Shown: positions 1 through 64,000 of the stretch, one piece after another
How the letters are laid out: the number at the start of each line of letters is the position of its first letter
Position numbering within the stretch: position 1 is the first letter of the stretch
NCBI GenBank assembly: GCA_965199495.1
Contig: CBDASK010000003.1
Location: forward strand, 3,808,001-3,872,000
Length of the DNA: 64,000 nt
Reading direction: 5' to 3'
Source: Abditibacterium sp.
GTDB lineage: Bacteria; Armatimonadota; Abditibacteriia; Abditibacteriales; Abditibacteriaceae
The notes under the pieces: generated by a model
Told to the model about the DNA's origin: nothing
Database searches by the model: none
The model's input: the letters and a program-made list of their open reading frames with translations, nothing else
Program-made: the position numbers and the translations under genes

Positions 1-2
1 CG

Positions 3-1322
3 CTTTTCGATGGTGAGGCCGACGAAACTCAGTCGCAGCAGGCGCGCGCGCATTTGTTGGTTTGCCCGGAGTGTTCGCGGGCGTGGCTCAATTGGACGCA
101 ATATCGCGCGACTCTGCAAAGCGAACCGGTGCCCGCGCCGCCGCCGACGTTTCTGTGGCGTCTGCTCATCGCCTACCGCGTCGCCGCTTTCGCGCATCCC
201 GCCCGTCATCGTGGGGCTTCACCGGCATTTTCGGCTCATGTCCTGCGCGACTTGGAAGCGCCCCTGCCCCCGCGCCTGACCCAGCATATTCTGGCTCAGA
301 CAACGCGCAAACCCAGCGCCCATGTCATGCTGACGCCGCTCACCGGCCCGGCTCCCGCGTCCAATGCGCGCCAAAATGCGCGCGCCGCGAAGTTTCGCCG
401 CTTTCCCCTGATGGCCGCGCCCGCACTGGCGTTGTGGATTTTGATGCTGGGCCGCACCGATTTGATCGCGACTTTGCCTGTGCTGCCGTCCGACGCGACG
501 ATATCGTTAGCGCCCTCAACCGATGCTCACGGCGCACCTGAAAATCACAGCAAAAGTCGCATTGAGTTCACTCCCGTTCCTGTTCTCTCCGCTCCATTTG
601 CCGAGCGCGACGCATCGCCACAATTTGCCGCCGTGTCGCTGGCCGCTCGTTTAAACGAGCGCGGCGAAGTGCAATCGCCTGATCGCGTTCCGGGTAATGT
701 GGCATCGCGCGTCGTCACAGCGATTCCGCCTTCGCGCCGCGCGCGCGACGCTGGGCAATCCGACGAAACGCTCAATCAAGCGCTGCTTTTGGCGATGAGC
801 GCCGGACGCAACGACATCGCGCGCGCGCAAAGCGTTCCCGCGCGGCCAATTGCACCAATTCGCGTTGTGGCGCCGGTCGAACCCGCGCCGGTGGCTGGAC
901 GTTCGCCAAGTGTTGAAGCGCCGATTCCCGCTCGTAAGGCGCGCAAAATCAACGTTCGCTCGGCGCCGCGCGCTAATTTCGTTTCCGAACCTTCCGCCGG
1001 TTTCGTCAGTTTGGCCGCGCTCACTTCGCCGATTGGCCCGGTTCGCACTTTTAGCGCCGCCCGCCTGCGTCCCGCCGTGTTCTCCGAAGATTCGACGATG
1101 CGTCCGCGCGTGTCTTATGCCAGCGCCGATGGTCGTCGTCTGGCTCGCCTGTCGCTCGACGAGAGCGAAGTTTCGTTGCGCGTTTCGCGCCCTAACGCGG
1201 ACGCGCCCACGTTGCGCACGTCGAATTTCGCGGGCGATAACGGCCCGCGCATCGAAGATTTGCGCTCAGCAGTGGACGATTTCCGCGCTTCGGTTTCCAA
1301 CGAACGTTTTGCCGACGAGTAG
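3..1322 (+). CDS. Putative zf-HC2 anti-sigma-factor-like membrane protein (5'-partial)
   Basis: Frame is open from the window start: LFDGEADETQSQQARAHLLVCPECSRAW has an HxxxCxxC zinc motif; one hydrophobic segment (PLMAAPALALWILML) followed by an Ala/Pro/Arg-rich tail. Confidence 0.6.
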   Translation, partial: LFDGEADETQSQQARAHLLVCPECSRAWLNWTQYRATLQSEPVPAPPPTFLWRLLIAYRVAAFAHPARHRGASPAFSAHVLRDLEAPLPPRLTQHILAQTTRKPSAHVMLTPLTGPAPASNARQNARAAKFRRFPLMAAPALALWILMLGRTDLIATLPVLPSDATISLAPSTDAHGAPENHSKSRIEFTPVPVLSAPFAERDASPQFAAVSLAARLNERGEVQSPDRVPGNVASRVVTAIPPSRRARDAGQSDETLNQALLLAMSAGRNDIARAQSVPARPIAPIRVVAPVEPAPVAGRSPSVEAPIPARKARKINVRSAPRANFVSEPSAGFVSLAALTSPIGPVRTFSAARLRPAVFSEDSTMRPRVSYASADGRRLARLSLDESEVSLRVSRPNADAPTLRTSNFAGDNGPRIEDLRSAVDDFRASVSNERFADE

Positions 1323-1357
1323 GAAGAGCGAATCGGGATAATGTCATCGAAGAACTT

Positions 1358-1508
1358 GCAAAAGTGCCAGCGAATGAATTCGCGGCTGGGAGGCTAAAGC
1401 CGGAAGTCCGCCTACGCGGACACGGAAATTTAACGGTTCTTCGTGTCCGCGTAGGCGGACTTCCGGCTTTAGCCTCCCAGCCGCGAATTCATTCGCTGGC
1501 ACTTTTGC
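1358..1508. repeat. Long perfect inverted repeat (67-bp arms, 17-nt loop), REPIN-like
   Basis: 1358-1424 is the reverse complement of 1442-1508; each arm contains internal palindromes (GCGAATGAATTCGC, GTCCGCCTACGCGGAC); lies between convergent genes. Confidence 0.9.
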
Positions 1509-1540
1509 TTTCGCGCTCGTTTTCGACTTTTGCAAGAGAT

Positions 1541-2335
1541 CTATCGGAAAACTTGCGCGACCCCTTTTGTTAGCGCGCCTATTTCTCCAAAATCGCGCGC
1601 GCTTTTCTCGTCGGAAATCGAACCTATCGAGCGCACACCCGCCGCGCCCGAAACGATAAAGGCTTCATCGGCTTCCCATAAATTTGGCATTTGCCACTGC
1701 CCTTCGCATACGGTAAATCGCTCGATGACAATCGCGCGCCCGACGCCGCGCAGACAGCCACTGGCCAAGCTGGGCGTGTAAAGCACGCCGCGCTTCGCCC
1801 AAAAAATCGAGGCGCGCGCGGTTTCGCAAACCAATTCGCTTTCGGTCAGTAACAAAGCCTCGTCGAATCCGCGCGTGCGCGCCGCGTCCCACGCGAAAAG
1901 ATAGGGCAAATACGAAGTCGTCTTCACGCCCGCCAACGGCGCGTTTGCCGCCACGCGAAACGGCGAAACTTCCAGTCGCGCGGGCGTTAGCGCGGGCGCG
2001 GGCGCCGTTTGTGCGACGATGCTCCAATCGGCGCTGCTTTGCGCGTTCCAGCGCCCATCGCCGCGCTTTGTTCCGGTAACGCGCGCCAGACCGTTTTTCA
2101 GTTCGAGCCGCGCCACAAGCTCGTCCAAACCCGCGCGCAAGTGGCCCGCGTCAAACGGCCACTCGACGCGAGCAGCCACGGCGTCGCGCTCCAAACGCGC
2201 GGCGTGCTGCTCCCAAAATTTCGGCTGGCCATCGCGAATCGCAATTGTCGTAAAAACGCCCCAGCCCACTGAGGCGCCCGCATTGGTCGCGTCCAGTTGG
2301 GCCATCGCAGTTAATTGGCCGTTGAACCAAATCAT
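1541..2335 (-). CDS. Class IV PLP-dependent aminotransferase / aminodeoxychorismate lyase family
   Basis: MIWFNG start, GxGVFTT, HxxRL, KTTSY catalytic Lys, GFDEALL, CLRGVGR, ADEAF motifs. Confidence 0.85.
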   Translation of the reverse strand: MIWFNGQLTAMAQLDATNAGASVGWGVFTTIAIRDGQPKFWEQHAARLERDAVAARVEWPFDAGHLRAGLDELVARLELKNGLARVTGTKRGDGRWNAQSSADWSIVAQTAPAPALTPARLEVSPFRVAANAPLAGVKTTSYLPYLFAWDAARTRGFDEALLLTESELVCETARASIFWAKRGVLYTPSLASGCLRGVGRAIVIERFTVCEGQWQMPNLWEADEAFIVSGAAGVRSIGSISDEKSARDFGEIGALTKGVAQVFR

Positions 2336-2364
2336 GTTCGCAAGTGTAAGGCTAAACTGATTTC

Positions 2365-3054
2365 ATGCTCGCGCGCTCGTCCGTTCTCATCACTGGCGGC
2401 ACCGGCGCGTTGGGGAGCGCCATCGTCGCCGATTTGTGCGCGGCCAATTATGCCGTCGTCGCCAACTATTATCACGATGAAACGCGCGCGCGCGAACTCG
2501 AAACGCGAACCGGTTGCCAACTCGCGCGCGCCGACGTGCGCGACGAAAACGCGGTGCAAACGCTTTTCGAGACGCACAAATTCGACGCGATTATTCACGC
2601 GGCGGGCCACAACCGCGATGCGCTTTTGCTGCGTACTTCCGCAACTCTATGGCGCGAGCAATTGCGCGCCAATCTCGATGCGGCGTTTCTCATCACGCGC
2701 GCCGCGCTGCAATTTTTGCCCGACGGCGGACGATTGATTTTGATTTCGTCGCGCGTGGGCGAGCGCGGCTTTGCTGGCCAAAGCGCCTACGCCGCCAGCA
2801 AAGGCGCGGTTACAGGTTTGATGCGCGCCGCCGCCGCCGAAGGTCGCGCGCGCGAATTGAAAATCAACGCGGTTTGTCCGGGCTTCGCGCCTTCGATGTT
2901 GTCGCGCGATTTAAACGAAAAAATTCGCGAATACCGCGCATCGGAAAATTTAATTTCCGGTGCCGATGCCGCGCAATCGTTGGCGGCGGCGTGCCGGTGG
3001 CTGCTCACGGCGCGCGTGAGCGGACAAGTGATTCGGGCGGATTGTCGGGTTTAG
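2365..3054 (+). CDS. Short-chain dehydrogenase/reductase (FabG-like)
   Basis: TGGTGALG Rossmann motif, YAASK catalytic motif, INAVCPG. Confidence 0.85.
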   Translation: MLARSSVLITGGTGALGSAIVADLCAANYAVVANYYHDETRARELETRTGCQLARADVRDENAVQTLFETHKFDAIIHAAGHNRDALLLRTSATLWREQLRANLDAAFLITRAALQFLPDGGRLILISSRVGERGFAGQSAYAASKGAVTGLMRAAAAEGRARELKINAVCPGFAPSMLSRDLNEKIREYRASENLISGADAAQSLAAACRWLLTARVSGQVIRADCRV

Positions 3055-3089
3055 AGGCTATTCAAATAGGAAATGAAAGTGTGCAGAAA

Positions 3090-3163
3090 GCGGGGCTGAC
3101 GCACCCTTCCAATCAGCATGCTTTGGAGGAACTTTGCTGATTGGAAGAGGGCGTCAGCCCCGC
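3090..3163. repeat. REP-like inverted repeat, GCGGGGCTGACGC family (copy 1)
   Basis: GCGGGGCTGACGC..CTTCCAATCAGCA / TGCTGATTGGAAG..GCGTCAGCCCCGC; second copy at 59029-59106. Confidence 0.85.
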
Positions 3164-3199
3164 AGGAAGACAGGAGCCGCTTCCCGATTTGGATAGCAT

Positions 3200-3952
3200 C
3201 TAATCCCGCAATCCCGGCCATTCGCGCCACAAATCGGTCAAACACTCCAGCCGATTTTCGTCGTGTTGCGGATGCTTGACGCGAAAGAACGTCGCGAAAC
3301 GCGGGCGCGCCGCGTAGTTACCAGCCACGCCGTGCAGCAATTGGTAATGCGCGATAACCGCGTCGCCCGCTTTGGCCTGAATTTGCAACGGCTCGCCCGC
3401 GTCAATGGGCGGTGTGCGGCCTTCATCGGTAATAATGTGCGTGCCATGCTCGCGGAAATAATCCTGCATTTTGAGGTGCGAACCGGGCCACACGGTAAAA
3501 TTGCCCGCGTTGTCGGCGTTGATGTCGGTCAGGAAAACGCCGATTAAAGCGCTAAACGAAGCGATTGCGCCTTTAGGAACGCCATTATGGGGCGAGTGAA
3601 CGCCGTCAATATGCGGCCCCGGCGGGTGGATTGGCGCGCCCAATTCGCGCGGAAAGCGCAACGCGAGTTGAGCCGATTTCGCGGGCGCGACGTTTTCGGC
3701 GCCCATCAAATCCTGTAAAACCGCGCGCAAATCCGACGCGTTAAACAGATCGGTAATCACCGATTGCCTTTGCAAATCGGGGAAAAACGATTGCTGTTGC
3801 CATGTGCGCAATTCTTCGGTGGGCACGCCCTGGCCCAGACGGTGATAAATGGCGTGCAGCGCGGTTTCGAGTTGGTCTGGCGCGATGGCGCCGGGCAAAT
3901 GAACGAATCCGTCGTGCTTAAAATCGGCTTTTTGAGTTGGGGTAAGGGGCAT
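3200..3952 (-). CDS. Phytanoyl-CoA dioxygenase (PhyH) family 2OG-Fe(II) oxygenase
   Basis: FKHDGFVHL, HID facial-triad motif, GNFTVWPGSH, AGDAVIAHYQLLHG; ATG at 3952 chosen as start. Confidence 0.85.
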   Translation of the reverse strand: MPLTPTQKADFKHDGFVHLPGAIAPDQLETALHAIYHRLGQGVPTEELRTWQQQSFFPDLQRQSVITDLFNASDLRAVLQDLMGAENVAPAKSAQLALRFPRELGAPIHPPGPHIDGVHSPHNGVPKGAIASFSALIGVFLTDINADNAGNFTVWPGSHLKMQDYFREHGTHIITDEGRTPPIDAGEPLQIQAKAGDAVIAHYQLLHGVAGNYAARPRFATFFRVKHPQHDENRLECLTDLWREWPGLRD

Positions 3953-4063
3953 TGGGGCGGCAAAGTGCGCGTTGTGTGCCGCAATATTTAAAATATCGAA
4001 ATTGTCGCGCCTCCCACTCCCGCGTTTTCTGTCAAAATTTAATAGTAGCACTTTCCCGTTCTT

Positions 4064-6571
4064 ATGCCTTCCGCCCGTTCCCGCGCTTCCGATTCCGATT
4101 CCGATTCCAAACCCAAGACCAAACGTGCGCCTCGTCGGCGCACGTCTCAGCCGAAAATTCCCGCTTTGCCGGTGATTCCCCTGCGCGGCATGGTCGCGTT
4201 TCCCTCGATGGTTCTGCCGCTTTTCATTGGTCGCGAATCTTCCATCAACGCCATTGAAACCAGCGCCAATGGCGACAAAATGTTGTTTTTGGTGACCCAG
4301 CGCGACGAAGAAAACGAAGACCCAAAACCCGAAGATTTATACGAGACCGGCATCGTCGCCGAGATTATGCAGTGGGTGAAACTGCCCGATGGCAACCTGC
4401 GCGTTATCGTCGAGGGCCGCGCGCGCGCGGTCGCCCAGAAATATACCGAGGGCGATTATTTGGCCGCCACAGTCGAGCCAGTCGAAGAAGCCACGGCGCC
4501 CGATTCGGCGCAGAGCGAGGCGTTGTCGCGCCGTCTGCGCGACGATTTCGAGAGCGCACTCAACCTGTCCAAGCGCATTCCGCCCGAAGCGATGAGCAAT
4601 ATCAGCGACGCCGATAACATCGGCGCGCTCGCCGATTTGGTGGTTTCGTATCTGGAAACCAGTGCGGAAGATCGCCAAAACGTTTTGGAACAGCGCGACG
4701 TTTTGCAGCGCGCGCAAACCGTTGTCGAACTGTTGCATCGCGAACTGCAAGTTCTGGAAATTGACCGCGAAATCGAAGCGCAGGTCAAAGAGGGCGTCGG
4801 CGATAACCAGCGCGAGTATTTTCTGCGCGAACGGTTGCGCACGATTCAGGACAAATTGAGCGAAACCGACCCAAACTACAAAGAGGGCGAAGGTTTGCGC
4901 GAACGCGTCGAGGCGGCGGGCATGCCCGCAGAAGCCAACGAAAAAGCGCTTTACGAACTGGAGCGTTTGGAGCGCATGCCGCCGATTGCGCCCGAAGTCG
5001 GCACGATTCGCAACTATATCGAATTGATGTGCGATCTGCCGTGGGACAACGCCTCGGAAGATATTCTGGATTTGAAACACGCGGCGGCGATTTTGGACGA
5101 AGACCATTACGCGCTGGGCAAAATCAAAGATCGGATTCTCGAATTCCTGGCAGTGCGCCAGTTGAACCCGACTTCGCGCGGGCCGATTTTGTGTTTTATG
5201 GGGCCGCCCGGCGTCGGCAAAACTTCGATTGGGAAATCGATCGCGCGCAGTCTGGGCCGCGAATTCATTCGCGTTTCGGTTGGCGGCATTCACGACGAAG
5301 CCGAAGTGCGCGGCCATCGCCGCACTTATATCGGCTCGATGCCGGGGCGTATTATTTCGGCGCTGCGCCGCGTGAAAGTCAAAAATCCGGTTTTCATGCT
5401 GGACGAAATTGACAAACTGGCCAGCGATTATCGCGGCGATCCTTCTTCCGCCCTGCTGGAAGCGCTCGACCCCGAACAGAATAACGCGTTCGCCGATCAT
5501 TATTTGGAAGTGCCGTTCGATCTGTCGCAGGTCATGTTTATCGCCACGGGCAATATGCTTGAACCGATTCAACCGGCTTTGCGCGACCGCATGGAAGTTT
5601 TGCAGTTTCCCGGTTATACCGATTCCGAAAAATTGCAGATCGCGACCGGATTTTTGATTCCCAAACAGGTCAAAGAAAACGGCATTTCCGATAAGAAAAT
5701 CGCTTTTGAAGACGACGGCATTCGCGAAGTGATTCGCGGTTACACGCGTGAGGCGGGGGTGCGCAATCTGGAGCGCGAACTGGGCAATATCGCGCGCAAA
5801 GTCGCGCGTCAGGTCGCCGAACATGAAAGCGGACGTTTCAAGAAAGTCAAAGTCAGCGATGCCAAAGTCAAAGAGTTTTTGGGGCCGCGCCATTTCAGCC
5901 GTGACCTGATTTTGCAAAAGGACGAGGTCGGCGTGGCTCAAGGTTTGGCGTGGACGGAAATGGGCGGCGAAGTTTTGCCCATCGAAGTTTTGCTCATTCC
6001 CGGCGCGGGCAACGCCAAGCAAACCGGCAATTTGGGCGCGGTCATGAAAGAATCGTGCGAAACCGCGATGACCTACGCGCGCGCGCACGCTTCGGAGTTG
6101 GGCATTCCGTCGGATTTCGCGGCGCGCCACGATGCGCACATTCACGTTCCATCGGGCGCCGTGCCCAAAGACGGGCCAAGTGCGGGCGTGGCGATTACGG
6201 TCGCGTTAGTCTCAGCGATGGCAGGTCGGGCGGCGCGCAAGGAAGTCGCGATGACCGGCGAAATTTCTTTGCGCGGCCACGTTTTGCCCATCGGTGGTCT
6301 GAAAGAAAAAGTCCTGGCCGCGCACCGCGTCGGCGCGACCGAAGTGATTTTGCCCGCCGAAAACGAGCGCGATTTGGAAGAACTCGCGCCCGAAGTTCGC
6401 GAAGCCTTAACTTTTCATGCCGTCGAACGGTTGGACGAGGCGATCAAATTGGCGCTGCATCCGATTAACGAAACCCGCGGAGTCGGCATTGATGTGGTCG
6501 AACCGTTATCGGACGCCGACAAAGAATTGGTCGAAATTTCGGAAAACGAATTGGAGCCACCGGTGATGTAA
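4064..6571 (+). CDS. lon: ATP-dependent Lon protease
   Basis: LPVIPLR N-domain, GPPGVGKTS Walker A, LDEIDK Walker B, PKDGPSAG catalytic Ser, TGEISLRG. Confidence 0.97.
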   Translation: MPSARSRASDSDSDSKPKTKRAPRRRTSQPKIPALPVIPLRGMVAFPSMVLPLFIGRESSINAIETSANGDKMLFLVTQRDEENEDPKPEDLYETGIVAEIMQWVKLPDGNLRVIVEGRARAVAQKYTEGDYLAATVEPVEEATAPDSAQSEALSRRLRDDFESALNLSKRIPPEAMSNISDADNIGALADLVVSYLETSAEDRQNVLEQRDVLQRAQTVVELLHRELQVLEIDREIEAQVKEGVGDNQREYFLRERLRTIQDKLSETDPNYKEGEGLRERVEAAGMPAEANEKALYELERLERMPPIAPEVGTIRNYIELMCDLPWDNASEDILDLKHAAAILDEDHYALGKIKDRILEFLAVRQLNPTSRGPILCFMGPPGVGKTSIGKSIARSLGREFIRVSVGGIHDEAEVRGHRRTYIGSMPGRIISALRRVKVKNPVFMLDEIDKLASDYRGDPSSALLEALDPEQNNAFADHYLEVPFDLSQVMFIATGNMLEPIQPALRDRMEVLQFPGYTDSEKLQIATGFLIPKQVKENGISDKKIAFEDDGIREVIRGYTREAGVRNLERELGNIARKVARQVAEHESGRFKKVKVSDAKVKEFLGPRHFSRDLILQKDEVGVAQGLAWTEMGGEVLPIEVLLIPGAGNAKQTGNLGAVMKESCETAMTYARAHASELGIPSDFAARHDAHIHVPSGAVPKDGPSAGVAITVALVSAMAGRAARKEVAMTGEISLRGHVLPIGGLKEKVLAAHRVGATEVILPAENERDLEELAPEVREALTFHAVERLDEAIKLALHPINETRGVGIDVVEPLSDADKELVEISENELEPPVM

Positions 6572-6601
6572 TCATCGTTTTGCACCCGTCATTTATAATT
6601 A

Positions 6602-7463
6602 ACCAATGGTGCGGGTGTGCGAAGGAGTCATCGGGACGGCAAACTTTGAGGTTGACCAAAACACCAAAGAGCCTCCCCGATGACCACAATTGATTTTACC
6701 ATTGCCCTGTTTTGCCGTGTCGATGATGGGTTATTCGACCAAGAGAAACACCCGTTTTCCCTGCTTCATCCCAGCGAAGTTGTGACACTGGCGATGCTGC
6801 AAGTGCTGCGCGGCGAAGGCAATCGCGCTTTTGATCGTTGGGTGCGGCGCGAGTTAGGCCCGCTCTTTCCCCGGCTGCCCGAACGCACACGCCTGTTCCG
6901 TTTGTTCGTCACTTATCAAGCACTCTGTCAACGTTTTCTGGCCACAGCCACGCTCTTTGGCGTGGTGGACTCCTACGGCATCGAGCTTGTGCATCCCTGG
7001 CGCGAGCGGCACACTCAGCGCGAGATTGCGCGCAAAGGCAAGAGTCTGCACCGTTGGATTGTTGGGGCCAAAATCTGCGTATTGACCGATAATCTGGGGC
7101 GCATCGTGGGCTTTCGCGTGGATGGGGCGGGCGTGCATGACAGCGCCTTTCACCCGCTCATCGAGTCGGTCAAAGAGCAGATGATCGTGTTTAGCGACGG
7201 AGGCTTCCACGCCCGTGGGGGCGACCCAGAAAACCTGAAGATCTGCCGCAAGGGGCAGTGGAACGACCGTATGATCGTCGAGACGCTCTTCTCTTTGTTC
7301 ACAACCGTCTTGAGGATGAAGAAGCTCGCCCATCGGTTGCTTGAACCGCTCAAAGCCCGATTGGCTTATACCTGCGCCGTCTGTAATATCTGCTTCGATT
7401 GGGACGGAAAAACCGAACTGCGTTTGGCCCAGTTTAAGCTCTAAAGACACCCGCACCATTGGT
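6602..7463 (+). mobile_element. IS982-family-like insertion sequence (862 bp)
   Basis: 17-bp terminal inverted repeats ACCAATGGTGCGGGTGT / ACACCCGCACCATTGGT; TAATTA direct repeat at 6596-6601 and 7464-7469; single DDE transposase. Confidence 0.85.
6680..7444 (+). CDS. DDE transposase (IS982-like)
   Basis: FCRVDD, LHPSEVVTL, FPRLPERTRLFR, VDS, SDGGF, RMIVETLFS; fills the IS. Confidence 0.85.
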   Translation: MTTIDFTIALFCRVDDGLFDQEKHPFSLLHPSEVVTLAMLQVLRGEGNRAFDRWVRRELGPLFPRLPERTRLFRLFVTYQALCQRFLATATLFGVVDSYGIELVHPWRERHTQREIARKGKSLHRWIVGAKICVLTDNLGRIVGFRVDGAGVHDSAFHPLIESVKEQMIVFSDGGFHARGGDPENLKICRKGQWNDRMIVETLFSLFTTVLRMKKLAHRLLEPLKARLAYTCAVCNICFDWDGKTELRLAQFKL

Positions 7464-7557
7464 TAATTAGACCTCTTGAATAAATCAAAATTGAGAGTCA
7501 ATACACGCCGACCAGCGCCGAATTCATTCGTGCGGCCAAATAGTTAAAATTTAATCC

Positions 7558-8157
7558 GTGCGTAAAATTGGTTTAATGGGCGGCACCTTCGACCCGATTC
7601 ACTTCGGCCATCTTTTCATCGCCGAGGCCGCGCGTGTGGCGTGCGACCTGGACGAAGTGATATTTTTTCCCAACAATTTGCCCGCGCACGCGCAGGGAAA
7701 AAGCGTGAATGCGAACGCGGAAACGCGATGGGAATTGATGTGTCTGGGCATCGCCGACAACCCGCATTTTCGCGGTTCACGCATTGAAATTGAGCGGCCC
7801 GGTAAATCGTTCGCGTTCGATACGATTGGACAATTTCAACGCGATTTGGGCGCCGATGTCGAACTCTATTTCATCATCGGCGCCGATTCGATGCGCGATT
7901 TGCTTACCTGGTATCGCGGCGCGGAATTGTTTGGGTTGTGTCGCTTCGTGGCAGCCACGCGGCCCGGCTTCGATGGTGCGGCGGCGATTGCGGCATTATC
8001 GGATTGGCAAAAATCGCGCGTTATCGCGCTCGAAGTGCCGGGTTTGCATATTTCTTCGACCGACTTGCGCGCGCGCGTGGCTGCGGGCGAAGCGGTGCGA
8101 TATTTGACACCTGAGCCTGTGCGCGAGCGTCTGGAAGAGTTAAACCCTTACCGATAG
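7558..8157 (+). CDS. nadD: Nicotinate-nucleotide adenylyltransferase
   Basis: GGTFDPIHFGH, YFIIGADS, ISSTDLR. Confidence 0.96.
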   Translation: MRKIGLMGGTFDPIHFGHLFIAEAARVACDLDEVIFFPNNLPAHAQGKSVNANAETRWELMCLGIADNPHFRGSRIEIERPGKSFAFDTIGQFQRDLGADVELYFIIGADSMRDLLTWYRGAELFGLCRFVAATRPGFDGAAAIAALSDWQKSRVIALEVPGLHISSTDLRARVAAGEAVRYLTPEPVRERLEELNPYR

Positions 8158-8241
8158 TTTGAAGGTCGCGCGCCCGAAAGACGGGGCGCCGGGAGTTATA
8201 GAGTTATAGAAATCACTTACCCCATCATTGAGGTCGCCGAT

Positions 8242-8628
8242 TTGGAGACGACCGAAGCCGGGCGCAAAACCGCCCTGCTGTGCCAAAGCGCCAACGAATT
8301 GAAGGCGCTCGATATTACCGTTTTGGACGTGCGCGGCCAAACCATCATCGCCGATTATTTCGTGTTGTGTTCGGGCACATCCTCGACGCATATCCAATCC
8401 ATCGCCGAACACGCGCGCGATGAAATGCGCGAAAACGGCTACCGCGCGCGCCCCGAAGGCGTGCCCGCGTCGTTCTGGGTCGTGCTCGATTATGGCGACG
8501 CCATTTTGCACGTTCTCAACGGAGACACGCGCGAATTCTACGATTTGGAGCGCTTGTGGGCCGAAGCGAAAATCGCGGGGTGGCCAGACTCCGAAACTTC
8601 TGTTATAATTGAATCCGAAAATGTTTGA
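8242..8628 (+). CDS. rsfS: Ribosome silencing factor (Iojap)
   Basis: KALDITVLDV, ADYFVLCSG, WVVLDYGD, REFYDLERLW; follows nadD. Confidence 0.95.
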   Translation: METTEAGRKTALLCQSANELKALDITVLDVRGQTIIADYFVLCSGTSSTHIQSIAEHARDEMRENGYRARPEGVPASFWVVLDYGDAILHVLNGDTREFYDLERLWAEAKIAGWPDSETSVIIESENV

Positions 8629-8916
8629 ACGCCTCCCCGTGAACGTCGCCAACCGCTCGCTTTGCGCCAGTTATTCTGCGCAGACGACGGTGCGTCTCAT
8701 GCCGATGCCGATTTGCTCTTTACGAGATAAATCGAGCATTTTGGCGTGGGATTTTGGCGGCGCTCATGCGGGACGGGTGCGCGGCAGGTATGGATTTCGA
8801 CATGGAAGGCCTTGTTCTTCAAGGCTCTCCTGCTTTTCTTCCACGCCCGGCCCGCTCGCCCAGTAACGCATTTTCAGTTGCGTCCACTGCGCACGCGCCG
8901 GGCGTTTTTGTTTTCC

Positions 8917-9025
8917 AGGGACAAGTAGCAAGGAGCAGGGAACAAGCGGCATGTCAAATTAGCAATTGTTGATGCGAACGCTCTTTCTCTATTTCCTTGT
9001 TCCCTGTCCCGTGATCCTTGTCCCT
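8917..9025. repeat. Inverted element with heptamer-tandem arms (AGGGACA-type), copy A
   Basis: AGGGACA AGTAGCA AGGAGCA GGGAACA AG ... CTTGTTCCCTGTCCCGTGATCCTTGTCCCT. Confidence 0.8.
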
Positions 9026-9033
9026 TCACTGCC

Positions 9034-9774
9034 ATGACACCAAACCAGACACTTCGCGCCAACACGGGCGCTCATGATTTGAATTCGTTGGCGGCGCAGG
9101 AAGAGGCGACCAAACATTTGATGGCGGCGCGTATGCGCGTGCGCAAGGGCGAGCGTGAGGCGGCTTACGGCGAAATCAAACGCGCGTTTGCCGCTCATCC
9201 CGGCGACCGCAACGCCATCGAGATGTTGGGCGATCTTTACCTCGAAGACGGCGAGACCGAAAAGGCTTTGACGCTCTATCAACGCGCGCTCAAAGCTCAT
9301 CCGAATGATGCGGTTTTCGAGGAAAAGCTGGCGATTTGCCGGTTGGACTTGGCCGAAATCGAGGCCGACCGCATCGCGAAAGACAGCGGCGATCCCCTCG
9401 CGATTTTGCAGGCGCAGGCCGATTTGGGGCAGCTTTACGAGCGCGTGCCGCATAAAGCGGTTTCGCTTTCGCTATTTTTGCCGGGCGCGGGCCAGTTTTA
9501 TAACGACGAAATCGAGAAGGGCGCGTTTTTTCTGGGCGCGGGGTTGTTAAGTTGCATCGGTTGGTTCTACCCGATGTGGACAGCGGCCTCCAAATTACCC
9601 AAGGCGCAAAGGCTTGATTTCGGGACGGCAATCAGTTCGCTGCACGGCGGTTGGAACGTGCTATTTTGGCTGATGCTGTTGACGTGGCTGGCGGCTTACG
9701 CCGGTAGTATGGTGGACGCGGGCAAAACGGCGGCGGCGTTCAACGTCAATCGCCGTAAAGCGTTGGGACTGTAG
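9034..9774 (+). CDS. TPR-repeat membrane protein
   Basis: TPR pattern (LGDLYLEDGETEKALTLYQRALKAHPND) followed by SLFLPGAGQFYN and transmembrane helices. Confidence 0.75.
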   Translation: MTPNQTLRANTGAHDLNSLAAQEEATKHLMAARMRVRKGEREAAYGEIKRAFAAHPGDRNAIEMLGDLYLEDGETEKALTLYQRALKAHPNDAVFEEKLAICRLDLAEIEADRIAKDSGDPLAILQAQADLGQLYERVPHKAVSLSLFLPGAGQFYNDEIEKGAFFLGAGLLSCIGWFYPMWTAASKLPKAQRLDFGTAISSLHGGWNVLFWLMLLTWLAAYAGSMVDAGKTAAAFNVNRRKALGL

Positions 9775-9931
9775 AGTTGTCTGATGTTACGCGTTTTCCC
9801 TGACTACAATTAAATTTTCCATCGGCCCCAAAGCCGTCGAAATATATTCCTGTGGCTTAATCGCCACGCCTCGGCCCAGCCGCAATTCTGTGGAAGTTGG
9901 CCGACACAATTTGAGACGGAGAGGCATTCTA

Positions 9932-10612
9932 ATGTCACGCAACCCACCACAAAAGAACCCTTCGCCCTCCCTCAATCCGACGAGGGCGAACCCCCGGCGC
10001 AAAGGCAAAAAGTCCCGCGCGCAGAACAGGCAGGACGAGCCAGTCGTTTCTGTCATCCAAGAGAACAACCCACAACACGCCAGCAGTTTGCCCGGCGTTT
10101 TGGTTCTCAACGGCAATTTTGAGCCGCTCAACATCTGCTCGGTCGCACGCGGCATGACGCTTTTGTTTCTGGGCAAAGCCGAAGTGCTGCGTTACAGCGA
10201 GGCGCGCGTGCGCTCGGCGGAAGATTCGTTCCAAATCCCGTCGGTTTTGCGCTTGCACGAAGTCGTGCGGCGTCCGTTGCCCGAACTGAAAATTTCGCGC
10301 AAATCGGTGTTGGCGCGCGATAGCTACACCTGCGTTTATTGCGGTTCGCGCGAGACGCTGACGATTGACCACGTTTTTCCGCGCCATCGCGGCGGCGAAA
10401 ATACGTGGGAGAACGTGGTTTGTTCGTGTCTGCGCTGCAACAACAAAAAGGGCAATCGCACGCCGCAGGAATGCGGATTGCGTTTGCCGCATCCGCCGCG
10501 CAAGCCGCGTTACATTCCTTATATTTCGTTTCCGCGCTTTGTCAGCGCCGTCAAGCGCCCCGAATGGCGCGAGTTTCTGGTCGGTTTTGGCAAAGGTTTG
10601 GATTTGGATTGA
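9932..10612 (+). CDS. HNH endonuclease (McrA-like, stand-alone)
   Basis: VLVLNxxxEPL, RDSYTCVYCG, TIDHVFPR..GG..WENVVCSCLRCNNKK. Confidence 0.9.
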   Translation: MSRNPPQKNPSPSLNPTRANPRRKGKKSRAQNRQDEPVVSVIQENNPQHASSLPGVLVLNGNFEPLNICSVARGMTLLFLGKAEVLRYSEARVRSAEDSFQIPSVLRLHEVVRRPLPELKISRKSVLARDSYTCVYCGSRETLTIDHVFPRHRGGENTWENVVCSCLRCNNKKGNRTPQECGLRLPHPPRKPRYIPYISFPRFVSAVKRPEWREFLVGFGKGLDLD

Positions 10613-10636
10613 GGCGCGCGATGCAGCCACAGCGCC

Positions 10637-10727
10637 ACCAAAGAACCCCGCGACCCAAATGTCGCGGGGTTCTTTGGTTTTGCATTTCTTCGCCGCTCTA
10701 AAACCCGCGAAGAAATGCAAAACCAAA
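10637..10727. terminator. Two overlapping hairpins between convergent genes (likely bidirectional terminator)
   Basis: ACCAAAGAACCCCGCGAC/GTCGCGGGGTTCTTTGGT (10637-10678) and TTTGGTTTTGCATTTCTTCGC/GCGAAGAAATGCAAAACCAAA (10673-10727). Confidence 0.7.
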
Positions 10728-10741
10728 TTTCAGGTATTAAA

Positions 10742-11713
10742 TTAACTCGTCGTCGCACGTTTTAATCTGTCGCGCACGGCTTCCCAACTGGGAATACTGG
10801 GCACTTCCTCAACGAGAATGAGTTCGACGCCTACTTCGTCGAGTTCGTGCAGCGCCGCGTAAAGTGCGCGACCATAACTGGCGGGATCGTGAGGCATCAC
10901 GATTTCTTGCGCGTTGAGTGTTGTTGGCTCCAGCGAAATTACGCCGAGTTTTTTGCCGTCGCCCAGCATGACGGCGTGGAAATGGGCGTCGGTCAAATGC
11001 GAAAATAAACGCACGGCGGCGCGTGGCGCGTAGTGACGCGCCATCTGGCCGGGCGAAGTGCGCGGCGTTTGGTCGTCGGCGCTCGATTGATTGGGCGCCA
11101 GAACTTCGCCGAGTATCGGTTGCAGTTCGCGCGCGCCCAAAGCGCCGGGCCGCAGGATTTGCGGAATTGTTCCGCTCAAATCCAAAACCGTGGATTCCAA
11201 CCCGATTTCGCACGGCCCGCCATCGAGGATCCAAATCGCTTCGCCCAGCGAAGCGGCGACGTGGCTGGCTCGCGTGGGCGAAACCTGCTGCGAACGATTG
11301 GCCGACGGCGCCGCCAACGCCAAACCGGATTGGCGCAACAATTCCAACGCGACCGGATGGGCGGGCACGCGAACAGCCACCGTCGGCAAACCGGCGCTGA
11401 CTGCCTCGCAAACCACGCCACGCGACGGCAAAACGAGCGTGAGCGGCCCCGGCCAAAACTGCTCGGCCAACCTCTGCGCGCGCTCGTTCCATTCGACGAT
11501 GCGCTTTGCGCCTTCGACATCGGCGATATGAACGATGAGCGGGTTGAAAGCGGGGCGTCCTTTGCGCGCATAAATCTTGGTGACAGCTTCGGCGTTCGTG
11601 GCATCGGCGCCCAGGCCGTAAACCGTTTCGGTGGGGAAAGCCACCAATTCGCCCGCTTGCAAACGCTTTGCGGCCTCTTCGATATGTGCGGAAGTTGCGG
11701 GGAAAATGGGCAT
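10742..11713 (-). CDS. sua5: L-threonylcarbamoyladenylate synthase, Sua5 type
   Basis: VAFPTETVYGLG, KGRPxxNPLIVH, FWPGPLT, PSANRS, SPGQMARHYAP, C-terminal SUA5 domain (AVRDRL). Confidence 0.95.
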   Translation of the reverse strand: MPIFPATSAHIEEAAKRLQAGELVAFPTETVYGLGADATNAEAVTKIYARKGRPAFNPLIVHIADVEGAKRIVEWNERAQRLAEQFWPGPLTLVLPSRGVVCEAVSAGLPTVAVRVPAHPVALELLRQSGLALAAPSANRSQQVSPTRASHVAASLGEAIWILDGGPCEIGLESTVLDLSGTIPQILRPGALGARELQPILGEVLAPNQSSADDQTPRTSPGQMARHYAPRAAVRLFSHLTDAHFHAVMLGDGKKLGVISLEPTTLNAQEIVMPHDPASYGRALYAALHELDEVGVELILVEEVPSIPSWEAVRDRLKRATTS

Positions 11714-11766
11714 TTCTAAACGGGAACAGTCGAACGCCAGAAGCTCCGCGTTCGTCGGATTTAAAT

Positions 11767-12138
11767 ATGAATTCCAAACTTTTGCTGGCCAGCGCGTTGG
11801 GCGCGATTACACCCATCGTTGCCCTCGCGGCGCCCGCGACTTCGGTGCAAAAAATCCATACGGTTTACGATCACTCGGCGCGCGGCGACGCCTATTTTAA
11901 CAAGCGATTGCGCGTCGAAATGCGCCAGATGGGCTTGCGTTTCGTCGGCGACCGCAAAAAGGCGGATGTGATTTTGGATTCGTGGGGCGAAGGCAAAGAC
12001 GGCGGATTTCGCGCCAACATGACGCTGCGCGACCGCGCCGGACGCATTGTGTGGCGCGAAAGCGTTACTCGACCCAAAAAGTCGCGCGTTATGGCCTTTG
12101 AACGTTTGGGCGACAAGTTGCGAGCGGCGCGGAAATAA
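11767..12138 (+). CDS. Hypothetical secreted protein
   Basis: Signal-peptide-like N-terminus MNSKLLLASALGAITPIVALAA; host-like codon usage. Confidence 0.65.
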   Translation: MNSKLLLASALGAITPIVALAAPATSVQKIHTVYDHSARGDAYFNKRLRVEMRQMGLRFVGDRKKADVILDSWGEGKDGGFRANMTLRDRAGRIVWRESVTRPKKSRVMAFERLGDKLRAARK

Positions 12139-12222
12139 GGAACAAGTGGCAGGGGACAAGGGACAAGAAAATACGGCGTCTGCGTTCTCCACCTGTTCCC
12201 TGTTCCTTGCCACTTGTTCCCT
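12138..12222. repeat. Inverted element with heptamer-tandem arms, copy B
   Basis: AGGAACA AGTGGCA GGGGACA AGGGACA ... TGTTCCC TGTTCCT TGCCACT TGTTCCCT. Confidence 0.85.
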
Positions 12223-12224
12223 GG

Positions 12225-12854
12225 TTAGGCTTCCATTGCGTCAATCCACGCGCGCGCGATGAGCGCGTGACCGGCGGGCGTGGGATGAACGCCATCGTGC
12301 GCCCAGAACGCCGGTTCGCGTTTGGCCGAAGCCGCCGCGAAGATGCCGTCGAGCGGAACCAAAGTCGCCTCGAACTCGCGCGCCAAATCGCGCACAATGT
12401 CAATTTTCGGATTCAAATCTTCGCGCCACGCGCGGCGGTCATCGGGCACAGGCAACAGAAACGGCTCCAGCAAAACCAGACGCGCGCCGTCTTTGGCGAT
12501 TTTCTTCAAAACGTTGCGGTAAGACGCGGCGAACTTATCGTGTTCCGATACGACGCCCGAATCGTAGCGGCGCCACACATCGTTGATGCCGATCAAAATC
12601 GAAACGATGTCGGGTTCTTCGTCCAAAACGTCGGCTTTGAGACGTTTTTCCAAATCGTAAATGCGGTTGCCGCCGATGCCTTTGTTGGTGAAAACCAGTT
12701 CGTCGGCGGGGTCTTGCGCGCTCAGGTAAGCGGCAATTTGAAAGGCGTAACCGACGCCCCAACCGTTGGGATCGCCCGCGTTGGCGTCGCGGTTGCGGCC
12801 CGCATCGGTGATGGAGTCGCCGAAAAATAAAATGTGGTCTTGCGGTTCAATCAT
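12225..12854 (-). CDS. SGNH/GDSL hydrolase
   Basis: FFGDSITD, NKGIGG, IGIND, DGVHP. Confidence 0.92.
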   Translation of the reverse strand: MIEPQDHILFFGDSITDAGRNRDANAGDPNGWGVGYAFQIAAYLSAQDPADELVFTNKGIGGNRIYDLEKRLKADVLDEEPDIVSILIGINDVWRRYDSGVVSEHDKFAASYRNVLKKIAKDGARLVLLEPFLLPVPDDRRAWREDLNPKIDIVRDLAREFEATLVPLDGIFAAASAKREPAFWAHDGVHPTPAGHALIARAWIDAMEA

Positions 12855-12893
12855 GCCCTAAGATTTTAGCTGATTTAAACGGATGCGGGCGCT

Positions 12894-13565
12894 TTACTTT
12901 TCGCCCAATCGCAAGCGATTGACAAACAGATGCGCGCGCCGCGTCGGTTCGGGAATGCGATAGCCGCCATCGCACAGCAGCATCATATCGAGCGCGCTCT
13001 CCAAATCTATCTTGTTTCCGGGCGAAACATAAACCGGTTTGACGCGATTTTTGGTGCGCAACGCCGCGCCAATGGTCTGGTTTTTATAGACGATGGGCGA
13101 TGTCGAGCCGCGCGTTTCGCCCGGCGTTTCGTAGTGACCGCACAACAAAGTTTTGGCGCAACCGATGGTCGGAATATCGAGCCACAAACCCAGATGGCAA
13201 GCCACGCCAAAACCGCGCGGATGCGCCGTGCCCTGACCGTCGGTGACCAATAAATCGGGTTTGTTTTCCAATTTTTCCCAGACTTCTAAAATGGCGGGCG
13301 ATTCGCGAAACGACAGCAAGCCGGGCACATAGGGAAAGGGCGCCGTCGTTTGCAATCCGCGCTCTTCGACGATTTGTAAATCGGGTAAACGCAGCACAAC
13401 AATTCCGGCGTAAACAGTGTCAGAACCTTTGTCGAAAGACAAGTCGGCTCCGGCGATGAGGCGCGGTGGCTGGGAGAGCGGCTGCAACTGAATTTGCGAT
13501 TTCAGTTCTTTTTGCAGTTGGACGGCGTCGGTGGGCCGCAAATCCCACGAGTGAAGTTGGCGCAT
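12894..13565 (-). CDS. nfi: Endonuclease V (deoxyribonuclease V)
   Basis: IAGAD, FPYVPGLLSFRE, DGQGTAHPRGFG, PTIGCAK, YRIPEPTRRAH. Confidence 0.96.
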   Translation of the reverse strand: MRQLHSWDLRPTDAVQLQKELKSQIQLQPLSQPPRLIAGADLSFDKGSDTVYAGIVVLRLPDLQIVEERGLQTTAPFPYVPGLLSFRESPAILEVWEKLENKPDLLVTDGQGTAHPRGFGVACHLGLWLDIPTIGCAKTLLCGHYETPGETRGSTSPIVYKNQTIGAALRTKNRVKPVYVSPGNKIDLESALDMMLLCDGGYRIPEPTRRAHLFVNRLRLGEK

Positions 13566-13669
13566 GAAATTTCGGTAGTCGCGAATGTCGGGCCAAAAGT
13601 GATAAAATAAATTGTAGTTATCGCCGGTGTCGAATCGGCAAGTTGAAGAATAAATCCATTCAAAACATC

Positions 13670-14983
13670 ATGAAAATCTTCGTTGCTGGCGCGCTTTTGT
13701 GCGCTTTATCCGCGCCGGTCTGGGCGCAAGAGATGCCTCCGGCGGCCAAACCCGATGCGAACACGCCCGAAACGGTTGAACCTCAGGCGGGCGCTCCGAT
13801 GACAGCCACGCCGCAGGCCAACAAAAAAGCGGCGCCGACGATTGGCGCGGGCGAACTGCGCTTGGACGGCAAAATCAAGGCGATGCTCAATCCGGGCGAA
13901 TGGCAGATGGAAGCGATTTCGTGGACTTCGCCGCGCGAGGTGATGACGGAGTTTTCCGATCCGAAATCGAAGACGATTAAAATCGGCGCCGACGCCTACA
14001 TTCATCCGGTCGGCGAAACCGATAAGGTCGCGATCAGAGACGTGAAGTTGGGCACGCGCATCGCGGTCATCGGCAAAAACGCCGCCGATGGTTCATTGAG
14101 CGCGCGCGAAATCATTTTGCTCGAAGGCTACGGTTCGCGCAAAACCGTCGGCACGCTTTCGAGCAATCCGTTCACATCGGCCTTGGTGCGCCAGAGCCGC
14201 AAGGCGCGCGAAGACGGCAACTTGCCCCAGGCGTTGAAGCTGATCGAAAGCGCGGTCACCGCCGCGCAGGGCATCAACGATTTAAGCGGCGAAGGCTTGG
14301 CAACGCAGGACAAAACTCTGCTGCTGATGGATTTGGGCGAAGTCGAGGCGGCGGGCAAAAGCGCCGAGCGCGTCGAGGCGATTGGCCGCAGCCTGAGCAA
14401 CTCGCTTTTGATCGCGATGGGCATGAACACGCGCGGGCGCGTATTGGCCGAGACCGGCGAACTCGATAAAGCGATTCAAGTTTTTGAAGCCGCCGATCCG
14501 ATCAGCGCGAGCAGCGAACCGGAAATTCAACTTTCGACGCTCAGTGGTTTGGCGCAGGTTTACGGACAGGCCGAGCGCACCCCGGATTTGGTGGCGACGC
14601 TGCAACGCATTTTTCCGCTCGAAGAATCGCTGCGCCAACCCGACGATGCGACCGGCACCTTGCTTTCGCTGGCGCGCACGCTGGCGCCGACCGACGCGAC
14701 CAAAGCGAAAGAATACTTGACGCAAGCCACGCCGCGCATTGATGACGCGAAAGACGAAAAGAAGCGCGCCGCCCTACGCAGTTCGTCGGCGCGGGCCAAA
14801 TATGCGCTGGGTGACAAAGACGGCGCCAAAGCCGATTTTGAAACGTCGGCCACGCTTTATGATGGCGTGGGCGATACCAAAAGCGCCGCCACCGCGCGCG
14901 CCGCCTTCGCGAAAATGGAGGCCAAAGGTGCGGCCAAACCCGGTGCGCCTGCGGCTCCCGTTGCGGACGAAACCGGTGAGTAA
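13670..14983 (+). CDS. Secreted TPR-like helical-repeat protein with N-terminal beta domain
   Basis: Signal peptide; DVKLGTRIAVIG..DGSLSAREI (DUF5666-like pattern); C-terminal TPR-like repeats. Confidence 0.7.
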   Translation: MKIFVAGALLCALSAPVWAQEMPPAAKPDANTPETVEPQAGAPMTATPQANKKAAPTIGAGELRLDGKIKAMLNPGEWQMEAISWTSPREVMTEFSDPKSKTIKIGADAYIHPVGETDKVAIRDVKLGTRIAVIGKNAADGSLSAREIILLEGYGSRKTVGTLSSNPFTSALVRQSRKAREDGNLPQALKLIESAVTAAQGINDLSGEGLATQDKTLLLMDLGEVEAAGKSAERVEAIGRSLSNSLLIAMGMNTRGRVLAETGELDKAIQVFEAADPISASSEPEIQLSTLSGLAQVYGQAERTPDLVATLQRIFPLEESLRQPDDATGTLLSLARTLAPTDATKAKEYLTQATPRIDDAKDEKKRAALRSSSARAKYALGDKDGAKADFETSATLYDGVGDTKSAATARAAFAKMEAKGAAKPGAPAAPVADETGE

Positions 14984-14992
14984 TTAGCGAGG

Positions 14993-15040
14993 ACAAACCA
15001 AAAGAGCGCGCCATTTTTATGGCGCGCTCTTTTGGTTTGT
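14993..15040. terminator. Bidirectional intrinsic terminator
   Basis: ACAAACCAAAAGAGCGCGCCAT-TTTT-ATGGCGCGCTCTTTTGGTTTGT between convergent genes. Confidence 0.85.
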
Positions 15041-15043
15041 TCG

Positions 15044-15496
15044 CTAACTCGTTACTTCTTCGACTTCCTGACGCTGGCGGTCGAGCGTGCCCGCCAGATA
15101 AAGTCCGACGATAAACAGCGTGAAGTTGAGCATCACGCCCCATTTCTCTTCGAGCGGCCAGCGACCGTGCGGCAACTGGCCGTTGTGCGTGGGGATTTTC
15201 TTCGAGGGCATCGGCTCGAAGCGCGCCGGATCACGGCGCAGTTCGGCGGGAATGTGCTCGAAGTCGGGGCAAACCGCGCCCAGCGCGCCCCAGAATTGGC
15301 CGCTTTTCCAACCGTGCAAACGCCCGACCTGTGCCAGAGTGCCAAACACGAGGGGCGCCTCGCCGATGTCCATGTCGAGATGCGGCACAACGTCGCCCAC
15401 GATGTGCGAGCCAAAGCCCAAAACAAACGCCAGCGCCGGATTCTTGGCGTAACGCCCGATGGCCGCGCCGAGGGCGGCATGAACAAATCCAGTCAT
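15044..15496 (-). CDS. Hypothetical membrane protein, metal-dependent-hydrolase-like
   Basis: HAALGAAIG, SHIVGDVVPH, GAVCPD His/Asp motifs set in hydrophobic helices. Confidence 0.65.
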   Translation of the reverse strand: MTGFVHAALGAAIGRYAKNPALAFVLGFGSHIVGDVVPHLDMDIGEAPLVFGTLAQVGRLHGWKSGQFWGALGAVCPDFEHIPAELRRDPARFEPMPSKKIPTHNGQLPHGRWPLEEKWGVMLNFTLFIVGLYLAGTLDRQRQEVEEVTS

Positions 15497-15565
15497 ATTT
15501 TTTTATCAGGGAACAGTTTTCGAGAATCAGGGGCGACATACAACTGCAATGCCCCTGCTGAAAAC

Positions 15566-16696
15566 TTAGCGAAACAGTTCGGGCGCGAGGGCGCGGTAGG
15601 CGTAATAGACCTTCCAGACGTAACGCTGTGTGGTGGCTTTGGGCACCTTCATGCCCGCGCGATTGACGGCGCCGACACCCGCGTGATAAGCAGCCACGGC
15701 GAGCAGAGTGCCGTCTTTTTGCTGCGAGTAAGTATTGAGATTCTGGCGCAAAAGTTTGGCCGAGCCGAGCAAATTATCGGTTGGATCCCAAGCGTTTCGC
15801 ACGCCCAACGGTTTGAGATTAAACGGCATGAGTTGGCCCAAACCCATCGCGCCCGACGACGACAGGCACGACGGATCGAAATCGCTTTCGACTTGGACGA
15901 CGGCGCACAAAAAGCGCGGATCGAGATTATGCGTTCGCGCCGCGTTCAAAATCGCGCCCGCGATTTCATCGGCGCGCTCGTCGGATAATTTCGGATTATC
16001 GCGCCGAATGAACGTTTTATAATTGGCGCGATGTTGATCGGTAAACCCGAAATAAGGATTAGCCGTCGAAGGCGCCATCCTCGCCGTGGCTTGTATCTGA
16101 GGTGTGGGCAAAGCCTCGTCGGCGTTGTCCAGACCGGGCGCGAGCGGCAACTCCATTTCCTGCCCCAGCAAAATCGCGTCGGGCGCGGGCGCGCTCACCG
16201 AAGGCGGCGCGATGGCGATTCCATCGTCGTCCTCTTTTTTGAGCAAAGCCAACGGCTCGGCGCGGTCGGTGAGATTAGTCAACGACAAAGTCGGCTCGCC
16301 ATTGCTGATGCTTTCGACACGGCACAGCGCTCGCACAAAAGTCCCGCCTTTGAGGAGAGGATTGCCGCGCATTTCATCGGACGATTCGACGACTAATGTG
16401 CCGTCGGGTTGTTGCAACATCACCGAAAACCCACTTGCGCGCGAAAAAGTGCCCTTCACCACTCCGCGCAATTCGACGATGCGCCCGACATAGATTTTGC
16501 TCTGATCGCGCAGTTCGGCCTCGCTATCGAAGCGCGGCGCGCGCGCCTTAGCCTTTTGCAATTCGTAATCGTCGCCCGCCATCTGTGTCGCCGTGACGCG
16601 TTCGTTCATAGTGGGCGCCGATGCGCCTTGCGCGTAAACGGGCAAAGTCGAAGCGGGCAGGGCGCACAGCAGAGCGGCAAAAGCGATGTTTTTCAT
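15566..16696 (-). CDS. Lytic transglycosylase (SLT domain), secreted
   Basis: AVVQVESDF, SSSGAMGLGQLMP, AAYHAG; signal peptide from the ATG at 16696. Confidence 0.9.
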   Translation of the reverse strand: MKNIAFAALLCALPASTLPVYAQGASAPTMNERVTATQMAGDDYELQKAKARAPRFDSEAELRDQSKIYVGRIVELRGVVKGTFSRASGFSVMLQQPDGTLVVESSDEMRGNPLLKGGTFVRALCRVESISNGEPTLSLTNLTDRAEPLALLKKEDDDGIAIAPPSVSAPAPDAILLGQEMELPLAPGLDNADEALPTPQIQATARMAPSTANPYFGFTDQHRANYKTFIRRDNPKLSDERADEIAGAILNAARTHNLDPRFLCAVVQVESDFDPSCLSSSGAMGLGQLMPFNLKPLGVRNAWDPTDNLLGSAKLLRQNLNTYSQQKDGTLLAVAAYHAGVGAVNRAGMKVPKATTQRYVWKVYYAYRALAPELFR

Positions 16697-17021
16697 AGGA
16701 GATTTGGCGAAGTTTAGCAATATCTGCGTGAAATCGCTGTTGCTGAAAAGAGTTGGAGCGCGAGTCGAACGCGTAAACCAACCATTATCATCCCAAAAAT
16801 TCGCTAATTTAACTTTCATCATCGCTTGAGGCAGGCGATGTGGCTACCTCACGGCGCGACTAAGAACGGAAAACCTAATGCGGTCATGCCATCCGATTTC
16901 AGAGCGAATCCGTCAAAGTATCCACAATCCCGATGGAGTGTGAAAATATGCCAACGCGCGGCGTGGAACAGCTATTTAGTGGAAGTTATAATTTTCGATG
17001 ACAATAATTTTCCCGATCATC

Positions 17022-17897
17022 ATGCCCCGTTCCTATTTACTGAGCTTACTGATGCTCTTCATTTGTGCGCCGCTTGCGCATGCGCAAGATGGACAAAGAA
17101 TCTCGGTTCCTGTTTTTGAATTTCCGGCGATGCAGGGCACATGGAACAAGCTGACCAACGCTGTTTCGAGCGGTCGCATTTACGATTTCGCGGTTTCTAT
17201 GGACGACCAAGACACGACTTATTTCGTCAAGGAAGCGCGCGTTGTCTTCACCAATCCGGGAGATTTCGATCTGTTCGAGTGTTGGGTCAGCCTTGCCCAG
17301 CGACCGCACGCTGGCCGCACCCGTTTTCTGATCGAGGGCGACGGAGTTTCGCTTTACCGTTCGCAGTGGATGACCTGGCGCGATAAAGCCAAAAAAGTTA
17401 GCGTTTCGGTTAAGGGTTACAAAGGAATCTCTCTGATCGTCGAAGGATATGAGATGAATCAGTATGACATGGCGATCTGGGGTGAGCCTGTTTTGGTGCA
17501 GACCAACCCGCCTAAATTGGTGGAGACGCCCCGTAGTTTTCCGACTTTGCTGACCGTCAAGCAGTCTGATAATGGAGCTATTGGGCTTTCGATTGATGGC
17601 GTGGATATCGCGTTTGGTAACGCCAGGGCCACCAACGAAAATGGTCATTTGCTGGTGCCGATGCGTTCAGTATTCGAGTCTCTGGGTGCCCGTCTGAGTT
17701 ACAATCCGCGTTCTCACCAGATCGTCGCCACGCGCGGCGACCAGATTATTTCGATGGCGGTGGGAACTCGAACCGCATTTATCAATGGTCGCAGAACAGA
17801 TTTAGATGTTGCTTCGCGCTTTGTGTCTGGCGAGACGATGGTTCCTTTACGTTTCGTCGCCGAAGCTTTGGGAGTAGCCGTCGAATACAAAAGGTAA
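17022..17897 (+). CDS. Secreted protein: NPCBM/NEW2-like domain plus copper-amine-oxidase N-terminal (stalk) domain
   Basis: FLIEGDGVSLYRS..VSVKG..ISLIV..AIWGEP; LLVPMRSVFESLGA, TMVPLRFVAEALG; atypical codon usage. Confidence 0.75.
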   Translation: MPRSYLLSLLMLFICAPLAHAQDGQRISVPVFEFPAMQGTWNKLTNAVSSGRIYDFAVSMDDQDTTYFVKEARVVFTNPGDFDLFECWVSLAQRPHAGRTRFLIEGDGVSLYRSQWMTWRDKAKKVSVSVKGYKGISLIVEGYEMNQYDMAIWGEPVLVQTNPPKLVETPRSFPTLLTVKQSDNGAIGLSIDGVDIAFGNARATNENGHLLVPMRSVFESLGARLSYNPRSHQIVATRGDQIISMAVGTRTAFINGRRTDLDVASRFVSGETMVPLRFVAEALGVAVEYKR

Positions 17898-17998
17898 AAA
17901 AACTTACTTCCTATTCTTCGTAGCATACCGTTAATGGGGCGACACAACACCAGACGAACCTCGCGGCGTTTTAACCGTCCGACTTCCCCGGCGCGCGG

Positions 17999-18004
17999 TA
18001 TAAT
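17999..18004 (+). promoter_or_regulatory. Candidate sigma70 -10 box upstream of the secA leader ORF
   Basis: Perfect TATAAT; no convincing -35 seen. Confidence 0.4.
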
Positions 18005-18007
18005 AGA

Positions 18008-18415
18008 ATGCGCGTTTTTCCTTTTATGGCAGTTTTGGGCAATCTTTTACGTTGGCGGCGCGGCGAATCTTTAGTTCTCGCCGCGCTTTTGCTCGCGTGC
18101 CTATTCATGCCCGCTGCCGCACAGGGCGCGGTTTTGCCGCCGCAACAGGCGCACGCGGTTTTGCTGTGGCTACAAGCCGAAATGACGCCCGCCAGTGCGC
18201 CGCGCGTCGAGCAAACCGGCGATTTTCGCGCGTTATCCAATCGCGATAACAGCCCGATTTATATTTGCACCGTGCCCGTGGCTATAGCTACGCCGCCCGT
18301 AGAGGCGCGTTTGGCGGCGTTGCAAATTGAAGCGCGTCCGGTTGCCATATTTACGCTCGAATCGCACGAAGCCGCGTTTTTGACGGGCGTGCGCAATAAT
18401 CGTCGGCGCAATTGA
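18008..18415 (+). CDS. Hypothetical exported protein upstream of secA (candidate leader/monitoring peptide)
   Basis: Basic plus hydrophobic N-terminus ending AAA-QG; 135 aa; same strand as secA. Confidence 0.6.
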   Translation: MRVFPFMAVLGNLLRWRRGESLVLAALLLACLFMPAAAQGAVLPPQQAHAVLLWLQAEMTPASAPRVEQTGDFRALSNRDNSPIYICTVPVAIATPPVEARLAALQIEARPVAIFTLESHEAAFLTGVRNNRRRN

Positions 18416-18551
18416 AAAGCCGCGAAGATGCTCCCACAGAAACACCGACTTGTCGTGTCTAAAAATGGTGGAATTGCTTCAAAACTGCGGCGATTCCACC
18501 GTTTTAGACGCGATGAATCGCCGTCTCTACGGGAGCATCTTCGCGGCTTTT
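18415..18551. repeat. Nested hairpin: terminator-like outer stem enclosing a GTAG-type REP doublet
   Basis: AAAAGCCGCGAAGATGCTCCC/GGGAGCATCTTCGCGGCTTTT outer arms; inner ACACCGACTTGTCGTGTCTAAAA..TTTTAGACGCGATGAATCGCCGTCTCTAC related to 35922-36017. Confidence 0.85.
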
Positions 18552-18598
18552 TTGTTCCTTCACGACCCCCAACTCAATATCTCAAAGATAGATAAATC

Positions 18599-21500
18599 AT
18601 GTCACTGTTAAAAAAAATTTTCGGCTCGTCTGCCGACATCTCCAGCTCCGATACCAAAGGCCAGGGAGTTTTGGGCGCCGTGTCGCGCCTGTTCGATAAA
18701 AACGAAAAAGAGATCGCCCGACTGCGACCGACGGTCGAGAAAATCGGCCAAATTGGAACCGAACTCAAAGGTCTCTCCGACGACGAAATCAAAGCCCGCT
18801 CGCTCAAACTCAAGGCGACTTTTCAGGAAAAAGTCACGCAGCGTTTGAAGGCGCAGGGACTGGAATGGCAGGATTTGTCCGCCCAGAAAGATTGGGACGA
18901 CGCTTATAATAAAGCGCGTCTGGACGCCGAAAAAGCGACATTGGGCGAACTTTTGCCCGAAGCATTCGCCCTCGTGCGCGAAGCGGGCGACCGCACCATT
19001 GGGTTGCGACATTTTGATGTGCAGATCATTGGCGGCGCGGCTTTGCACGAAGGCACCATCACCGAAATGCGGACGGGCGAAGGCAAAACATTGGCAGCCA
19101 CGGCGCCCGCTTATCTTAATGCGTTGACCGGGCGCGGCGTGCATTGTGTGACCGTCAACGATTATTTGGCCGAGCGCGATGCCAACTGGATGCGCCCGGT
19201 TTACGAATTTCTGGGACTTTCTGTCGCGTTTTTGCAAAACGACATGGAGCCAGCCGACCGGCGCGTGGCCTATGCCGCCGACCTTTTGTATGGCACTAAC
19301 TCGGAGTTTGGCTTCGATTATCTGCGCGACAACATGGCGCGCTCGCCCGAAGATATGGTGCAGCGCCCGCTCAATTTCGCCATCATTGACGAGGTAGATA
19401 ACATCCTGATTGACGAGGCGCGCACGCCGCTAATCATCTCGGCCCAGGTCGCCAAAACCGACCGGGCACTGCGTCGCCAAGGCATGAGCAAAACCTGCGA
19501 CGGCGTCGCCAAACAATTGATGCCCGCCATCAATGACCAGGAAGTCGAAGCGTTTATTGACGAGTATTCGACCAAAGGCCGCATCGACATCGGCGGCCTG
19601 AGCGACGCGATTTTCAACGGCGGCGCCTTTCCCCACGCGATTGGTTATTTGATCGATTCGTATCTGGCCTCAGAAAAAACCGCGCGCACCGATAACGCCG
19701 CGCACTTGCTGGACGCCGCCGACGAACTGTTCGCCGATAAATTGATTAACCAAGTCGGCAAGGACGAACTGGAAAAAATGGCCCTAACCGCCACTCGTCC
19801 GCAGTTGTTGAATGAAGCGTGGCGCGGCGAAGTCGAGCATATTCTGGAACCGTTCGAGATGGCGTGGCTCAACGCGCGCGACGGCGAGTGGAACGCGCAA
19901 CTGCTCGCGCACGATTTGACTTTGCCTGAAGACGCGGCGTTCGATTTGGAAGAACATATTTCGCAAAGCGAAGATAAAGCCGAAGCGACTTCGCTACTGA
20001 TTGCCGACGAAATGGCACGCCGTGGCTACATCGAGCAGGACGGCGTTGACGCGATTGCGGGCGCGCTGCAAAACGGGCGCGATGCGTTGCGATTGGCGGT
20101 TTTGGAACAGCCGGGCAGCTTGTCGGACGCCGACAAGGTTTTGAGCGAACACGTTCCGGCGGGCGAAATCAGTTCGACCGAAGATGTGCGCCGCATCGTG
20201 AGCGCGCTCGAAGCGATTACGGCGACCGGGCTGGTGCCGTTCGCCACGACCGAGAAATTGTGGAACACGGTCGAACTTTCGGCTGACCGCGACGCTCTGC
20301 GCGCGCAGTTGACGAGCGTGATCGAGAAGCAGTCGGGCGACGTGGCTACACAAATCGTCGGCTTAGTCGAAGAGTATTCCAAGTCGCGCGAGGCGTTTTT
20401 AACTTCGCAAGCCGCCACATTGCGCGACGCGTTGGGCGGACATGAAGCCGTCGTGAAGTTGGCGCAATCGGGCGCCGGAGCCGACGCGTTGAGCGCGGCT
20501 TTGCAACGCGAACTCGCCAAATCCGGCCCGTTCGCCCAGGCGACGAAAGCGTCGGCACAGTTCGTCAAAGAACAAAACGCGGCTTATGGCGCTGTCGCCG
20601 ACCATTTGATCGAGGAAATGTCGCAGTGGGTCGAGATTCCTCAGGGCGCCAAGAAAACCATCGTTTCGATTTTGGGCGAAGGCGGGCGCGCGCCCGAAGT
20701 CGCCGAACGTTTGCTGCTGGCCGTGCGCGATTTGCCGGGCGATTCGTCCGAACTGGCGGCGATTGCTCAGGATGGCGCGAACCAGTTGCAGGGGTGGCGT
20801 CACGAACAGGCGATTTCGTTCGTCGAGAAAATCGGCGGATTAGTGCCGTTGCCCGATGCAGCCACGTCCGCGATTCAAACCGCCATCGAAGACGGCGACT
20901 TTGGCACCAACGGCTTTGAAGAGTTTGTCGGCGCGCAGTTGCTTTCTTCGGAAACTATCGCGCCTTTGGCGAGTGCCATCGAAAGTTATGGCGAGGCGTG
21001 GGACGCGTTTAAAGCCAAATCAAATCAGAGTTTGATTGACAACCTCGGCGGGCGTTTGGAGATGTCGCCGGACGCGAAAATCAATCTGGGCGAACTGCTC
21101 GCCCATCCTTATAAGGGCGCGCTGATTTCGCAGATTTTCGGCACGCTCGCCGCCGACGTTGTGGCGCGCCATTTGGAGCCGCTTTTGACCGAAGAGAACG
21201 CCGGAGCGTTCACCGAAGAGATCAAGCGCCGCGTCTCGATTGTGGACTCGATTGCCAAAAAGTTGAATCCCGCCGAGTTCACCGGAAAATCCGCCGAACA
21301 GTTGATGCGCGCGGTTCAGCGTTTGGTGGTGCGCTCGCTCGAAGTTTTGGAGTTCGACAAGTACAAGCGCGTTATCAAGAACTTGGGTTGGCTAACCGAA
21401 AAAGACGAGAAGCGGCGCACCGCCGCCGTTTCGGACATGGGCGCTTTGGTCGCCGAGCGCGAAGCGGCGCGGCCCATCTTTACCGATCCCGACGGCTTTT

Positions 21501-24500
21501 TGGACACGCTATTGGCCGCCGAAATCCTGACCGAAGGCGAGGCCGTCACCATCGCGCGCGCGCAAATGGAAGCGCCCGAACTGGGCATTTCGCAGATTAT
21601 TGATACGCAATTGCGCTTGCCCGCCGAGCGTCGTCGGCGTTTGGCCGAGGCGAAGTTGCAGGAAGTTCAGTCGGTTTTGGATCAGGGAATTAAGGCGCAC
21701 GCGTTGTTTGAATACAACGTGAATTACGTGATCGGCGGCGGCAAAGAGATCGTCATCGTGGACGAATTTACCGGGCGCACCATGCCGGGCCGCCGCTTTT
21801 CCGAAGGCTTGCATGAAGCTTTGGAAGCCAAGCACGGTCTGGAAGTGCAGATCGAATCGCAGACGGTGGCGACGATCACGATTCAGAATTATTTCCGGCT
21901 TTATAACAAAATTTCGGGCCTGACCGGAACCGCGAAAACCGAGGAAGCCGAGTTTGCCAAAACTTACGGCATCGAAGTCTTAACCGTGCCGACGAATAAA
22001 CCGGTGCGCCGCGTCGATCAGCCCGACGTGGTTTATAAAACCGCCGAGGCCAAACTGCGCTTCATCACGTTTGATATTCTGGAGCATCACTGCGTCGGCC
22101 AGCCGGTTCTGGTCGGCACGCGGTCAGTCGAAATGTCCGAGCGCATGGCGCAGCGATTGTCCGCTCCAGCGCTGCAAACTTTGGTTTTGACGCATTTAAT
22201 TAAGGAACATTTGCGCGCCGACAAATCGCCCGAAGCCGACAAAGCGCCACTGTGGGAGTTCGCGCGCGCGCCGATTACCAACATTAATCCGGTGCAGGCG
22301 AAGAATTTGGCCAAGCAGATGGGCATCAATCCCGACGCGGCCAGCGACGAAAATGTGAGCGCAATTCTAAGTCAGTTCACCGTGCCCAACGCCAGCCGCG
22401 AGCGTTTGGTGGCGGCTTTGAAACAGGGTTTGCCGCACAACGTTTTGAACGCCAAAAACCATCGCAACGAAGCGCGCATCATCGCCGAGGCCGCGCGGCC
22501 CGGCGCCGTCACCATCGCCACCAACATGGCGGGACGCGGTGTTGACATCATTCTGGGCGGCAGTCTGGACGGCGAAAGCCGTTGGCGCGTTTTGACCGAA
22601 CAATTGTTGGCGCGCCAGTTGGAAGGCAAAGGCGTTCATGTCCGTTCGGTCAACGCCGAGGCGACGCAGAAGATGGCGCAGCGATTGACGCCGGATAATT
22701 TGCAAACTCTGGCTTGGGCCGTCGCGATTTCGCGCCGTGTCGAGGAAATGGAGCGCGCGGGCACCCTCGAAGGTCAGGCGGCCAAAGAGATTAAAGATGC
22801 TTTGGGCAGCGACTTGACTTCGCCCGATTATGCCAACCGCGTAAGGTCGCGCGCGCGTCGCAATAATTTGTTGGACAAATTGCCGGTCGATTTAGAGCCG
22901 CTCAATCCGCAGATTGTTGGCGAGTTGGCGCTCGAATTGGGACGGATTATGAATCACCAATACGACGCCGAATCGTTGAACTTGATGCTGCAACACGGCG
23001 TTCCGGCGCAGGAACATCAATCGCAGGACGCGCAGTTGGGCCGCGATCCGGGCGAGTTGGCGTTGCTCTACACCTTAGCCACGCCGATGTCGTTCTCGCA
23101 AAATGCCAGCGAACGCTTGCTCGAAATCTTGGCCGAAGCGCCCGATTTGGATCGGCAATTGTTGGAACTCGTGGCGACCGGACAGATGCTCAAACCCGAA
23201 GCTCTGGCCGCGAACTTGGGCGTGGTCACGCCCGATTGGGTGCAGACGCGACTGGGCGAATTGGGCGTGCCCAACGCCGACGCGGCGGCGGATCGCTTAG
23301 GCGATTTGCCGCGCGACGAAGCCGAAATTACCGAATTTCAACTGGCGCAACAAATGGGCGAAGCGTTCATGGGGACGCCGTGGCTGCGTCAGCGACTGAG
23401 CGAATGGCAATTGGTTGAGGGCGCGCGCGCGTTTGAAGGAACGGAAGAAATGCAGAACGCGCTGCAAGATCAGGCGAACGTGCATTTGCGATTGAACCGC
23501 AAAGCGGCGTTGGCCAAGCGCGAGGAATGGAACTCGCCGCAAAGCCGCCGCGAGTTGGTGGCAGTCGAGGCGCCCAATTTGGTGTTGCTGCAAGAGTTGG
23601 CCGGAGTCGTCGGGCCGGAAGCGCCGATTTTGAATCCCGAATGGCTGCACCATACGTTGAGCGGCATGAACCTCATCACCGACGAAGACGTGATGCAGGC
23701 GCAGATGCAAGCGCAAGTGCAGGATGAAGAAGGCAACCAGAGCATCCAGCCGATTGACGTTTTGGTCTACCGTTTGAAGTTGAGCGGAATGCTCGAAGCG
23801 ATCAAACCGGTTGTGCGCGAGGCGGCGAAACAGGCCGATTCGCACGATCCAACGACGGTCTTTGGCGCGTTGCAGAATGTCGCGCCGTGGTTGCCGACGT
23901 TCGTGGACGACGAATGGTTGGCGCAGACTTTGGCCGAAACGCCGGAACTGGCGTTGCCGGAAGCGACAACGGAAGAGTTGGCGGTCGCCGGGGATTCGGG
24001 CATCGTGCAGATCGAGACCGGCGTGGCTGGTCAGAGCACCGACATCGTTTTGGAAAGCGAGGCGCGGCCCGAAGACATCGCGCACACCAGCGACCGCGAC
24101 ATTATCACCGATTTGGGCGGCTTGCACATCATCGGGTCGGAGCGTCACGAGAGCCGCCGCATTGACAACCAGTTGCGCGGGCGCGCCGGTCGCCAGGGCG
24201 ATCCGGGTTCGAGCCGCTTCTACATCTCATTGGATGACGAGCTGTGGCGTCTGTTCGGCACGCGCGGCCAATTCTTGTTGAAGAGTTGGGACGAGGACGA
24301 GCCAGTCGAGGCGGGCATCATTTCCAAGCAGATCGAGCGCGCGCAGAAGAAGGTCGAGCTGAACCACTTCGAGGGCCGCAAACACGTCTTGCAATACGAC
24401 GACGTGATGAACGTGCAACGCGAAGTCATCTACCGCGAACGCCGCCGCGCCTTGCAGGGCGCTGATATCCGCGACACGGTCGTTGATATGGCGCAAAAAG

Positions 24501-25243
24501 CGGCGATAACTCAGGCCGACGCGCACGCGCCGCGCGCCGTGCGGCCCGAAGAATGGGACACGCGCAAGCTCTACTTGGGGCTGGGCAAACTGTTCGGACT
24601 GAGCGCGCTCAAAGCGCAAATTTCCGATGATGAACAGTTGGAAGAAGCGAGTTGGCAGGAGTTGCCCGACAACGCGTTGGGCAATCCCAGCTTCGACTTC
24701 ATCCTGCGCGATGGACGCGGTTTGAACGAAATCGTCGAGAAATTGTATCAAGACCGCGAACACGCGTTGGGCACCGACCAAACGCGCGGGCTGGAACGTT
24801 GGCAGGTCATGCGTTCGATTGACGAGCATTGGATGGAGCATCTGGCCGAAATGGACTATTTGCGCGATGCGATCTGGCAGCAAGGCTACGCGCAGCGCGA
24901 GCCGATTGGCGTTTATCGTCAGGAAGGTTTCGAGCTGTTCCAGAAGATGCTGGGCGAAATCCGGCGCGAAGTGACGCAGGCGATCTTCGACTATGACGTG
25001 CCCGATTTCGAGCATGAAGACGCCTCGCCCGAACTGGGCGAGATGATCGAAGCCCGATTAGTGGATGCGTTCGCTGGTGGCGACGATGGTCTGGACGACG
25101 GAACATTGTTGGCCAAAGACGCCGACGGCGTTGACAATGACTTGGTGATGACCACGCAAAACACGCGCGAGGGCGCGCCGGGCGAAGGCAATCCCGATTC
25201 GGCCAGCAACCGCGCGGCGCGGCGGGCGAAGCGGCGCGAGTAA
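18599..25243 (+). CDS. secA: Preprotein translocase ATPase SecA, 2214 aa with large insertions
   Basis: [91 protein letters not shown] all present in order. Confidence 0.97.
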
Positions 25244-25249
25244 ATTAGC

Positions 25250-25281
25250 AAAAGCCCCGATGCAAACGCATCGGGGCTTTT
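25250..25281. terminator. Intrinsic terminator after secA
   Basis: AAAAGCCCCGATGC-AAAC-GCATCGGGGCTTTT. Confidence 0.9.
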
Positions 25282-25545
25282 CTGTTTTGGCACTAAAGGA
25301 GTGATTTGGGCGTTACACTCGCAGATCCGCGAACTACTATTTATATCGGTGGCGGTGTCTAAAAGTGAGGCAGTAGGCCATGCACCCAAAAAAGAAACCT
25401 ATGTCTCAACGCGAAAAAGAGTTCGCAAAGTAACGCCCATGAACTCAAACGTTGAATCGGCGCGATTTTGGGGCGCGGCGGAGCGCCTCGTTTCGCTTGA
25501 TGCGTAAACTCAGGCGTTGCGCAGGAAAAACTGCGCGATCAAACC

Positions 25546-26358
25546 ATGAACTTCTCTCCAATCATAGGCGCTTCGAGCTGGGCGCTGCACTCTGAACTGG
25601 GCGCGCCGCCGATTTTTGGTGTCGAGGCGGGCGCGACGATTCCGCGCTTTGCGCCTTCAAACGCGCGGTTTTCCCTGCTCGAAATGCCCGATTTTCTGGC
25701 GCAGAATGGCTTCGATACCATGCAAATTTGCCATTTCCATTTGCCCTGGCGCGACGAATCGTATTTGGCCGATTTGTGCGCGGCCATCGAAAATTCGGGC
25801 GTGTCGCTGCACGCGCTTCTGGTGGACGAAGGCGATTTGACGCATCCGCAATTTGGCGCGCGCGATGAAAAATGGATCGGCGATTGGTTGCCCGTGGCTG
25901 CTCAGTTGGGCGCGCGCACTCTGCGCGTCATCGCCGGAAAAACTAACGGGCAGGACGCATTGGAGCGTAGCGCATCGGCCCTGCTACGCCTTTGCGAGCG
26001 CGCCGAGAAGTGGGGCGTGCAAATTCAAACCGAAAATTGGTTCGCGCTCTTGAACTCGCCCGACGCCGTTGACGAATTGCTCGCTCGCTGCGAAAACCGC
26101 GTTGGTTTTCTGCTCGATTTTTCCAATTGGAGCGACGCACAACATTTGCAAAACCTCGCGCGAATCGCGCCGCACGCCGCCGCCACGCACGCGCAGGCGA
26201 AATTCTTGGGGCCAGCACAAATTGACGGAACCGAGTTCGCGGCGTGTTTGAATTTGCCTTATGCGCGCGATTTTCGTGGCCCGTTTGTGTTTGTTAATGG
26301 AGGTGCGGACGGAATTTTGACTTTGCGTGATTTCGTGCGCGCCCATTTCGATTGCTAA
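25546..26358 (+). CDS. Sugar phosphate isomerase/epimerase family TIM barrel
   Basis: AAQLGARTLRVIAG, TENW, LLDFSNW, THA metal-site pattern. Confidence 0.8.
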   Translation: MNFSPIIGASSWALHSELGAPPIFGVEAGATIPRFAPSNARFSLLEMPDFLAQNGFDTMQICHFHLPWRDESYLADLCAAIENSGVSLHALLVDEGDLTHPQFGARDEKWIGDWLPVAAQLGARTLRVIAGKTNGQDALERSASALLRLCERAEKWGVQIQTENWFALLNSPDAVDELLARCENRVGFLLDFSNWSDAQHLQNLARIAPHAAATHAQAKFLGPAQIDGTEFAACLNLPYARDFRGPFVFVNGGADGILTLRDFVRAHFDC

Positions 26359-26363
26359 GTGAT

Positions 26364-26684
26364 GCCTCTTCCCGCGATTCAAGTTCACGCGGACAGCCAC
26401 GGCCCACGGATACGCTGCGAAATGGGCGCGCCCGACGAGCGGAAATCGTTTCGTGGACATCACTTTTAGCGGCATGCCGGGGATAAACTCTTCGTCAGCG
26501 ACGGCGCCTCCACGCAAAACCACGGCAATAAAGTCGAGGCGACTTTTTCGATTCCAGAGTTGCCCGAAGTGCTGGCGGAATCGTTGTTCCCGTGGCTATG
26601 CCGCCACCAAGGCGATCCAATGGCTCGACGAACGCGATGAACGCCGTTTTTTCTGTCGTTGGGCTTCATCACGCCTTATCTGCC
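26364..26684 (+). pseudogene. Frameshifted sulfatase remnant
   Basis: Across frameshifts reads GYAATKAIQWLDERDER-FFLSLGFITPYLP, matching the sulfatase AxxWL..PFFLxVGFxxPHxP segment; stop codons upstream. Confidence 0.55.
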
Positions 26685-27444
26685 GACTTCGTGGGCGAAA
26701 GGGAACAACATCAACAAAATTTCCTTTCGTAACTTGCTGACCCACACTTCAGGGTTTAGCACGGGAGGTTCATCCACGAATTACTCGTTTATGAAGAGTA
26801 AAGTCGCGGCGGGCGTGCCTGCGGTTGGCGGCTATGACTATGAGAATATGAATTTCGGGCTGTGCCGAATTCTGATTCCCATTATCAACGGCGATGTGGA
26901 CAAAGGCACCAGCTCCTTCCCGATTGCGAGCATCAATGATCAAATTTGGGACGCCATAACACTCAAGGCTTACAACACTTATATGCAGAACAAGGTCTTC
27001 AAACCGGCGGGCGTGACGGGCGTGAGTCTGCAAGCCGTCACGGGCGGCGCCTATGCCTATCCGTTTCCCGTCGGCGGTGCCAAGGGCTGGAATTCGGGCG
27101 ATTTGAAAACGGTGGCGGGCGGCGCGGGCTGGCATCTCACGCTTTCGCAATTGCTCAAAGTCATGGACGGCGCGCGGCGCCGCAACACCATCCTGCCCGC
27201 CACTAAAGTCCAATATATGCTCGACAACAAATTCGGCATTGACCAGGTGTTGGTGACCCCGGCGGGCAATCTCTACAACAAAAACGGTTCTTGGAAAGAT
27301 GGTAACGGCAAAAGAGAACAGTCGGTCGCCTATTTTCTGCCCGAAAATATGGAGGTTGCCGTCTTCGTCAACTCGCCAATCAGCACAAAAGATTCGTCGT
27401 TGCGTGGCTTAGTCAAAGACGCGTATGTAGCTTCGCTGAAATAG
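26659..27444 (+). pseudogene. N-terminally truncated serine hydrolase (beta-lactamase class C-like)
   Basis: ISFRNLLTHTSG, YDYENMNF (YxN), KNG motif; no SxxK nucleophile region or signal peptide. Confidence 0.7.
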
Positions 27445-27455
27445 TTGCAATCATA

Positions 27456-27487
27456 AAAAGCCCCGATGCAAGCGCATCGGGGCTTTT
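27456..27487. terminator. Intrinsic terminator, near-identical to 25250-25281
   Basis: AAAAGCCCCGATGC-AAGC-GCATCGGGGCTTTT. Confidence 0.9.
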
Positions 27488-27551
27488 TCGTTGCGCGTCA
27501 TTCTCCGCACTCGGTCGGCGTGGCTGCATTGGAGGCCACGCGTCACCGACA

Positions 27552-28499
27552 TCAGCTTACATTATCCAGCGCGTTGCGCAATACGCCCGCCGATTTTTTC
27601 AACGCTTCGATTTCGCCTTCGTCCAAGGGCAACGGCAGCGTTTTTGTCGCGCCGTTACGGTTGACGATTGTCGGCATGCCAAACGAAACGCCGCTGATGC
27701 CATACATATCAATGGCGTGGCCGACCGGCAAAACCGCATTTTCGTCGCGCACGATGGCTTTGACGACTTCGACCAAACCGGCGCCAATCGCGTAATACGT
27801 CGCGCCTTTGCGCTCGATGATATGATACGCCGCATCGCGCGTGCGCCCGAAAATATCGTCTTTAATCGCGGGCGTCAGCTCGACGTTCATCGCGTCGCAA
27901 TAGGTTTGGAGCGGCACGCCGCCCACCGTCACGCAACTCCAGGCGGGCACGGAACTGTCGCCGTGTTCGCCTATGATAAACGCGCTCACGCTCTGAGCAG
28001 CCACGCCGACGTGATCGCCGATGAAATGACGAAAGCGCGCGGTGTCCAAAATCGTGCCCGATCCGAAAACGCGGCCCGGCGCCATTTTCGCGTAATCGGC
28101 GGAAATCTGCGTTAAAACGTCCACGGGATTGGTGGCGATGATAATCAAACCGTTGGGATTATTTTGGGTGATGGACGGAATAATCTGACCGAAAATCCCG
28201 GCGTTCTTGCGGCCCAACTCCAAACGCGATTCGCCCGGCTTCTGGTTGGCGCCCGCCGTGACGACCGTGACGGCGCAACCGGCCAAGGCATCGTAATCGC
28301 CCGCGCTGACTTTAACTGCGTGGGCGAAAGGCGCGCTGTGCGCCAAATCCATCGCTTCGCCCTGCGCCTTGTCGGCGTTGGCGTCCACCAAAACAAGTTC
28401 GGAAGCCAATCCGCTCAGCGTCAGAGCGTAAGCGAACGAAGCGCCCACGTTGCCAGCGCCCACGACGGCGATTTTGCGGGGAGTGTAGGAATTATTCAT
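27552..28499 (-). CDS. ldh: L-lactate dehydrogenase
   Basis: GAGNVG, TAGANQKPGESRL (Gln, LDH-type), NPVD, GTILDTAR, GEHGDS, KGATYY. Confidence 0.93.
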   Translation of the reverse strand: MNNSYTPRKIAVVGAGNVGASFAYALTLSGLASELVLVDANADKAQGEAMDLAHSAPFAHAVKVSAGDYDALAGCAVTVVTAGANQKPGESRLELGRKNAGIFGQIIPSITQNNPNGLIIIATNPVDVLTQISADYAKMAPGRVFGSGTILDTARFRHFIGDHVGVAAQSVSAFIIGEHGDSSVPAWSCVTVGGVPLQTYCDAMNVELTPAIKDDIFGRTRDAAYHIIERKGATYYAIGAGLVEVVKAIVRDENAVLPVGHAIDMYGISGVSFGMPTIVNRNGATKTLPLPLDEGEIEALKKSAGVLRNALDNVS

Positions 28500-28575
28500 G
28501 TTGATATAGTGCAGAGCGCAATTCGTGCGCCTGTGCCAGCACAAACAATTCTACTGCATACTGAAAACTCATCCT

Positions 28576-29826
28576 ATGATAATCGAACCATTTTCTTTTG
28601 GCGTTGGCGACCGTTTCGCCCATCAAGCCGCCGCGCAACTGCGCGCTTTCGAGTTGCTTGCGGTGCAGGGCGTTGAAGTCGTGCCCGTCTGGAACAAATC
28701 GCATCGTGAACACACAACGATTGGCTCCAAACCGCAATCGCTGCGCGATGCCGCTGATGCCGCCGTCGCCAAATTAGGTTGGGACAAACCGTATTACGTG
28801 GATGCCGATCATATTCGCCTCGAAACCGTGGACGAATTTATTCCGAGCGCCAACTTTTTCACGCTCGATGTCGCCGATTTCATCGGCGGCGCGATTGATG
28901 ATAAAACCGTCGAAAGTTTTCTCAATGCCCATCCCGAATTGATTGGCACCATCGAAATCGCGGGCATTGAAACGCCATTTGAGACCACACGCGCGCAAAT
29001 TAAACAATGGGCCACCAAGTATCTGCCCGCCGTGGCTGGTGCGGGCGCGATTTACCATCGCATCGCCGAGAAAAAGGGCGCCGAAAATTTCGTCACCGAA
29101 GTTTCGATGGACGAAACCGACGCGCCGCAAACGCCGCCCGAACTTCTGGTGATTTTGGCCGCGCTGGGCCACGCGCAAATTCCCCTGCAAACCATCGCGC
29201 CCAAATTTAGCGGCAGATTCAACAAAGGCGTCGATTATGTCGGCGACATCGCGCAGTTCGAGCGCGAATTCGGCGACGATTTATGTGTCATTCAACACGC
29301 GATTCCGCGTTACGGTTTGCCATCGAATTTAAAGTTAAGCGTGCATTCGGGCAGCGATAAATTTTCGATTTATGCGCCGATTCGCCGCCAGTTGGGCAAA
29401 CATCACGCGGGTTTGCACATCAAGACGGCGGGCACGACATGGCTCGAAGAAGTGATTGGTCTGGCGATTTCGGGCGATGAAGGTCTGCAAATCGCGCGCG
29501 ATATTTATCGCAAAGCCCTCGCGAAACAGGAGGAGCTGTGCGCGCCTTACGCGACGGTGATTGACATTGATGCCGGCAAACTTCCCGATGCCGAAACGGT
29601 TGACAATTGGAGCGGCGAAGAGTTCGCGGCGGCGCTACGCCATGTGCAAAGCGAACCGCGTTACAATCCGAGCCTACGCCAGTTGATTCACGTCGGCTAC
29701 AAAATCGCCGCGCAAATGGGTGCGCGCTACACCGATGCGCTGGAAAATAACGCCGAAATCGTTGGCAATTGCGTGACGGAAAATCTGTTCGAGCGGCACA
29801 TGAAACCGCTCTTTCTGGGCGAGTAA
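28576..29826 (+). CDS. uxaE: Tagaturonate/fructuronate epimerase
   Basis: SFGVGDRF, DADHI, EVSMDET, FNKGVDY, KLSVHSGSDKF, HIKTAGTTWLE; next to uxaC. Confidence 0.9.
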   Translation: MIIEPFSFGVGDRFAHQAAAQLRAFELLAVQGVEVVPVWNKSHREHTTIGSKPQSLRDAADAAVAKLGWDKPYYVDADHIRLETVDEFIPSANFFTLDVADFIGGAIDDKTVESFLNAHPELIGTIEIAGIETPFETTRAQIKQWATKYLPAVAGAGAIYHRIAEKKGAENFVTEVSMDETDAPQTPPELLVILAALGHAQIPLQTIAPKFSGRFNKGVDYVGDIAQFEREFGDDLCVIQHAIPRYGLPSNLKLSVHSGSDKFSIYAPIRRQLGKHHAGLHIKTAGTTWLEEVIGLAISGDEGLQIARDIYRKALAKQEELCAPYATVIDIDAGKLPDAETVDNWSGEEFAAALRHVQSEPRYNPSLRQLIHVGYKIAAQMGARYTDALENNAEIVGNCVTENLFERHMKPLFLGE

Positions 29827-29830
29827 AATC

Positions 29831-29922
29831 AAGGTTTGGAGTAGGCACGTAAGTGCCTGATAAGTGCGAGATGCCTCAATTTTGATTGGTTCTGAGGCAC
29901 TCACGTGCCTACTCCAAACCTT
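29831..29922. repeat. REP doublet (GTAG-containing)
   Basis: AAGGTTTGGAGTAGGCACGTAAGTGCCT ... AGGCACTCACGTGCCTACTCCAAACCTT. Confidence 0.85.
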
Positions 29923-29961
29923 CTGGTCGCAAACTTCGCCTTTCTGTGAGAACCAAAAATT

Positions 29962-31368
29962 ATGTCTTTCATCCATGCCGATTTTCTGCTGCAAACTCAA
30001 GCCGCGCACCGACTGTTTCACGATTACGCGCAAGCCGAGCCGATTCTCGATTACCATAATCATCTGCCGCCGCGCGACATTGCCAATGACCGTCAATTCG
30101 CCAATTTGCACGAGATTTGGCTCGAAGGCGATCATTACAAATGGCGCGCAATGAGAGCGGCGGGCGTAGATGAAGAGTTCATCACCGGAGCAGCCACGCC
30201 GCGCGACAAGTTCATGGCGTGGGCGCGCGTCGTGCCTAAAACCTTGCGCAATCCGCTTTATCATTGGACGCATTTGGAACTCAAACGCTATTTTGATATT
30301 GACGAGTTACTGGACGAAAATAGCGCGCAACGCATCTGGGACAACGCCAACGAACAGTTGGCGTTGCCCGAAAATAGCGCGCGTGGTCTACTCAAAAAGT
30401 TCGATGTGCGCGCGCTTTGCACGACTGATGATCCCGCCGATGATTTAAATTATCATCGTCAAATCGCCGATTCAGATTGCGAAACGCGGGTTTATCCGAC
30501 GTTTCGGCCCGACAAATCAATGGCGATTGATGATTACGAATCGCTCAAAACTTGGATGGCGAAGTTGGGACAAACTTGTGGGCGCGAAGTCAAAAATTTC
30601 GCGGATATAATTGATGCGCTGGAAAAGCGTCACGACGATTTTCACGCGATTGGCGGACGATTATCTGATCATGGTTTAACGCATTTGCCGACGCAATTCG
30701 CCGACGAACGCGACGCCGAAAACACGTTCTGGAACGCGGAATATAGCGGCCCAAGCCGCGAAGAACGCGAACGTTTCACCGGATTCATGATGCAGTTTTT
30801 CGGCGAGTTGGACGCGAAAAAAGGTTGGACGAAACAGTTGCATCTGGGCGCGCGCCGCAACAACAACGCCGCGATGTTCGAGCGGTTGGGTGCCGATACC
30901 GGTTACGATTCGATTGGCGATTGGCCGCAAATCGAAGGTTTGGGCGCCTACTTCAGCAAACTCAGCGAGAACGATTTGTTGCCGCAAACTATCGTTTACA
31001 ACTTAAATCCCGCCGATAATTACGCCGTGGCTACCATGCTGGGCAACTTCGCGGGCGGCGGCAAAGCGGGCAAAATGCAAATGGGTTCGGGCTGGTGGTT
31101 TTTGGATCAAAAAGAAGCGATGGAATGGCAAATCAACGCGTTATCGAACGTCGGATTGTTGTCGCAATTCGTCGGAATGCTAACCGATTCGCGCTCGTTT
31201 ATGAGCTTTCCTCGCCACGAATATTTCCGCCGCGTCTTGTGCAATTTGGTCGGGCGCGACATGGAAGATGGACTTTTGCCCGGTGATTACGAGTTGGTCG
31301 GCGGCATGATTCGTAACATTTGTTATGCCAATGCGCGCGATTATTTGGGATTGGAAGTAGGGAGTTAA
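29962..31368 (+). CDS. uxaC: Glucuronate isomerase
   Basis: DYHNHL, GDHYKWRAMR, NPLYHWTHLEL, TTDDP, WWFLD, GMLTDSRSFMS, RHEYFRR. Confidence 0.97.
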   Translation: MSFIHADFLLQTQAAHRLFHDYAQAEPILDYHNHLPPRDIANDRQFANLHEIWLEGDHYKWRAMRAAGVDEEFITGAATPRDKFMAWARVVPKTLRNPLYHWTHLELKRYFDIDELLDENSAQRIWDNANEQLALPENSARGLLKKFDVRALCTTDDPADDLNYHRQIADSDCETRVYPTFRPDKSMAIDDYESLKTWMAKLGQTCGREVKNFADIIDALEKRHDDFHAIGGRLSDHGLTHLPTQFADERDAENTFWNAEYSGPSREERERFTGFMMQFFGELDAKKGWTKQLHLGARRNNNAAMFERLGADTGYDSIGDWPQIEGLGAYFSKLSENDLLPQTIVYNLNPADNYAVATMLGNFAGGGKAGKMQMGSGWWFLDQKEAMEWQINALSNVGLLSQFVGMLTDSRSFMSFPRHEYFRRVLCNLVGRDMEDGLLPGDYELVGGMIRNICYANARDYLGLEVGS

Positions 31369-31397
31369 TGTTGGTTAAACTTTAAAGCAGAAATCAA

Positions 31398-31706
31398 ATG
31401 TCAACTCTTCAAATTTCTCTGCCAGACGAACTGCAAGCGTGGATCGAAAGCGAAGCGCGTGGGCGTGGCTACTCCGATGCGAGCGAATTCGTCGGCGTTT
31501 TGCTACGCGAAGTCAAAACACAACGCGAAGTGCAAAGCGAAAAATTAACCGATGAAGAAATGTTGGGCGGGCGCACCGAAGCCGAATTAGCGGCTTTGCT
31601 CAACGAAGGTTTGGCGAGCAAGTCGGAAGTCGCCGATGCGCAGTGGTGGGACGACTTGCGCACTGAATTAGCGGCGAAGTTGGAACAACGGGAAGCCGCA
31701 GTATGA
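31398..31706 (+). CDS. ParD-like ribbon-helix-helix antitoxin
   Basis: LQISLPDELQAWI..GYSDASEFV..L; acidic tail with EGLAS; ATGA overlap with the toxin gene. Confidence 0.85.
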   Translation: MSTLQISLPDELQAWIESEARGRGYSDASEFVGVLLREVKTQREVQSEKLTDEEMLGGRTEAELAALLNEGLASKSEVADAQWWDDLRTELAAKLEQREAAV

Positions 31707-32065
31707 GCCGTTTGGATGCGCCTTTGCCCGGATTGCTCTTCCGTAAAGGCGCGCGCCGCGATTTGGCGGAAGAATTCGAGGCGATTGCTCGAAACAATCG
31801 GCAACGCGCGTGGCGTTTTGTTGATGCTGTTGAAGAAACGGCGGCTCTGCTGCTCGAATTTCCCCATTTAGGTTCGCCGCGCGATTTTTCCGACGTGCCC
31901 ATCCGCGAATTGCGAATGTTTCCTGTTCAAAATTTCAAGATGTATTTGATTTGGTATCATCCGCTCGCGTCGGGCGACGGCATTGAAATCGTGCGCGTTT
32001 TGTATCACCGGCGCGATGCGCCAACCTTATTGACCGACGACGAAACGACTGGCGAATCGCCCTAA
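31703..32065 (+). CDS. RelE/ParE-family toxin
   Basis: ARRDL..IARNN..A..F..LLEFPHLG..R..LR..YLIWY..IEIVRVLYHRRD. Confidence 0.88.
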   Translation: MSRLDAPLPGLLFRKGARRDLAEEFEAIARNNRQRAWRFVDAVEETAALLLEFPHLGSPRDFSDVPIRELRMFPVQNFKMYLIWYHPLASGDGIEIVRVLYHRRDAPTLLTDDETTGESP

Positions 32066-32114
32066 ACTTCATCCTGCCGCATTCATCACCGCACCTTCAC
32101 CGCCGCCCTCATCA

Positions 32115-35100
32115 ATGCACTTATCCAAACTTCAACTTCACGGATTTAAATCGTTCGCCGACGACACTACGCTCGAATTTGGCGCGGGCATCACCGCCGT
32201 CGTCGGGCCGAATGGGTCAGGCAAATCGAATATCGTGGACGGCATTTTGTGGGCGCTGGGCGAACGTTCGCACAAAGCCCTGCGCGGCCACGCCGCCACC
32301 GATGTAATTTTTAATGGCGCCGCCTCGCGTAAACCGACCGGTTTGGCCGAAGTTTCGTTGTTCTTCGATAACGCGGATGGCGTTTTGTCGATTGGTTTGA
32401 AGGAAGTTCAAGTCACTCGGCGCATTTTCCGCGATGGCGATAACGAATATCGGCTGGGCGGCTCGAAGTGCCGGTTGCGCGATGTAACCGATTTATTTCT
32501 CGATACCGGCGTTGGGCCGGACGCCGGTTGCATTATCTCGCAGGGCGAAATCGACGCGATTTTAAGCGCCCGCGCCGAAGATCGGCGCGGTTTAATCGAA
32601 GGCGCGGCGGGCATCCAGAAATATCATTCGCGCCGCACGGAAACGCGGCGGCGATTAGACAAAGTTTCCATAGATTTGACGCGCATCGGCGATATTACGT
32701 CCGAATTGGAAAAGCAGGTCGGGCCATTGGCGCAGCAAGCCGAAATCGCGCGCGAATACGATCATTTGGTCGCGCGTTTGAAATCGTTGCAACTCGGCGT
32801 TTTGGGCCGCGATTATGGTGCGCGCAAAGCGAAATTGGATGCCAGTAAATCGGCGCACACCGAAACCATCGTATTGGTGGACGAAGCGCGTTTGGAAATC
32901 GAAAATTTTGAGCGCTTGGAAACTTTGACTTCGCGGCGATTACGCGAATTGGAAGCGCAAGTCGAAACGTTGTCGGGGCAATTAACAGAAAGCGTTTCGC
33001 AATTGAAATCGACCGAAGGCCAAATCGCCGTCGCGCGCGAGCGCCGGCGCGCATTGAGCGAGCAGGGCGAATATCAGGCGCGCGAAATCGGGCATTTGCG
33101 CGCGCGCGTGACGGCGACGCGCGAACAGATTACCACGACGCAAACCGCGATTAAAAACGCGGGCCAAGAGAACTCCGGCCTCAACGTGGCTGCTGCTCAG
33201 GCCGAAAGCAAATTGGGCGAAGCCAACGCGCGTTTATCGGAAGCCGCACGCGAATTGCAAATCGTGCAAAACGGCGTAATCGAAACGCTGCGCGCCGGAC
33301 AGAAACGCCGCGAAGCGATTGCGACCGCGCGCGCCGAAGCTACAGGTTTGGAAAACCGTCTGCGCGAATTGGAACAATTGGGCAAAGGCGGCGGCGAAGA
33401 GATCGAATCTTTGCGCGAAACTCACAATGTCGCGGCGAAAACTTTGGGCGAGCTGCGCGCCCAAATCGCCGACGAAAGCGCGCAAACGGCGGCGCGCGAG
33501 GCGTTGAACGCGGCGCGTGCGGCGGCGAAAAACGCCGCCGAAACTCTGCGCGATGCGCGCGAAAGTCGCGCGAAAATGGCGTCGCGCGCGGCGGCGTTGC
33601 GCGAGTTGGAAGAAAACCTGGAAGGTTTCGCCGGAGGCACGCGCGCGGTTTTAGCCGCCGTCCAAAAAGGCGTTTTGCCCGACGAATATACGCCGGTTGC
33701 CGACGCGATTCGGGCGCCGCAAGAGTTGGAACTCGCCATCGAAATCGCGCTGGGCGCAGGCGTGAATAACTTGATTTGCCCCGACAACGGCGCCGCCAAA
33801 ACCGCGATTGAATTTCTCAAACGCCGCAGCGCCGGACGCGCGACTTTTCTGCCGCTCGATTCATTGCGCAATTCCGGTTTGGGCAACCGCACGCTCGATG
33901 TTTTGAACGACAACGCGGTGCGCGGTTTGGCGTCGGAATTGGTCGAATGCGACGATTATTTTGGCAAAGCGGTGGATTATTTGTTGGGCCGTATTGTCAT
34001 CGTCGAAACGCTGGAAGACGCCACGCGATTGGCGCGGCGCTGCGACAACGGCGCGCGTTTGGTGACTTTGGAAGGCGAACTGGTTTTGGCGGGTGGCGCG
34101 ATAACCGGCGGCGCGGGCAAAGGGCGTGGAAGCGGATTATTGAAGCGCAAACGCGAATTGGACGAATTTGAGGCGCAACTGGCCGATTTGCAGTCGCGCA
34201 TTGATACAGCCACGTCCGACGTGGCTGCATCGAACGAAGCGATTGCCGCGCGCGAAAACGAGTTGCGAATCGCGGGCGAAAATCACAACGAATTGCGGCG
34301 TCAGGGCGCGCGCCAAGAACGCGAAGTCGAAGGTTTGGAGCGCGAAATTCGCAAAATGGGCGGGCAACGCGAAGCCATCGAAAGCCAGATGCGCGCGGCG
34401 CGCGCGCAACTCGAAACCAAATTGGCGGCGCGCGACGTTGAAATCGGCGAGGCGGATTTGGATGACGCGAAATCGAAAGAACTCGAAAGTGCCGTCGAAG
34501 GCGCGCGCGCGGTTGTCGGCACGCGGCAATCCGAAAAAGACGCCATTGCTGCCGAAGTTTCGGATGTGCGCGCGCAGTTTGGTGCGGCGCAGGAACGTTT
34601 GAACGCGATGCGGCGCGAAGTTGGCGAACTCGAACGCGGAATCAAAGAAGCCGAATCGCAAATCAAAGCGAAACAGAGCCAGTTCGACCGCGCCGAAATC
34701 GAAGACGCCGAAATCGTGCGCGCCGAAATCGAAATGGTGGCGAAATTGGAAGAATTGACGCAACGCCGCGCCGATTTGGAATTCGCCACGCGCAAAGCGC
34801 GCGAAGAGCGCGGCGCGGCATTGGAAAAGTTGGAAGAAGTCGGCGCCGGACTAAAATTAGCGCGCCAAAAATTGCACGGCGCCGAAGACGAACTACACAA
34901 AATCGAAGTGCGCATCGCCTCGACAGAAGCCGAAATCGCCGACATGGAACGCCGCTTTCGCGATGAATTTACGCTCGTTCCGGCGTCGGTCGTCGAATGT
35001 CTGGAACACGGCGCGCCCCTTCGCGCGTTCGTGCCGGTTGTTGAGGAAATTGAAGTCGAAGAACACGAATCTGACGGAGAAGAAATCGTCGAAGTTGTAA

Positions 35101-35918
35101 AACCCGAAGATCCAAAAGCGTTGCGAACTCCCGAAGAAGAGTTGGAAATGTTGTTGGCTGAACCCGAAATCGATGCGCCAAAAGCGCCCGCGTTTCCTCT
35201 CGATTTTTTCTTGCGCGACGAGAACTTCGACCGGCGCGGCGCGGGACGCGAAATCGAAGAATTGACGCGCAAAGTGAGCGGACTGGGCCGCGTGAATACC
35301 GGCGCCATTGCGCAATACGAAGCGGTCAAAGAGCGGCTCGATTTTCTGCTTGAACAGCGCGCCGATTTGGAAACCGCGCGCGACGAACTCCATGCGATTA
35401 TGACCGAAATTGATGGGCGCATGAAATCGCAGTTTTTGGAAACTTTTACCGCGATTCGCGAGGCTTTTGCTGAGACTTTTTCGCGCGTTTTCGGCGGTGG
35501 CAAAACGCATCTGTCGCTGACCGATCCGGAAAATTTGCTCGAAACTGGCATCGAACTGCGCGTGCAAATGCCCGGCAAAGCGGCGCAAGATATTTCGCTC
35601 CTTTCGGGTGGCGAACGGGCCTTGACGGCGCTTTCATTCATGATGGCGATTCTGCGCGTGCGCCCGGCGCCGTTCGTGATTTTGGACGAAGTGGACGCGC
35701 CTCTGGATCAATCGAACGTCGGGCGCTTCACCGATTTGCTGCGCGAATTCACCGATACGACGCAGTTCATCGTGATTACGCACAACAACGGCACAATGCA
35801 AGCCGCCGACGTTTTGTATGGCGTCACGCAACAAGAGCAGGGCGTCTCGACGTTGATGAGCGTGCGATTGGCCGAAGAATCCGAAATGCAACGCGAGAAC
35901 GTTTTGGCAGTGGCGTAA
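32115..35918 (+). CDS. smc: Chromosome segregation protein SMC
   Basis: GFKSFA, GPNGSGKSN, hinge GRATFLPL, LGRVN, LSGGE, LDEVDAPLD, QFIVITH. Confidence 0.97.
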   Translation: MHLSKLQLHGFKSFADDTTLEFGAGITAVVGPNGSGKSNIVDGILWALGERSHKALRGHAATDVIFNGAASRKPTGLAEVSLFFDNADGVLSIGLKEVQVTRRIFRDGDNEYRLGGSKCRLRDVTDLFLDTGVGPDAGCIISQGEIDAILSARAEDRRGLIEGAAGIQKYHSRRTETRRRLDKVSIDLTRIGDITSELEKQVGPLAQQAEIAREYDHLVARLKSLQLGVLGRDYGARKAKLDASKSAHTETIVLVDEARLEIENFERLETLTSRRLRELEAQVETLSGQLTESVSQLKSTEGQIAVARERRRALSEQGEYQAREIGHLRARVTATREQITTTQTAIKNAGQENSGLNVAAAQAESKLGEANARLSEAARELQIVQNGVIETLRAGQKRREAIATARAEATGLENRLRELEQLGKGGGEEIESLRETHNVAAKTLGELRAQIADESAQTAAREALNAARAAAKNAAETLRDARESRAKMASRAAALRELEENLEGFAGGTRAVLAAVQKGVLPDEYTPVADAIRAPQELELAIEIALGAGVNNLICPDNGAAKTAIEFLKRRSAGRATFLPLDSLRNSGLGNRTLDVLNDNAVRGLASELVECDDYFGKAVDYLLGRIVIVETLEDATRLARRCDNGARLVTLEGELVLAGGAITGGAGKGRGSGLLKRKRELDEFEAQLADLQSRIDTATSDVAASNEAIAARENELRIAGENHNELRRQGARQEREVEGLEREIRKMGGQREAIESQMRAARAQLETKLAARDVEIGEADLDDAKSKELESAVEGARAVVGTRQSEKDAIAAEVSDVRAQFGAAQERLNAMRREVGELERGIKEAESQIKAKQSQFDRAEIEDAEIVRAEIEMVAKLEELTQRRADLEFATRKAREERGAALEKLEEVGAGLKLARQKLHGAEDELHKIEVRIASTEAEIADMERRFRDEFTLVPASVVECLEHGAPLRAFVPVVEEIEVEEHESDGEEIVEVVKPEDPKALRTPEEELEMLLAEPEIDAPKAPAFPLDFFLRDENFDRRGAGREIEELTRKVSGLGRVNTGAIAQYEAVKERLDFLLEQRADLETARDELHAIMTEIDGRMKSQFLETFTAIREAFAETFSRVFGGGKTHLSLTDPENLLETGIELRVQMPGKAAQDISLLSGGERALTALSFMMAILRVRPAPFVILDEVDAPLDQSNVGRFTDLLREFTDTTQFIVITHNNGTMQAADVLYGVTQQEQGVSTLMSVRLAEESEMQRENVLAVA

Positions 35919-35921
35919 AAA

Positions 35922-36017
35922 GTAGAGACACCGATTTATCGTGTCTAAAACGTAAACGAACCCGCTAACTTTAGCAAAGGCTTTAACGTTTTAGACACGA
36001 CAAGTCGGTGTCTCTAC
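35922..36017. repeat. GTAG-type REP doublet (REPIN-like)
   Basis: GTAGAGACACCGATTTATCGTGTCTAAAACGT ... ACGTTTTAGACACGACAAGTCGGTGTCTCTAC. Confidence 0.9.
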
Positions 36018-36034
36018 GGGGTTAAAGAAAACTA

Positions 36035-37471
36035 TTACTTCGGCAAAAACTTCAACGCCTTCTGCGCTAAATCCGACGCCAATAATTCCTGATAATACGC
36101 GTTGCCCGCTTTATGAACGATTTCTGAGAGCGTCGGGTAGGGAAACATGGCTTCGCCGAATTCGCTGATTAACGCGCCTTCGCGCACGGGAATAATCAGC
36201 GAACCAATCAATTCGCCCGCGTGCGCGCCGATGATATGCGCGCCGACGATGCGGCCACTGCCCGTCGTAATGATGCGCGCGAAACCGCTGGTTTCGCCCT
36301 CAATAATCGCGCGATCTAATTCGCTAAATGGGATATGCCAGGCGCGCGCGCTTTCGCCCCATTCCCGTTTCGCTTGCGCCAAAGTCTGCCCCAGATGCGC
36401 GACTTCGGGATCGGTAAATGTGACCCACGACAAACCGCGACTGTCCAACTTTTGCGCGAGCGGCGCGGGCAAAACCGCGTTGGCTCCAGCGATTTTGCCC
36501 TGATTTTCGGCGACGTGCGTGAAATACGGCCCGCCCGTCGCATCGCCGCACGCCCACACGTTGTTGGCGGAAGTGCGCAAATGCGCATCAACGCCGATGC
36601 CTTTTTTGTCGGCTTTAACGCCAATTTTTTCTAAGCCCAGATTCTCGAAAACCGGAATTTTGCCAATCGAAACCACGATTTCGCCCGCGCTCACGCTTTG
36701 GCCTTTTTCGTCGGGCGTATCGAACCAAACTTTCTTGCGATCATCACTTTCTTCGGCGCGCGTGGCTGTTGCGTTGAGATGAATCGTGATGCCTTCGGCG
36801 CGCAATAATTTCAGCATCAGCGCCGAAACTTCCGGTTCTTCTTTTTCCAAAATGCGTTCGCCGCGCTGTAAAACCGTGACGCGCGCGCCGAAACGCGAAA
36901 ACGCCTGCGCCATTTCAATCGAAACTGGCCCGCCGCCGATGAAAATCAGCGATTTCGGCAAATTCGGTTTGTCGAATAATCCGTCGGGCGCAATAAATCC
37001 GACTTCTTCCAATCCGTCAATTTCGGCCACGCGCGGCGTCGAACCTGTCGCCAAAACGAACTTTTTCGCGGTGAATTTTTGAACGCCGTTTTTGCTTTCG
37101 ATTTCGAGCGTATTGGAATCCAAAAAGCGCGCGCGTCCGCTCAACGTTTGCACGCCCGATTTTTTGAGTGCCTCGCGTTCGGTGGCCTTAATTTCGTCGC
37201 GCACATCGGCCAATCTTAATTTAACTGCCGACCAAATCAGACGCGGTTTTTCGAGATGAACACCAAATTCGGCGGCACCTTTGACGGTGTAAAACACACG
37301 CGCGCTTTTCAATAAAGTTTTCGATGGCACGCAGCCACGCCACAGACACTCGCCGCCGACTTTATCGGCTTCGATGAGAGTGGCGCGCGCGCCCAGCGAA
37401 GCAGCCACGGCGGACGACACGAGGCCAGCAGTTCCGCCGCCAATTACGGCGACATCGGTATCAAATTGCAT
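36035..37471 (-). CDS. Class I pyridine nucleotide-disulfide oxidoreductase (Lpd/MerA-like)
   Basis: GGGTAG, GGECLWRGCVPSK redox Cys pair, WACGD, FTDPEVA, YPTLSE. Confidence 0.9.
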   Translation of the reverse strand: MQFDTDVAVIGGGTAGLVSSAVAASLGARATLIEADKVGGECLWRGCVPSKTLLKSARVFYTVKGAAEFGVHLEKPRLIWSAVKLRLADVRDEIKATEREALKKSGVQTLSGRARFLDSNTLEIESKNGVQKFTAKKFVLATGSTPRVAEIDGLEEVGFIAPDGLFDKPNLPKSLIFIGGGPVSIEMAQAFSRFGARVTVLQRGERILEKEEPEVSALMLKLLRAEGITIHLNATATRAEESDDRKKVWFDTPDEKGQSVSAGEIVVSIGKIPVFENLGLEKIGVKADKKGIGVDAHLRTSANNVWACGDATGGPYFTHVAENQGKIAGANAVLPAPLAQKLDSRGLSWVTFTDPEVAHLGQTLAQAKREWGESARAWHIPFSELDRAIIEGETSGFARIITTGSGRIVGAHIIGAHAGELIGSLIIPVREGALISEFGEAMFPYPTLSEIVHKAGNAYYQELLASDLAQKALKFLPK

Positions 37472-37493
37472 TGGGAATAGTTAAACACTACAC

Positions 37494-37611
37494 GCCACAA
37501 AGAACACAAATGAAATTGAATCAACGGAGACCGGTCTAAAATTCTAAAAAATCTTTGGAGAATTATCTTCGTTAATTCAATCTCATTTGCCTTCTTCGTG
37601 TTCTTTGTGGC
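37494..37611. repeat. Inverted element with CCACAAAG/CACAGAG-type arms, copy A
   Basis: GCCACAAAGAACAC ... GTGTTCTTTGTGGC around an AT-rich spacer. Confidence 0.75.
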
Positions 37612-38756
37612 TAAAAATTTTGTCCGAACGCGCTCGCATAACCCGTCATTTCGAGATAGCCAACGCCGCTCAAGGCGCGCCCATTTTTTGTGCCGCGCGC
37701 TGTGACGCTGCCTTCCCAATACGCCAAATTCGCGCCCGTGCGCGAGGGCCGCAATTCTTGATTGGAAACGCTCGGCGTCACGATTAAATTCATCTTTTCG
37801 CGCGGCAACGCAATGCGCCATTTCGCCGGGTAAGTCGCGCCCGTAGCGGGCGAATTCCAACGCGAAAGCGGCGTCAATTGAAATTCGGACAATTTCAAAT
37901 GGCGCGCTACGCCATTTTTCTCGATCAAAGTGCCCGACGAATACGGCTCGGTTTTGCCGTTTTTAAGTCGCAACCGGTAAACCATCAATTCGCGGCCATC
38001 GTTAAATTGCAAAGCGAACCAATCCCAGCCGACCTGACTTTTATCCATCTGATTCGAGCCGTATTCGTGATCGAACCAACTTTGCCCCGTCACGCTCAAT
38101 CTTTCGTTGCCAACGACTAAAGTCCCTGACGTTACGAGCCGCGTATAAGAATAATAATGCGAAGCGCGCCCGCGTCCCGCCGATTTTTGCGAAACGCCGT
38201 TTTCTCCTTGAATTACCGGTGGCTTAAGCGCGCTTTGATGGAGATTGAGCGCGAAACTCTGGCCGTTTGTCGCCGTCGCGTCGCTGAGGCCGTGCGCACG
38301 AATCGTTTGATTTTCGCCGCTCTTGCCGTCGAATTTCAAAACCCAATCGCCGCACCAAATACGCGGAGATTTGCTATTGAAATCGGCGCCGTTCAAACCT
38401 AAATTGGCGCGCCCGATGCGGTCGGTGAAATAAAATTTGCGCCCGTTTTCGTCGGTCAGTGCGAAGTGCGCGAACATCAAATCGCGCGCGGCCCACTTCG
38501 ATTGGCGATGGATTTCGGGCGCCAACGCGGTGCGAAACCACGTCAATTGATAACCGAATTTGCGGCCATCTTTGGTTTTTAAATGGCCGGTATAATACCA
38601 CCATTCGGTCGCATAAGCCGGATGCGAATTGTGATCGCGCGGAAACGCAAACGTGTAGGGCGGCACAGCCAATTTGAACTGCGCGGCGGCGTGGCTGCTT
38701 GTTGGCCCGCATAATGGCATCAGCAAAAGACAAAGAAAAACCCGAAACGCTCGCAT
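37611..38756 (-). CDS. AttH/CrtC-like lipocalin-domain secreted protein
   Basis: FPRDH..HP..TEWWYYTG, GYQLTWFR, SHYYSYTR, WFDHE, GWDWF, YWEG, GYLEMTGY. Confidence 0.9.
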   Translation of the reverse strand: MRAFRVFLCLLLMPLCGPTSSHAAAQFKLAVPPYTFAFPRDHNSHPAYATEWWYYTGHLKTKDGRKFGYQLTWFRTALAPEIHRQSKWAARDLMFAHFALTDENGRKFYFTDRIGRANLGLNGADFNSKSPRIWCGDWVLKFDGKSGENQTIRAHGLSDATATNGQSFALNLHQSALKPPVIQGENGVSQKSAGRGRASHYYSYTRLVTSGTLVVGNERLSVTGQSWFDHEYGSNQMDKSQVGWDWFALQFNDGRELMVYRLRLKNGKTEPYSSGTLIEKNGVARHLKLSEFQLTPLSRWNSPATGATYPAKWRIALPREKMNLIVTPSVSNQELRPSRTGANLAYWEGSVTARGTKNGRALSGVGYLEMTGYASAFGQNF

Positions 38757-38815
38757 AATAGCCGGGCGTTTCGGGTGGGTTTGTGGTTCCTGCACAATGA
38801 AGTTAAAAGATTTTA

Positions 38816-39055
38816 CTATTCGCCTTGCAGCCATTTCGAGCAGGTGTCGTGCTCAAACATCGTTCTACCACAATAAACCGATTCGCGGTTAGTGCAATGG
38901 CCCCAATCGTCGTCTGTGCGCGCAAATTTGCGGCAATCTCCGCATTGCTCGGCATGAAAATGCGTTTTCTCGTCGTTAGTGTTGACGGGACGATTGCATC
39001 GGTCACACCAAATAACGAATAAATTGCCGGTTTGTGGATTGATTTTTCTGGCCAT
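38816..39055 (-). CDS. Small Cys-rich putative zinc-binding protein (DUF3027-like)
   Basis: CDRC..QCGDC..DWGHCTN..CGR..FEHDTC. Confidence 0.65.
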   Translation of the reverse strand: MARKINPQTGNLFVIWCDRCNRPVNTNDEKTHFHAEQCGDCRKFARTDDDWGHCTNRESVYCGRTMFEHDTCSKWLQGE

Positions 39056-39057
39056 TG

Positions 39058-39417
39058 TTAATGCGATAACTGTTCGATTTTCGCCAGCAATTCTTGCGGC
39101 AAAATCGGTTTGTGCAACAGCAAATCGGCGCCCGCTTCGTCGGCTTTTTCCGAGGCTTCGTTGTCGCCATAAGCCGTGAACATCACGATGGGAACATCGC
39201 TGCCGCCATCGAGATCGCGGATCGCTTTGACCGCGTCGAAACCGTTCATTTCTGGCATCTCGACATCCATGATAATCGCGTCGAACTTCTCTTCGGTCGC
39301 CGCCTCGACGGCCTCGCGCCCATTAGCCGCCAGACGCGTCGAGTGGCCCTGAATTCCAAAGGCCAATTGGAAAACATCGCGCGTGTCGGGCAAATCATCA
39401 ACAAATAAAATCCGCAT
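39058..39417 (-). CDS. Single-domain response regulator (CheY-like)
   Basis: ILFVDD, IMDVEMPEMNG, FTA, KP. Confidence 0.92.
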   Translation of the reverse strand: MRILFVDDLPDTRDVFQLAFGIQGHSTRLAANGREAVEAATEEKFDAIIMDVEMPEMNGFDAVKAIRDLDGGSDVPIVMFTAYGDNEASEKADEAGADLLLHKPILPQELLAKIEQLSH

Positions 39418-39466
39418 AATCTTACAAAGTGTGCATTGAACTTGCAAAAGCCGTTCCCGCTTGGGG

Positions 39467-39562
39467 AAGGGACAAGTGGCAAGGGACAAGGAGCAAGGAG
39501 ATATTTGCTTAAAGTTGTCGCGCTTTCAAACCTTGTCCCCTGTTCCTTGCCACTTGTCCCTT
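39467..39562. repeat. Inverted element with heptamer-tandem arms, copy C
   Basis: AGGGACA AGTGGCA AGGGACA AGGAGCA ... TGTCCCC TGTTCCT TGCCACT TGTCCCT. Confidence 0.85.
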
Positions 39563-39567
39563 TGAAT

Positions 39568-42168
39568 TCATTCGCGTTGTAGCGCCGACGCCAGATTGCG
39601 CCGCGCCGCCGCGCGCGCCGGAAAAACGCCTGCGCCCAACGCCGCCCCCAATGCGAGGGCGAAGGCTTGCACGAAGACCATCGGCTCGACCGAAGGAAAA
39701 ATCGTCCAGCCGAAAAATTGGCGGTTGATGACGAAAATCATTTCGCCCGCCAGCAACAATCCGGCGATGCTGCCCAGAATCCACGACACGCCGCCCAACA
39801 GCGCGAATTCCCACAACGCCATCGCGCGGATTTGTTTCTGCGAAGCGCCCATCGCGCGCAACGCCGCCAGTTCGGTCGTGCGTTCGAGCATCATCGAAAC
39901 CAAAGTGTCGAACACGCCAATCGCAGCCACGACGACAGCGATGAGTTGCAGCGCGTAAGTCACGGCGAAAGTTTGGTCGAAGGTATCGAAAACCTGACGG
40001 CGAATTTCGCGGTTGGGCAACAGCGCGAGCGCGTATTTAGCGCCGAACTTTTCGTTGATTTTACGCTTGATTTCTTCGCCACTCCCGCTTTTGAGATAAA
40101 GCGCGAGTCCATCAATTTGGTCGTCATTCCACAATTTTCGGTAGGTCGAAAGCGGCAGATAAAACACCGAATTGGGATTATAATCATAGAAAACACCGCT
40201 AATCGGAAACGATTTTTCGCCGAGTGGCGTCGGCACTTTTAAGACGCCGCCCGCTTTGAGTTTCAGCTCGTTGGCCAATCGCTCCGAAACCAAAATCGCG
40301 TTGCCCGCCAGATAATCGCGTAACGCCGTGGCTGCTCCGTCGCGCGTCGAGACAAAACGCAAAACGCGTTGTCCGCTTTGAAATGACGGCAAATCGTTGG
40401 CGAAAACCGTTACCGGTTGGCCGTCAATCTCGACCTGCGCCTGACGCACTTTGTCCACGGTTGTTACGCCCGGCAAACTCGCGGCGAAAGCGGTGACTTC
40501 GGCGGGCAAACCCGGCCCGCGTTCGCCCGAAAAACCGCCCGAAGTCGCGATGAAAATATCGGCGCTAATGGTGCCGTTGATCCAATCGGCGACGGTATTG
40601 CGAAACGAACCGACCATCACGTTCATGCCAATTGTTAAGGCCAGCGAAACCAGAAGCGCCGCGATGACCAGACTGGAACGGTTGAGCGCGCGCCGCAAAT
40701 TATCGGCGGCCAAAGCGCCCGCGATGCCACCAAAACGTTCGGCCAATGGGCGCAAAACGCGCGCGAACCAATTGAGTAAAAGCGGCACCATCAAAGCCAC
40801 GCCGCCCAAAGTCGCGCCCGCCGCGACAAATCCGAGCAAAGGCGAGCGGCCCGAAACCGACGGCAAACACAAAACGCCCGCCGCGATTAAACAAACAACG
40901 CCAGCGATGAACAAACGCGGCGCCCAATTTTCCAGCAACGTGTGTAGCGACGAACCCGACAACGCCGCGCGCGGTGTCGTCGAAGCGGCTTCCGAAGCGG
41001 CAGGAATCGCCGCCAGAACGCTGATAATTGTTCCGGCGCACAACGACGCGGGTAGCAGCCACGCCGGGATAAACAGTTCGCGCGCTTTGACCGCCAGATA
41101 CAACTGCGAGACGGTTGTGGCGACCGCGCCCAGCGTCCATTTGGCCAAAATCACGCCGATTCCGAAGCCGACGAGCGAACCGAAAAACCCGATTATCGCT
41201 GCCTCGCCCAGAAACAAACGCATGATTTGCCCGCGTTGCGCGCCGACCGCGCGCAAAATGCCCGCTTCGGCGCGCCTTCGCACGACGGCAGAGGCGAGCG
41301 CGTTATAAATCAAAAACGCGCCGACAAACGCGGCGATGCTGGACAATGCCGTGAGATTCAGTTGAAACGCGCCCAACATCGCGCCGATTTGCGCGCCCCG
41401 TTGCGCGGGCCGCGCGATGGTCGCGTCGGGCGGCAAAAGCGGAGTTAATTCGGATTTGATTTTATCAATCGCTTCGTCGTCAACGATTAAATCAATTTGA
41501 TCGATGTGCCCCAATTCGCCCAGCGCTTCCTGCGCGGCGGCGATGTCGAGCAGGGCATAGTCGCCACCAAACGCGCGGCCCGATGCTTCATCGGTCAAAA
41601 TCGTGGCGACTTTAAACGTCTCGGTGCGCGGCCCAATATTCAATTCGAGCGGCGAACCAATTTTCAACTTCGCCTTGTTCGCCAATTCGCTCGAAACCGC
41701 GATGGCTTTTGGATCCAGTAAAAATCGAATCGCGCCCGAACTATCGCGTCCGGCGACAGGCGCGTTTTGGCCGCGCGTTTCGCGCATCGAATTATCGAGC
41801 GAACTGTCGCGGAATTCGAGTTGCGAAAAGAAATCAACGCCGCTTACCAAAAGCGATGTTTTGAGTTGCGGCGCGTAAAGCGTGCGCGAAATTAGCGGCG
41901 TGCTGGCTTTAATACGTGGATCGCCGCGCTCCATAATTTCGCCTAAAAGTTCGTCGGGCAAACCACTCGAACCGCCGCGAATTTGCAGGTTGGCGCGACC
42001 AGCCACGGCGTCGAGCGAAGCTGAAAACGCGCCCAAAACCGACGCGTTGGCGATCTGAATCGCTACCCAAACCGCGATGCCCAGCGCCACGCCCAAACCC
42101 GCCAAAACAAACGCGCCGCGATGGCGGAGCCAATAGCGCAACGACAAATAGCGCAATCCAATAAGCAT
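39568..42168 (-). CDS. MacB/FtsX-like ABC transporter permease (AttF/G-like, duplicated)
   Basis: Two FtsX-like halves (RRRAEAGILRAVGA; ERTTELAALRAMGA), INRQFFGW; on the same strand as the AttH-like gene. Confidence 0.9.
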   Translation of the reverse strand: MLIGLRYLSLRYWLRHRGAFVLAGLGVALGIAVWVAIQIANASVLGAFSASLDAVAGRANLQIRGGSSGLPDELLGEIMERGDPRIKASTPLISRTLYAPQLKTSLLVSGVDFFSQLEFRDSSLDNSMRETRGQNAPVAGRDSSGAIRFLLDPKAIAVSSELANKAKLKIGSPLELNIGPRTETFKVATILTDEASGRAFGGDYALLDIAAAQEALGELGHIDQIDLIVDDEAIDKIKSELTPLLPPDATIARPAQRGAQIGAMLGAFQLNLTALSSIAAFVGAFLIYNALASAVVRRRAEAGILRAVGAQRGQIMRLFLGEAAIIGFFGSLVGFGIGVILAKWTLGAVATTVSQLYLAVKARELFIPAWLLPASLCAGTIISVLAAIPAASEAASTTPRAALSGSSLHTLLENWAPRLFIAGVVCLIAAGVLCLPSVSGRSPLLGFVAAGATLGGVALMVPLLLNWFARVLRPLAERFGGIAGALAADNLRRALNRSSLVIAALLVSLALTIGMNVMVGSFRNTVADWINGTISADIFIATSGGFSGERGPGLPAEVTAFAASLPGVTTVDKVRQAQVEIDGQPVTVFANDLPSFQSGQRVLRFVSTRDGAATALRDYLAGNAILVSERLANELKLKAGGVLKVPTPLGEKSFPISGVFYDYNPNSVFYLPLSTYRKLWNDDQIDGLALYLKSGSGEEIKRKINEKFGAKYALALLPNREIRRQVFDTFDQTFAVTYALQLIAVVVAAIGVFDTLVSMMLERTTELAALRAMGASQKQIRAMALWEFALLGGVSWILGSIAGLLLAGEMIFVINRQFFGWTIFPSVEPMVFVQAFALALGAALGAGVFPARAAARRNLASALQRE

Positions 42169-42284
42169 GAAGAGAGTTTAAGGCGCGCCGAAAGTCCGCT
42201 TGGTGCGCGTGGCTCATTGCTGTGTGTGAGTGCCGAAGATGTTACTTAATGCGAAGTTCCTCCCAAAGTTCAGGCTCGCGCGCT

Positions 42285-42743
42285 TCAAAACGAATCCCGC
42301 CGTTTGTCGGAGAACTCGTGCGCTAAGCCCAACGTAATTTTCGCCCACGCCGGAACAGCAGGCACGCCGTCGCCGTGGCTGCTATGAAGTGACAGGTTTT
42401 CGATAATTCGCAACTGCGCGCGGCCCACTGCGGTTTGCGCGCATTCGAGCCAACGCGCGCGCAGACTTTCCAGCGCGATTTGGTTCGTCAGTTCATCCAA
42501 TCGTGACTGACGAGCGCTTTTGGGAAATGGCAAATCTTCGCTCAACTCGAACGCCAGGCGCGCGCGTTCGTTGGCAATGCTTGCGGCGCGGCGCGCGACT
42601 TCGCGCGTTAATTTGTCGCGCAAATTGGCGTTGACCAGAGCATCCACGCTCAAAGTAAAATTCCACAAACGCGGACGTAAATGCGCCAACAGTAAAACAT
42701 CGGCGCGGTGCAGAGAATCGAATTCGATGTCGTCGAAAATCAT
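42285..42743 (-). CDS. Hypothetical protein
   Basis: 152-aa ORF with host-like codon usage; no recognisable motif. Confidence 0.5.
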   Translation of the reverse strand: MIFDDIEFDSLHRADVLLLAHLRPRLWNFTLSVDALVNANLRDKLTREVARRAASIANERARLAFELSEDLPFPKSARQSRLDELTNQIALESLRARWLECAQTAVGRAQLRIIENLSLHSSHGDGVPAVPAWAKITLGLAHEFSDKRRDSF

Positions 42744-42989
42744 GATTTTGAAAAATCACGGCGCGACGCGGATTGTTGGAAGAAAAGGGAAACAACACCA
42801 TTTTCGGACTTTGTCCGCGCATCGCTGAACCACCGTAGCGTGTTGAAGCTCGGTTGGTGGGCCGCCTAGGGGCAGCCGCTCGTGATGTGGATCAAAGAGA
42901 TTAGTTGGTTTATTTTGCTTTGCCAAGGCGTGATTTAATTTCCCAGTTACTCCTCCCAAGCGTCGGTCGCTCGATGATTCGATTCCCTC

Positions 42990-44252
42990 TTAGGGATTGC
43001 GAATTCGATCAATGATTTTGGTGGCGTGCCCGCTCTCTCTGGACGTGACAGCTTGAACTGGCGTCGCATTACGTCTGCGGGGCACCAGCTTTTCGCGTAG
43101 CCGGAGTTGCGCAGGAGCCTCGAACCGACGGTAAACCAGAACCGATAGCGGAATCAAAATGGCAAAGAATAAAATGAGAATAAGGGGAGAATAATAGATG
43201 GAGTTATCTATTTTGAAATATCTGGTTGCAATATAAAATAAAATTTGTAGCGGGAAGTGGATAAGATAAGCGGCATAACTGGCTTCGCCGATAAACGCGA
43301 ATCGCTTGGCGGCGTCCGAAGTATAAGACTCGATAAGCGCCAGACAAATGATTGTCAGTGGAAATAAGAAAAACTTATAAACGCATCCCACGAGAAATTT
43401 CGGCAGCGAGCTGCCCGCTTCAATGCTCAAACCATATTGAGGATAATGCGCGGAAACATAACTGATAGTTGTCTGCGTAACTATCCATGCGACGGCGCAA
43501 AATATAACTATTAACCAGACCCTGTTTTTGAGGAAATCGCGCTGGTAAGCGTAGGAAAAGAGCTTGAACGCGAGGCCACCGAAGAAAAAGACCATCGCCG
43601 CTGAAGCGACATCTTTGATGCCGCCCGGCCCAACTTTGATGAGCAAAAAACTCGCGATAATAAAGAGCGCAAGGTGCCACCAACGCGTGAGACCTTTCAG
43701 ACAACCCAACGCGAAGACGACGTAGAGCAGAACTTCGACGGAAATTGACCACGAAGGACTATTGAACGAGTAGCCCTGTTGAAATCCCCAGTGATTGGCC
43801 AGAAATAGGTGCAGAAAAAAGTGATAGGCATCGTTATTGGGGTGCAAGAAAAATGAGCCAAATTCGGCTTTAACTGTGACTTGTAAAAGAAGAACTAAAA
43901 GTAACGTCGCGAAATGAAGCGGATAGAGACGCGAGAAACGGAGCAAGCCGAAGTCCTTTAAATTGACTTTCTTTTCCGCGATTTGTCTGGCATAGAGCCA
44001 GTAAAAAATGAAGCCCGACAAACAGAAAAAGAGTTGGACGGCCCGCCAACCTTCCGCATAAAAAGTGTGTAATAAAGCGCTAAACGGCAGCAGTTGCGGA
44101 TTATATTTGGTTTGTTCTGTCCCTATATAAAAAAAGACTTCCCAGTGATAAAGCACAACGCAAAATGCGGCGAGTCCCCGTAATATATCGAGAGAGTAAA
44201 GATGCCTGGGAATTGCGTTGGTGCGGCTGGTGTTGTTCATGTTGTTGGGCAT
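42990..44252 (-). CDS. Acyltransferase family 3 (OafA-like) membrane O-acyltransferase
   Basis: LDILRGLAA..VVLYH, FFCLSGF, RFSRLYPLH, WSISVE, GEASYAAYLIH, FEAP; visibly lower GC. Confidence 0.9.
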   Translation of the reverse strand: MPNNMNNTSRTNAIPRHLYSLDILRGLAAFCVVLYHWEVFFYIGTEQTKYNPQLLPFSALLHTFYAEGWRAVQLFFCLSGFIFYWLYARQIAEKKVNLKDFGLLRFSRLYPLHFATLLLVLLLQVTVKAEFGSFFLHPNNDAYHFFLHLFLANHWGFQQGYSFNSPSWSISVEVLLYVVFALGCLKGLTRWWHLALFIIASFLLIKVGPGGIKDVASAAMVFFFGGLAFKLFSYAYQRDFLKNRVWLIVIFCAVAWIVTQTTISYVSAHYPQYGLSIEAGSSLPKFLVGCVYKFFLFPLTIICLALIESYTSDAAKRFAFIGEASYAAYLIHFPLQILFYIATRYFKIDNSIYYSPLILILFFAILIPLSVLVYRRFEAPAQLRLREKLVPRRRNATPVQAVTSRESGHATKIIDRIRNP

Positions 44253-44399
44253 GTTTTACGGGCTTTCTCAAAAACCACTGAAATGATACTACAAAACATT
44301 ATTTAGGAGCGAATGCGAATTTTGAATACGGAACAGCGATTGCAAAGATATCGCGCTGTGAGCCGCCCTGTGAGGCGCTCGTCATAAAGCAAAATTATC

Positions 44400-44888
44400 A
44401 TGCTCCGTAATCAAGATTCTGCCCCCGAATTTACTCTCCAAGACCAAGATGGAAAACAACGCACTTTAACAGAACTGCGCGGCGATAAACCGTTACTGTT
44501 GTTCTATTATCGCGGCGCGTTTTGCCCGACTTCTCACAAACAGTTGACTGACTACGCCGATATTTATTCGCGTTTCAAGCCATTGGGCGCAAATCTCGTC
44601 GCCGTCAGCGTGGACGCCCCCGAAACTTCCAAACAATTGGCGGGCGAATTAAAAGTTCAATTCCCACTTTTGTCCGACTCCGATTTTTCGCTCGCGCAAA
44701 GTTACGGCGTCTACAAATCGGACGACACCGAAGGCCCGCAACCGCACGGCGAACCGGCGATTTTCATTATTGATTCGGATGGCAAAATCGCCTATTCGCA
44801 AATCCAAACCGGCCCGAAAGGCAGCGCCAATCCCGCCGAACTCGCCCTCGTTTTGCTTTATATGCGCGACAACGGCGGCAAATATTGA
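44400..44888 (+). CDS. AhpC/TSA (peroxiredoxin-like) redoxin
   Basis: APEFTLQDQDG, FYYRGAFCPTS, FPLLSD, FIIDSDGKI. Confidence 0.85.
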   Translation: MLRNQDSAPEFTLQDQDGKQRTLTELRGDKPLLLFYYRGAFCPTSHKQLTDYADIYSRFKPLGANLVAVSVDAPETSKQLAGELKVQFPLLSDSDFSLAQSYGVYKSDDTEGPQPHGEPAIFIIDSDGKIAYSQIQTGPKGSANPAELALVLLYMRDNGGKY

Positions 44889-44901
44889 TTTGCGACAACG
44901 A

Positions 44902-44937
44902 AAAAGCGGCGCGAACCGAAAGGTTCGCGCCGCTTTT
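44902..44937. terminator. Intrinsic terminator
   Basis: AAAAGCGGCGCGAACC-GAAA-GGTTCGCGCCGCTTTT. Confidence 0.9.
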
Positions 44938-45004
44938 AGTTATTCAGCATTGTCTCAAGAGAAGAAATGAGCTTTCAGTCTTTACTGCGGTGTTATCCCT
45001 ATTT

Positions 45005-46120
45005 AATAGGACTTACGCAGAAGCCAAGTTGATGGTAGGTCTTTTGAGTTGTTGAACGAGGTAGTCTCGCAGCAAGCCGTGCTTGAGTTGGTAGACGTTT
45101 GTGAGATTGCGGTGAGCAATGGCGGTCAATCGTGTCCAGACCAAAAGCGCGCAGTGGACGTGGTTACGCTGAATGCGAGCTTTGCGGCATTGGCAGCTCT
45201 CGATGCCTGTGAGTTGCTTGATTTCTCGGTGATACTGCTCAATCTTCCAGCGCACGGCACACACCTTTCGTGTCTCTTGCGTGGAATCCTGAGACAAGTC
45301 GTTGGTCACGACGTAGTCCGTGCGGCTGGAAGAAACCGGCACCCGGAACAGTTGCACCTTGAACTCTTTAGCAAACCCATAAACCTTGATCTTTTTGCCC
45401 GTTTGTAACTCTGCTTCGCTCCACTCCAACTCACTCACCGCGCGGTAAGGTCGCTCACCAAAGCTATCATCGACTTTGCGGTTGCTTTTGAGCGGACAGT
45501 AGAACAGCTTCTTGTCGGCACCGGCACCGGCACCGGCACCGGCACTGTCCTCCTGTTGGGTGTTTTGGTGCCAGTTCTCGATTGTCCACATCAGGTGTTT
45601 GGTGGCATACCACGAGTCCATCAGCACGGTTTGAAACGGAATTGCCCGCGCCTTGATGCTTTGCAGCATCTCTTCGACATGGTCGAGCTTGCTTTTGCCG
45701 TCGCCATCGGGGTCGAAGATGCGGTAGTCAATGACCCAAAACTGCTCGGTTTCGGGATGGACATAGAGGCACGAGACCAGACCGATACCGCGCACGATAC
45801 CATGAGCGTTGCCGCTCCATTGTCTGCGCGTGGTCTCGATAGAGGGGCCAAAGCTCTTGTCCAACACCGTGTCGTCGAACACGATAAACCCACTCGCGCA
45901 CGGCTGGTAAACTTCGCGCACGTTCTCCCACAACAAACGCGGGGTGAGCTTCTCCCCGCGCAGGTAGCGGTTGAGACGGTCATGGGACAGCTCTTCCACA
46001 TGAGCGGCCATGTTAGTCAAGGTGTAATTGACCGGGCTGCTCAGAAGATATTGGCAGTAATCCAGTTTGCTCAAACTCATCAGAAAAAGTCTAAATCAAC
46101 GCCCCTGCGTAAGTCCTATT
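45005..46120 (-). mobile_element. IS701-family-like insertion sequence
   Basis: 16-bp inverted repeats AATAGGACTTACGCAG / CTGCGTAAGTCCTATT; exact ends and target duplication (TTTA or ATTTA) ambiguous. Confidence 0.85.
45013..46080 (-). CDS. IS701-like DDE transposase
   Basis: SHDRLNRYL, FDDTVLDK, LMDSWY, RWKIEQYHREIKQLTG..CQCR. Confidence 0.9.
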   Translation of the reverse strand: MSLSKLDYCQYLLSSPVNYTLTNMAAHVEELSHDRLNRYLRGEKLTPRLLWENVREVYQPCASGFIVFDDTVLDKSFGPSIETTRRQWSGNAHGIVRGIGLVSCLYVHPETEQFWVIDYRIFDPDGDGKSKLDHVEEMLQSIKARAIPFQTVLMDSWYATKHLMWTIENWHQNTQQEDSAGAGAGAGADKKLFYCPLKSNRKVDDSFGERPYRAVSELEWSEAELQTGKKIKVYGFAKEFKVQLFRVPVSSSRTDYVVTNDLSQDSTQETRKVCAVRWKIEQYHREIKQLTGIESCQCRKARIQRNHVHCALLVWTRLTAIAHRNLTNVYQLKHGLLRDYLVQQLKRPTINLASA

Positions 46121-46478
46121 TATAATTTCTTACTGTGAAATCGTGCCCTGTTCTGTAAACAAGTATTTCGCCTGACTTTGTTTTATCACCCGTCACTTCT
46201 ATGTTCCCACCGACGCGCAATTTGGCAGCAGAATCCCTGACAAAGTTTTGTGTTGGGCCAGAGGGAATAATTACTCTGAAAATTTTGCCTTGAGAATTTT
46301 TTATTCTCAAGACGGCTGGTTTGAGAGATTTCGGCGAGGCTTGGTTTGTTGCTAATACTTGTCCCGAAACAACTGTAAATTTGCTCGCCGTCGATGGAGT
46401 TCTACTGCATCCGCAAAGAACGCCCCCGATTGCAAAAACTCCGAGGAGTGCGAATGTGTCAGTTATTTTCATTTTCAT
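46116..46478 (-). CDS. Hypothetical lipoprotein
   Basis: Lipobox-like LCGC after a hydrophobic signal; low GC; its stop codon TAG lies inside the IS inverted repeat. Confidence 0.65.
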   Translation of the reverse strand: MKMKITDTFALLGVFAIGGVLCGCSRTPSTASKFTVVSGQVLATNQASPKSLKPAVLRIKNSQGKIFRVIIPSGPTQNFVRDSAAKLRVGGNIEVTGDKTKSGEILVYRTGHDFTVRNYK

Positions 46479-46517
46479 GTTTTCAAGGATACAGTTTTAA
46501 ATTGTGGTCGTCAAATG

Positions 46518-46552
46518 AAAAGCGGCACGAACCGAATGATTCGCGCCGCTTT
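46518..46552. terminator. Intrinsic terminator of catalase (diverged copy of 44902-44937)
   Basis: AAAAGCGGCACGAACCGAATGATTCGCGCCGCTTT. Confidence 0.75.
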
Positions 46553-46571
46553 CTTGTGCTTCAATCTCACC

Positions 46572-48212
46572 TTATTTCGCCATCTCTTTCACGCTCGAAA
46601 CGCCATTGCTCGAACCGTTGCCGTTCGACGTGGCTGCGTCCATCGAACCGTTCATTTCGGACTTCATCGCTTTCATCTTCGCGATGCCGTCTTTGACGCG
46701 GCGACCGTAATCTTCGTCGCACTGGGTGAACATTTCGATCATTTTGTCCTGAATTTGGGGCGTGCAAACGCCGATGGCGCCGACCAAATTCGAGATCAAT
46801 TCGTCGCGCTCCCAATCCTCGAACGCGCGATATTGCGCGCCCGCTTGCGTGAACGGGTCTTGGCGCGGCGTGACCTGGCGCACCAGATTGCCCTCGACAT
46901 AGGGCGTGTGATCGGCGCCCGCCGGAGTCGCTTCTTTCAGGCCGCCCAAAATCGAAGGCTCATAATTGACGTGCGGGTTGGCGCCCGGCGCCTGATCAAC
47001 GTGGAACGTCATCTGGCCGTCTCGCTGATTGGTCGTGGCTTTGACTTTGGGCGCGTTAATCGGCAGTTGCAAATAGTTCGGCCCGACGCGGTAACGCTGC
47101 GTGTCCGAATAGGATAGCGTGCGGCCAACGAGCATTTTATCGTCGGAGAAATCCAAGCCGTCCACCAGAACGCCAGTGCCAAATGAAACCTGCTCGACTT
47201 CGGCGAAGTAGTTGACAGGATTGCGATCCAAAACCATGCGGCCAATCGGCAGGAACGGGAACTGGTCTTCGGGCCAGATGTTGGTGTCGTCCAAAACGTC
47301 GAACGGCATTTTGTCGCCCTCTTCGTCGGTCATCAATTGCACGGCAAACTCCCATTCGGGAAAGTCGCCGCGTTCGATGGCTTCATATAAATCCTGCGTG
47401 GCGTGGTTAAAGTTGGTCGCCTGAATTTCGTTGGCCTGTTTTTGCGTCAAATTGTGAACGCCCTGCTTGGGAATCCAGTGGTATTTCACCAAAATGCCTT
47501 CGCCCGCCTCGTTATACCATTTGTAAGTGTTGACGCCCGCGCCATCCATGAAGCGGTAGCTCGCCGGAATGCCGTAGGGCGAAAACAAAAACGTAATCAT
47601 GTGCATCGATTCCGGCATCTGGGAGATGAAATCGAACTGACGGCGCGAATCCTGACGGTTGGTGACCGGATCGGGCTTGAACGCGTGAATCACGTCGGGA
47701 AACTTGATGGCGTCGCGAATGAAAAACACGCGCAGGTTGTTGCCGACCAAATCCCAGTTGCCGTCTTCGGTGTAAAACTTGACCGCGAAACCGCGCGGAT
47801 CGCGCAAAGTTTCGGGCGAAGTGCCGCCGTGAATCACCGTCGAAAATCGCACGAAAACCGGCGTGCGCTTGCCCTTTTCCTGAAACAGTTTGGCGCGCGT
47901 ATATTTGGAAATCGGCTGGTCGCCGACGGTGCCGTACGCCTCGAAATAGCCGTGCGCGCCCGCGCCGCGCGCGTGAACTACGCGTTCGGGAATGCGCTCG
48001 CGATCGAAGTGCGTGATTTTTTCGAGAAACTGATAATTCTCCAAAGTCGCCGGGCCACGCGGCCCAACGGTGCGCGTGGATTGGTTATTCGTGACCGGAT
48101 GGCCCTGTCGCGTGGTTAAGGTGCCGTTGCCGGTGGCTCCGTCGTTGACAGTCGCCACGTCGGAGCCATCGGCCAATTGTTGAATGAGTTGTGAATCGGT
48201 TTGTCGTGCCAT
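46572..48212 (-). CDS. Monofunctional heme catalase
   Basis: [48 protein letters not shown]. Confidence 0.96.
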
Positions 48213-48368
48213 AATGTTCGTTATACGAGAAGGGAGCGCCGCAAATTCGGTTCCCCGCGACGCATAAATTACGGCGATAAGCATAAAAAGCGGCAACCAA
48301 AATTCGAGTGCGCGGTTTGCGCACTCAAGTGCTTGAAGCGCCTTTCCATTTGCGCCAAATTAAAACGC

Positions 48369-48971
48369 ATGAACGCGCGCAAACTCTGCATAATTCGGCT
48401 CGCACTTTCACTATTGTTTGGCATTGCAGTGGCGAGTGTGCCACTTCATTTGATTTTGGGTGGCGCACAGACCAACTCGACATTGAGTTTTCAGAGTCGC
48501 ATCACTGACATTTATCTGAAAAAATTAGATCGAATTGCACAGTTTGCTTACCAGACTACCGGCGTTTACCCAACGAAGTTAGCAGATTTGAGAGAGGTGC
48601 CGCGCGATGGCTGGAGTCGTCCGTTTTTGTATTCGTTGTCCGATGGCAAACCACTTGTCGAATCATTGGGGCGCGACGGCAAACGCGGCGGCGTGGGTTT
48701 AGATGCCGATTTATCTAATCTTAATCCTAACCCGCCACAAGCGCGTATCCCGTTTTGGGCGCGCCTTTTTGAGCGCGAAGCGCAGGGTATCGTGCTGGCT
48801 TCTCTCTCCTGTGGAATCATGGCGGGCGCGCTCTTTTTCGCCGGAGTGCGCCACCAAACTTTCTCATCGAAAACTTTGCCCGTCTTGGCGATTTCGCTGC
48901 TGCTTTCGCTGGCTCTCGCCGCCTTTGGCGCGCTGACCATCGCCACTTTCCACATTCCTTCGGGCCACTGA
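48369..48971 (+). CDS. Membrane protein with GspG (T2SS pseudopilin) C-terminal-like domain
   Basis: GVYPTKLADL..PRDGWSRPFLY..SLGRDGKRGGVGLDADLSN flanked by TM helices; no prepilin GFTLxE motif. Confidence 0.7.
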   Translation: MNARKLCIIRLALSLLFGIAVASVPLHLILGGAQTNSTLSFQSRITDIYLKKLDRIAQFAYQTTGVYPTKLADLREVPRDGWSRPFLYSLSDGKPLVESLGRDGKRGGVGLDADLSNLNPNPPQARIPFWARLFEREAQGIVLASLSCGIMAGALFFAGVRHQTFSSKTLPVLAISLLLSLALAAFGALTIATFHIPSGH

Positions 48972-48974
48972 ACC

Positions 48975-49403
48975 ATGAAAACTTATTCGCCCAAGCGCGA
49001 CGCTTTGTGGTTGTTCTCCGTCGCGTTATTTGTTCTCAACAAAGTTTGGATTAAACCCAATTTCGCCGGTTGGTTCTGGCACGGCTCGCTCAACGATGTT
49101 TTGTGTTTGCCGGTGTGGATGCCGATTTGCGTCTGGATTTTTGCCAAACTCAAACTGCGCGATAACGCGCCGCCGCGTCCGCTCGAAATCGCGATTTGTC
49201 TGTTGTTTTGGTCGTGGGTCTTTGAAGTTTGGCTGCCGAAAACCGACGTTTTTGGCAAATTTTCGGCGGGCGATCCGTATGATGTTTTGGCTTACACAGT
49301 CGGCGGATTGGTGGGCTGGATTTGGTGGGAAACCGTTTTTAGCCACAAAGGACACAGAGAACGCTCAGAGGGGCACAGAGAAAACGAAGAAAGTAATTTG
49401 TAA
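48975..49403 (+). CDS. Hypothetical membrane protein
   Basis: LNKVWIKP, LNDVL, FEVWLP, GDPYDVLAY; four hydrophobic helices; 3 nt after the upstream gene. Confidence 0.7.
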   Translation: MKTYSPKRDALWLFSVALFVLNKVWIKPNFAGWFWHGSLNDVLCLPVWMPICVWIFAKLKLRDNAPPRPLEIAICLLFWSWVFEVWLPKTDVFGKFSAGDPYDVLAYTVGGLVGWIWWETVFSHKGHRERSEGHRENEESNL

Positions 49404-49486
49404 AAGAACATCAGCAGAATATCGCTTCTTTGTAAGCTATTTTCTTCGTTTTCTCTGTGCGTTCTCTGTGTCCTCTGTGGCTAAAA
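49337..49486. repeat. Inverted element with CACAGAG-type arms, copy B
   Basis: TTTTAGCCACAAAGGACACAGAGAACGCTCAGAG ... CTCTGTGCGTTCTCTGTGTCCTCTGTGGCTAAAA. Confidence 0.85.
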
Positions 49487-50776
49487 TTAATCTTGAAACT
49501 CGAAGCTAATCTTGCCAACATGAACGGTGTCGCCGACTTTGACGCCCGCCTCGCGCATTTCAGTCAGGGCGCCGTTTCTGTCCAGAATGCGATGCACATA
49601 AAACATCGCTTCGTCGTTGGTCGTGTTGAAGCGCTTCATTAAACGTTCGATGCTGCCGCCGCGCACTTCCCATTCGCTTTTGCCGTCGGCGAAGCGCGCG
49701 CTTTCGGTAATGTCCAACGGCTCGTCCGCCGTGGCTGTAGTGACGACCATCGGCTCTTCCTGCTGAGCGATGCGCTTTTCGCGCTCGACTTCGACGAAGT
49801 GCATCGCGCGCCACAACAACGGTTCGAGGCCCGATTGCGTCGCCGCACTGATGCGAAAGACTTCGCAACCACGCGCCACAAAACGCGCTTCGAGCGCCTC
49901 CACTTCGGGCATCAACTCGTCGTCAATGATATCCATTTTGGTGAGCGCCACCAACTGCGGGCGCTGAATCAGTTCGGCGTCCCACATCTTGAGTTCGCGA
50001 TTGATGCTCAGAAAATTGCGAAAAGCGTGCGGTTGCGTTGGGTCAACGAGGTGAATGAAAACCGGTGCGCGTTCGATATGCTTGAGAAATTGCTGGCCCA
50101 GACCAACGCCTTTATGAGCGCCGCGAATTAGGCCGGGAATATCGGCGGCCACGAAAATATGGCCGGGATCGAGTTTGACCACGCCCAAATTCGGCGTGAG
50201 TGTCGTAAACGGGTAAGCCGCGATTTTCGGTTTGGCCGCGCTAATTGCGCTCACCAAAGTTGATTTGCCCGCGTTGGGCAAGCCGATAAGAGCCACGTCG
50301 GCCAACAACTTCAGCGAAAGTAGCAACGTGCGCTCTTCGCCGTCGGCGCCGTTTTCGGAAAACTTGGGCGCGTGACGCGCGCTCGTGGTGAAATGCACGT
50401 TGCCGCGTCCACCCGTTCCGCCCGCCGCCGCCACATATTTTTGGCCGTTGGCGGTTAAATCGGCCAATTTTTCGCCGGTCGCTTTATCGAAAATCTGCGT
50501 GCCGATGGGAACCGGAATGCGCACCGATTTGCCGTCGCGCCCTTTGCGCCGCGAGCCTTCGCCGTGACGCCCGCGTTCGCCTTTGTGGTGACGTTGGCGC
50601 GACAGTTCTAATAAAGTCGCGCGATGCGGATCGGCGTAAAGTATCACTGAACCGCCCGCGCCGCCGTCGCCGCCGCTCGGCCCACCCAAAGGCACATATT
50701 TCTCGCGCCGAAAGGCCACGATGCCGTTGCCGCCGCCGCCCGCTTTCACTTCAATTGTCGCTTCATCAATAAACAT
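49487..50776 (-). CDS. obgE: GTPase Obg/CgtA
   Basis: MFIDEA..AGGGGNG..FRREKYVP, GLPNAGKST, YPFTTL, DIPGLI, C-terminal OCT domain. Confidence 0.97.
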   Translation of the reverse strand: MFIDEATIEVKAGGGGNGIVAFRREKYVPLGGPSGGDGGAGGSVILYADPHRATLLELSRQRHHKGERGRHGEGSRRKGRDGKSVRIPVPIGTQIFDKATGEKLADLTANGQKYVAAAGGTGGRGNVHFTTSARHAPKFSENGADGEERTLLLSLKLLADVALIGLPNAGKSTLVSAISAAKPKIAAYPFTTLTPNLGVVKLDPGHIFVAADIPGLIRGAHKGVGLGQQFLKHIERAPVFIHLVDPTQPHAFRNFLSINRELKMWDAELIQRPQLVALTKMDIIDDELMPEVEALEARFVARGCEVFRISAATQSGLEPLLWRAMHFVEVEREKRIAQQEEPMVVTTATADEPLDITESARFADGKSEWEVRGGSIERLMKRFNTTNDEAMFYVHRILDRNGALTEMREAGVKVGDTVHVGKISFEFQD

Positions 50777-50820
50777 TTGGCTCTAAGTGTAGTGTTTTGG
50801 CGGCGCGCTAATGACGCGAC

Positions 50821-51660
50821 TTAAAAATCGGTCGCCGTGGCTGCTGCTTCGCACGCGTCCAAATCGGCCTGCACCTGCCCGATTTTCTGGTGCGCCATAT
50901 CGTAGGCATCGGCGCCCAGAAACAGATGAAGCGGCGGCGCTTCCTGCGCGGCGATTTCGATGAGGACGCGCGCCGCTTTGTGCGGATCGCCCGGCTGGTT
51001 GCCCTTGACGCCCTCGTGAAACGCCTCCGATTCGCGCGCGCTCTGGTAGGCCGCGATGGGATTTTTCGCCAAATTGAGCGAGCCGCTATCCAGAAATTCG
51101 GTGCGGAAATAACCGGGATAAACAACCGTTACGCCGATGCCAAAGGGCGCGGCTTCGGCGCCCAGCGATTCGGACAGACCAGCCACGGCAAACTTGGTCG
51201 CGCAGTAAACGCCCCAACCGGCGAAACCGCCGTTGTAACCGCCGATGGATGAGATGTTGAAAATGTGCCCTGAACCCTGCGCGCGCAAATGCGGCATCGC
51301 AGCGCGCGTGACGTTGAGCAAACCGAAAACGTTGACCTCGAAGTTGGCGCGCGCCTCGGCGTCGGACAGCTCTTCGAGCGCGCCCAACTGCCCGTAACCG
51401 GCGTTGTTGACGACAACATCCAAACGGCTCCATTTCTCCAGCGTTTGCTGGAGCGCGTCGCCGACGCTTTGTTCGTCGCTCAAGTCGGTTTCGAGCGGCA
51501 GGAAGTTATCGGTTTCCTCGCTCACAGCTTCAACCAACGCCGACATTTGGCGCGAAGTCGCGGCGACGCGATGGCCCGCTTTGAGTAGTTCTTGCACTTG
51601 CGCCAAACCGAGGCCTTTGGAGGCGCCGGTGACAAACCAGATTTGTGAAGTGTTGTTCAT
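50821..51660 (-). CDS. SDR oxidoreductase
   Basis: WFVTGASKGLG, NNAGYG, YCATK, PGYFRT, QPGDP. Confidence 0.92.
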   Translation of the reverse strand: MNNTSQIWFVTGASKGLGLAQVQELLKAGHRVAATSRQMSALVEAVSEETDNFLPLETDLSDEQSVGDALQQTLEKWSRLDVVVNNAGYGQLGALEELSDAEARANFEVNVFGLLNVTRAAMPHLRAQGSGHIFNISSIGGYNGGFAGWGVYCATKFAVAGLSESLGAEAAPFGIGVTVVYPGYFRTEFLDSGSLNLAKNPIAAYQSARESEAFHEGVKGNQPGDPHKAARVLIEIAAQEAPPLHLFLGADAYDMAHQKIGQVQADLDACEAAATATDF

Positions 51661-51832
51661 AATTGATGGACGCGATGCAGCCACGTCCGCCGTGGCTGCA
51701 TGGTGTGCCCGACTTTAAGTTAGCTCTCACTGGCGATAAATGTGATGGCACATTGCTCGCCTATTCTTGCCCGATTGTCCAGAAGTTGCTTTGGGACGCA
51801 ACTTGTCGCGCTCCGAGAAGTTGGAATCTGTC

Positions 51833-52753
51833 ATGTCTGCCAATCCCGCGTTTGTCGCGCCGCCCACGGAATTAGCGGCCTTGGTCGAGCGCTTCACCGG
51901 TTGCGATGGCGCGCACCAAACGGCGATTGAGGCGCTGACGCTCTACCGGTTTTCGCGGCCCGCGCAACCGTTTCACGGCGTTTACCGACCGGCGTTGTGT
52001 CTTATCCCGCAGGGCCGCAAGTTGGTGATGCTGGGCGATGAGACGTTGCAATACGATCCGTCCCACTTTTTGCTGAGCGCGGTCGAATTGCCGGTCGCCA
52101 CGCACACACTGGAAGCGACGCCGCAAACGCCTTATTTGGGGTTGCAACTCGAACTCGATCCGCGACAGATCGGCGCGCTGCTCGCCGAAACTGATTTGCC
52201 CAATTGTCCCGCTCGACAAGAGCCGACGCGCGGTTTGGCGGTCGGGCGCATTGACGCGCCGTTGCTCGATGCCGTGACGCGTTTGCTGCGCTTGCTGGAT
52301 CAGCCGCGACACATCGGCGCGCTCGCGCCGCTCGTCGTGCGCGAGATTTCGTATCTTTTGCTTGTGGGCGAGCAGGGCGACAAACTGCGGCGCATCGCCA
52401 CGCTCAACGGCGAAACGCGCGGTATCGGTGCGGCGCTCGATTGGATTAAAACCAATTTCGCGCAACCCTGTCGCATCGAAGAAATCGCTCAGCGCGCGCA
52501 TATGAGCCGTTCGGGTTTGCACCAGCACTTCAAGGCCGTGACCGCGATGACGCCGCTCCAATATCAAAAGCAGTTGCGTTTGCAGGAAGCGCGGCGCCTG
52601 ATGCTCAACGAGCGCGCCGATGCAGCCACGGCGTGCTATCGCGTGGGCTACGAAAGCCCGTCGCAGTTTTCGCGCGAGTATCGCCGGATGTTTGGCCAGT
52701 CGCCGCGCCGCGACATCGCGCGTTTGCGCGCGGCGCAATGGGACGCGCTTTGA
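51833..52753 (+). CDS. AraC-family transcriptional regulator (YqhC-like)
   Basis: AraC N-domain (QGRK), FKAVTAMTPLQYQKQLRL, VGYESPSQFSREYRRMFG. Confidence 0.93.
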   Translation: MSANPAFVAPPTELAALVERFTGCDGAHQTAIEALTLYRFSRPAQPFHGVYRPALCLIPQGRKLVMLGDETLQYDPSHFLLSAVELPVATHTLEATPQTPYLGLQLELDPRQIGALLAETDLPNCPARQEPTRGLAVGRIDAPLLDAVTRLLRLLDQPRHIGALAPLVVREISYLLLVGEQGDKLRRIATLNGETRGIGAALDWIKTNFAQPCRIEEIAQRAHMSRSGLHQHFKAVTAMTPLQYQKQLRLQEARRLMLNERADAATACYRVGYESPSQFSREYRRMFGQSPRRDIARLRAAQWDAL

Positions 52754-52803
52754 ACATCAAAGGCGCGCGAATTGCGACGCCGCCAACCAGCAGGAAAACA
52801 AAA

Positions 52804-53625
52804 ATGACAAACAAAATTTGGTTTATCACCGGAACATCGAAGGGCTTTGGCCGCATCTGGGCGCAGGCCGCGCTCGACCGAGGCGACAAAGTTATCGCCA
52901 CCGCGCGCGATTTGAACGACTTGAGCGATTTGCAAGACAAATACGGCGACAACGTTTTGACGCTGGCGCTCGACGTGACCGACAAAGATGCTTGTCGGGA
53001 AGCGGTGAAACGCGGCCATGACAAGTTTGGGCGTTTGGATGTTGTGGTCAACAACGCCGGTTACGGGCAGTTCGGCGCCGTCGAGGAGTTGAGCGAGCAA
53101 GATTTGCGCGACCAACTCGAAACCAATCTCTTCGGCGTTTTGTGGGTGACGCAAGCGGCGCTTCCGATTATGCGCGAGCAGGGAAGCGGGCGCATCATTC
53201 AAATTTCGAGTATTGCGGGCACGACGGCGTTTGCGCTCATCGGCGCTTATCACGCCAGCAAATGGGCGCTGGAAGGGCTGAGTCAATCGTTGGCTCTGGA
53301 AGTCAAAGATAGGGGCATTCACGTCACGCTCGTTGAGCCGGTCGGCTACTCGACCGATTGGGCCGGGCCGTCATCCAAAACCGCCGAGCCATTGCCCGCT
53401 TACGACTCCACGCGCGAGGCAATGCAGGAACGGCGCAAAAAGATGAAGACCGGCGACCCGCAAGCGACGGCTGCGGTGATGCTGCAATTGGCCGATATGG
53501 ACGAGCCGCCGTTGCGGATTTTCTTCGGCGATTGGGCCAACGGCATGATTCACGAAGAGTATCAAAAGCGTCTGGACGAGTGGGACAAATACCAAAACTT
53601 GAGCGTCGAGGCGATGGGAACTTAG
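52804..53625 (+). CDS. SDR oxidoreductase
   Basis: WFITGTSKGFG, NNAGYG, YHASK. Confidence 0.92.
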   Translation: MTNKIWFITGTSKGFGRIWAQAALDRGDKVIATARDLNDLSDLQDKYGDNVLTLALDVTDKDACREAVKRGHDKFGRLDVVVNNAGYGQFGAVEELSEQDLRDQLETNLFGVLWVTQAALPIMREQGSGRIIQISSIAGTTAFALIGAYHASKWALEGLSQSLALEVKDRGIHVTLVEPVGYSTDWAGPSSKTAEPLPAYDSTREAMQERRKKMKTGDPQATAAVMLQLADMDEPPLRIFFGDWANGMIHEEYQKRLDEWDKYQNLSVEAMGT

Positions 53626-53633
53626 ATCGGAGT

Positions 53634-53669
53634 AAAGCGCGGGTTTCAAGGATTTGAAATTCGCGCTTT
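53634..53669 (+). terminator. Probable intrinsic terminator
   Basis: AAAGCGCGGGTTTCAA..TTGAAATTCGCGCTTT hairpin after the SDR gene. Confidence 0.65.
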
Positions 53670-53847
53670 GCTTTATCTGGCGCGAAAGGGCGCCTACAAG
53701 CGATAAAACAGACGAAGGTGGCTTTTGGCGTGAACACTTTCGATGCAATTAACCATGTTTAGAGGCCGCGCATCGGTTGCGCGTTGACCCGCGCCGCTAA
53801 AACAATGAAAATATAGAGGGCGCGTTTGGAATACGCCTCCCATTTTT

Positions 53848-54771
53848 ATGGTTTCTCACCCTTGTGATGTTGTGGTAATCGGTTCGGCGAACATGGATAT
53901 GACGGTGCGCTGCAAGCACCTGCCCATTCCCGGCCAAACGATTTTAGGCGATTCGTTCGTGACCAATCCCGGCGGCAAAGGCGCCAATCAAGCGTTCGCT
54001 TCGGCGCTGTGCGGCGCGACGACGCAACTGGTCGCGCGCGTGGGTAACGGCATGTTCGTGCCGCGCTTCATCGAAAATTATGAGCGCGTCGGCATGTCGC
54101 ACGATTATCTGATCCGCGACAAAAACACGCCATCGGGCACGGCGCTGATTTTCGTGGACGAAGAGGGCGAAAACATGATCGTCGTCGCACCCGGCGCCAA
54201 CCAAAAGCTCACGCCCGCAAACGTGGACGCGGCTCTACCCGCGATTCAGAACGCCAAAGTTGTGATTCTGCAATTGGAAATTCCGCTCGAAACCGTGATT
54301 CACGCGGCCCAACTCGCCAAACAAAACAACGCGACCGTCATTCTCAATCCGGCCCCGGTGCGCGCTTTGCCGCCCGCTTTGTTGGAAAATGTGGATATTA
54401 TCGTCGCCAACGAAATCGAAATCGCGATTTTAACCGGCGCCGAAGAAGTGGATACTTCAACCGCCGCACAGGCGTGCAAACCTTTAATTGAGGCGGGCGT
54501 GGATCACGTTATTACAACTTTGGGCAAAGATGGCGCTGTTATCACATCCGGCGATGGCGCGACCAAAGTGCGCGGCTTCAAAGTGGACGCCATTGATACC
54601 ACGTCGGCGGGCGATACTTTCGTCGGCGCCCTCGCTTGTGCGTTGACCGAGGGCAAATCGCTCGAAGACGCGACTTCGTTCGCCAACGCGGCGGGCGCGC
54701 TGACCTGCACCAAAATCGGCGCGCAACAAGCGATGCCCACGCGCGAAGAAGTGGACGCGATGCTCGCTTAA
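53848..54771 (+). CDS. rbsK: Ribokinase
   Basis: GSANMD, PGGKGANQA, QLEIP, NPAP, NEIE, DTTSAGDTF. Confidence 0.93.
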   Translation: MVSHPCDVVVIGSANMDMTVRCKHLPIPGQTILGDSFVTNPGGKGANQAFASALCGATTQLVARVGNGMFVPRFIENYERVGMSHDYLIRDKNTPSGTALIFVDEEGENMIVVAPGANQKLTPANVDAALPAIQNAKVVILQLEIPLETVIHAAQLAKQNNATVILNPAPVRALPPALLENVDIIVANEIEIAILTGAEEVDTSTAAQACKPLIEAGVDHVITTLGKDGAVITSGDGATKVRGFKVDAIDTTSAGDTFVGALACALTEGKSLEDATSFANAAGALTCTKIGAQQAMPTREEVDAMLA

Positions 54772-54892
54772 CAGGAGACAGAAGACAGGAGACGAGGGAG
54801 ACAGAAGATTGAGGTCAGCGTAATATTCGCGTGTAAACTCAGACTTTACCTTTCGCGTTACGCCTACCAATTCTCCTGTCTCCTGTCTCCTG
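54772..54892. repeat. Inverted element with heptamer-tandem arms (CAGGAGA variant), copy D
   Basis: CAGGAGA CAGAAGA CAGGAGA .. / TCTCCTG TCTCCTG TCTCCTG. Confidence 0.8.
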
Positions 54893-54898
54893 AACACA

Positions 54899-56317
54899 AT
54901 GCCTTTTCTCGAACTGACTCCGCGCCAAATTGTGGCGCAACTCGATCAATATATCATCGGCCAAAACGGCGCCAAGCGCGCCGTGGCTGTGGCGCTGCGC
55001 AACCGCTTTCGGCGCGCCCAACTCGAACCCTCAATGCGCGCTGATGTCGCGCCCAAAAACATTTTGATGATCGGGCCAACTGGCGTCGGCAAAACCGAAA
55101 TCGCGCGCCGTCTGGCCTCGCTTGCCAACGCGCCCCTACTCAAAATTGAGGCGACGAAATTTACCGAATTGGGTTATGTTGGGCGCGATGTGGATTCCAT
55201 CGCGCGCGACTTGGTGGACGTATCTGTCGCGATGGTCGAGCGCGAACGTTTGGAAGAGGCCAAGCCGCGCGCCGAAACGGCGGCGCGCGAACGGTTGCTC
55301 GATTTGCTGGCGCCGCCACCGCGCGGGGCCGCGCAAAACGCGCCGGGCGGTGCCAATCCGTTTGGCGCCAATTTTCCCGGTTTGTGGCCGCAATCGCAGC
55401 CGCTCACCGAGACCGACCGCGTGCAGGCCGAACAAGCCAAACGTCTGCGTGACCGCATGAGCCAAAAATTGGATGCGGGCGAACTGGAAGATTCCGAAGT
55501 CGAACTCGAAGTCGAGGAAAAACGTGGCGGCAACGGCGGAATGCCGTTTATGATGATGGAAAGCGGCAGCGCCGATCTGGGTGAAATGCTGTCGGGCATG
55601 ATGCCGGGCACGCGCAAAAACCGCCGCATGAAAGTTTCCGAAGCGCGCGTAACTTTGGAAGCGCAGGAAGCCGAAAAACTGCTCGACCGCGACGCCATCG
55701 CTTCCGATGCCATCGCGCGCGCGCAGGAACGTGGCATTGTTTTCTTAGACGAAATCGATAAAATCGCCGGGCGCGGGGCCGGAAGCGGCGGCCCGCAGGT
55801 TTCGCGCGAAGGCGTGCAACGCGATTTGTTGCCGCTCGTGGAAGGCGCGACGGTTTCGACGAAATACGGGCCAGTCAAAACCGATCACGTTTTGTTCATT
55901 GCGGCGGGCGCGTTTCACGTTTCCAAGCCGAGCGATTTAATTCCCGAACTGCAAGGAAGATTTCCGGTTCGCGTCGAGTTAGAGCCGCTCATCGAAGACG
56001 ACTTGCGGCGCATTCTGGCCGAGCCGCATCATTCGCTGTTGCAGCAATATTCGGCGCTGTTGGGCGCCGATGGCGTGCAAATCGAGTGGAGCGACGAAGG
56101 CATCGCCGAAATCGCGCGCTTGGCGATTCAGGTCAATCACTCGACCGAAGACATCGGCGCGCGCCGACTTCATACGTTGCTGGAAAAAGTGTTGGAAGAA
56201 GTCGCGTTCGAGGCGCCCGAAGGCGACGAATCGAAAATCGTCGTGGACAGATTTTACGTGCGCGCGCGTTTGGCGCATTTGATTGACGACGACGAACTCA
56301 GCCGCATGATGTTGTAA
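54899..56317 (+). CDS. hslU: ATP-dependent protease ATPase subunit HslU
   Basis: PKNILMIGPTGVGKTEIARR, GYVGRDV, LDEIDK, VSREGVQRD, IGARRL. Confidence 0.97.
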   Translation: MPFLELTPRQIVAQLDQYIIGQNGAKRAVAVALRNRFRRAQLEPSMRADVAPKNILMIGPTGVGKTEIARRLASLANAPLLKIEATKFTELGYVGRDVDSIARDLVDVSVAMVERERLEEAKPRAETAARERLLDLLAPPPRGAAQNAPGGANPFGANFPGLWPQSQPLTETDRVQAEQAKRLRDRMSQKLDAGELEDSEVELEVEEKRGGNGGMPFMMMESGSADLGEMLSGMMPGTRKNRRMKVSEARVTLEAQEAEKLLDRDAIASDAIARAQERGIVFLDEIDKIAGRGAGSGGPQVSREGVQRDLLPLVEGATVSTKYGPVKTDHVLFIAAGAFHVSKPSDLIPELQGRFPVRVELEPLIEDDLRRILAEPHHSLLQQYSALLGADGVQIEWSDEGIAEIARLAIQVNHSTEDIGARRLHTLLEKVLEEVAFEAPEGDESKIVVDRFYVRARLAHLIDDDELSRMML

Positions 56318-56332
56318 GTTTGCGAAGATATT

Positions 56333-56449
56333 ATGGATGAAAATGGGAAAATATTTTTACTGACTTTGATTGGAACTTTGGTAACGCTTGTATTTATCTG
56401 CGTTCTTATTTTCTTCGTGTCCTTGATTCTTAGCCATAGCGTGCTTTAG
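56333..56449 (+). CDS. Putative small single-pass membrane protein (38 aa)
   Basis: MDENGKIFLLTLIGTLVTLVFICVLIFFVSLILSHSVL* nearly fills the hslU-gmd gap; below the ORF-track length cutoff. Confidence 0.5.
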   Translation: MDENGKIFLLTLIGTLVTLVFICVLIFFVSLILSHSVL

Positions 56450-56463
56450 AGATTAGAAAATTT

Positions 56464-57468
56464 ATGCCCAACGCACTTATTACCGGAATTAACGGGCAAG
56501 ACGGCGCCTACTTAGCGCATTTGCTCATCGGGCGCGGCTATCGCGTTTGGGGCGCGATGCGTTATGAGTCGTGGAGTGCAGCCACGCCGTCGCGGGCGCT
56601 GACAGCTTTGGGCGTCGCCGACCAAATCGCGCTGTTGCCGGTGGATTTCGAGAGCGTGCCTTCGCTGGCGTGCGCGATTTCGGCGGCGCAGCCCGACGAG
56701 ATTTATAATCTGGCGGCGCAAAGTTCGGTCGCGGCCTCGTTCCAAGAGCCGACGCAAACCGGCGAAGTCACGGCCTTAGGCGTGGCGCGCTTGCTGGAAG
56801 CGGCTCGCTCGATCAAGCCCGACGCGAAATTTTATCAAGCGGGCAGTTCCGAAATGTTCGGCATCGCGCGCGAAACGCCCCAAGTCGAAACCACGCCGTT
56901 TTATCCGCGCTCGCCCTATGGCGTGGCCAAGGTTTATGCGCATTGGATGACGGTGAATTCGCGCGAGGCTTACGACGTTTTCGCGTGCAACGGCATTTTG
57001 TTCAACCACGAATCGCCCCTGCGCCCGGAAAAGTTCGTGACGCGCAAAATCTGCGCGGGCGTCGCGCGCATCAAAGCCGGATTGGACAAAGAATTGGTTT
57101 TGGGCAATTTGGACGTGTCGCGCGATTGGGGTTTCGCGGGCGATTATGTTGCCGCGATGTTCGCCATGATGCAAGCCACAGCGCCCGACGATTACATTAT
57201 TGCGACGGGCGAAGTGCAGACGCTGCGCAATTTCGTGGTCGGCGCGTTCGATTGTGTTGATCTGGATTGGGAAAAATATGTGCGCATTGACCCGGCGTTT
57301 TTCCGCCCGACCGAAGTCAACATCGTCGTCGGTGACCCGACCAAGGCGCGCGAAAAATTGGGTTGGGAGCCGTCAATGAATTTTGCCGAACTCATCGAGT
57401 TTTTGATGGAAGCCGAAATGCACCGCGTCAACGGTCGGCCCGATTTGGTGCGTTATTATCCCTCGTAG
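56464..57468 (+). CDS. gmd: GDP-mannose 4,6-dehydratase
   Basis: ALITGINGQDGAYL, YNLAAQS, SSEMFG, PRSPYGVAK, FNHESP, FVTRKI, RDWG. Confidence 0.95.
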   Translation: MPNALITGINGQDGAYLAHLLIGRGYRVWGAMRYESWSAATPSRALTALGVADQIALLPVDFESVPSLACAISAAQPDEIYNLAAQSSVAASFQEPTQTGEVTALGVARLLEAARSIKPDAKFYQAGSSEMFGIARETPQVETTPFYPRSPYGVAKVYAHWMTVNSREAYDVFACNGILFNHESPLRPEKFVTRKICAGVARIKAGLDKELVLGNLDVSRDWGFAGDYVAAMFAMMQATAPDDYIIATGEVQTLRNFVVGAFDCVDLDWEKYVRIDPAFFRPTEVNIVVGDPTKAREKLGWEPSMNFAELIEFLMEAEMHRVNGRPDLVRYYPS

Positions 57469-57551
57469 GGGCGGGGTTCTCCCGCCCGATTACAAAATTC
57501 CGATAAGTCGCTGACGGCGATACCATTTGGGCGGGAGAACCCCGCCCCTAC
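57465..57551. repeat. GTAG-type REP doublet
   Basis: GTAGGGGCGGGGTTCTCCCGCCC ... GGGCGGGAGAACCCCGCCCCTAC; supplies the gmd stop codon TAG. Confidence 0.9.
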
Positions 57552-57596
57552 AATTGACGTGGCCGCGACATTTGTAACTTCTGCGCGCAAATTTTA

Positions 57597-58808
57597 ATGT
57601 TCGATTCTCTTCCCATTCATCCCGCCGATGTGCGCGCAGCGCAAACGCGCATCGCGGGCGGCGTGAAACGCACGCCGTGTCGCCGGACGAATTTAGCGGG
57701 TTTAGACCTGTTTCTCAAGTTCGATAATCGCCAGGAAACCCATTCGTTCAAAGAGCGGGGCGCGCTCAACAAACTGCTGTGCCTGAGCGACGACGAAAAA
57801 GCGCGCGGCGTTATCACGGCTTCGGCGGGCAATCATGCGCAGGCGGTGGCTTGTCACGCCGGGCGGTTGGGCATTACGGCGCTGATCGCGATGCCGGTTG
57901 GCACGCCCTTCAACAAAATCTTGCGCACGCGCTCTTATGGCGCTGATGTGGTTTTGCATGGCGATAATTACGACGAAGCGCAAACTCACGCGCGCACGTT
58001 GGCGCAGCAGACCGGCAAAGTTTGGGTCGCGGCGTTCGATGATCCGCTCGTGATGGCCGGGCAGGGCACGCTCGGTTTAGAAATGCTCGAAGATTGGCCT
58101 GACCTCGATTGTTTGGTGATTCCCATCGGCGGCGGCGGGCTGATTGCGGGTTGCGCGGTCGCGGCCAAATCGGTCAATCCCGACATCGAAATCATCGGCG
58201 TGCAGTCGGCGCTTTATCCGGCGATGAAAGAAGTCATCGAAGGCCGCTCGCTGCCCCAACGGCGCGGACGATCCATCGCCGAAGGCATCGCGGTCAAGGA
58301 ACCGGGTGTTTTAACGCGAGAGGTCGTGGCGGCGCTGGTTTCGCGCATCGAATTGGTGGACGAACATCAAATCGAGGACGCGATCAATCTGTTGCTCGAA
58401 GAAGAAAAAACCCTCGCCGAAGGCGCGGGCGCGGCGGGCGTGGCTTATGTTTTGGCGCATTCCGATGAGTTCAGGGGCAAGAAAGTCGGACTGCCGATTT
58501 GTGGCGGCAACCTCGATATGCGGATGCTGGCGACCTGTTTAATGCGCGGATTGGCGCGCGGTGGCCGCATCGCCGCCCTCACGATTTTGCTGGACGATGT
58601 GCCGGGCGGGTTGGCGCGCAGCACCGAAATCATCGCGCGCGAAGGCGGCAACGTCATCGAAGTCCAGCATCAGCGCCAGTTCGGCATCACCGGCTCGCAG
58701 GTCGAACTCAATATCACTGTTGAAACGCAAGACAAAGCGCATTTGCAAGATATTTTGGGCGCCCTGCGCGCGCAAGACTTGAACGTAATTTCGCATCACG
58801 CGGCGTGA
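57597..58808 (+). CDS. Threonine ammonia-lyase with C-terminal ACT domain
   Basis: SFKERGA PLP lysine, SAGNHAQ, GQGT, GGGGLI, GGNLD, single ACT domain. Confidence 0.93.
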   Translation: MFDSLPIHPADVRAAQTRIAGGVKRTPCRRTNLAGLDLFLKFDNRQETHSFKERGALNKLLCLSDDEKARGVITASAGNHAQAVACHAGRLGITALIAMPVGTPFNKILRTRSYGADVVLHGDNYDEAQTHARTLAQQTGKVWVAAFDDPLVMAGQGTLGLEMLEDWPDLDCLVIPIGGGGLIAGCAVAAKSVNPDIEIIGVQSALYPAMKEVIEGRSLPQRRGRSIAEGIAVKEPGVLTREVVAALVSRIELVDEHQIEDAINLLLEEEKTLAEGAGAAGVAYVLAHSDEFRGKKVGLPICGGNLDMRMLATCLMRGLARGGRIAALTILLDDVPGGLARSTEIIAREGGNVIEVQHQRQFGITGSQVELNITVETQDKAHLQDILGALRAQDLNVISHHAA

Positions 58809-58834
58809 TTTGTAAATTTAGGGGAACAACTTTG

Positions 58835-58965
58835 CCACAAAAACACAGAAATCACAAAGGGCACAAAAATTCAAAAATACTTAGTCGAACTTTCTTCATT
58901 GAAATAATGTTCTTCAAAACCTTTGGCATTTTTTTGTGCCCTTTGTGATTTCTGTGTTTTTGTGG
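58835..58965. repeat. Inverted element with 9-nt-periodic CACA(A/G)A arms, copy C
   Basis: CCACAAAAACACAGAAATCACAAAGGGCACAAAAA ... TTTTTGTGCCCTTTGTGATTTCTGTGTTTTTGTGG. Confidence 0.9.
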
Positions 58966-59028
58966 TCAAAAATCGTTCGCCTAAATCCGCGACACTATAG
59001 CCCTTCTCGCTCAGTAAGCTACAATGTC

Positions 59029-59106
59029 CAGCGGGGCTGACGCCTCCTTCCAATCGATAAAGTTCCTAAAAAGCCCGTTGATTGGAAGGAGGCGTCAGCC
59101 CCGCTG
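59029..59106. repeat. REP-like inverted repeat, GCGGGGCTGACGC family (copy 2)
   Basis: CAGCGGGGCTGACGCCTCCTTCCAATC ... GATTGGAAGGAGGCGTCAGCCCCGCTG. Confidence 0.9.
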
Positions 59107-59148
59107 TTGTAGTCTCTACCCTGTTAAGGGCTATATCTTCCATCCCCT

Positions 59149-60666
59149 ATGAAAAAGCCCCTCAACGTTTTGCTTATCACCAGCGACCAGCAACATTGGA
59201 CGGCGTTGGGCGCGGTCAACGACAAAATTAAAACGCCCAATCTCGACCGTTTATGCACCCAAGGCACACGTTTCACCCGCGCTTATTGTCCCAACCCAAC
59301 TTGCACGCCGACGCGCGCTTCGATCCTCACCGGGCAATACCCTTCGACGCACGGCGCGTGGAGTCTGGGCACCAAACTGAGCGAAGATGCTCTCACCGTC
59401 GGCGACATTTTTCGCGATAACGGTTACCAGACTTTTCTCATCGGCAAAGCGCATTTTCAGCCGCTCGCCAGCGCGCCCGATCAAATGTCGGTCGAGTGTC
59501 AGCCGACGCTACGCGATTTAGATTTCTGGCGCGCGTTCAACGACACTCACACGCCGTGGTATGGTTTCGATCACGTCGAACTGGCGCGCAATCACGCCGA
59601 CGAAGCGCACGCCGGGCAACATTACGCGATTTGGCTCGAAGAACACGGCTTGACAAACTGGCGCGACTATTTCAGCGACCCGGAAACCGGCCAGCCCCAA
59701 CGTTATGGCGCGTGGGATTTGCCCGCCGAACTGCATTACACAACGTGGACGGCAGAGCGCACGATTGCTTCAATTGAAGCAGCCACGGCGGCGGGTAAGC
59801 CGTTCTTTGGCTGGGCGAGTTTTCACGATCCGCATCTGCCTTATCTTGTGCCCAGCCCGTGGTCAGAAATGTATAATCCCGCCGACATGGAGCCGGGAAC
59901 ATTGCTCGAAAACGAGATGGAATTGCTGCCCGAACATTTCCGCCTGACGCAACAAGAAAACCCCGATTATTCGGCGTATCGCGAAACTCGATTCGAGAAT
60001 CACGGTTTTCATACTCATCTGCAAGACGCCGAAAAAGGCCAGCGCGACATGGCTCTTTATTATGGCATGGTCAGTTTCATGGACGAGCAAATCGGGCGCA
60101 TTTTGGATGCGTTAGACGAGCAGGGCATCGCCGAGAATACGCTCCTTGTTTTCACGACCGATCACGGACATTTTCTGGGACAGCACGGTTTGTGGTTCAA
60201 AGGCGCGTTTCACTACGAGGATGTTTTGCGGTTGCCGTTCATCGCCCGTTGGCCCAATCACATTGCGGCGGGCGCTCAATGCGACGCGTTGCAAAGTCTG
60301 GTAGATTTGGCGCCGACGTTTCTGGCCGCGTGCGAATTGCCGGTTCCCGGTTCGATGCAGGGCGTGAACCAGTTGCCGGTTTGGGAGGGCGAATCCGAAA
60401 GTGCGCGCGACGAAGTCATCGTCGAATTTCGCCATCAGCCGACGCGTGTTCACCTGCGCACTCTCGTGACGGAGCGTTATAAATTGACGATTTATCGCGA
60501 GCAAAATTATGGCGAACTGTTCGATTTGCACGCCGATCCCGACGAACGCCGCAACCTGTGGGACGACGTGGCTGCATCGGGCGTCAAGGCCGAAATGTTT
60601 CAAAAGTTAGCTTACGCCGAAATCCGCCGCGAACCGACGACACTTTCGCGGATCGCGGGCGCGTGA
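59149..60666 (+). CDS. Formylglycine-dependent sulfatase
   Basis: NVLLITSDQ, CTPTRASILTG (CxPxR), GKAH, DPHLP, TDHG. Confidence 0.95.
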   Translation: MKKPLNVLLITSDQQHWTALGAVNDKIKTPNLDRLCTQGTRFTRAYCPNPTCTPTRASILTGQYPSTHGAWSLGTKLSEDALTVGDIFRDNGYQTFLIGKAHFQPLASAPDQMSVECQPTLRDLDFWRAFNDTHTPWYGFDHVELARNHADEAHAGQHYAIWLEEHGLTNWRDYFSDPETGQPQRYGAWDLPAELHYTTWTAERTIASIEAATAAGKPFFGWASFHDPHLPYLVPSPWSEMYNPADMEPGTLLENEMELLPEHFRLTQQENPDYSAYRETRFENHGFHTHLQDAEKGQRDMALYYGMVSFMDEQIGRILDALDEQGIAENTLLVFTTDHGHFLGQHGLWFKGAFHYEDVLRLPFIARWPNHIAAGAQCDALQSLVDLAPTFLAACELPVPGSMQGVNQLPVWEGESESARDEVIVEFRHQPTRVHLRTLVTERYKLTIYREQNYGELFDLHADPDERRNLWDDVAASGVKAEMFQKLAYAEIRREPTTLSRIAGA

Positions 60667-60723
60667 GAACGTGTTCTGTATCGTTTTGCGCAGTTGAGCG
60701 ATAGTCACCTAATTAGCTTTCCT

Positions 60724-60860
60724 CTTTGTCATTCTGAGCGAAGAGAGGGACGAACGAAGTCGAAGAATCCAACGGTTGCGTATTAACTTTGCTTTTGCCT
60801 CGCCCAGAGTCATGGATTCTTCGACTTCGTTCGTCCCTCTCTTCGCTCAGAATGACAAAG
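60724..60860. repeat. Perfect 48-bp-arm palindromic element (TGTCATTCTGAGCG type)
   Basis: 60724-60771 is the exact reverse complement of 60813-60860. Confidence 0.92.
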
Positions 60861-60903
60861 TGGGAGAAATAATTGATTCTAATCGCGTAAAATAGTGAAT
60901 AAT

Positions 60904-61539
60904 TTAACGCCCGAAAAATCGGTTTTCCAGCGCAATTGCCAGCGCGTGATAGATTGGCAGATGGCGCTCCTGAATTTCGTGCGTCACATCGCAGGGCACG
61001 CAAATCGTAATGTCGCAGAGCGCTTTCATCGCGCCGCCGCTGTGGCCAGTTAGACCGATAGTTTGGAGGCCTTTAACTTTGGCGACGCGCAGCGCGTTCA
61101 GCACATTCGTCGAGTTGCCCGAAGTCGTGATGGCCAGCAAAACGTCGCCACTTTGGCCGTAGCCCCAGACCTGCTGAGCGAACATCGCATCGGGCGCGCC
61201 ATCATTAGCTACGGCGGTCGAGAGCGAATTGTGGCCGGTGAGGGCAATTGCGGGCAAGGCGCCTTCCAATTGGGCAGCCACGGCGGCGCCTTCGGCGCCA
61301 AAATAGTCGGCAAAACGCGCGCGCTCGGCGCTCGAAAGCGCGCGCTTGAGAATGAAACCCTTCATCAATTCGGCGACCAGATGTTCGCTGTCGGCGGCGC
61401 TGCCGCCGTTGCCGCACACCAAAAGTTTGCTGCCGCTCGCGAAACTGCGCTCTAACATCGCGCACGCGTTTTCGATGTCGGCGTGACACGGCTGGAGATC
61501 GGGATAATTGCGCACGAGGGCGGAAAAAACGGGATTCAT
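60904..61539 (-). CDS. gmhA: D-sedoheptulose 7-phosphate isomerase (SIS domain)
   Basis: CGNGGSAADSEH, TAVAND, TSGNS, IQERHL. Confidence 0.88.
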   Translation of the reverse strand: MNPVFSALVRNYPDLQPCHADIENACAMLERSFASGSKLLVCGNGGSAADSEHLVAELMKGFILKRALSSAERARFADYFGAEGAAVAAQLEGALPAIALTGHNSLSTAVANDGAPDAMFAQQVWGYGQSGDVLLAITTSGNSTNVLNALRVAKVKGLQTIGLTGHSGGAMKALCDITICVPCDVTHEIQERHLPIYHALAIALENRFFGR

Positions 61540-61640
61540 AAATTGCGGATGTCGCGAGTTTAACAAGCGCTCGCGCGCTGATTTTTTCGCTTCGCCCGAT
61601 GGAGGCGGCGCGGTTAAACTTGTAAGTTAGTTAAATTGCC

Positions 61641-62111
61641 ATGAATTCCGCTATTTCTTCTTCGCCACTTGCGCTCGACCGCGTGCGCGCGCAGTTCGAC
61701 TCGTTGCTACGCGCAACTGGCATTTCGCCCGACGCGCCCGATTTGAACGCGACATGGAACGCTTTTACTCAGTTCGCGCGGGTGGAAGTCGCTTGCGACG
61801 AAGAAAGTTTGTTTTTCGAGTGCGGCCCGTCTTCGACCGATGAAAGCCGCTTTTACGTGAATTTCACGCGCACGTTTTTCGGGCGCGACGCGGGCAATCA
61901 CTTTTGGTCGAGCGAATTGAACTGCGATTTTCTGTTTGAAAACACCGAAGATTTGGAAGTGTTGGGCGCGACCATTGAAGCCGAGGAATTCGACGAAAAC
62001 CCCAACGAGCGCGCCCGGTTTTTCGAGCAGGTCGCCAATCAGCAAAAGTTGTGGGATGCGTTGCAGGGCCGCCAAAGTCTGGCGACGACGATTTATTTTG
62101 GCGAATCGTAA
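61641..62111 (+). CDS. Hypothetical protein
   Basis: 156-aa acidic ORF with host-like codon usage. Confidence 0.65.
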   Translation: MNSAISSSPLALDRVRAQFDSLLRATGISPDAPDLNATWNAFTQFARVEVACDEESLFFECGPSSTDESRFYVNFTRTFFGRDAGNHFWSSELNCDFLFENTEDLEVLGATIEAEEFDENPNERARFFEQVANQQKLWDALQGRQSLATTIYFGES

Positions 62112-62132
62112 AAAGAAAATTAGAAATTTGCC

Positions 62133-62161
62133 TTGACTGAATGGGCCGTGCGCGTTATCCT
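62133..62161 (+). promoter_or_regulatory. sigma70-like promoter of the tRNA pair
   Basis: TTGACT-17 nt-TATCCT preceded by an A-rich UP-like tract. Confidence 0.7.
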
Positions 62162-62196
62162 TTTTCTTCGCGTTGAGAAACGCATAGCGTTCGAGT

Positions 62197-62267
62197 GGCT
62201 CTGTGGCCGAGGGGTTAGGCACCGGTCTGCAAAACCGTTTACACCGGTTCGACTCCGGTCGGAGCCT
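62197..62267 (+). tRNA. tRNA-Cys(GCA)
   Basis: Acceptor GGCTCTG/CGGAGCC, anticodon loop CTGCAAA, T-arm GGTTCGACTCC; CCA not encoded. Confidence 0.95.
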
Positions 62268-62295
62268 TTTTGGAAATCCAAAAGGTTTCTAGTTT

Positions 62296-62367
62296 TGGGG
62301 AATGGCCAAATGGTAAGGCACCTGTCTCTGGATCAGGCGATTCTAGGTTCGAGTCCTAGTTCCCCAG
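62296..62367 (+). tRNA. tRNA-Gln(CTG)
   Basis: Acceptor TGGGGAA/TTCCCCA (U1-A72 typical of Gln), anticodon loop CTCTGGA, T-arm GGTTCGAGTCC; CCA not encoded. Confidence 0.93.
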
Positions 62368-62380
62368 TTTTTATAATCTA

Positions 62381-62416
62381 AAAAACGCCCGCGATTTAAT
62401 TATCGCGGGCGTTTTT
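62381..62416. terminator. Bidirectional terminator
   Basis: AAAAACGCCCGCGAT..ATCGCGGGCGTTTTT between the tRNAs and the ankyrin gene. Confidence 0.85.
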
Positions 62417-63187
62417 ATTTGTATGTTTTTTGCTTAACGCGTTTTGAATTAAGCGAATAAAAGCTGGATTGCCGCCAGCTTTGGCCCATTTGAGCGCCGT
62501 GTTGCCGTTATCCGTGCGGGCGCGAACATCGGCGCCGCGTGCGAGCAGCATTTTGGCGTTGAGTAACGCATCTTCTTGATTATAAAATGAGAGTTGCGCG
62601 GCGTAAATAAGCGCGGTGTCACCCAATTTAGTGGCGACATTAACTTTGGCGCCGTGAGCCAGCAAAATTTTGACGCATTCAGGATTTGAGCAAAGCCCCT
62701 CGCAGGGATAAGCCACGGCGCGCATCAGAGCAGTTTCTCCGGCGTGATTTTGAAAGTTGATGCTGGAGCCTTTGGCAATTAACAATCGCACGGCTTCAGG
62801 ACTGCTGCCCGCCGCTTCCATGAGCGCCGTGTTGCCGTTGGCATCGGCCAGATTGACGTTGGGTTTGTAATTCAAGAACAGTTTCAATAAATCAGTTGAA
62901 TCCACGCCCGTCGTTTCGTCTTCCGGGCCGCCAATAAAACTGACGTTAATCAAAGCCGTGCTGCCTTCCGTATCGCGAGCGTTGACTGAGGCGCCGCGTT
63001 TGAGCAGCGACTTGGCGCGCTCCACATCGTTGTTGTTAATGGCCGCAAACAGCGCGTTATCGAGAACCTTTTGCGTCGGCGTGGCTGCAACTGGCGTCGC
63101 GACAACTGCAACGGACAAAAGCAACGCCACAATGGGCCAGAAAGCGAAAAATTTCTTTCTATTCATAATTTCAATTGATTTTATCAT
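62396..63187 (-). CDS. Secreted ankyrin-repeat protein
   Basis: Repeated GxTALxxA..LLxxGAxVN units; N-terminal signal peptide. Confidence 0.92.
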   Translation of the reverse strand: MIKSIEIMNRKKFFAFWPIVALLLSVAVVATPVAATPTQKVLDNALFAAINNNDVERAKSLLKRGASVNARDTEGSTALINVSFIGGPEDETTGVDSTDLLKLFLNYKPNVNLADANGNTALMEAAGSSPEAVRLLIAKGSSINFQNHAGETALMRAVAYPCEGLCSNPECVKILLAHGAKVNVATKLGDTALIYAAQLSFYNQEDALLNAKMLLARGADVRARTDNGNTALKWAKAGGNPAFIRLIQNALSKKHTNKNARDN

Positions 63188-63314
63188 TTTGGTTTGATGA
63201 AAGTCTGAGCCATCTGTTTCTTCAATCTTTGTAAATGAGCAAAGTTGGCAACTCGCCGCTTAACAACGTAAAATGAAAGGGCGCCGCGTCCGAAGTTTGG
63301 GCGCGCAAGCCTTT

Positions 63315-64000
63315 ATGTTTAGAGCACAACGCACCGCTTCCATTGCCATTATGATGGCGCTCGACGCCGCCGCTCTGGTGCTGGCGTTTTTCATTGTCTG
63401 GCAATTGCGCGCCGGATTGGGCGAATTTCTCGTCGCGCTGGGCAAATTCTTTGGCGCCGATACCTCAAACTGGGTGCGGCGCGCGGCGCAAGTGCCCGTC
63501 GGCGATTACGATCTTACCAAAGTCATGATTTCGAGCAATCCGATGCTCAATATTTCGCGGCATATGTGGGTTCTCTATTTCTCGCTGCTGTCGTGGGGCG
63601 CGTTGCTCTATTTTCAAAAAGGCTACGATGTCGGCGTTTCGCGCGACGCGCGGCGCGAGTTCGCGTTGTGCGCCTACACCGGCTTTCTGGGCACGGTTTC
63701 GCTTTTGGCGTTCATGGCGCTGTTGCAATGGGAAACTTCGCGCTTGTTCCTCGTCGGCTTGCTGGTTGTGGGCGTGCTGATTATGTGGGCCACGCGCGTT
63801 ATCGTCGGGCCGATGGCGCGGCGCGCCTCGCGGCCCAAACGCAACATTTTGCTTATCGGTTCGCAGGATTCGGCGCAACGCTACAAAGCGATGCTCGGAA
63901 CTCCAGCTTATCAATGGAGCCGCCTCATCGGTTACGTGGACGAATCGCGTCCGTCGGCAAACGCCGCGATTGCCGACGAGTTTCTGGGCACCATCGAAGA
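63315..64000 (+). CDS. Polyprenyl-phosphate sugar phosphotransferase (WcaJ-like), 3'-partial
   Basis: Open to the window end; MMALDAAAL..LR, several TM helices, RNILLIG and LIGYVD Rossmann-like segment; catalytic domain outside the window. Confidence 0.75.
   Translation, partial: MFRAQRTASIAIMMALDAAALVLAFFIVWQLRAGLGEFLVALGKFFGADTSNWVRRAAQVPVGDYDLTKVMISSNPMLNISRHMWVLYFSLLSWGALLYFQKGYDVGVSRDARREFALCAYTGFLGTVSLLAFMALLQWETSRLFLVGLLVVGVLIMWATRVIVGPMARRASRPKRNILLIGSQDSAQRYKAMLGTPAYQWSRLIGYVDESRPSANAAIADEFLGTIE

What the first reader, a model, noticed from the sequence alone, without database searches (positions are those of the whole stretch)
2172..63088. Strongly over-represented, strand-neutral 9-mer GCAGCCACG: candidate DNA-uptake-sequence-like genomic signal
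Seen in sequence: by hand I count 32 exact GCAGCCAC/GTGGCTGC 8-mers. 30 extend to GCAGCCACG, 16 on + and 14 on -. Example 8-mer starts: 2172, 7951, 8077, 15690, 19094, 20858, 23380, 25894, 27520, 27997, 30190, 33186, 34221, 37331, 37401, 38691, 39923, 40328, 41055, 42375, 46630, 50837, 51677, 51692, 52622, 56578, 59779, 60568, 61274, 63081. About 1 copy is expected from roughly 58% GC, so the excess is about 30-fold, or one copy per ~2 kb. There are many 1-mismatch variants (ACAGCCACG, CCAGCCACG, GTAGCCACG), and the extended consensus is (AT)GCAGCCACGNCG. Most copies sit inside core genes and often use Ala codons GCA/GCT, although these genes otherwise favour GCG/GCC. I saw no exact copy in the two ISs, the low-GC acyltransferase, the low-GC lipoprotein or the 17-kb gene. 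Established knowledge: Neisseria DUS and Pasteurellaceae USS are 9-12-bp non-palindromic motifs, strand-neutral, enriched in core genes, depleted in foreign DNA and found as inverted pairs. Chi and KOPS are strand-polarised, and HIP1 is palindromic. Inference: this is an undescribed self-DNA uptake signal, or a binding code for a genome-wide DNA-binding protein, in this lineage.
Basis: partly seen in the sequence, partly recalled or inferred. Interest (0 to 1): 0.88.

Follow-up and report, generated by a model that had tools for sequence, protein, structure and literature searches.

The report
Strand-tiled DNA word in Abditibacterium
A small group of Abditibacterium-type bacteria has written one short, non-palindromic DNA word into its genes thousands of times, spaced out separately along each strand, which resembles the self-tags used in DNA uptake but points to an unknown reader that works on one strand at a time.

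Summary
Real. GCAGCCACG occurs 30 times in the window (0.86 expected) and 1,783 times in the genome; 1,626 coding copies against 98 (synonymous shuffle) or 259 (dicodon null). Full word: (w)gcAGCCACGbCG, with an all-or-none core AGCCAC. It is not replichore-polarised (53%, KOPS 91%), is depleted in mobile DNA, conserved at silent sites, and enriched in only 3 of 401 phylum genomes, one Abditibacterium clade. New: copies in the same orientation avoid each other over about 1 kb (39 of 218 close pairs, 109 expected), while opposite-orientation copies do not. An orientation-blind uptake receptor does not predict this, though a small Neisseria DUS control shows a weaker version. The genome has the competence genes. 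The clade lacks the AddAB that its genus relatives keep, and seven other AddAB-less family members carry different hyper-abundant words. Best reading (about 45%): a transformation-driven self-DNA signal read per strand. No reader was identified; a DNA2-like helicase-nuclease and a type IIG methylase failed as candidates. I found no paper with this motif. The scan's notes hold similar words in other phyla and a strand-tiled word in crAss phages, not this one.

The parts
2172..2180 (+). GCAGCCACG copy, in coding DNA
2997..3004 (-). 8-mer GCAGCCAC without the final G
7951..7959 (+). GCAGCCACG copy, in nadD
8076..8084 (-). GCAGCCACG copy, in nadD, opposite orientation 125 bp from the previous copy
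10623..10630 (+). 8-mer GCAGCCAC without the final G
15690..15698 (+). GCAGCCACG copy, in coding DNA
19094..19102 (+). GCAGCCACG copy, in secA
20858..20866 (+). GCAGCCACG copy, in secA
23379..23387 (-). GCAGCCACG copy, in secA
25893..25901 (-). GCAGCCACG copy, in coding DNA
27519..27527 (-). GCAGCCACG copy, intergenic by my gene calls
27997..28005 (+). GCAGCCACG copy, in the lactate dehydrogenase gene
30190..30198 (+). GCAGCCACG copy, in the glucuronate isomerase gene
33185..33193 (-). GCAGCCACG copy, in smc
34208..34228 (.). Close inverted pair inside smc: AGCCACG core at 34208 (+) and full 9-mer at 34220-34228 (-)
37331..37339 (+). GCAGCCACG copy, in a flavoprotein oxidoreductase gene
37401..37409 (+). 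GCAGCCACG copy 70 bp from the previous one in the same orientation: a rare exception to the same-strand exclusion
38690..38698 (-). GCAGCCACG copy, just outside my gene call (inside the longer ORF 37611-38834)
39923..39931 (+). GCAGCCACG copy, in an ABC permease gene
40327..40335 (-). GCAGCCACG copy, in the ABC permease gene
41055..41063 (+). GCAGCCACG copy, in the ABC permease gene
42374..42382 (-). GCAGCCACG copy, in coding DNA
46629..46637 (-). GCAGCCACG copy, in the catalase gene
50836..50844 (-). GCAGCCACG copy, in an SDR oxidoreductase gene
51677..51699 (.). Close inverted pair of two full 9-mers (51677 +, 51691 -) between divergent genes, so not a terminator
52622..52630 (+). GCAGCCACG copy, in an AraC-family regulator gene
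56578..56586 (+). GCAGCCACG copy, in gmd
59779..59787 (+). GCAGCCACG copy, in a sulfatase gene
60567..60575 (-). GCAGCCACG copy, in the sulfatase gene
61274..61282 (+). GCAGCCACG copy, in the phosphoheptose isomerase gene
63080..63088 (-). GCAGCCACG copy, in an ankyrin-repeat gene
1..64000 (.). 65 copies of the 7-base AGCCACG in all; the window is a typical sample of a chromosome-wide pattern

Best explanation
The word is a clade-specific self-DNA signal kept by molecular drive during natural transformation, like DUS/USS and probably HIP1, but the step that reads it acts on one strand. SHOWN: the word is created in place by substitutions that override codon bias and sit at poorly conserved residues, is held at silent sites, and copies on one strand exclude each other symmetrically over about 1 kb while ignoring copies on the other strand. 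INFERRED: a donor strand that carries at least one copy is favoured for import through ComEC, protection or recombination; a second copy on the same strand within one tract length (half-recovery near 0.65 kb) adds little and decays, whereas a copy on the other strand licenses a different molecule and is kept. Allele transfer then fixes new copies regardless of replichore.
For: Genome count 1,783 against 130 (order-4) and 496 (order-5 Markov); 1,626 coding copies against 98 and 259. Silent-site conservation against G011: 287 of 326 versus 0.68 codon-matched background; amino-acid identity to motif-less relatives at 9-mer codons 116 of 253 (0.46) versus 0.66, the pattern reported for USS/DUS (PMC2817400, abstract). 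CAGCCACG per kb: chromosome 0.65, prophage 0.35, island 0.21, small contigs 0.08-0.09. Leading-strand share 0.535 (9-mer), 0.507 (7-mer), against 0.911 for GGGCAGGG. Same-orientation pairs at 40-600 bp: 39 of 218, permutation mean 109, minimum 85 in 2,000; 180 of 718 against 359 for the 8-mer; only 5 of 584 abundant 7-mers show this and all are pieces of the word; it holds across gene borders, is symmetric 5'/3' and recurs in G011 (6 same, 19 opposite) and G004 (2, 12) samples. A toy model reproduces it only with per-strand licensing. pilB, pilT, pilC, pilD, pilins, comEA, comEC, comF, dprA, comM, yraN present. Only one strand enters the cytoplasm in transformation (PMC7811141, passages). DUS spacing matches conversion tracts of 1.1-1.7 kb (PMC2397512, passages). 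Single DUS in a 787-kb Neisseria-type sample show the same asymmetry weakly: 15 same against 27.7 expected, 38 opposite against 28.8 at 61-300 bp.
Against: No uptake or transformation data and no reader. comEC is in 27 of 27 family genomes and the pilus operon in all 13 relatives sampled, with or without a word, so competence genes do not explain the distribution. [quoted passage not shown] The DUS control is weak (p 0.07 for the 10-mer, 0.46 with one mismatch, 0.0003 for a 7-base core; mixed species). The toy model shows only what per-strand licensing would give; intracellular repair would give the same. An earlier, unchecked scan note reports strand tiling in crAss phages, which do not take up DNA.
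Confidence: 0.45

Rival explanations
1. Intracellular strand-specific recombination or repair signal, doing a Chi-like job in a lineage without AddAB/RecBCD. Random breaks (not fork collapse) are repaired from another chromosome copy; the strand carrying the word is protected or loaded with RecA, which converts word-less alleles and needs copies on both strands equally.
For: Per-strand exclusion. An AddA-like second UvrD-family gene is found in 10 of 10 motif-less genus members (three as contig fragments) and an AddB-like long PD-(D/E)XK gene in 9 of 10, and neither in G000, G004, G011. Across the family, 0 of 11 genomes with such genes and 10 of 16 without carry a hyper-abundant word in what I sampled. 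In cyanobacteria recBCD is reported in marine picocyanobacteria and lacking in several model strains (PMC5101192, passages), while HIP1 is broadly found outside the picocyanobacteria (PMC4390886, passages).
Against: No RecB/AddA/AdnB-type helicase in the genome (only PcrA hit by PF00580). No 5'/3' asymmetry of shadowing as a scanning enzyme would give (8 site classes, none with p below 0.1). The one clade-enriched helicase-nuclease (DNA2-like) has lost its N-terminal half in G011 and is intact in motif-less G016. Six AddAB-less genomes show no word. Kin are not independent: only about two or three origins.
Confidence: 0.2
2. The core AGCCAC is an asymmetric methyltransferase site marked on one strand; a methyl reader (mismatch repair or transformation, as proposed for HIP1) drives the flanks and the spacing.
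For: Any change in the six core bases removes enrichment (0.1-2.5 fold against 55 fold) while flanks are graded, like CGATCG inside HIP1; Elhai's model predicts saturation near one site per kb (PMC4390886, section 3.4); methylated HIP1 raises transformation (10.1101/2024.09.10.611283, abstract). Relatives' palindromes share an AGTACT core with lineage-specific flanks. A type IIG methylase is shared by the three clade genomes at 73-84% identity.
Against: That IIG gene has two in-frame stops in G000, the genome with most copies, has a 49% homologue in motif-less G003 and none in G014 or G020. A second IIG gene is intact in G000 and G011 but has no close match in G004; two others are not conserved. 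The m5C methylase of G000 lies in a motif-free low-GC stretch and G014 has none. No C-to-T excess among variants. By my reasoning Elhai's ratchet with an asymmetric site would suppress opposite-, not same-orientation neighbours. Methylase survey was incomplete.
Confidence: 0.13
3. A classical DUS/USS: a minor pilin binds the word in duplex DNA at the cell surface, blind to orientation.
For: All general DUS hallmarks; critical inner core with weaker flanks as in USS (PMC3458573, passages) and DUS dialects (PMC3630211, abstract); fast-diverging pilin-like genes in the pilus operon (41-59% identity to G004 against 85-93% for pilB, pilT, pilC, pilD); G017 carries its word mostly as intergenic inverted pairs like Neisseria terminators.
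Against: Orientation-blind licensing depletes both pair classes in the toy model, but opposite-orientation pairs are at expectation. Only 26 of 130 close inverted pairs are outside coding DNA. No ComP/ComZ-like match for the tip proteins.
Confidence: 0.12
4. Binding site of an abundant chromosome-organising protein, or the residue of a REP/RAYT or Ssn repeat system, or a mutational artefact.
For: Uniform along the chromosome. G004 also has 1,184 copies of a longer, mostly intergenic REP-like form GACACCAGCCACGTC containing the same core.
Against: No origin or terminus restriction; the dip at 4.21-4.29 Mb is a prophage. No 10.5-bp phasing. No hairpin covariation. 91% coding, with the same consensus inside and outside genes. 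Y1 transposases occur in 25 of 27 genomes irrespective of words and none was found in G017; the Ssn-like gene of G000 is flanked by a different repeat.
Confidence: 0.08

Closest known systems
DNA uptake sequences: DUS of Neisseriaceae, USS of Pasteurellaceae
   Same: Non-palindromic, about one per 1-2.6 kb, strand-neutral, written into genes at poorly conserved residues, depleted in foreign DNA, critical inner core with weaker flanks, clade-specific words, close inverted pairs, competence genes present.
   Different: Different sequence and phylum; 91% coding (against 35-65% in PMC2817400's table, outline); inverted pairs mostly not terminators; strong same-strand-only exclusion to about 1.3 kb, seen only weakly in my DUS sample; no receptor known; no uptake assay.
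HIP1 and alternate HIPs of cyanobacteria
   Same: About one core per kb, all-or-none 6-base core with flanks, recoding, possible link to transformation; other members of this family carry true palindromes (TCGAGTACTCGA, TGCAAGTACTTGCA), and the G020 and G022 palindromes show short-range exclusion.
   Different: Not palindromic; no conserved cognate methylase found; no cytosine-decay signature.
Chi (RecBCD/AddAB) and KOPS (FtsK)
   Same: Short asymmetric word read with orientation; same-orientation redundancy is what a strand reader gives.
   Different: Not polarised by replichore although KOPS-type GGGCAGGG is (204 to 20); no RecB/AddA-type helicase; shadowing is symmetric.
REP/RAYT and NTS/SsnA repeat systems
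   Same: Single-strand readers exist in these systems; G004 has a REP-like long form with the same core.
   Different: Coding rather than extragenic, no hairpin, no cognate flanked enzyme gene.

Membership tests
DUS/USS | Hundreds to thousands of copies of a 9-12 bp non-palindromic word, far above null models | tested here: met
DUS/USS | No replichore orientation bias | tested here: met
   0.507-0.535 leading against 0.911 for GGGCAGGG; the 9-mer's small skew is significant (p 0.004)
DUS/USS | Depleted in foreign DNA; at poorly conserved residues; conserved at silent sites | tested here: met
DUS/USS | Inverted pairs serving as terminators | tested here: not met
   pairs are about ten-fold enriched at offsets 11-16 but 104 of 130 are in coding DNA
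DUS/USS | Type IV pilus competence machinery | tested here: met
   also present in motif-less relatives
DUS/USS | Orientation-blind recognition of duplex DNA | tested here: inconclusive
   spacing is strand-specific, against it; a DUS sample shows a weak similar trend
DUS/USS | Word-dependent DNA uptake and a cognate receptor (ComP type) | not testable with these tools
   tip pilin-like proteins have no informative match
HIP1-like | Palindromic word | tested here: not met
HIP1-like | Cognate methyltransferase conserved with the word | tested here: inconclusive
   four amino-methylases and the m5C family tested, none intact in all three clade genomes; others not tested
HIP1-like | Methylation of the site | not testable with these tools
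   only assembled contigs were available
Chi | Leading-strand polarisation | tested here: not met
Chi | RecBCD, AddAB or AdnAB in the genome | tested here: not met
   PF00580 finds only PcrA in G000, G004, G011 (95, 92, 87% complete)
KOPS / matS / SlmA- or Noc-type sites | Polarity to dif, or restriction to or exclusion from the terminus region | tested here: not met
REP/RAYT or NTS/Ssn | Extragenic hairpin repeat flanking a cognate HUH or GIY-YIG gene | tested here: not met

The most novel reading that the evidence does not exclude
An undescribed single-strand 'passport': a sequence read on the incoming or resected strand by a factor that took over the licensing role of AddAB-Chi after AddAB was lost. 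Abditibacteriaceae have swapped the word several times (asymmetric AGCCAC core in this clade; AGTACT palindromes or paired GTACGGTCGA elsewhere), palindromes being the form that serves both strands at once. This would tie DUS, HIP1 and Chi to one strand-licensing principle and give an orientation test that can be run on any genome.
Probability: 0.25. Interest if true: 0.93.

Novelty: new variant of a known kind. Interest (0 to 1): 0.82.

Why it matters
Sequence-tagged DNA uptake is established in two proteobacterial families, and the function of HIP1 has been open for three decades. This is a non-palindromic case in another phylum, with natural contrasts inside one genus (word present or absent, AddAB absent or present) and several different words inside one family. 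Because the word is asymmetric it reveals what palindromes hide: the spacing constraint acts per strand. That makes a concrete assay (same versus opposite orientation of two copies; single-stranded donors) and a simple genome statistic that can be applied to DUS, USS, Chi and other hyper-abundant words.

Tried and rejected
Codon or amino-acid artefact: rejected. Chi/KOPS polarity: rejected. Terminus exclusion: the dip near the terminus is a prophage. RNA-level cause of the exclusion: it holds across gene borders and for antisense copies. Hairpin structure: no covariation, folding energy equal to flank-swapped controls. Helical phasing: none. Polar scanning: no 5'/3' asymmetry. DNA2-like helicase-nuclease as reader: 5 of 27 genomes, broken in G011, intact in motif-less G016 where 200 kb show no word. 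RAYT and Ssn-like genes: no link. Methylases: beta-class family in 27 of 27 genomes, uninformative; m5C not conserved; four IIG/MmeI-like genes tested against five relatives. Pilus operon content: no gene tracks word presence across 13 relatives. Viral contigs: 11 hits for the inverted pair, none with motif density near the host's. Sequencing runs: contigs only, no methylation or usable polymorphism. An orientation-resolved control on E. coli Chi was not obtained, so whether Chi shows the same spacing is open. An apparent excess of divergent pairs at 800-1000 bp was not convincing in finer bins. Literature: no paper held the four literal words; searches on Abditibacterium/uptake sequence, HIP1, RAYT, DNA2-like, orientation and spacing of uptake sequences, Chi, single-stranded DUS and Abditibacteriota competence showed none describing it; subscription papers and all supplements were not seen and may bear on USS/DUS spacing by orientation.

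Full report
Observation. The window lies at 3.81-3.87 Mb of the 4.72-Mb contig of G000. The closest ObgE matches (93% and 90%) are records labelled Abditibacteriales and Abditibacterium sp., so the lineage is taken as Abditibacterium. Genome-wide there are 1,783 copies (919 +, 864 -), the top 9-mer against order-4 (130) and order-5 (496) Markov expectations. Gene calls are my own (4,043 genes). Coding copies number 1,626 against 98 after synonymous shuffling within genes (10 shuffles) and 259 under a codon-pair model that keeps the proteins (5 runs); density is 0.40 per kb in genes and 0.22 between them; VAA, AVA, AAT, TAT and ATA are among the twelve most over-represented tripeptides.

Anatomy. 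The full word is (w)gcAGCCACGbCG. In that context the consensus is 55-fold above the shuffle; any change at the six bases AGCCAC drops it to 0.1-2.5 fold, the following G to 2.2-2.5 fold, while the other flanks keep 1-26 fold or more. The consensus is the same inside and outside genes, with no hairpin covariation. Copies arise in place: 1 of 43 sites against G011 and 6 of 73 against outgroups touch a gap. Silent positions in the core are conserved against G011 (287 of 326; background 0.68) but not against G004 (112 of 200; 0.59), and motif codons are less conserved in motif-less relatives (116 of 253; 0.66 expected) (113, 85 and 194 ortholog pairs from sampled regions).

Distribution. Replichores are clear from silent-site skew and from GGGCAGGG (a KOPS-type word, label recalled), which switches at 1.95 and 4.34 Mb. 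The word is 53.5% (9-mer), 51.6% (8-mer), 50.7% (7-mer) on the leading strand against 91% for GGGCAGGG. It is even along the chromosome and depleted in a prophage of host-like GC, an island and two small contigs. CAGCCACGBCG is enriched in 3 of 401 phylum genomes: G000 2,113, G011 1,776, G004 720; the highest other count is 134, with a reversed-word control of 131. The three form one branch on a ComEC tree (support 100, quick tree, 26 of 27 rows, G023 left out as too short).

The new feature. Pairs of copies in the same orientation are strongly depleted at short range, pairs in opposite orientation are not. For AGCCACG, same-orientation counts per 100 bp are 65, 93, 106, 101, 118 against 218 expected, recovering by about 1.2 kb; opposite counts are 247, 202, 189, 230, 219. 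For the 9-mer the ratio is 0.15 within 200 bp. Keeping positions and permuting orientation gives 109 same-orientation pairs; 39 of 218 are observed. Only 5 of 584 abundant 7-mers fall below 0.8 and all are pieces of the word. The effect holds within genes (sense 24 against 157, antisense 89 against 263) and across gene borders (39 against 75; 9 against 27), is symmetric on both sides of strong sites, has half-recovery near 0.65 kb and no helical phasing, and recurs in G011 and G004 samples. In the window alone it is 10 against 18. Close inverted pairs are about ten-fold enriched at offsets 11, 12, 14 and 15, 16, 104 of 130 in coding DNA. A toy model gives depletion of both classes for orientation-blind licensing and of the same class only for per-strand licensing; it illustrates the logic and is not evidence for transformation as such. 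Against over-reading: single Neisseria-type DUS in 787 kb of metagenome contigs show a weaker, shorter version (15 against 27.7 same, 38 against 28.8 opposite at 61-300 bp; p 0.07), so the feature does not exclude a DUS-type system.

Relatives. De novo counts on 11-260 kb samples and whole-genome pattern counts show other words in the family: GAGTACTC-centred palindromes in G020, G022, G024, G042 (2,650-4,077 sites), AAGTACTT-centred ones in G014 and G018, and GTACGGTCGA, mostly as intergenic inverted pairs, in G017. The G020 and G022 palindromes are depleted within 250 bp (6 against 27; 3 against 12); G014 less clearly (7 against 11). No such word showed in samples of the other 17 genomes, some only 11-30 kb. 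G004 adds 1,184 copies of a longer intergenic form with the same core. An AddA-like gene is in 10 of 10 motif-less genus members and G015, an AddB-like gene in 9 of 10 and G015, and neither in any of the 10 word-bearing genomes; six genomes lack both AddAB and a word. The names AddA/AddB are my inference from domains and adjacency. With two or three independent origins and incomplete genomes this is a lead only.

Reader candidates. The competence set is present but comEC is universal in the family and the pilus operon is shared; its tip pilin-like genes diverge fast and have no informative match. A DNA2-like helicase-nuclease (family described in PMC7430649, passages) failed. A clade-shared type IIG methylase is interrupted by two stops in G000. 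m5C methylases, RAYTs and an Ssn-like gene show no link.

Mechanism. Overriding codon choice and residues at thousands of sites needs a drive of the kind known for DUS/USS; only one strand is imported in transformation; and the exclusion range matches reported conversion tracts. I therefore favour a transformation-linked signal read per strand (0.45), then an intracellular strand-specific repair signal replacing AddAB-Chi (0.20), a one-strand methyl mark (0.13), classical orientation-blind DUS (0.12) and others (0.08). The statistics are shown; every step of the mechanism is inferred.

Papers seen: passages of PMC5861425, PMC2397512, PMC5101192, PMC11893778, PMC7430649, PMC3458573, PMC1939737; passages and one section of PMC4390886 and PMC7811141; abstract and Discussion of PMC13756078; abstracts of PMC2817400, PMC3630211, PMC2346458 and 10.1101/2024.09.10.611283. 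No supplements. No held paper contains the literal words. Earlier scan notes describe hyper-abundant palindromes in other phyla and a strand-tiled word in crAss phages; they are unchecked and are not used as support.

Verdict. New variant of a known kind; interest 0.82.

Noticed in passing
G020, G022, G024, G042 (whole genomes; L136-L140, L434, L435): Hyper-abundant HIP1-like palindrome centred on GAGTACTC (TCGAGTACTCGA in G020), 2,650-4,077 sites per genome, with short-range exclusion; not seen elsewhere among 121 phylum genomes except G014.
   Followed up: partly
G014 (L141-L145), G018 (L431, L432), L007: Palindromes TGCAAGTACTTGCA and CAAAGTACTTTG sharing the AGTACT core; 3,241 AGTACT in G014.
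   Followed up: partly
G017 (L349-L358, L181, L182): Word GTACGGTCGA about once per kb, mostly as intergenic inverted pairs that look like terminators, some single copies in genes: the most DUS-like arrangement in the family.
   Followed up: partly
G004 (L359-L365): 1,184 copies of a REP-like intergenic element GACACCAGCCACGTC that contains the same core as the window's word.
   Followed up: partly
window 18599-25243: secA ORF of 2,214 aa, more than twice the usual length, matching SecA models in 4-6 separate stretches; large insertions (inteins or extra domains) likely.
   Followed up: no
L396:7365-11630 (G000 C3 4111365-4115630): 1,421-aa DNA2-like Fe-S nuclease plus SF1B helicase, in 5 of 27 family genomes, broken in G011; 106 relatives, mostly unnamed.
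   Followed up: partly
L474 and L468 (G000 C3 1750576-1757699): PLD-SNF2 helicase plus type IIG methylase pair after the ATP synthase genes; the methylase has two in-frame stops and in-frame repeat insertions in G000 and is intact in G004.
   Followed up: partly
L447 (G000 C3 867671-880963): Uncharacterised pilin-like genes of 290-1,330 aa in the pilus operon; the largest is duplicated in G000 and G004; no Pfam or PDB match.
   Followed up: partly
G000 C3, genome-wide: About 160 copies of a GTAG-type REP (GTAGAGACACCGA...) and 131 strand-polarised copies of a repeat ending ATTGAAAT that looks like a CRISPR repeat.
   Followed up: no
G000 C3 4212000-4294000 and 1140000-1250000: A prophage of host-like GC and an island, both depleted in the word; contigs C1 and C2 look like a plasmid and a phage.
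   Followed up: partly
window 42789-42893 (-), 62197-62367 (+): SAM-I/IV riboswitch upstream of a 152-aa gene of no known family; two tRNA genes.
   Followed up: no
L201-L278: Single Neisseria-type DUS show mild same-orientation depletion within 300 bp; worth testing on complete genomes.
   Followed up: partly
G016, G019, G000, G006 (whole genomes): AGTACT is almost absent (1, 5, 19 and 13 sites), the opposite of its excess in sister genera; suggests restriction-site avoidance.
   Followed up: no

Follow-up and report, generated by a model that had tools for sequence, protein, structure and literature searches.

A 2214-residue SecA with an intact motor, a predicted helical PPXD arm and a degenerate partial NBD2 copy in the Abditibacteria

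The window considered here (the whole stretch of DNA analysed, 64,000 nucleotides from Abditibacterium sp.) contains a secA gene (18599..25243, + strand) with an open reading frame of 2214 aa, as an earlier note on this sequence had reported. At ~2.4 times the usual SecA size (canonical SecA comprises ~840-900 aa), the protein owes its length to a 620-residue arm, predicted to be helical, and to a degenerate partial copy of an ATPase domain that holds four repeats. The gene is shown below to be present in a single copy and to encode invariant catalytic motifs, an internal duplication and repeats, all retained across the class under purifying selection. As to what the additions do, the chances appear about even that the arm and the repeat-bearing NBD2 copy work as non-catalytic docking surfaces.

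When the protein was compared with family models, scores above the cut-offs were obtained with NCBIfam PRK12904 (906.6 bits; cut-off 814) and TIGR00963 (853.7; cut-off 800), and all four SecA2 models scored under their cut-offs. A second secA of normal size, for which the earlier note had advised looking, was not found in the genome (95% complete), where SecA is encoded at one locus and SecY is present. Assignment as an accessory SecA2 was accordingly rejected, given the missed SecA2 cut-offs and no coexisting SecA1. It is nearly certain that the gene encodes the housekeeping SecA of the cell.

SF2 motifs I, II, IV, V and VI were all found, intact and in the expected order, as had been claimed. 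NBD1 (18689..19453, + strand; aa ~31-285; Pfam SecA_DEAD) carries Walker A GEGKT (160) and DEVD (264), both invariant in a 63-row alignment of giant SecAs, which includes near-duplicates and a few truncated ends. In the same alignment, motifs I, II, V and VI and the PPXD loop are essentially invariant, with the intact motif V (TNMAGRG; 22520..22540, + strand; aa 1308-1314) being 100% conserved. The intact motif VI (11 residues; 24170..24202, + strand; aa 1858-1868) occurs once in the protein. The sequences that served as landmarks in the earlier note were located at the positions it gave, namely, TPLIIS at aa 276-281, IKAHALF at 1031 (nt 21689), GQPVLVG at 1167, a 10-residue motif at 1277, DIILGG at 1316-1321 and GGLHIIG at 1840 (nt 24116). 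Beyond motif VI, the helical scaffold, wing domain and two-helix finger (24302..24991, + strand; aa 1902-2131; Pfam SecA_SW) are of near-normal size and are followed by an acidic C-terminal tail (24992..25243, + strand) that has a basic helix at its end. This tail holds an 11-residue sequence and no zinc-binding motif, such that the absence of CPCGSG described previously is borne out; CPCGSG is present in 21 of the 63 aligned giant SecAs, and its loss is ordinary.

A structural model of aa 1105-1930 could be superimposed on solved SecA NBD2 with Z 15-18 and rmsd 2.4-2.9 Å over ~160-180 residues in the best rows. The model thus predicts that the first NBD2 copy and the part after insert 3 fold together as a normal NBD2, and that the inserts fold as separate appendages, the placement of which is uncertain given a pTM of 0.50. 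As in canonical SecA (E. coli 2fsf, B. subtilis 1m6n/1tf2 and T. maritima 3jux), the domain order, motor motifs, PPXD loop, two-helix finger and NBD2 fold are all present, in a single-copy protein accompanied by ordinary SecY and SecDF. The giant SecA differs from the canonical protein in its 620-aa PPXD arm, in the catalytically dead partial NBD2 duplicate and four repeats at the VAR site, which in E. coli comprises ~30 residues (aa ~519-547; PMC6620043), and in having no zinc motif.

The earlier note had placed ~750 aa between TPLIIS and IKAHALF. A large PPXD insertion does lie there; however, with the PPXD hairpin (DEK..xxT.xG) picking up again at aa 935, it is split into insert 1 (19526..21388, + strand; aa ~310-930), of ~620 aa, and ~55 extra residues at ~965-1020. 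With its borders set by profile alignment to small SecAs, insert 1 falls between the first helix and the beta-hairpin of the PPXD. The resumed PPXD core (21401..21898, + strand; aa 935-1100), with a conserved 15-residue loop, was aligned to the PPXD of small SecAs (hhalign P=99.9), matched Pfam SecA_PP_bind at aa 1007-1076 and was structurally similar to the SecA PPXD 5k94 (Z 7.0, rmsd 4.3 Å, 129 residues). In an AlphaFold2 model (pLDDT 82, pTM 0.68), insert 1 is predicted to be an all-helical arm. It contains four helical units of ~70 aa (20330..21178, + strand), R1 (aa 578-640), R2 (642-712), R3 (718-784) and R4 (787-860), each laid out as a long helix, a short helix, a Gly and a helix. Profile comparisons yielded E=3e-6 for R3/R4, 4e-5 for R2/R4, 4e-4 for R1/R4, 1e-3 for R2/R3, 0.013 for R1/R3 and 0.3 for R1/R2, where reversed controls gave E values of at least 0.15. 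That insert 1 starts with a PPXD copy was considered and rejected, since the P=63 obtained came from a shared PLIIS start and an alternative alignment gave E=0.07. Searches with the model revealed no Foldseek match at E<=0.001 and generic helical bundles only (best Z 8.4), while a homologue search returned 51 proteins of 1217-3875 aa, every one a SecA, and a profile search among proteins of 342-1196 aa added three close fragments.

Insert 2 (22160..22420, + strand), with four helices predicted by the model, lies within NBD2. An insertion between GQPVLVG and the 10-residue motif had been noted earlier, at ~110 aa; the insertion stands, although it measures ~88 aa and is also found in the small SecAs of the phylum. 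Of the 24 small Armatimonadota SecAs in which the distance from motif IV to LNAK could be measured, 20 have 112-128 aa there; judged by sequence, insert 2 is thus phylum-wide and not particular to the giant form. The helical insert of Thermus thermophilus SecA (2ipc) occupies the same NBD2 site, and a phmmer alignment to 2ipc runs through insert 2 in one stretch, as is true of no other SecA in the PDB. In PMC7023208, the conserved Thermus insert is 76 aa long and SecA inserts of 50 and 76 aa are described; inserts 1 and 3 of the giant SecA are 7-12 times longer than these and lie at other sites. Unlike in the Thermus protein, insert 2 occurs twice here.

The second occurrence is found in insert 3, i.e., the ~520-aa gap in the variable region, both border motifs of which, DIILGG and GGLHIIG, were found as described. 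What had been read as an addition is for the most part NBD2 sequence duplicated within the protein, which the first reading overlooked. The degenerate copy (22571..23011, + strand; aa 1325-1471) duplicates aa 1149-1281, insert 2 included, as reflected in BLASTP (E=3e-6), in hhalign (P=97, E~3e-11) and in a score of 71, against a shuffled-column maximum of 24. A separate profile, built from 29 SecAs without the duplication, recovered it as well (P=97.2, E=2.9e-11). Since the 11 sampled copies constitute one side of a 100/99 branch, a single duplication before the class split fits the data. Further downstream, a 17-residue stretch (24005..24055, + strand; aa 1803-1819) is a degenerate copy of the motif V strand (hhalign E=1e-5; score 24, shuffled maximum 13). 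Here, Gln1812 occupies the place of Arg1313 in 100% of rows, and E1806, G1808, V1809, G1811, Q1812 and D1815 are invariant. In the NBD2 copy, R1349 and R1351, together with R1418, R1420 and R1421 in the 1418-1421 stretch, are conserved at 90-98%. The six invariant positions and the conserved arginines suggest that the copy has acquired a new, selected role. That it forms a second active RecA-like motor domain was rejected, as the motif V arginine is missing and motif VI is single. Both ends of insert 3 derive from SecA itself, and on that basis the insert is not foreign.

Between these two copied segments lies an acidic block of four repeats (23111..23968, + strand; aa ~1505-1790), with a W-x-x-x-x-L helix. 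All six profile pairs gave E<1e-3 (reversed controls, E of at least 0.007), while single-sequence self-BLAST missed every internal repeat in the protein. Repeats 2 and 3 show a predicted winged-helix element order, and repeats 1 and 4 are predicted three-helix units. The description of the inserts as helical-looking therefore holds for insert 1, predicted to be all-helical, and only in part for insert 3, predicted to be alpha/beta. Fold searches with the NBD2 model, insert 3 included, returned mostly SecA and SF2 helicases, and a viral structure library offered nothing significant. Derivation of the repeats from the wing domain (HWD) was rejected, as merged repeat profiles gave values similar to those of reversed controls (E=0.14 and 0.26); one weak HWD window match was seen at aa 823-915 (E=8e-4, with controls down to 0.004). 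A HMMER search with the repeat block over 1.84 billion representatives returned seven matches: two giant SecAs in full length and five shorter proteins, two of which were inspected and proved to be SecA fragments. Two SecA fragments were likewise obtained among proteins of 168-585 aa. A complex prediction for insert 3 (aa 1322-1828) and part of insert 1 (aa 401-860) scored 0.00, which is uninformative either way.

Beyond the clade of giant SecAs, sequence searches detected no relative of insert 1 or of the insert 3 repeats. The ESM Atlas provided no usable match for insert 1 or the repeat block, and PDB sequence searches with the inserts returned nothing meaningful, designed helical repeat proteins being the best matches; such blank searches show neither an absence of homologues nor a new fold. 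No publication on the giant SecA of the Abditibacteria was found in a search of the literature outside subscription journals and bioRxiv supplements, and the first 300,000 characters of PMC7203096, the one paper listed for both Abditibacterium and SecA, do not contain 'SecA'.

That inteins, introns or misassembly explain the inserts is extremely improbable. The few observations in this direction come from the 826-residue model, for which Foldseek listed weak matches to endonucleases of LAGLIDADG or homing type (E 0.14-0.36). Against these, neither the whole protein nor 26+26 insert sequences matched a HINT or LAGLIDADG family of Pfam, and no Cys/Ser...His-Asn splice ends were seen at the insert borders inspected, in agreement with the earlier note. 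The codon usage of the inserts is that of the host, as had been stated (GC3 0.67-0.73 in inserts and core alike), SecA's own sequence bounds insert 3 on both sides, and the open frame and inserts are the same throughout the Abditibacteria. Contigs from four sequencing runs cover all 30 bins, the best of these runs possibly being the source sample; no RNA run was listed with the sequence. Some metagenome contig joints pass from motif V to motif VI with ~1600 nt left out; their sides measure 20-45 nt, and they most likely represent ordinary secA genes of other organisms.

As to orthologue lengths, both large inserts are present in 31/31 Abditibacteria genomes, as is the repeat block, and small SecAs dominate the other classes. 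Of 126 SecA frames from other Armatimonadota classes, 121 are at most 1300 aa, with a median open frame of 1047 aa. These small SecAs share insert 2 and the overall core with the giant form, lack insert 1 (PPXD spacing, 73-75 aa) and have a VAR region of 43-152 aa in the seven measured. Insert lengths vary narrowly across the class (618-680, 142-153 and 277-317 aa). Relative to two close relatives, insert 1 shows, e.g., 151 synonymous versus 56 amino-acid-changing codons, and the repeat block 63 versus 16. The view of a lineage-specific SecA with built-in extra domains thus survives as regards lineage specificity, conservation and non-intein nature, and fails for the phylum-wide insert 2. Elsewhere in the phylum, an independent SecA of 2500 aa was found in four genomes of family f18. 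It, too, is a housekeeping SecA, enlarged two- to three-fold and partly by copying its own modules; it carries ~1450 aa of wing-domain copies, whereas the Abditibacteria protein copies an ATPase-domain piece and has insert repeats unlike the wing domain. With a second independent giant in the phylum, a much larger cytoplasmic surface seems to have been selected for, or tolerated, more than once. A 1580-aa frame in one further genome proved to be an ordinary SecA whose frame is extended upstream by a stretch without stop codons.

The main rival to docking surfaces is that the class ancestor accreted a duplication and repeats in permissive surface loops, kept solely because folding requires them, a reading that seems rather unlikely. 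Columns conserved at >=90% make up 10-20% of the inserts, 16% of the wing domain and 62% of NBD1; insert conservation is hence not above that of the wing domain, a level that a structural role fits as well. The growth of SecA at a different site in family f18 and the unremarkable remainder of the Sec machine point the same way. Accretion is harder to reconcile with ~1200 extra residues held at near-constant length over four families whose orthologues are ~41-46% identical, with the partial repeat loss in one genome being the only shortening among 31, and with the invariant positions and arginine patch of a dead copy.

Binding of RNA or DNA by the winged-helix-like block and arginine patch, for ribosome docking or autoregulation, is improbable. 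It would accord with the predicted element order of repeats 2 and 3, with scattered weak HTH/wHTH Pfam matches (E 0.008-0.2, each in 1-3 of 61 segments) and with a weak Foldseek match to chain O of RNA polymerase III (E=0.097), a subunit with tandem winged helices. None of these matches is significant, the putative recognition helices are not basic, and the block exceeds the SecA core in acidity (median charge -8.4 versus -5.9 per 100 aa). The nucleic-acid-binding role that the earlier note had entertained is therefore disfavoured for the block, while the NBD2 copy retains its conserved arginines; SecA does bind ribosomes, and basic tails may do so too, according to PMC6620043. Very improbable is a role of the NBD2 copy in gating the ATPase, whether as an allosteric decoy or as an alternate partner, by strand exchange with the true NBD2 or by taking its place. 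The copy does retain the same predicted elements in the same order, its motif V strand holds invariant residues and its last strand comes immediately before the GGLHIIG strand, a place that ordinary SecA gives to the true motif V strand. Yet the true NBD2 stretch is far more conserved and aligns to small SecAs at P=100, and the model rebuilds a normal NBD2.

The intact motor would drive ATP-dependent translocation through a normal SecYEG, as in other SecAs, and the NBD2 copy would form no second active site because it is without the motif V arginine and motif VI. In PMC5963308, preprotein binds between the NBDs and the PPXD, which rotates towards NBD2. The PPXD and NBD2 are the two jaws of this substrate clamp and both carry inserts, which would therefore give preprotein or partners a larger cytoplasmic surface to be held on and would affect clamp movement; the arginine patch would bind a polyanion, e.g., rRNA or anionic lipid. 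Replacement of SecB, SecDF or trigger factor by the inserts was rejected. SecY, SecDF and trigger factor are present and of ordinary size, Ffh and FtsY are present, and SecB was detected in 1/31 genomes, including 0/8 with a small SecA, such that no component lost only in the Abditibacteria is being substituted. A fuller proposal, at present doubtful, is a three-lobed SecA in which the dead NBD2-half copy is a platform for tandem winged-helix modules and, with the 620-residue clamp arm, forms a built-in apparatus that serves for holding and docking (of ribosome, membrane or preprotein) and alters how substrates reach SecYEG, with the output tuned by an undescribed class of secretion-monitor arrest peptide.

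SecA is among the most conserved of bacterial machines, and the published inserts found add 50-76 aa, as compared to ~1200 residues here. A class-wide giant form reveals which motor surfaces are free during SecYEG docking and clamp closure, thereby constraining models of translocation, and provides a natural test of regulation by the VAR site and PPXD loop. The inserts also offer a diagnostic marker of the class.

Upstream of secA and on the same strand lies an ORF of 135 aa (18008..18415, + strand) with a signal-like hydrophobic segment (hydropathy peak 2.5 at aa 21-35) and, at a fixed distance from the stop, a conserved C-terminal motif, L-x-x-H-E-A-A-x-L-S-G-x-R-T-N-R-R-x-(N/E)-stop, present in 20/21 family loci. 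The product matched no Pfam or NCBIfam model. SecM and other Sec-monitoring arrest peptides (PMC10987492) share with this product a small ORF directly 5' of secA, a conserved C-terminal motif and an N-terminus that resembles a signal; unlike these, the C-termini considered here are without a RAPP/RAGP-like arrest motif. The string 'abditibacter' has 0 occurrences in the candidate table (file 9) of the same source. From its position, N-terminal export signal (by hydropathy and sequence) and conserved C-terminus, the ORF is a candidate SecM-like secretion monitor and may found a new arrest-peptide family. At its stop codon begins a long hairpin (18414..18553, + strand; -97.6 kcal/mol, z=-13) that ends ~45 nt 5' of the secA ATG. 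Such hairpins vary among relatives, and a dedicated secA element was rejected, the core being a palindromic repeat dispersed across the genome (228 blastn matches).

The secA ORF (18599-25243, + strand) codes for a protein of 2214 aa. A motif check on its translation confirmed the motif positions given in the earlier note, which had described a giant SecA with intact motor motifs and three large non-intein inserts. Pfam assigned SecA_DEAD to aa 31-291, the second half only of SecA_PP_bind to aa 1007-1076, P-loop_SecA to aa 1135-1355 and SecA_SW to aa 1902-2131. The protein scored above the curated cut-off of each of two SecA equivalog models and reached that of no SecA2 model. GC3 was 0.67-0.73 for the SecA core and the inserts alike. 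When a second secA was sought, as that note had proposed, the giant protein proved to be the sole SecA found in the genome (4.8 Mb, 95% complete).

Insert 1 was present in 31 of 31 genomes (the source genome counted), from four families of Abditibacteria, a class within Armatimonadota according to GTDB, as given in supplement rows of PMC10987492. The repeat block of insert 3 was likewise present in all 31, in shortened form in genome G019. Where the whole gene lay on a single contig, orthologue open frames measured 2143-2356 aa; secA is spread over contigs in G001, G005 and G033 and falls into several frames in G038. The broken frames in G038 (locus L072, G038:C12:517500-526000; genome 79% complete) are probably sequencing errors, and a second repeat-block copy in G034 (G034:C549:293-1216, - strand; short contig, 671-aa frame) possibly reflects a second strain in the bin. 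Database searches with insert 1 matched 51 proteins, all SecA, of 1887-2350 aa, with the source label Abditibacteriota or Abditibacteriaceae on three.

Among 127 genomes sampled from other classes of the phylum, SecA_SW was matched in 126. Of these SecA frames, 121 were at most 1300 aa long (five of them truncated), the median being 1047 aa; one of 1580 aa was an artefact of a stop-free run upstream. Four frames of 2494-2608 aa, from another family, show a different expansion (L142:1157-8980(-), L143:1505-9088(+), L144:1628-9109(-) and L145:1822-9477(-), in G044, G057, G069 and G081), each with a wing domain enlarged by ~1450 residues and 11-15 matches to the wing profile. This is a second giant SecA in the phylum, of independent origin. 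The wing region is expanded to a lesser extent in a 1294-aa SecA of G091 (L147:87-3968(+)).

Insert 3 is a duplication of a stretch of SecA's own NBD2, enclosing a repeat block. BLASTP matched aa 1325-1372 to aa 1149-1195 of the same protein (36%, E=3e-6), and profile alignment gave a longer match (1149-1281 versus 1325-1471; P=97, E~3e-11), which was also recovered with a profile built from 29 SecAs that lack the duplication (P=97.2). As controls, reversed columns yielded E=0.26 and the best of 30 shuffles scored 24 versus 71. At the far end of the insert, aa 1790-1822 aligned with motif V and the strand of that motif (1291-1322) at E=1e-5, scoring 24 where no shuffle exceeded 13. An AlphaFold2 model of aa 1105-1930, based on 63 aligned giant SecAs (pLDDT 83, pTM 0.50), superposed on solved SecA NBD2 with Z 15-18; in it both copies run through helix, strand, helix, four helices and a strand and then, beyond the insertion, another helix followed by the motif V strand. 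In the copied motif V, TNMAGRG reads ETGVAGQS, with Gln at the Arg position in every row, and motif VI is single, with no duplicate in the copy; since both hold, a second active site would be excluded. The dead motif nonetheless keeps six invariant positions, and conservation across the 63 rows, near-duplicates included, is 90-98% for five arginines. A tree of 48 segments, rooted only at the midpoint, sets the 11 copies apart by a branch with 100/99 support and groups the 11 true NBD2 copies weakly (41/44), a topology consistent with a single duplication preceding the class radiation. Such partial duplication of an ATPase domain with nested repeats, fixed class-wide, appears to be unique; no description of a giant Abditibacteria SecA was found in the openly accessible literature searched.

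The repeat block comprises four units (aa ~1505-1790), each with a W-x-x-x-x-L helix. All six profile pairs gave E<1e-3, as against E>=0.007 for reversed controls. For units 2 and 3 the element order predicted is that of a winged helix, and units 1 and 4 are three-helix; HTH or wHTH Pfam matches were weak and scattered (1-3 of 61 segments), and a Foldseek row was weak (E=0.097). In G019 (locus L070), insert 3 is 402 aa long and most of repeats 1-2 is missing, indicating that the block is modular.

Because the PPXD hairpin resumes at aa 935 in alignment with small SecAs, those of ordinary size (P=99.9), insert 1 spans ~310-930; a further ~55 extra PPXD residues lie at ~965-1020. The 867-aa model of this region (pLDDT 82, pTM 0.68) is nearly all helix, and its PPXD core retains a match to solved SecA PPXD (Z 7.0). 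Four related units of ~70 aa occupy aa 578-860 (four of six pairs at E<=1.3e-3; R1/R3 0.013, R1/R2 0.3). The idea that these were wing-domain copies was rejected, the wing domain being unmatched. Model helices 328-359 pair with 535-569 in structural alignments, which suggests a nested out-and-back arm.

Insert 2 (~88 aa in NBD2) is phylum-wide, motif IV and LNAK being 112-128 aa apart in 20 of 24 measurable small SecAs; two exceptions measure 53 aa and two are longer. Thermus SecA bears its own insert at the same place, which PMC7023208 describes as a signature of 76 aa on the periphery of NBD2. At the C-terminus, 21 of 63 giant SecAs carry the zinc motif and most others a basic helix in its stead; PMC6620043 reports the motif in 117 of 156 surveyed SecAs and basic tails as an alternative to it.

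Motor action would most likely be as for other SecAs. According to PMC5963308, the substrate site lies between the NBDs and the PPXD, which rotates towards NBD2; the two large inserts sit on both jaws (PPXD and NBD2) of this clamp. The reading we favour, with about even confidence, is that they are selected, non-catalytic surfaces on which preprotein, ribosome, membrane or some partner would dock; it draws on the steady length of the inserts, on purifying selection and on residues that have become conserved anew in the dead copy. Their conservation is, however, no better than that of the wing domain and SecA has been enlarged independently in other lineages, such that tolerated accretion is a viable if rather unlikely alternative to docking.

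Nucleic-acid binding by insert 3 is improbable: the repeat block, for all its predicted winged-helix order, is acidic (median -8.4 versus -5.9 per 100 aa for the SecA core), which speaks against DNA binding. That the NBD2 copy acts as an allosteric decoy seems very unlikely, and an intein or misassembly has a negligible probability. Misassembly, which the earlier note had named as grounds for refutation, is excluded by the recurrence of the open frame with its inserts across the class.

As to partners, all 31 relatives have an ordinary-sized SecY and a SecDF, and 28 of them trigger factor; Ffh and FtsY were found in the Abditibacterium genome itself. SecB was found in one of the 31 (G003:C2:35426-35710(-), the sole SecB-family match) and in none of the eight with a small SecA. 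Among the neighbours of secA are genes for a lytic transglycosylase, lactate dehydrogenase and SMC, and the set gives no hint of a cassette dedicated to export. When seven were sought at the relatives' loci, where flanks are short, only the ORF upstream of secA was matched. The SMC gene (32115-35918, +) encodes 1267 aa, scoring above the bacterial SMC cut-off of a slightly shorter model (1181 positions). Likely exported, and also encoded near secA, are an SLT lytic transglycosylase whose N-terminal part is long (15566-16822, -), an NPCBM and copper-amine-oxidase-N protein (16998-17897, +) and a TPR protein (13643-14983, +).

The upstream ORF (135 aa; 18008-18415, +) ends 183 nt before secA and contains a hydrophobic, signal-like segment. 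In 20 of 21 family loci, always upstream of secA (the window, L002-L011, L016, L061-L066, L068 and L069), it carries a C-terminal motif, L-x-x-H-E-A-A-x-L-S-G-x-R-T-N-R-R-x-(N/E)-stop, with constant spacing to the stop. Nineteen were detected by pattern and L007 by reading the sequence; L012 has diverged, and pattern matches in L020 and, initially, L007 were left out as wrong frames. The ORF was not found in the four loci from the other three families. It fits the search used for SecM-like monitors in PMC10987492, whose candidate table, as available, lacks 'abditibacter'; it has no RAPP-like motif. From its sequence, it is a candidate for a new SecM-like arrest peptide. Directly past its stop lies a near-perfect hairpin of 140 nt (18414-18553; z=-13), the core of which is a dispersed palindromic repeat with 228 blastn matches in the genome, which we take to be REP-like. 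Close relatives carry other hairpins at the same place, with similar outer arms.
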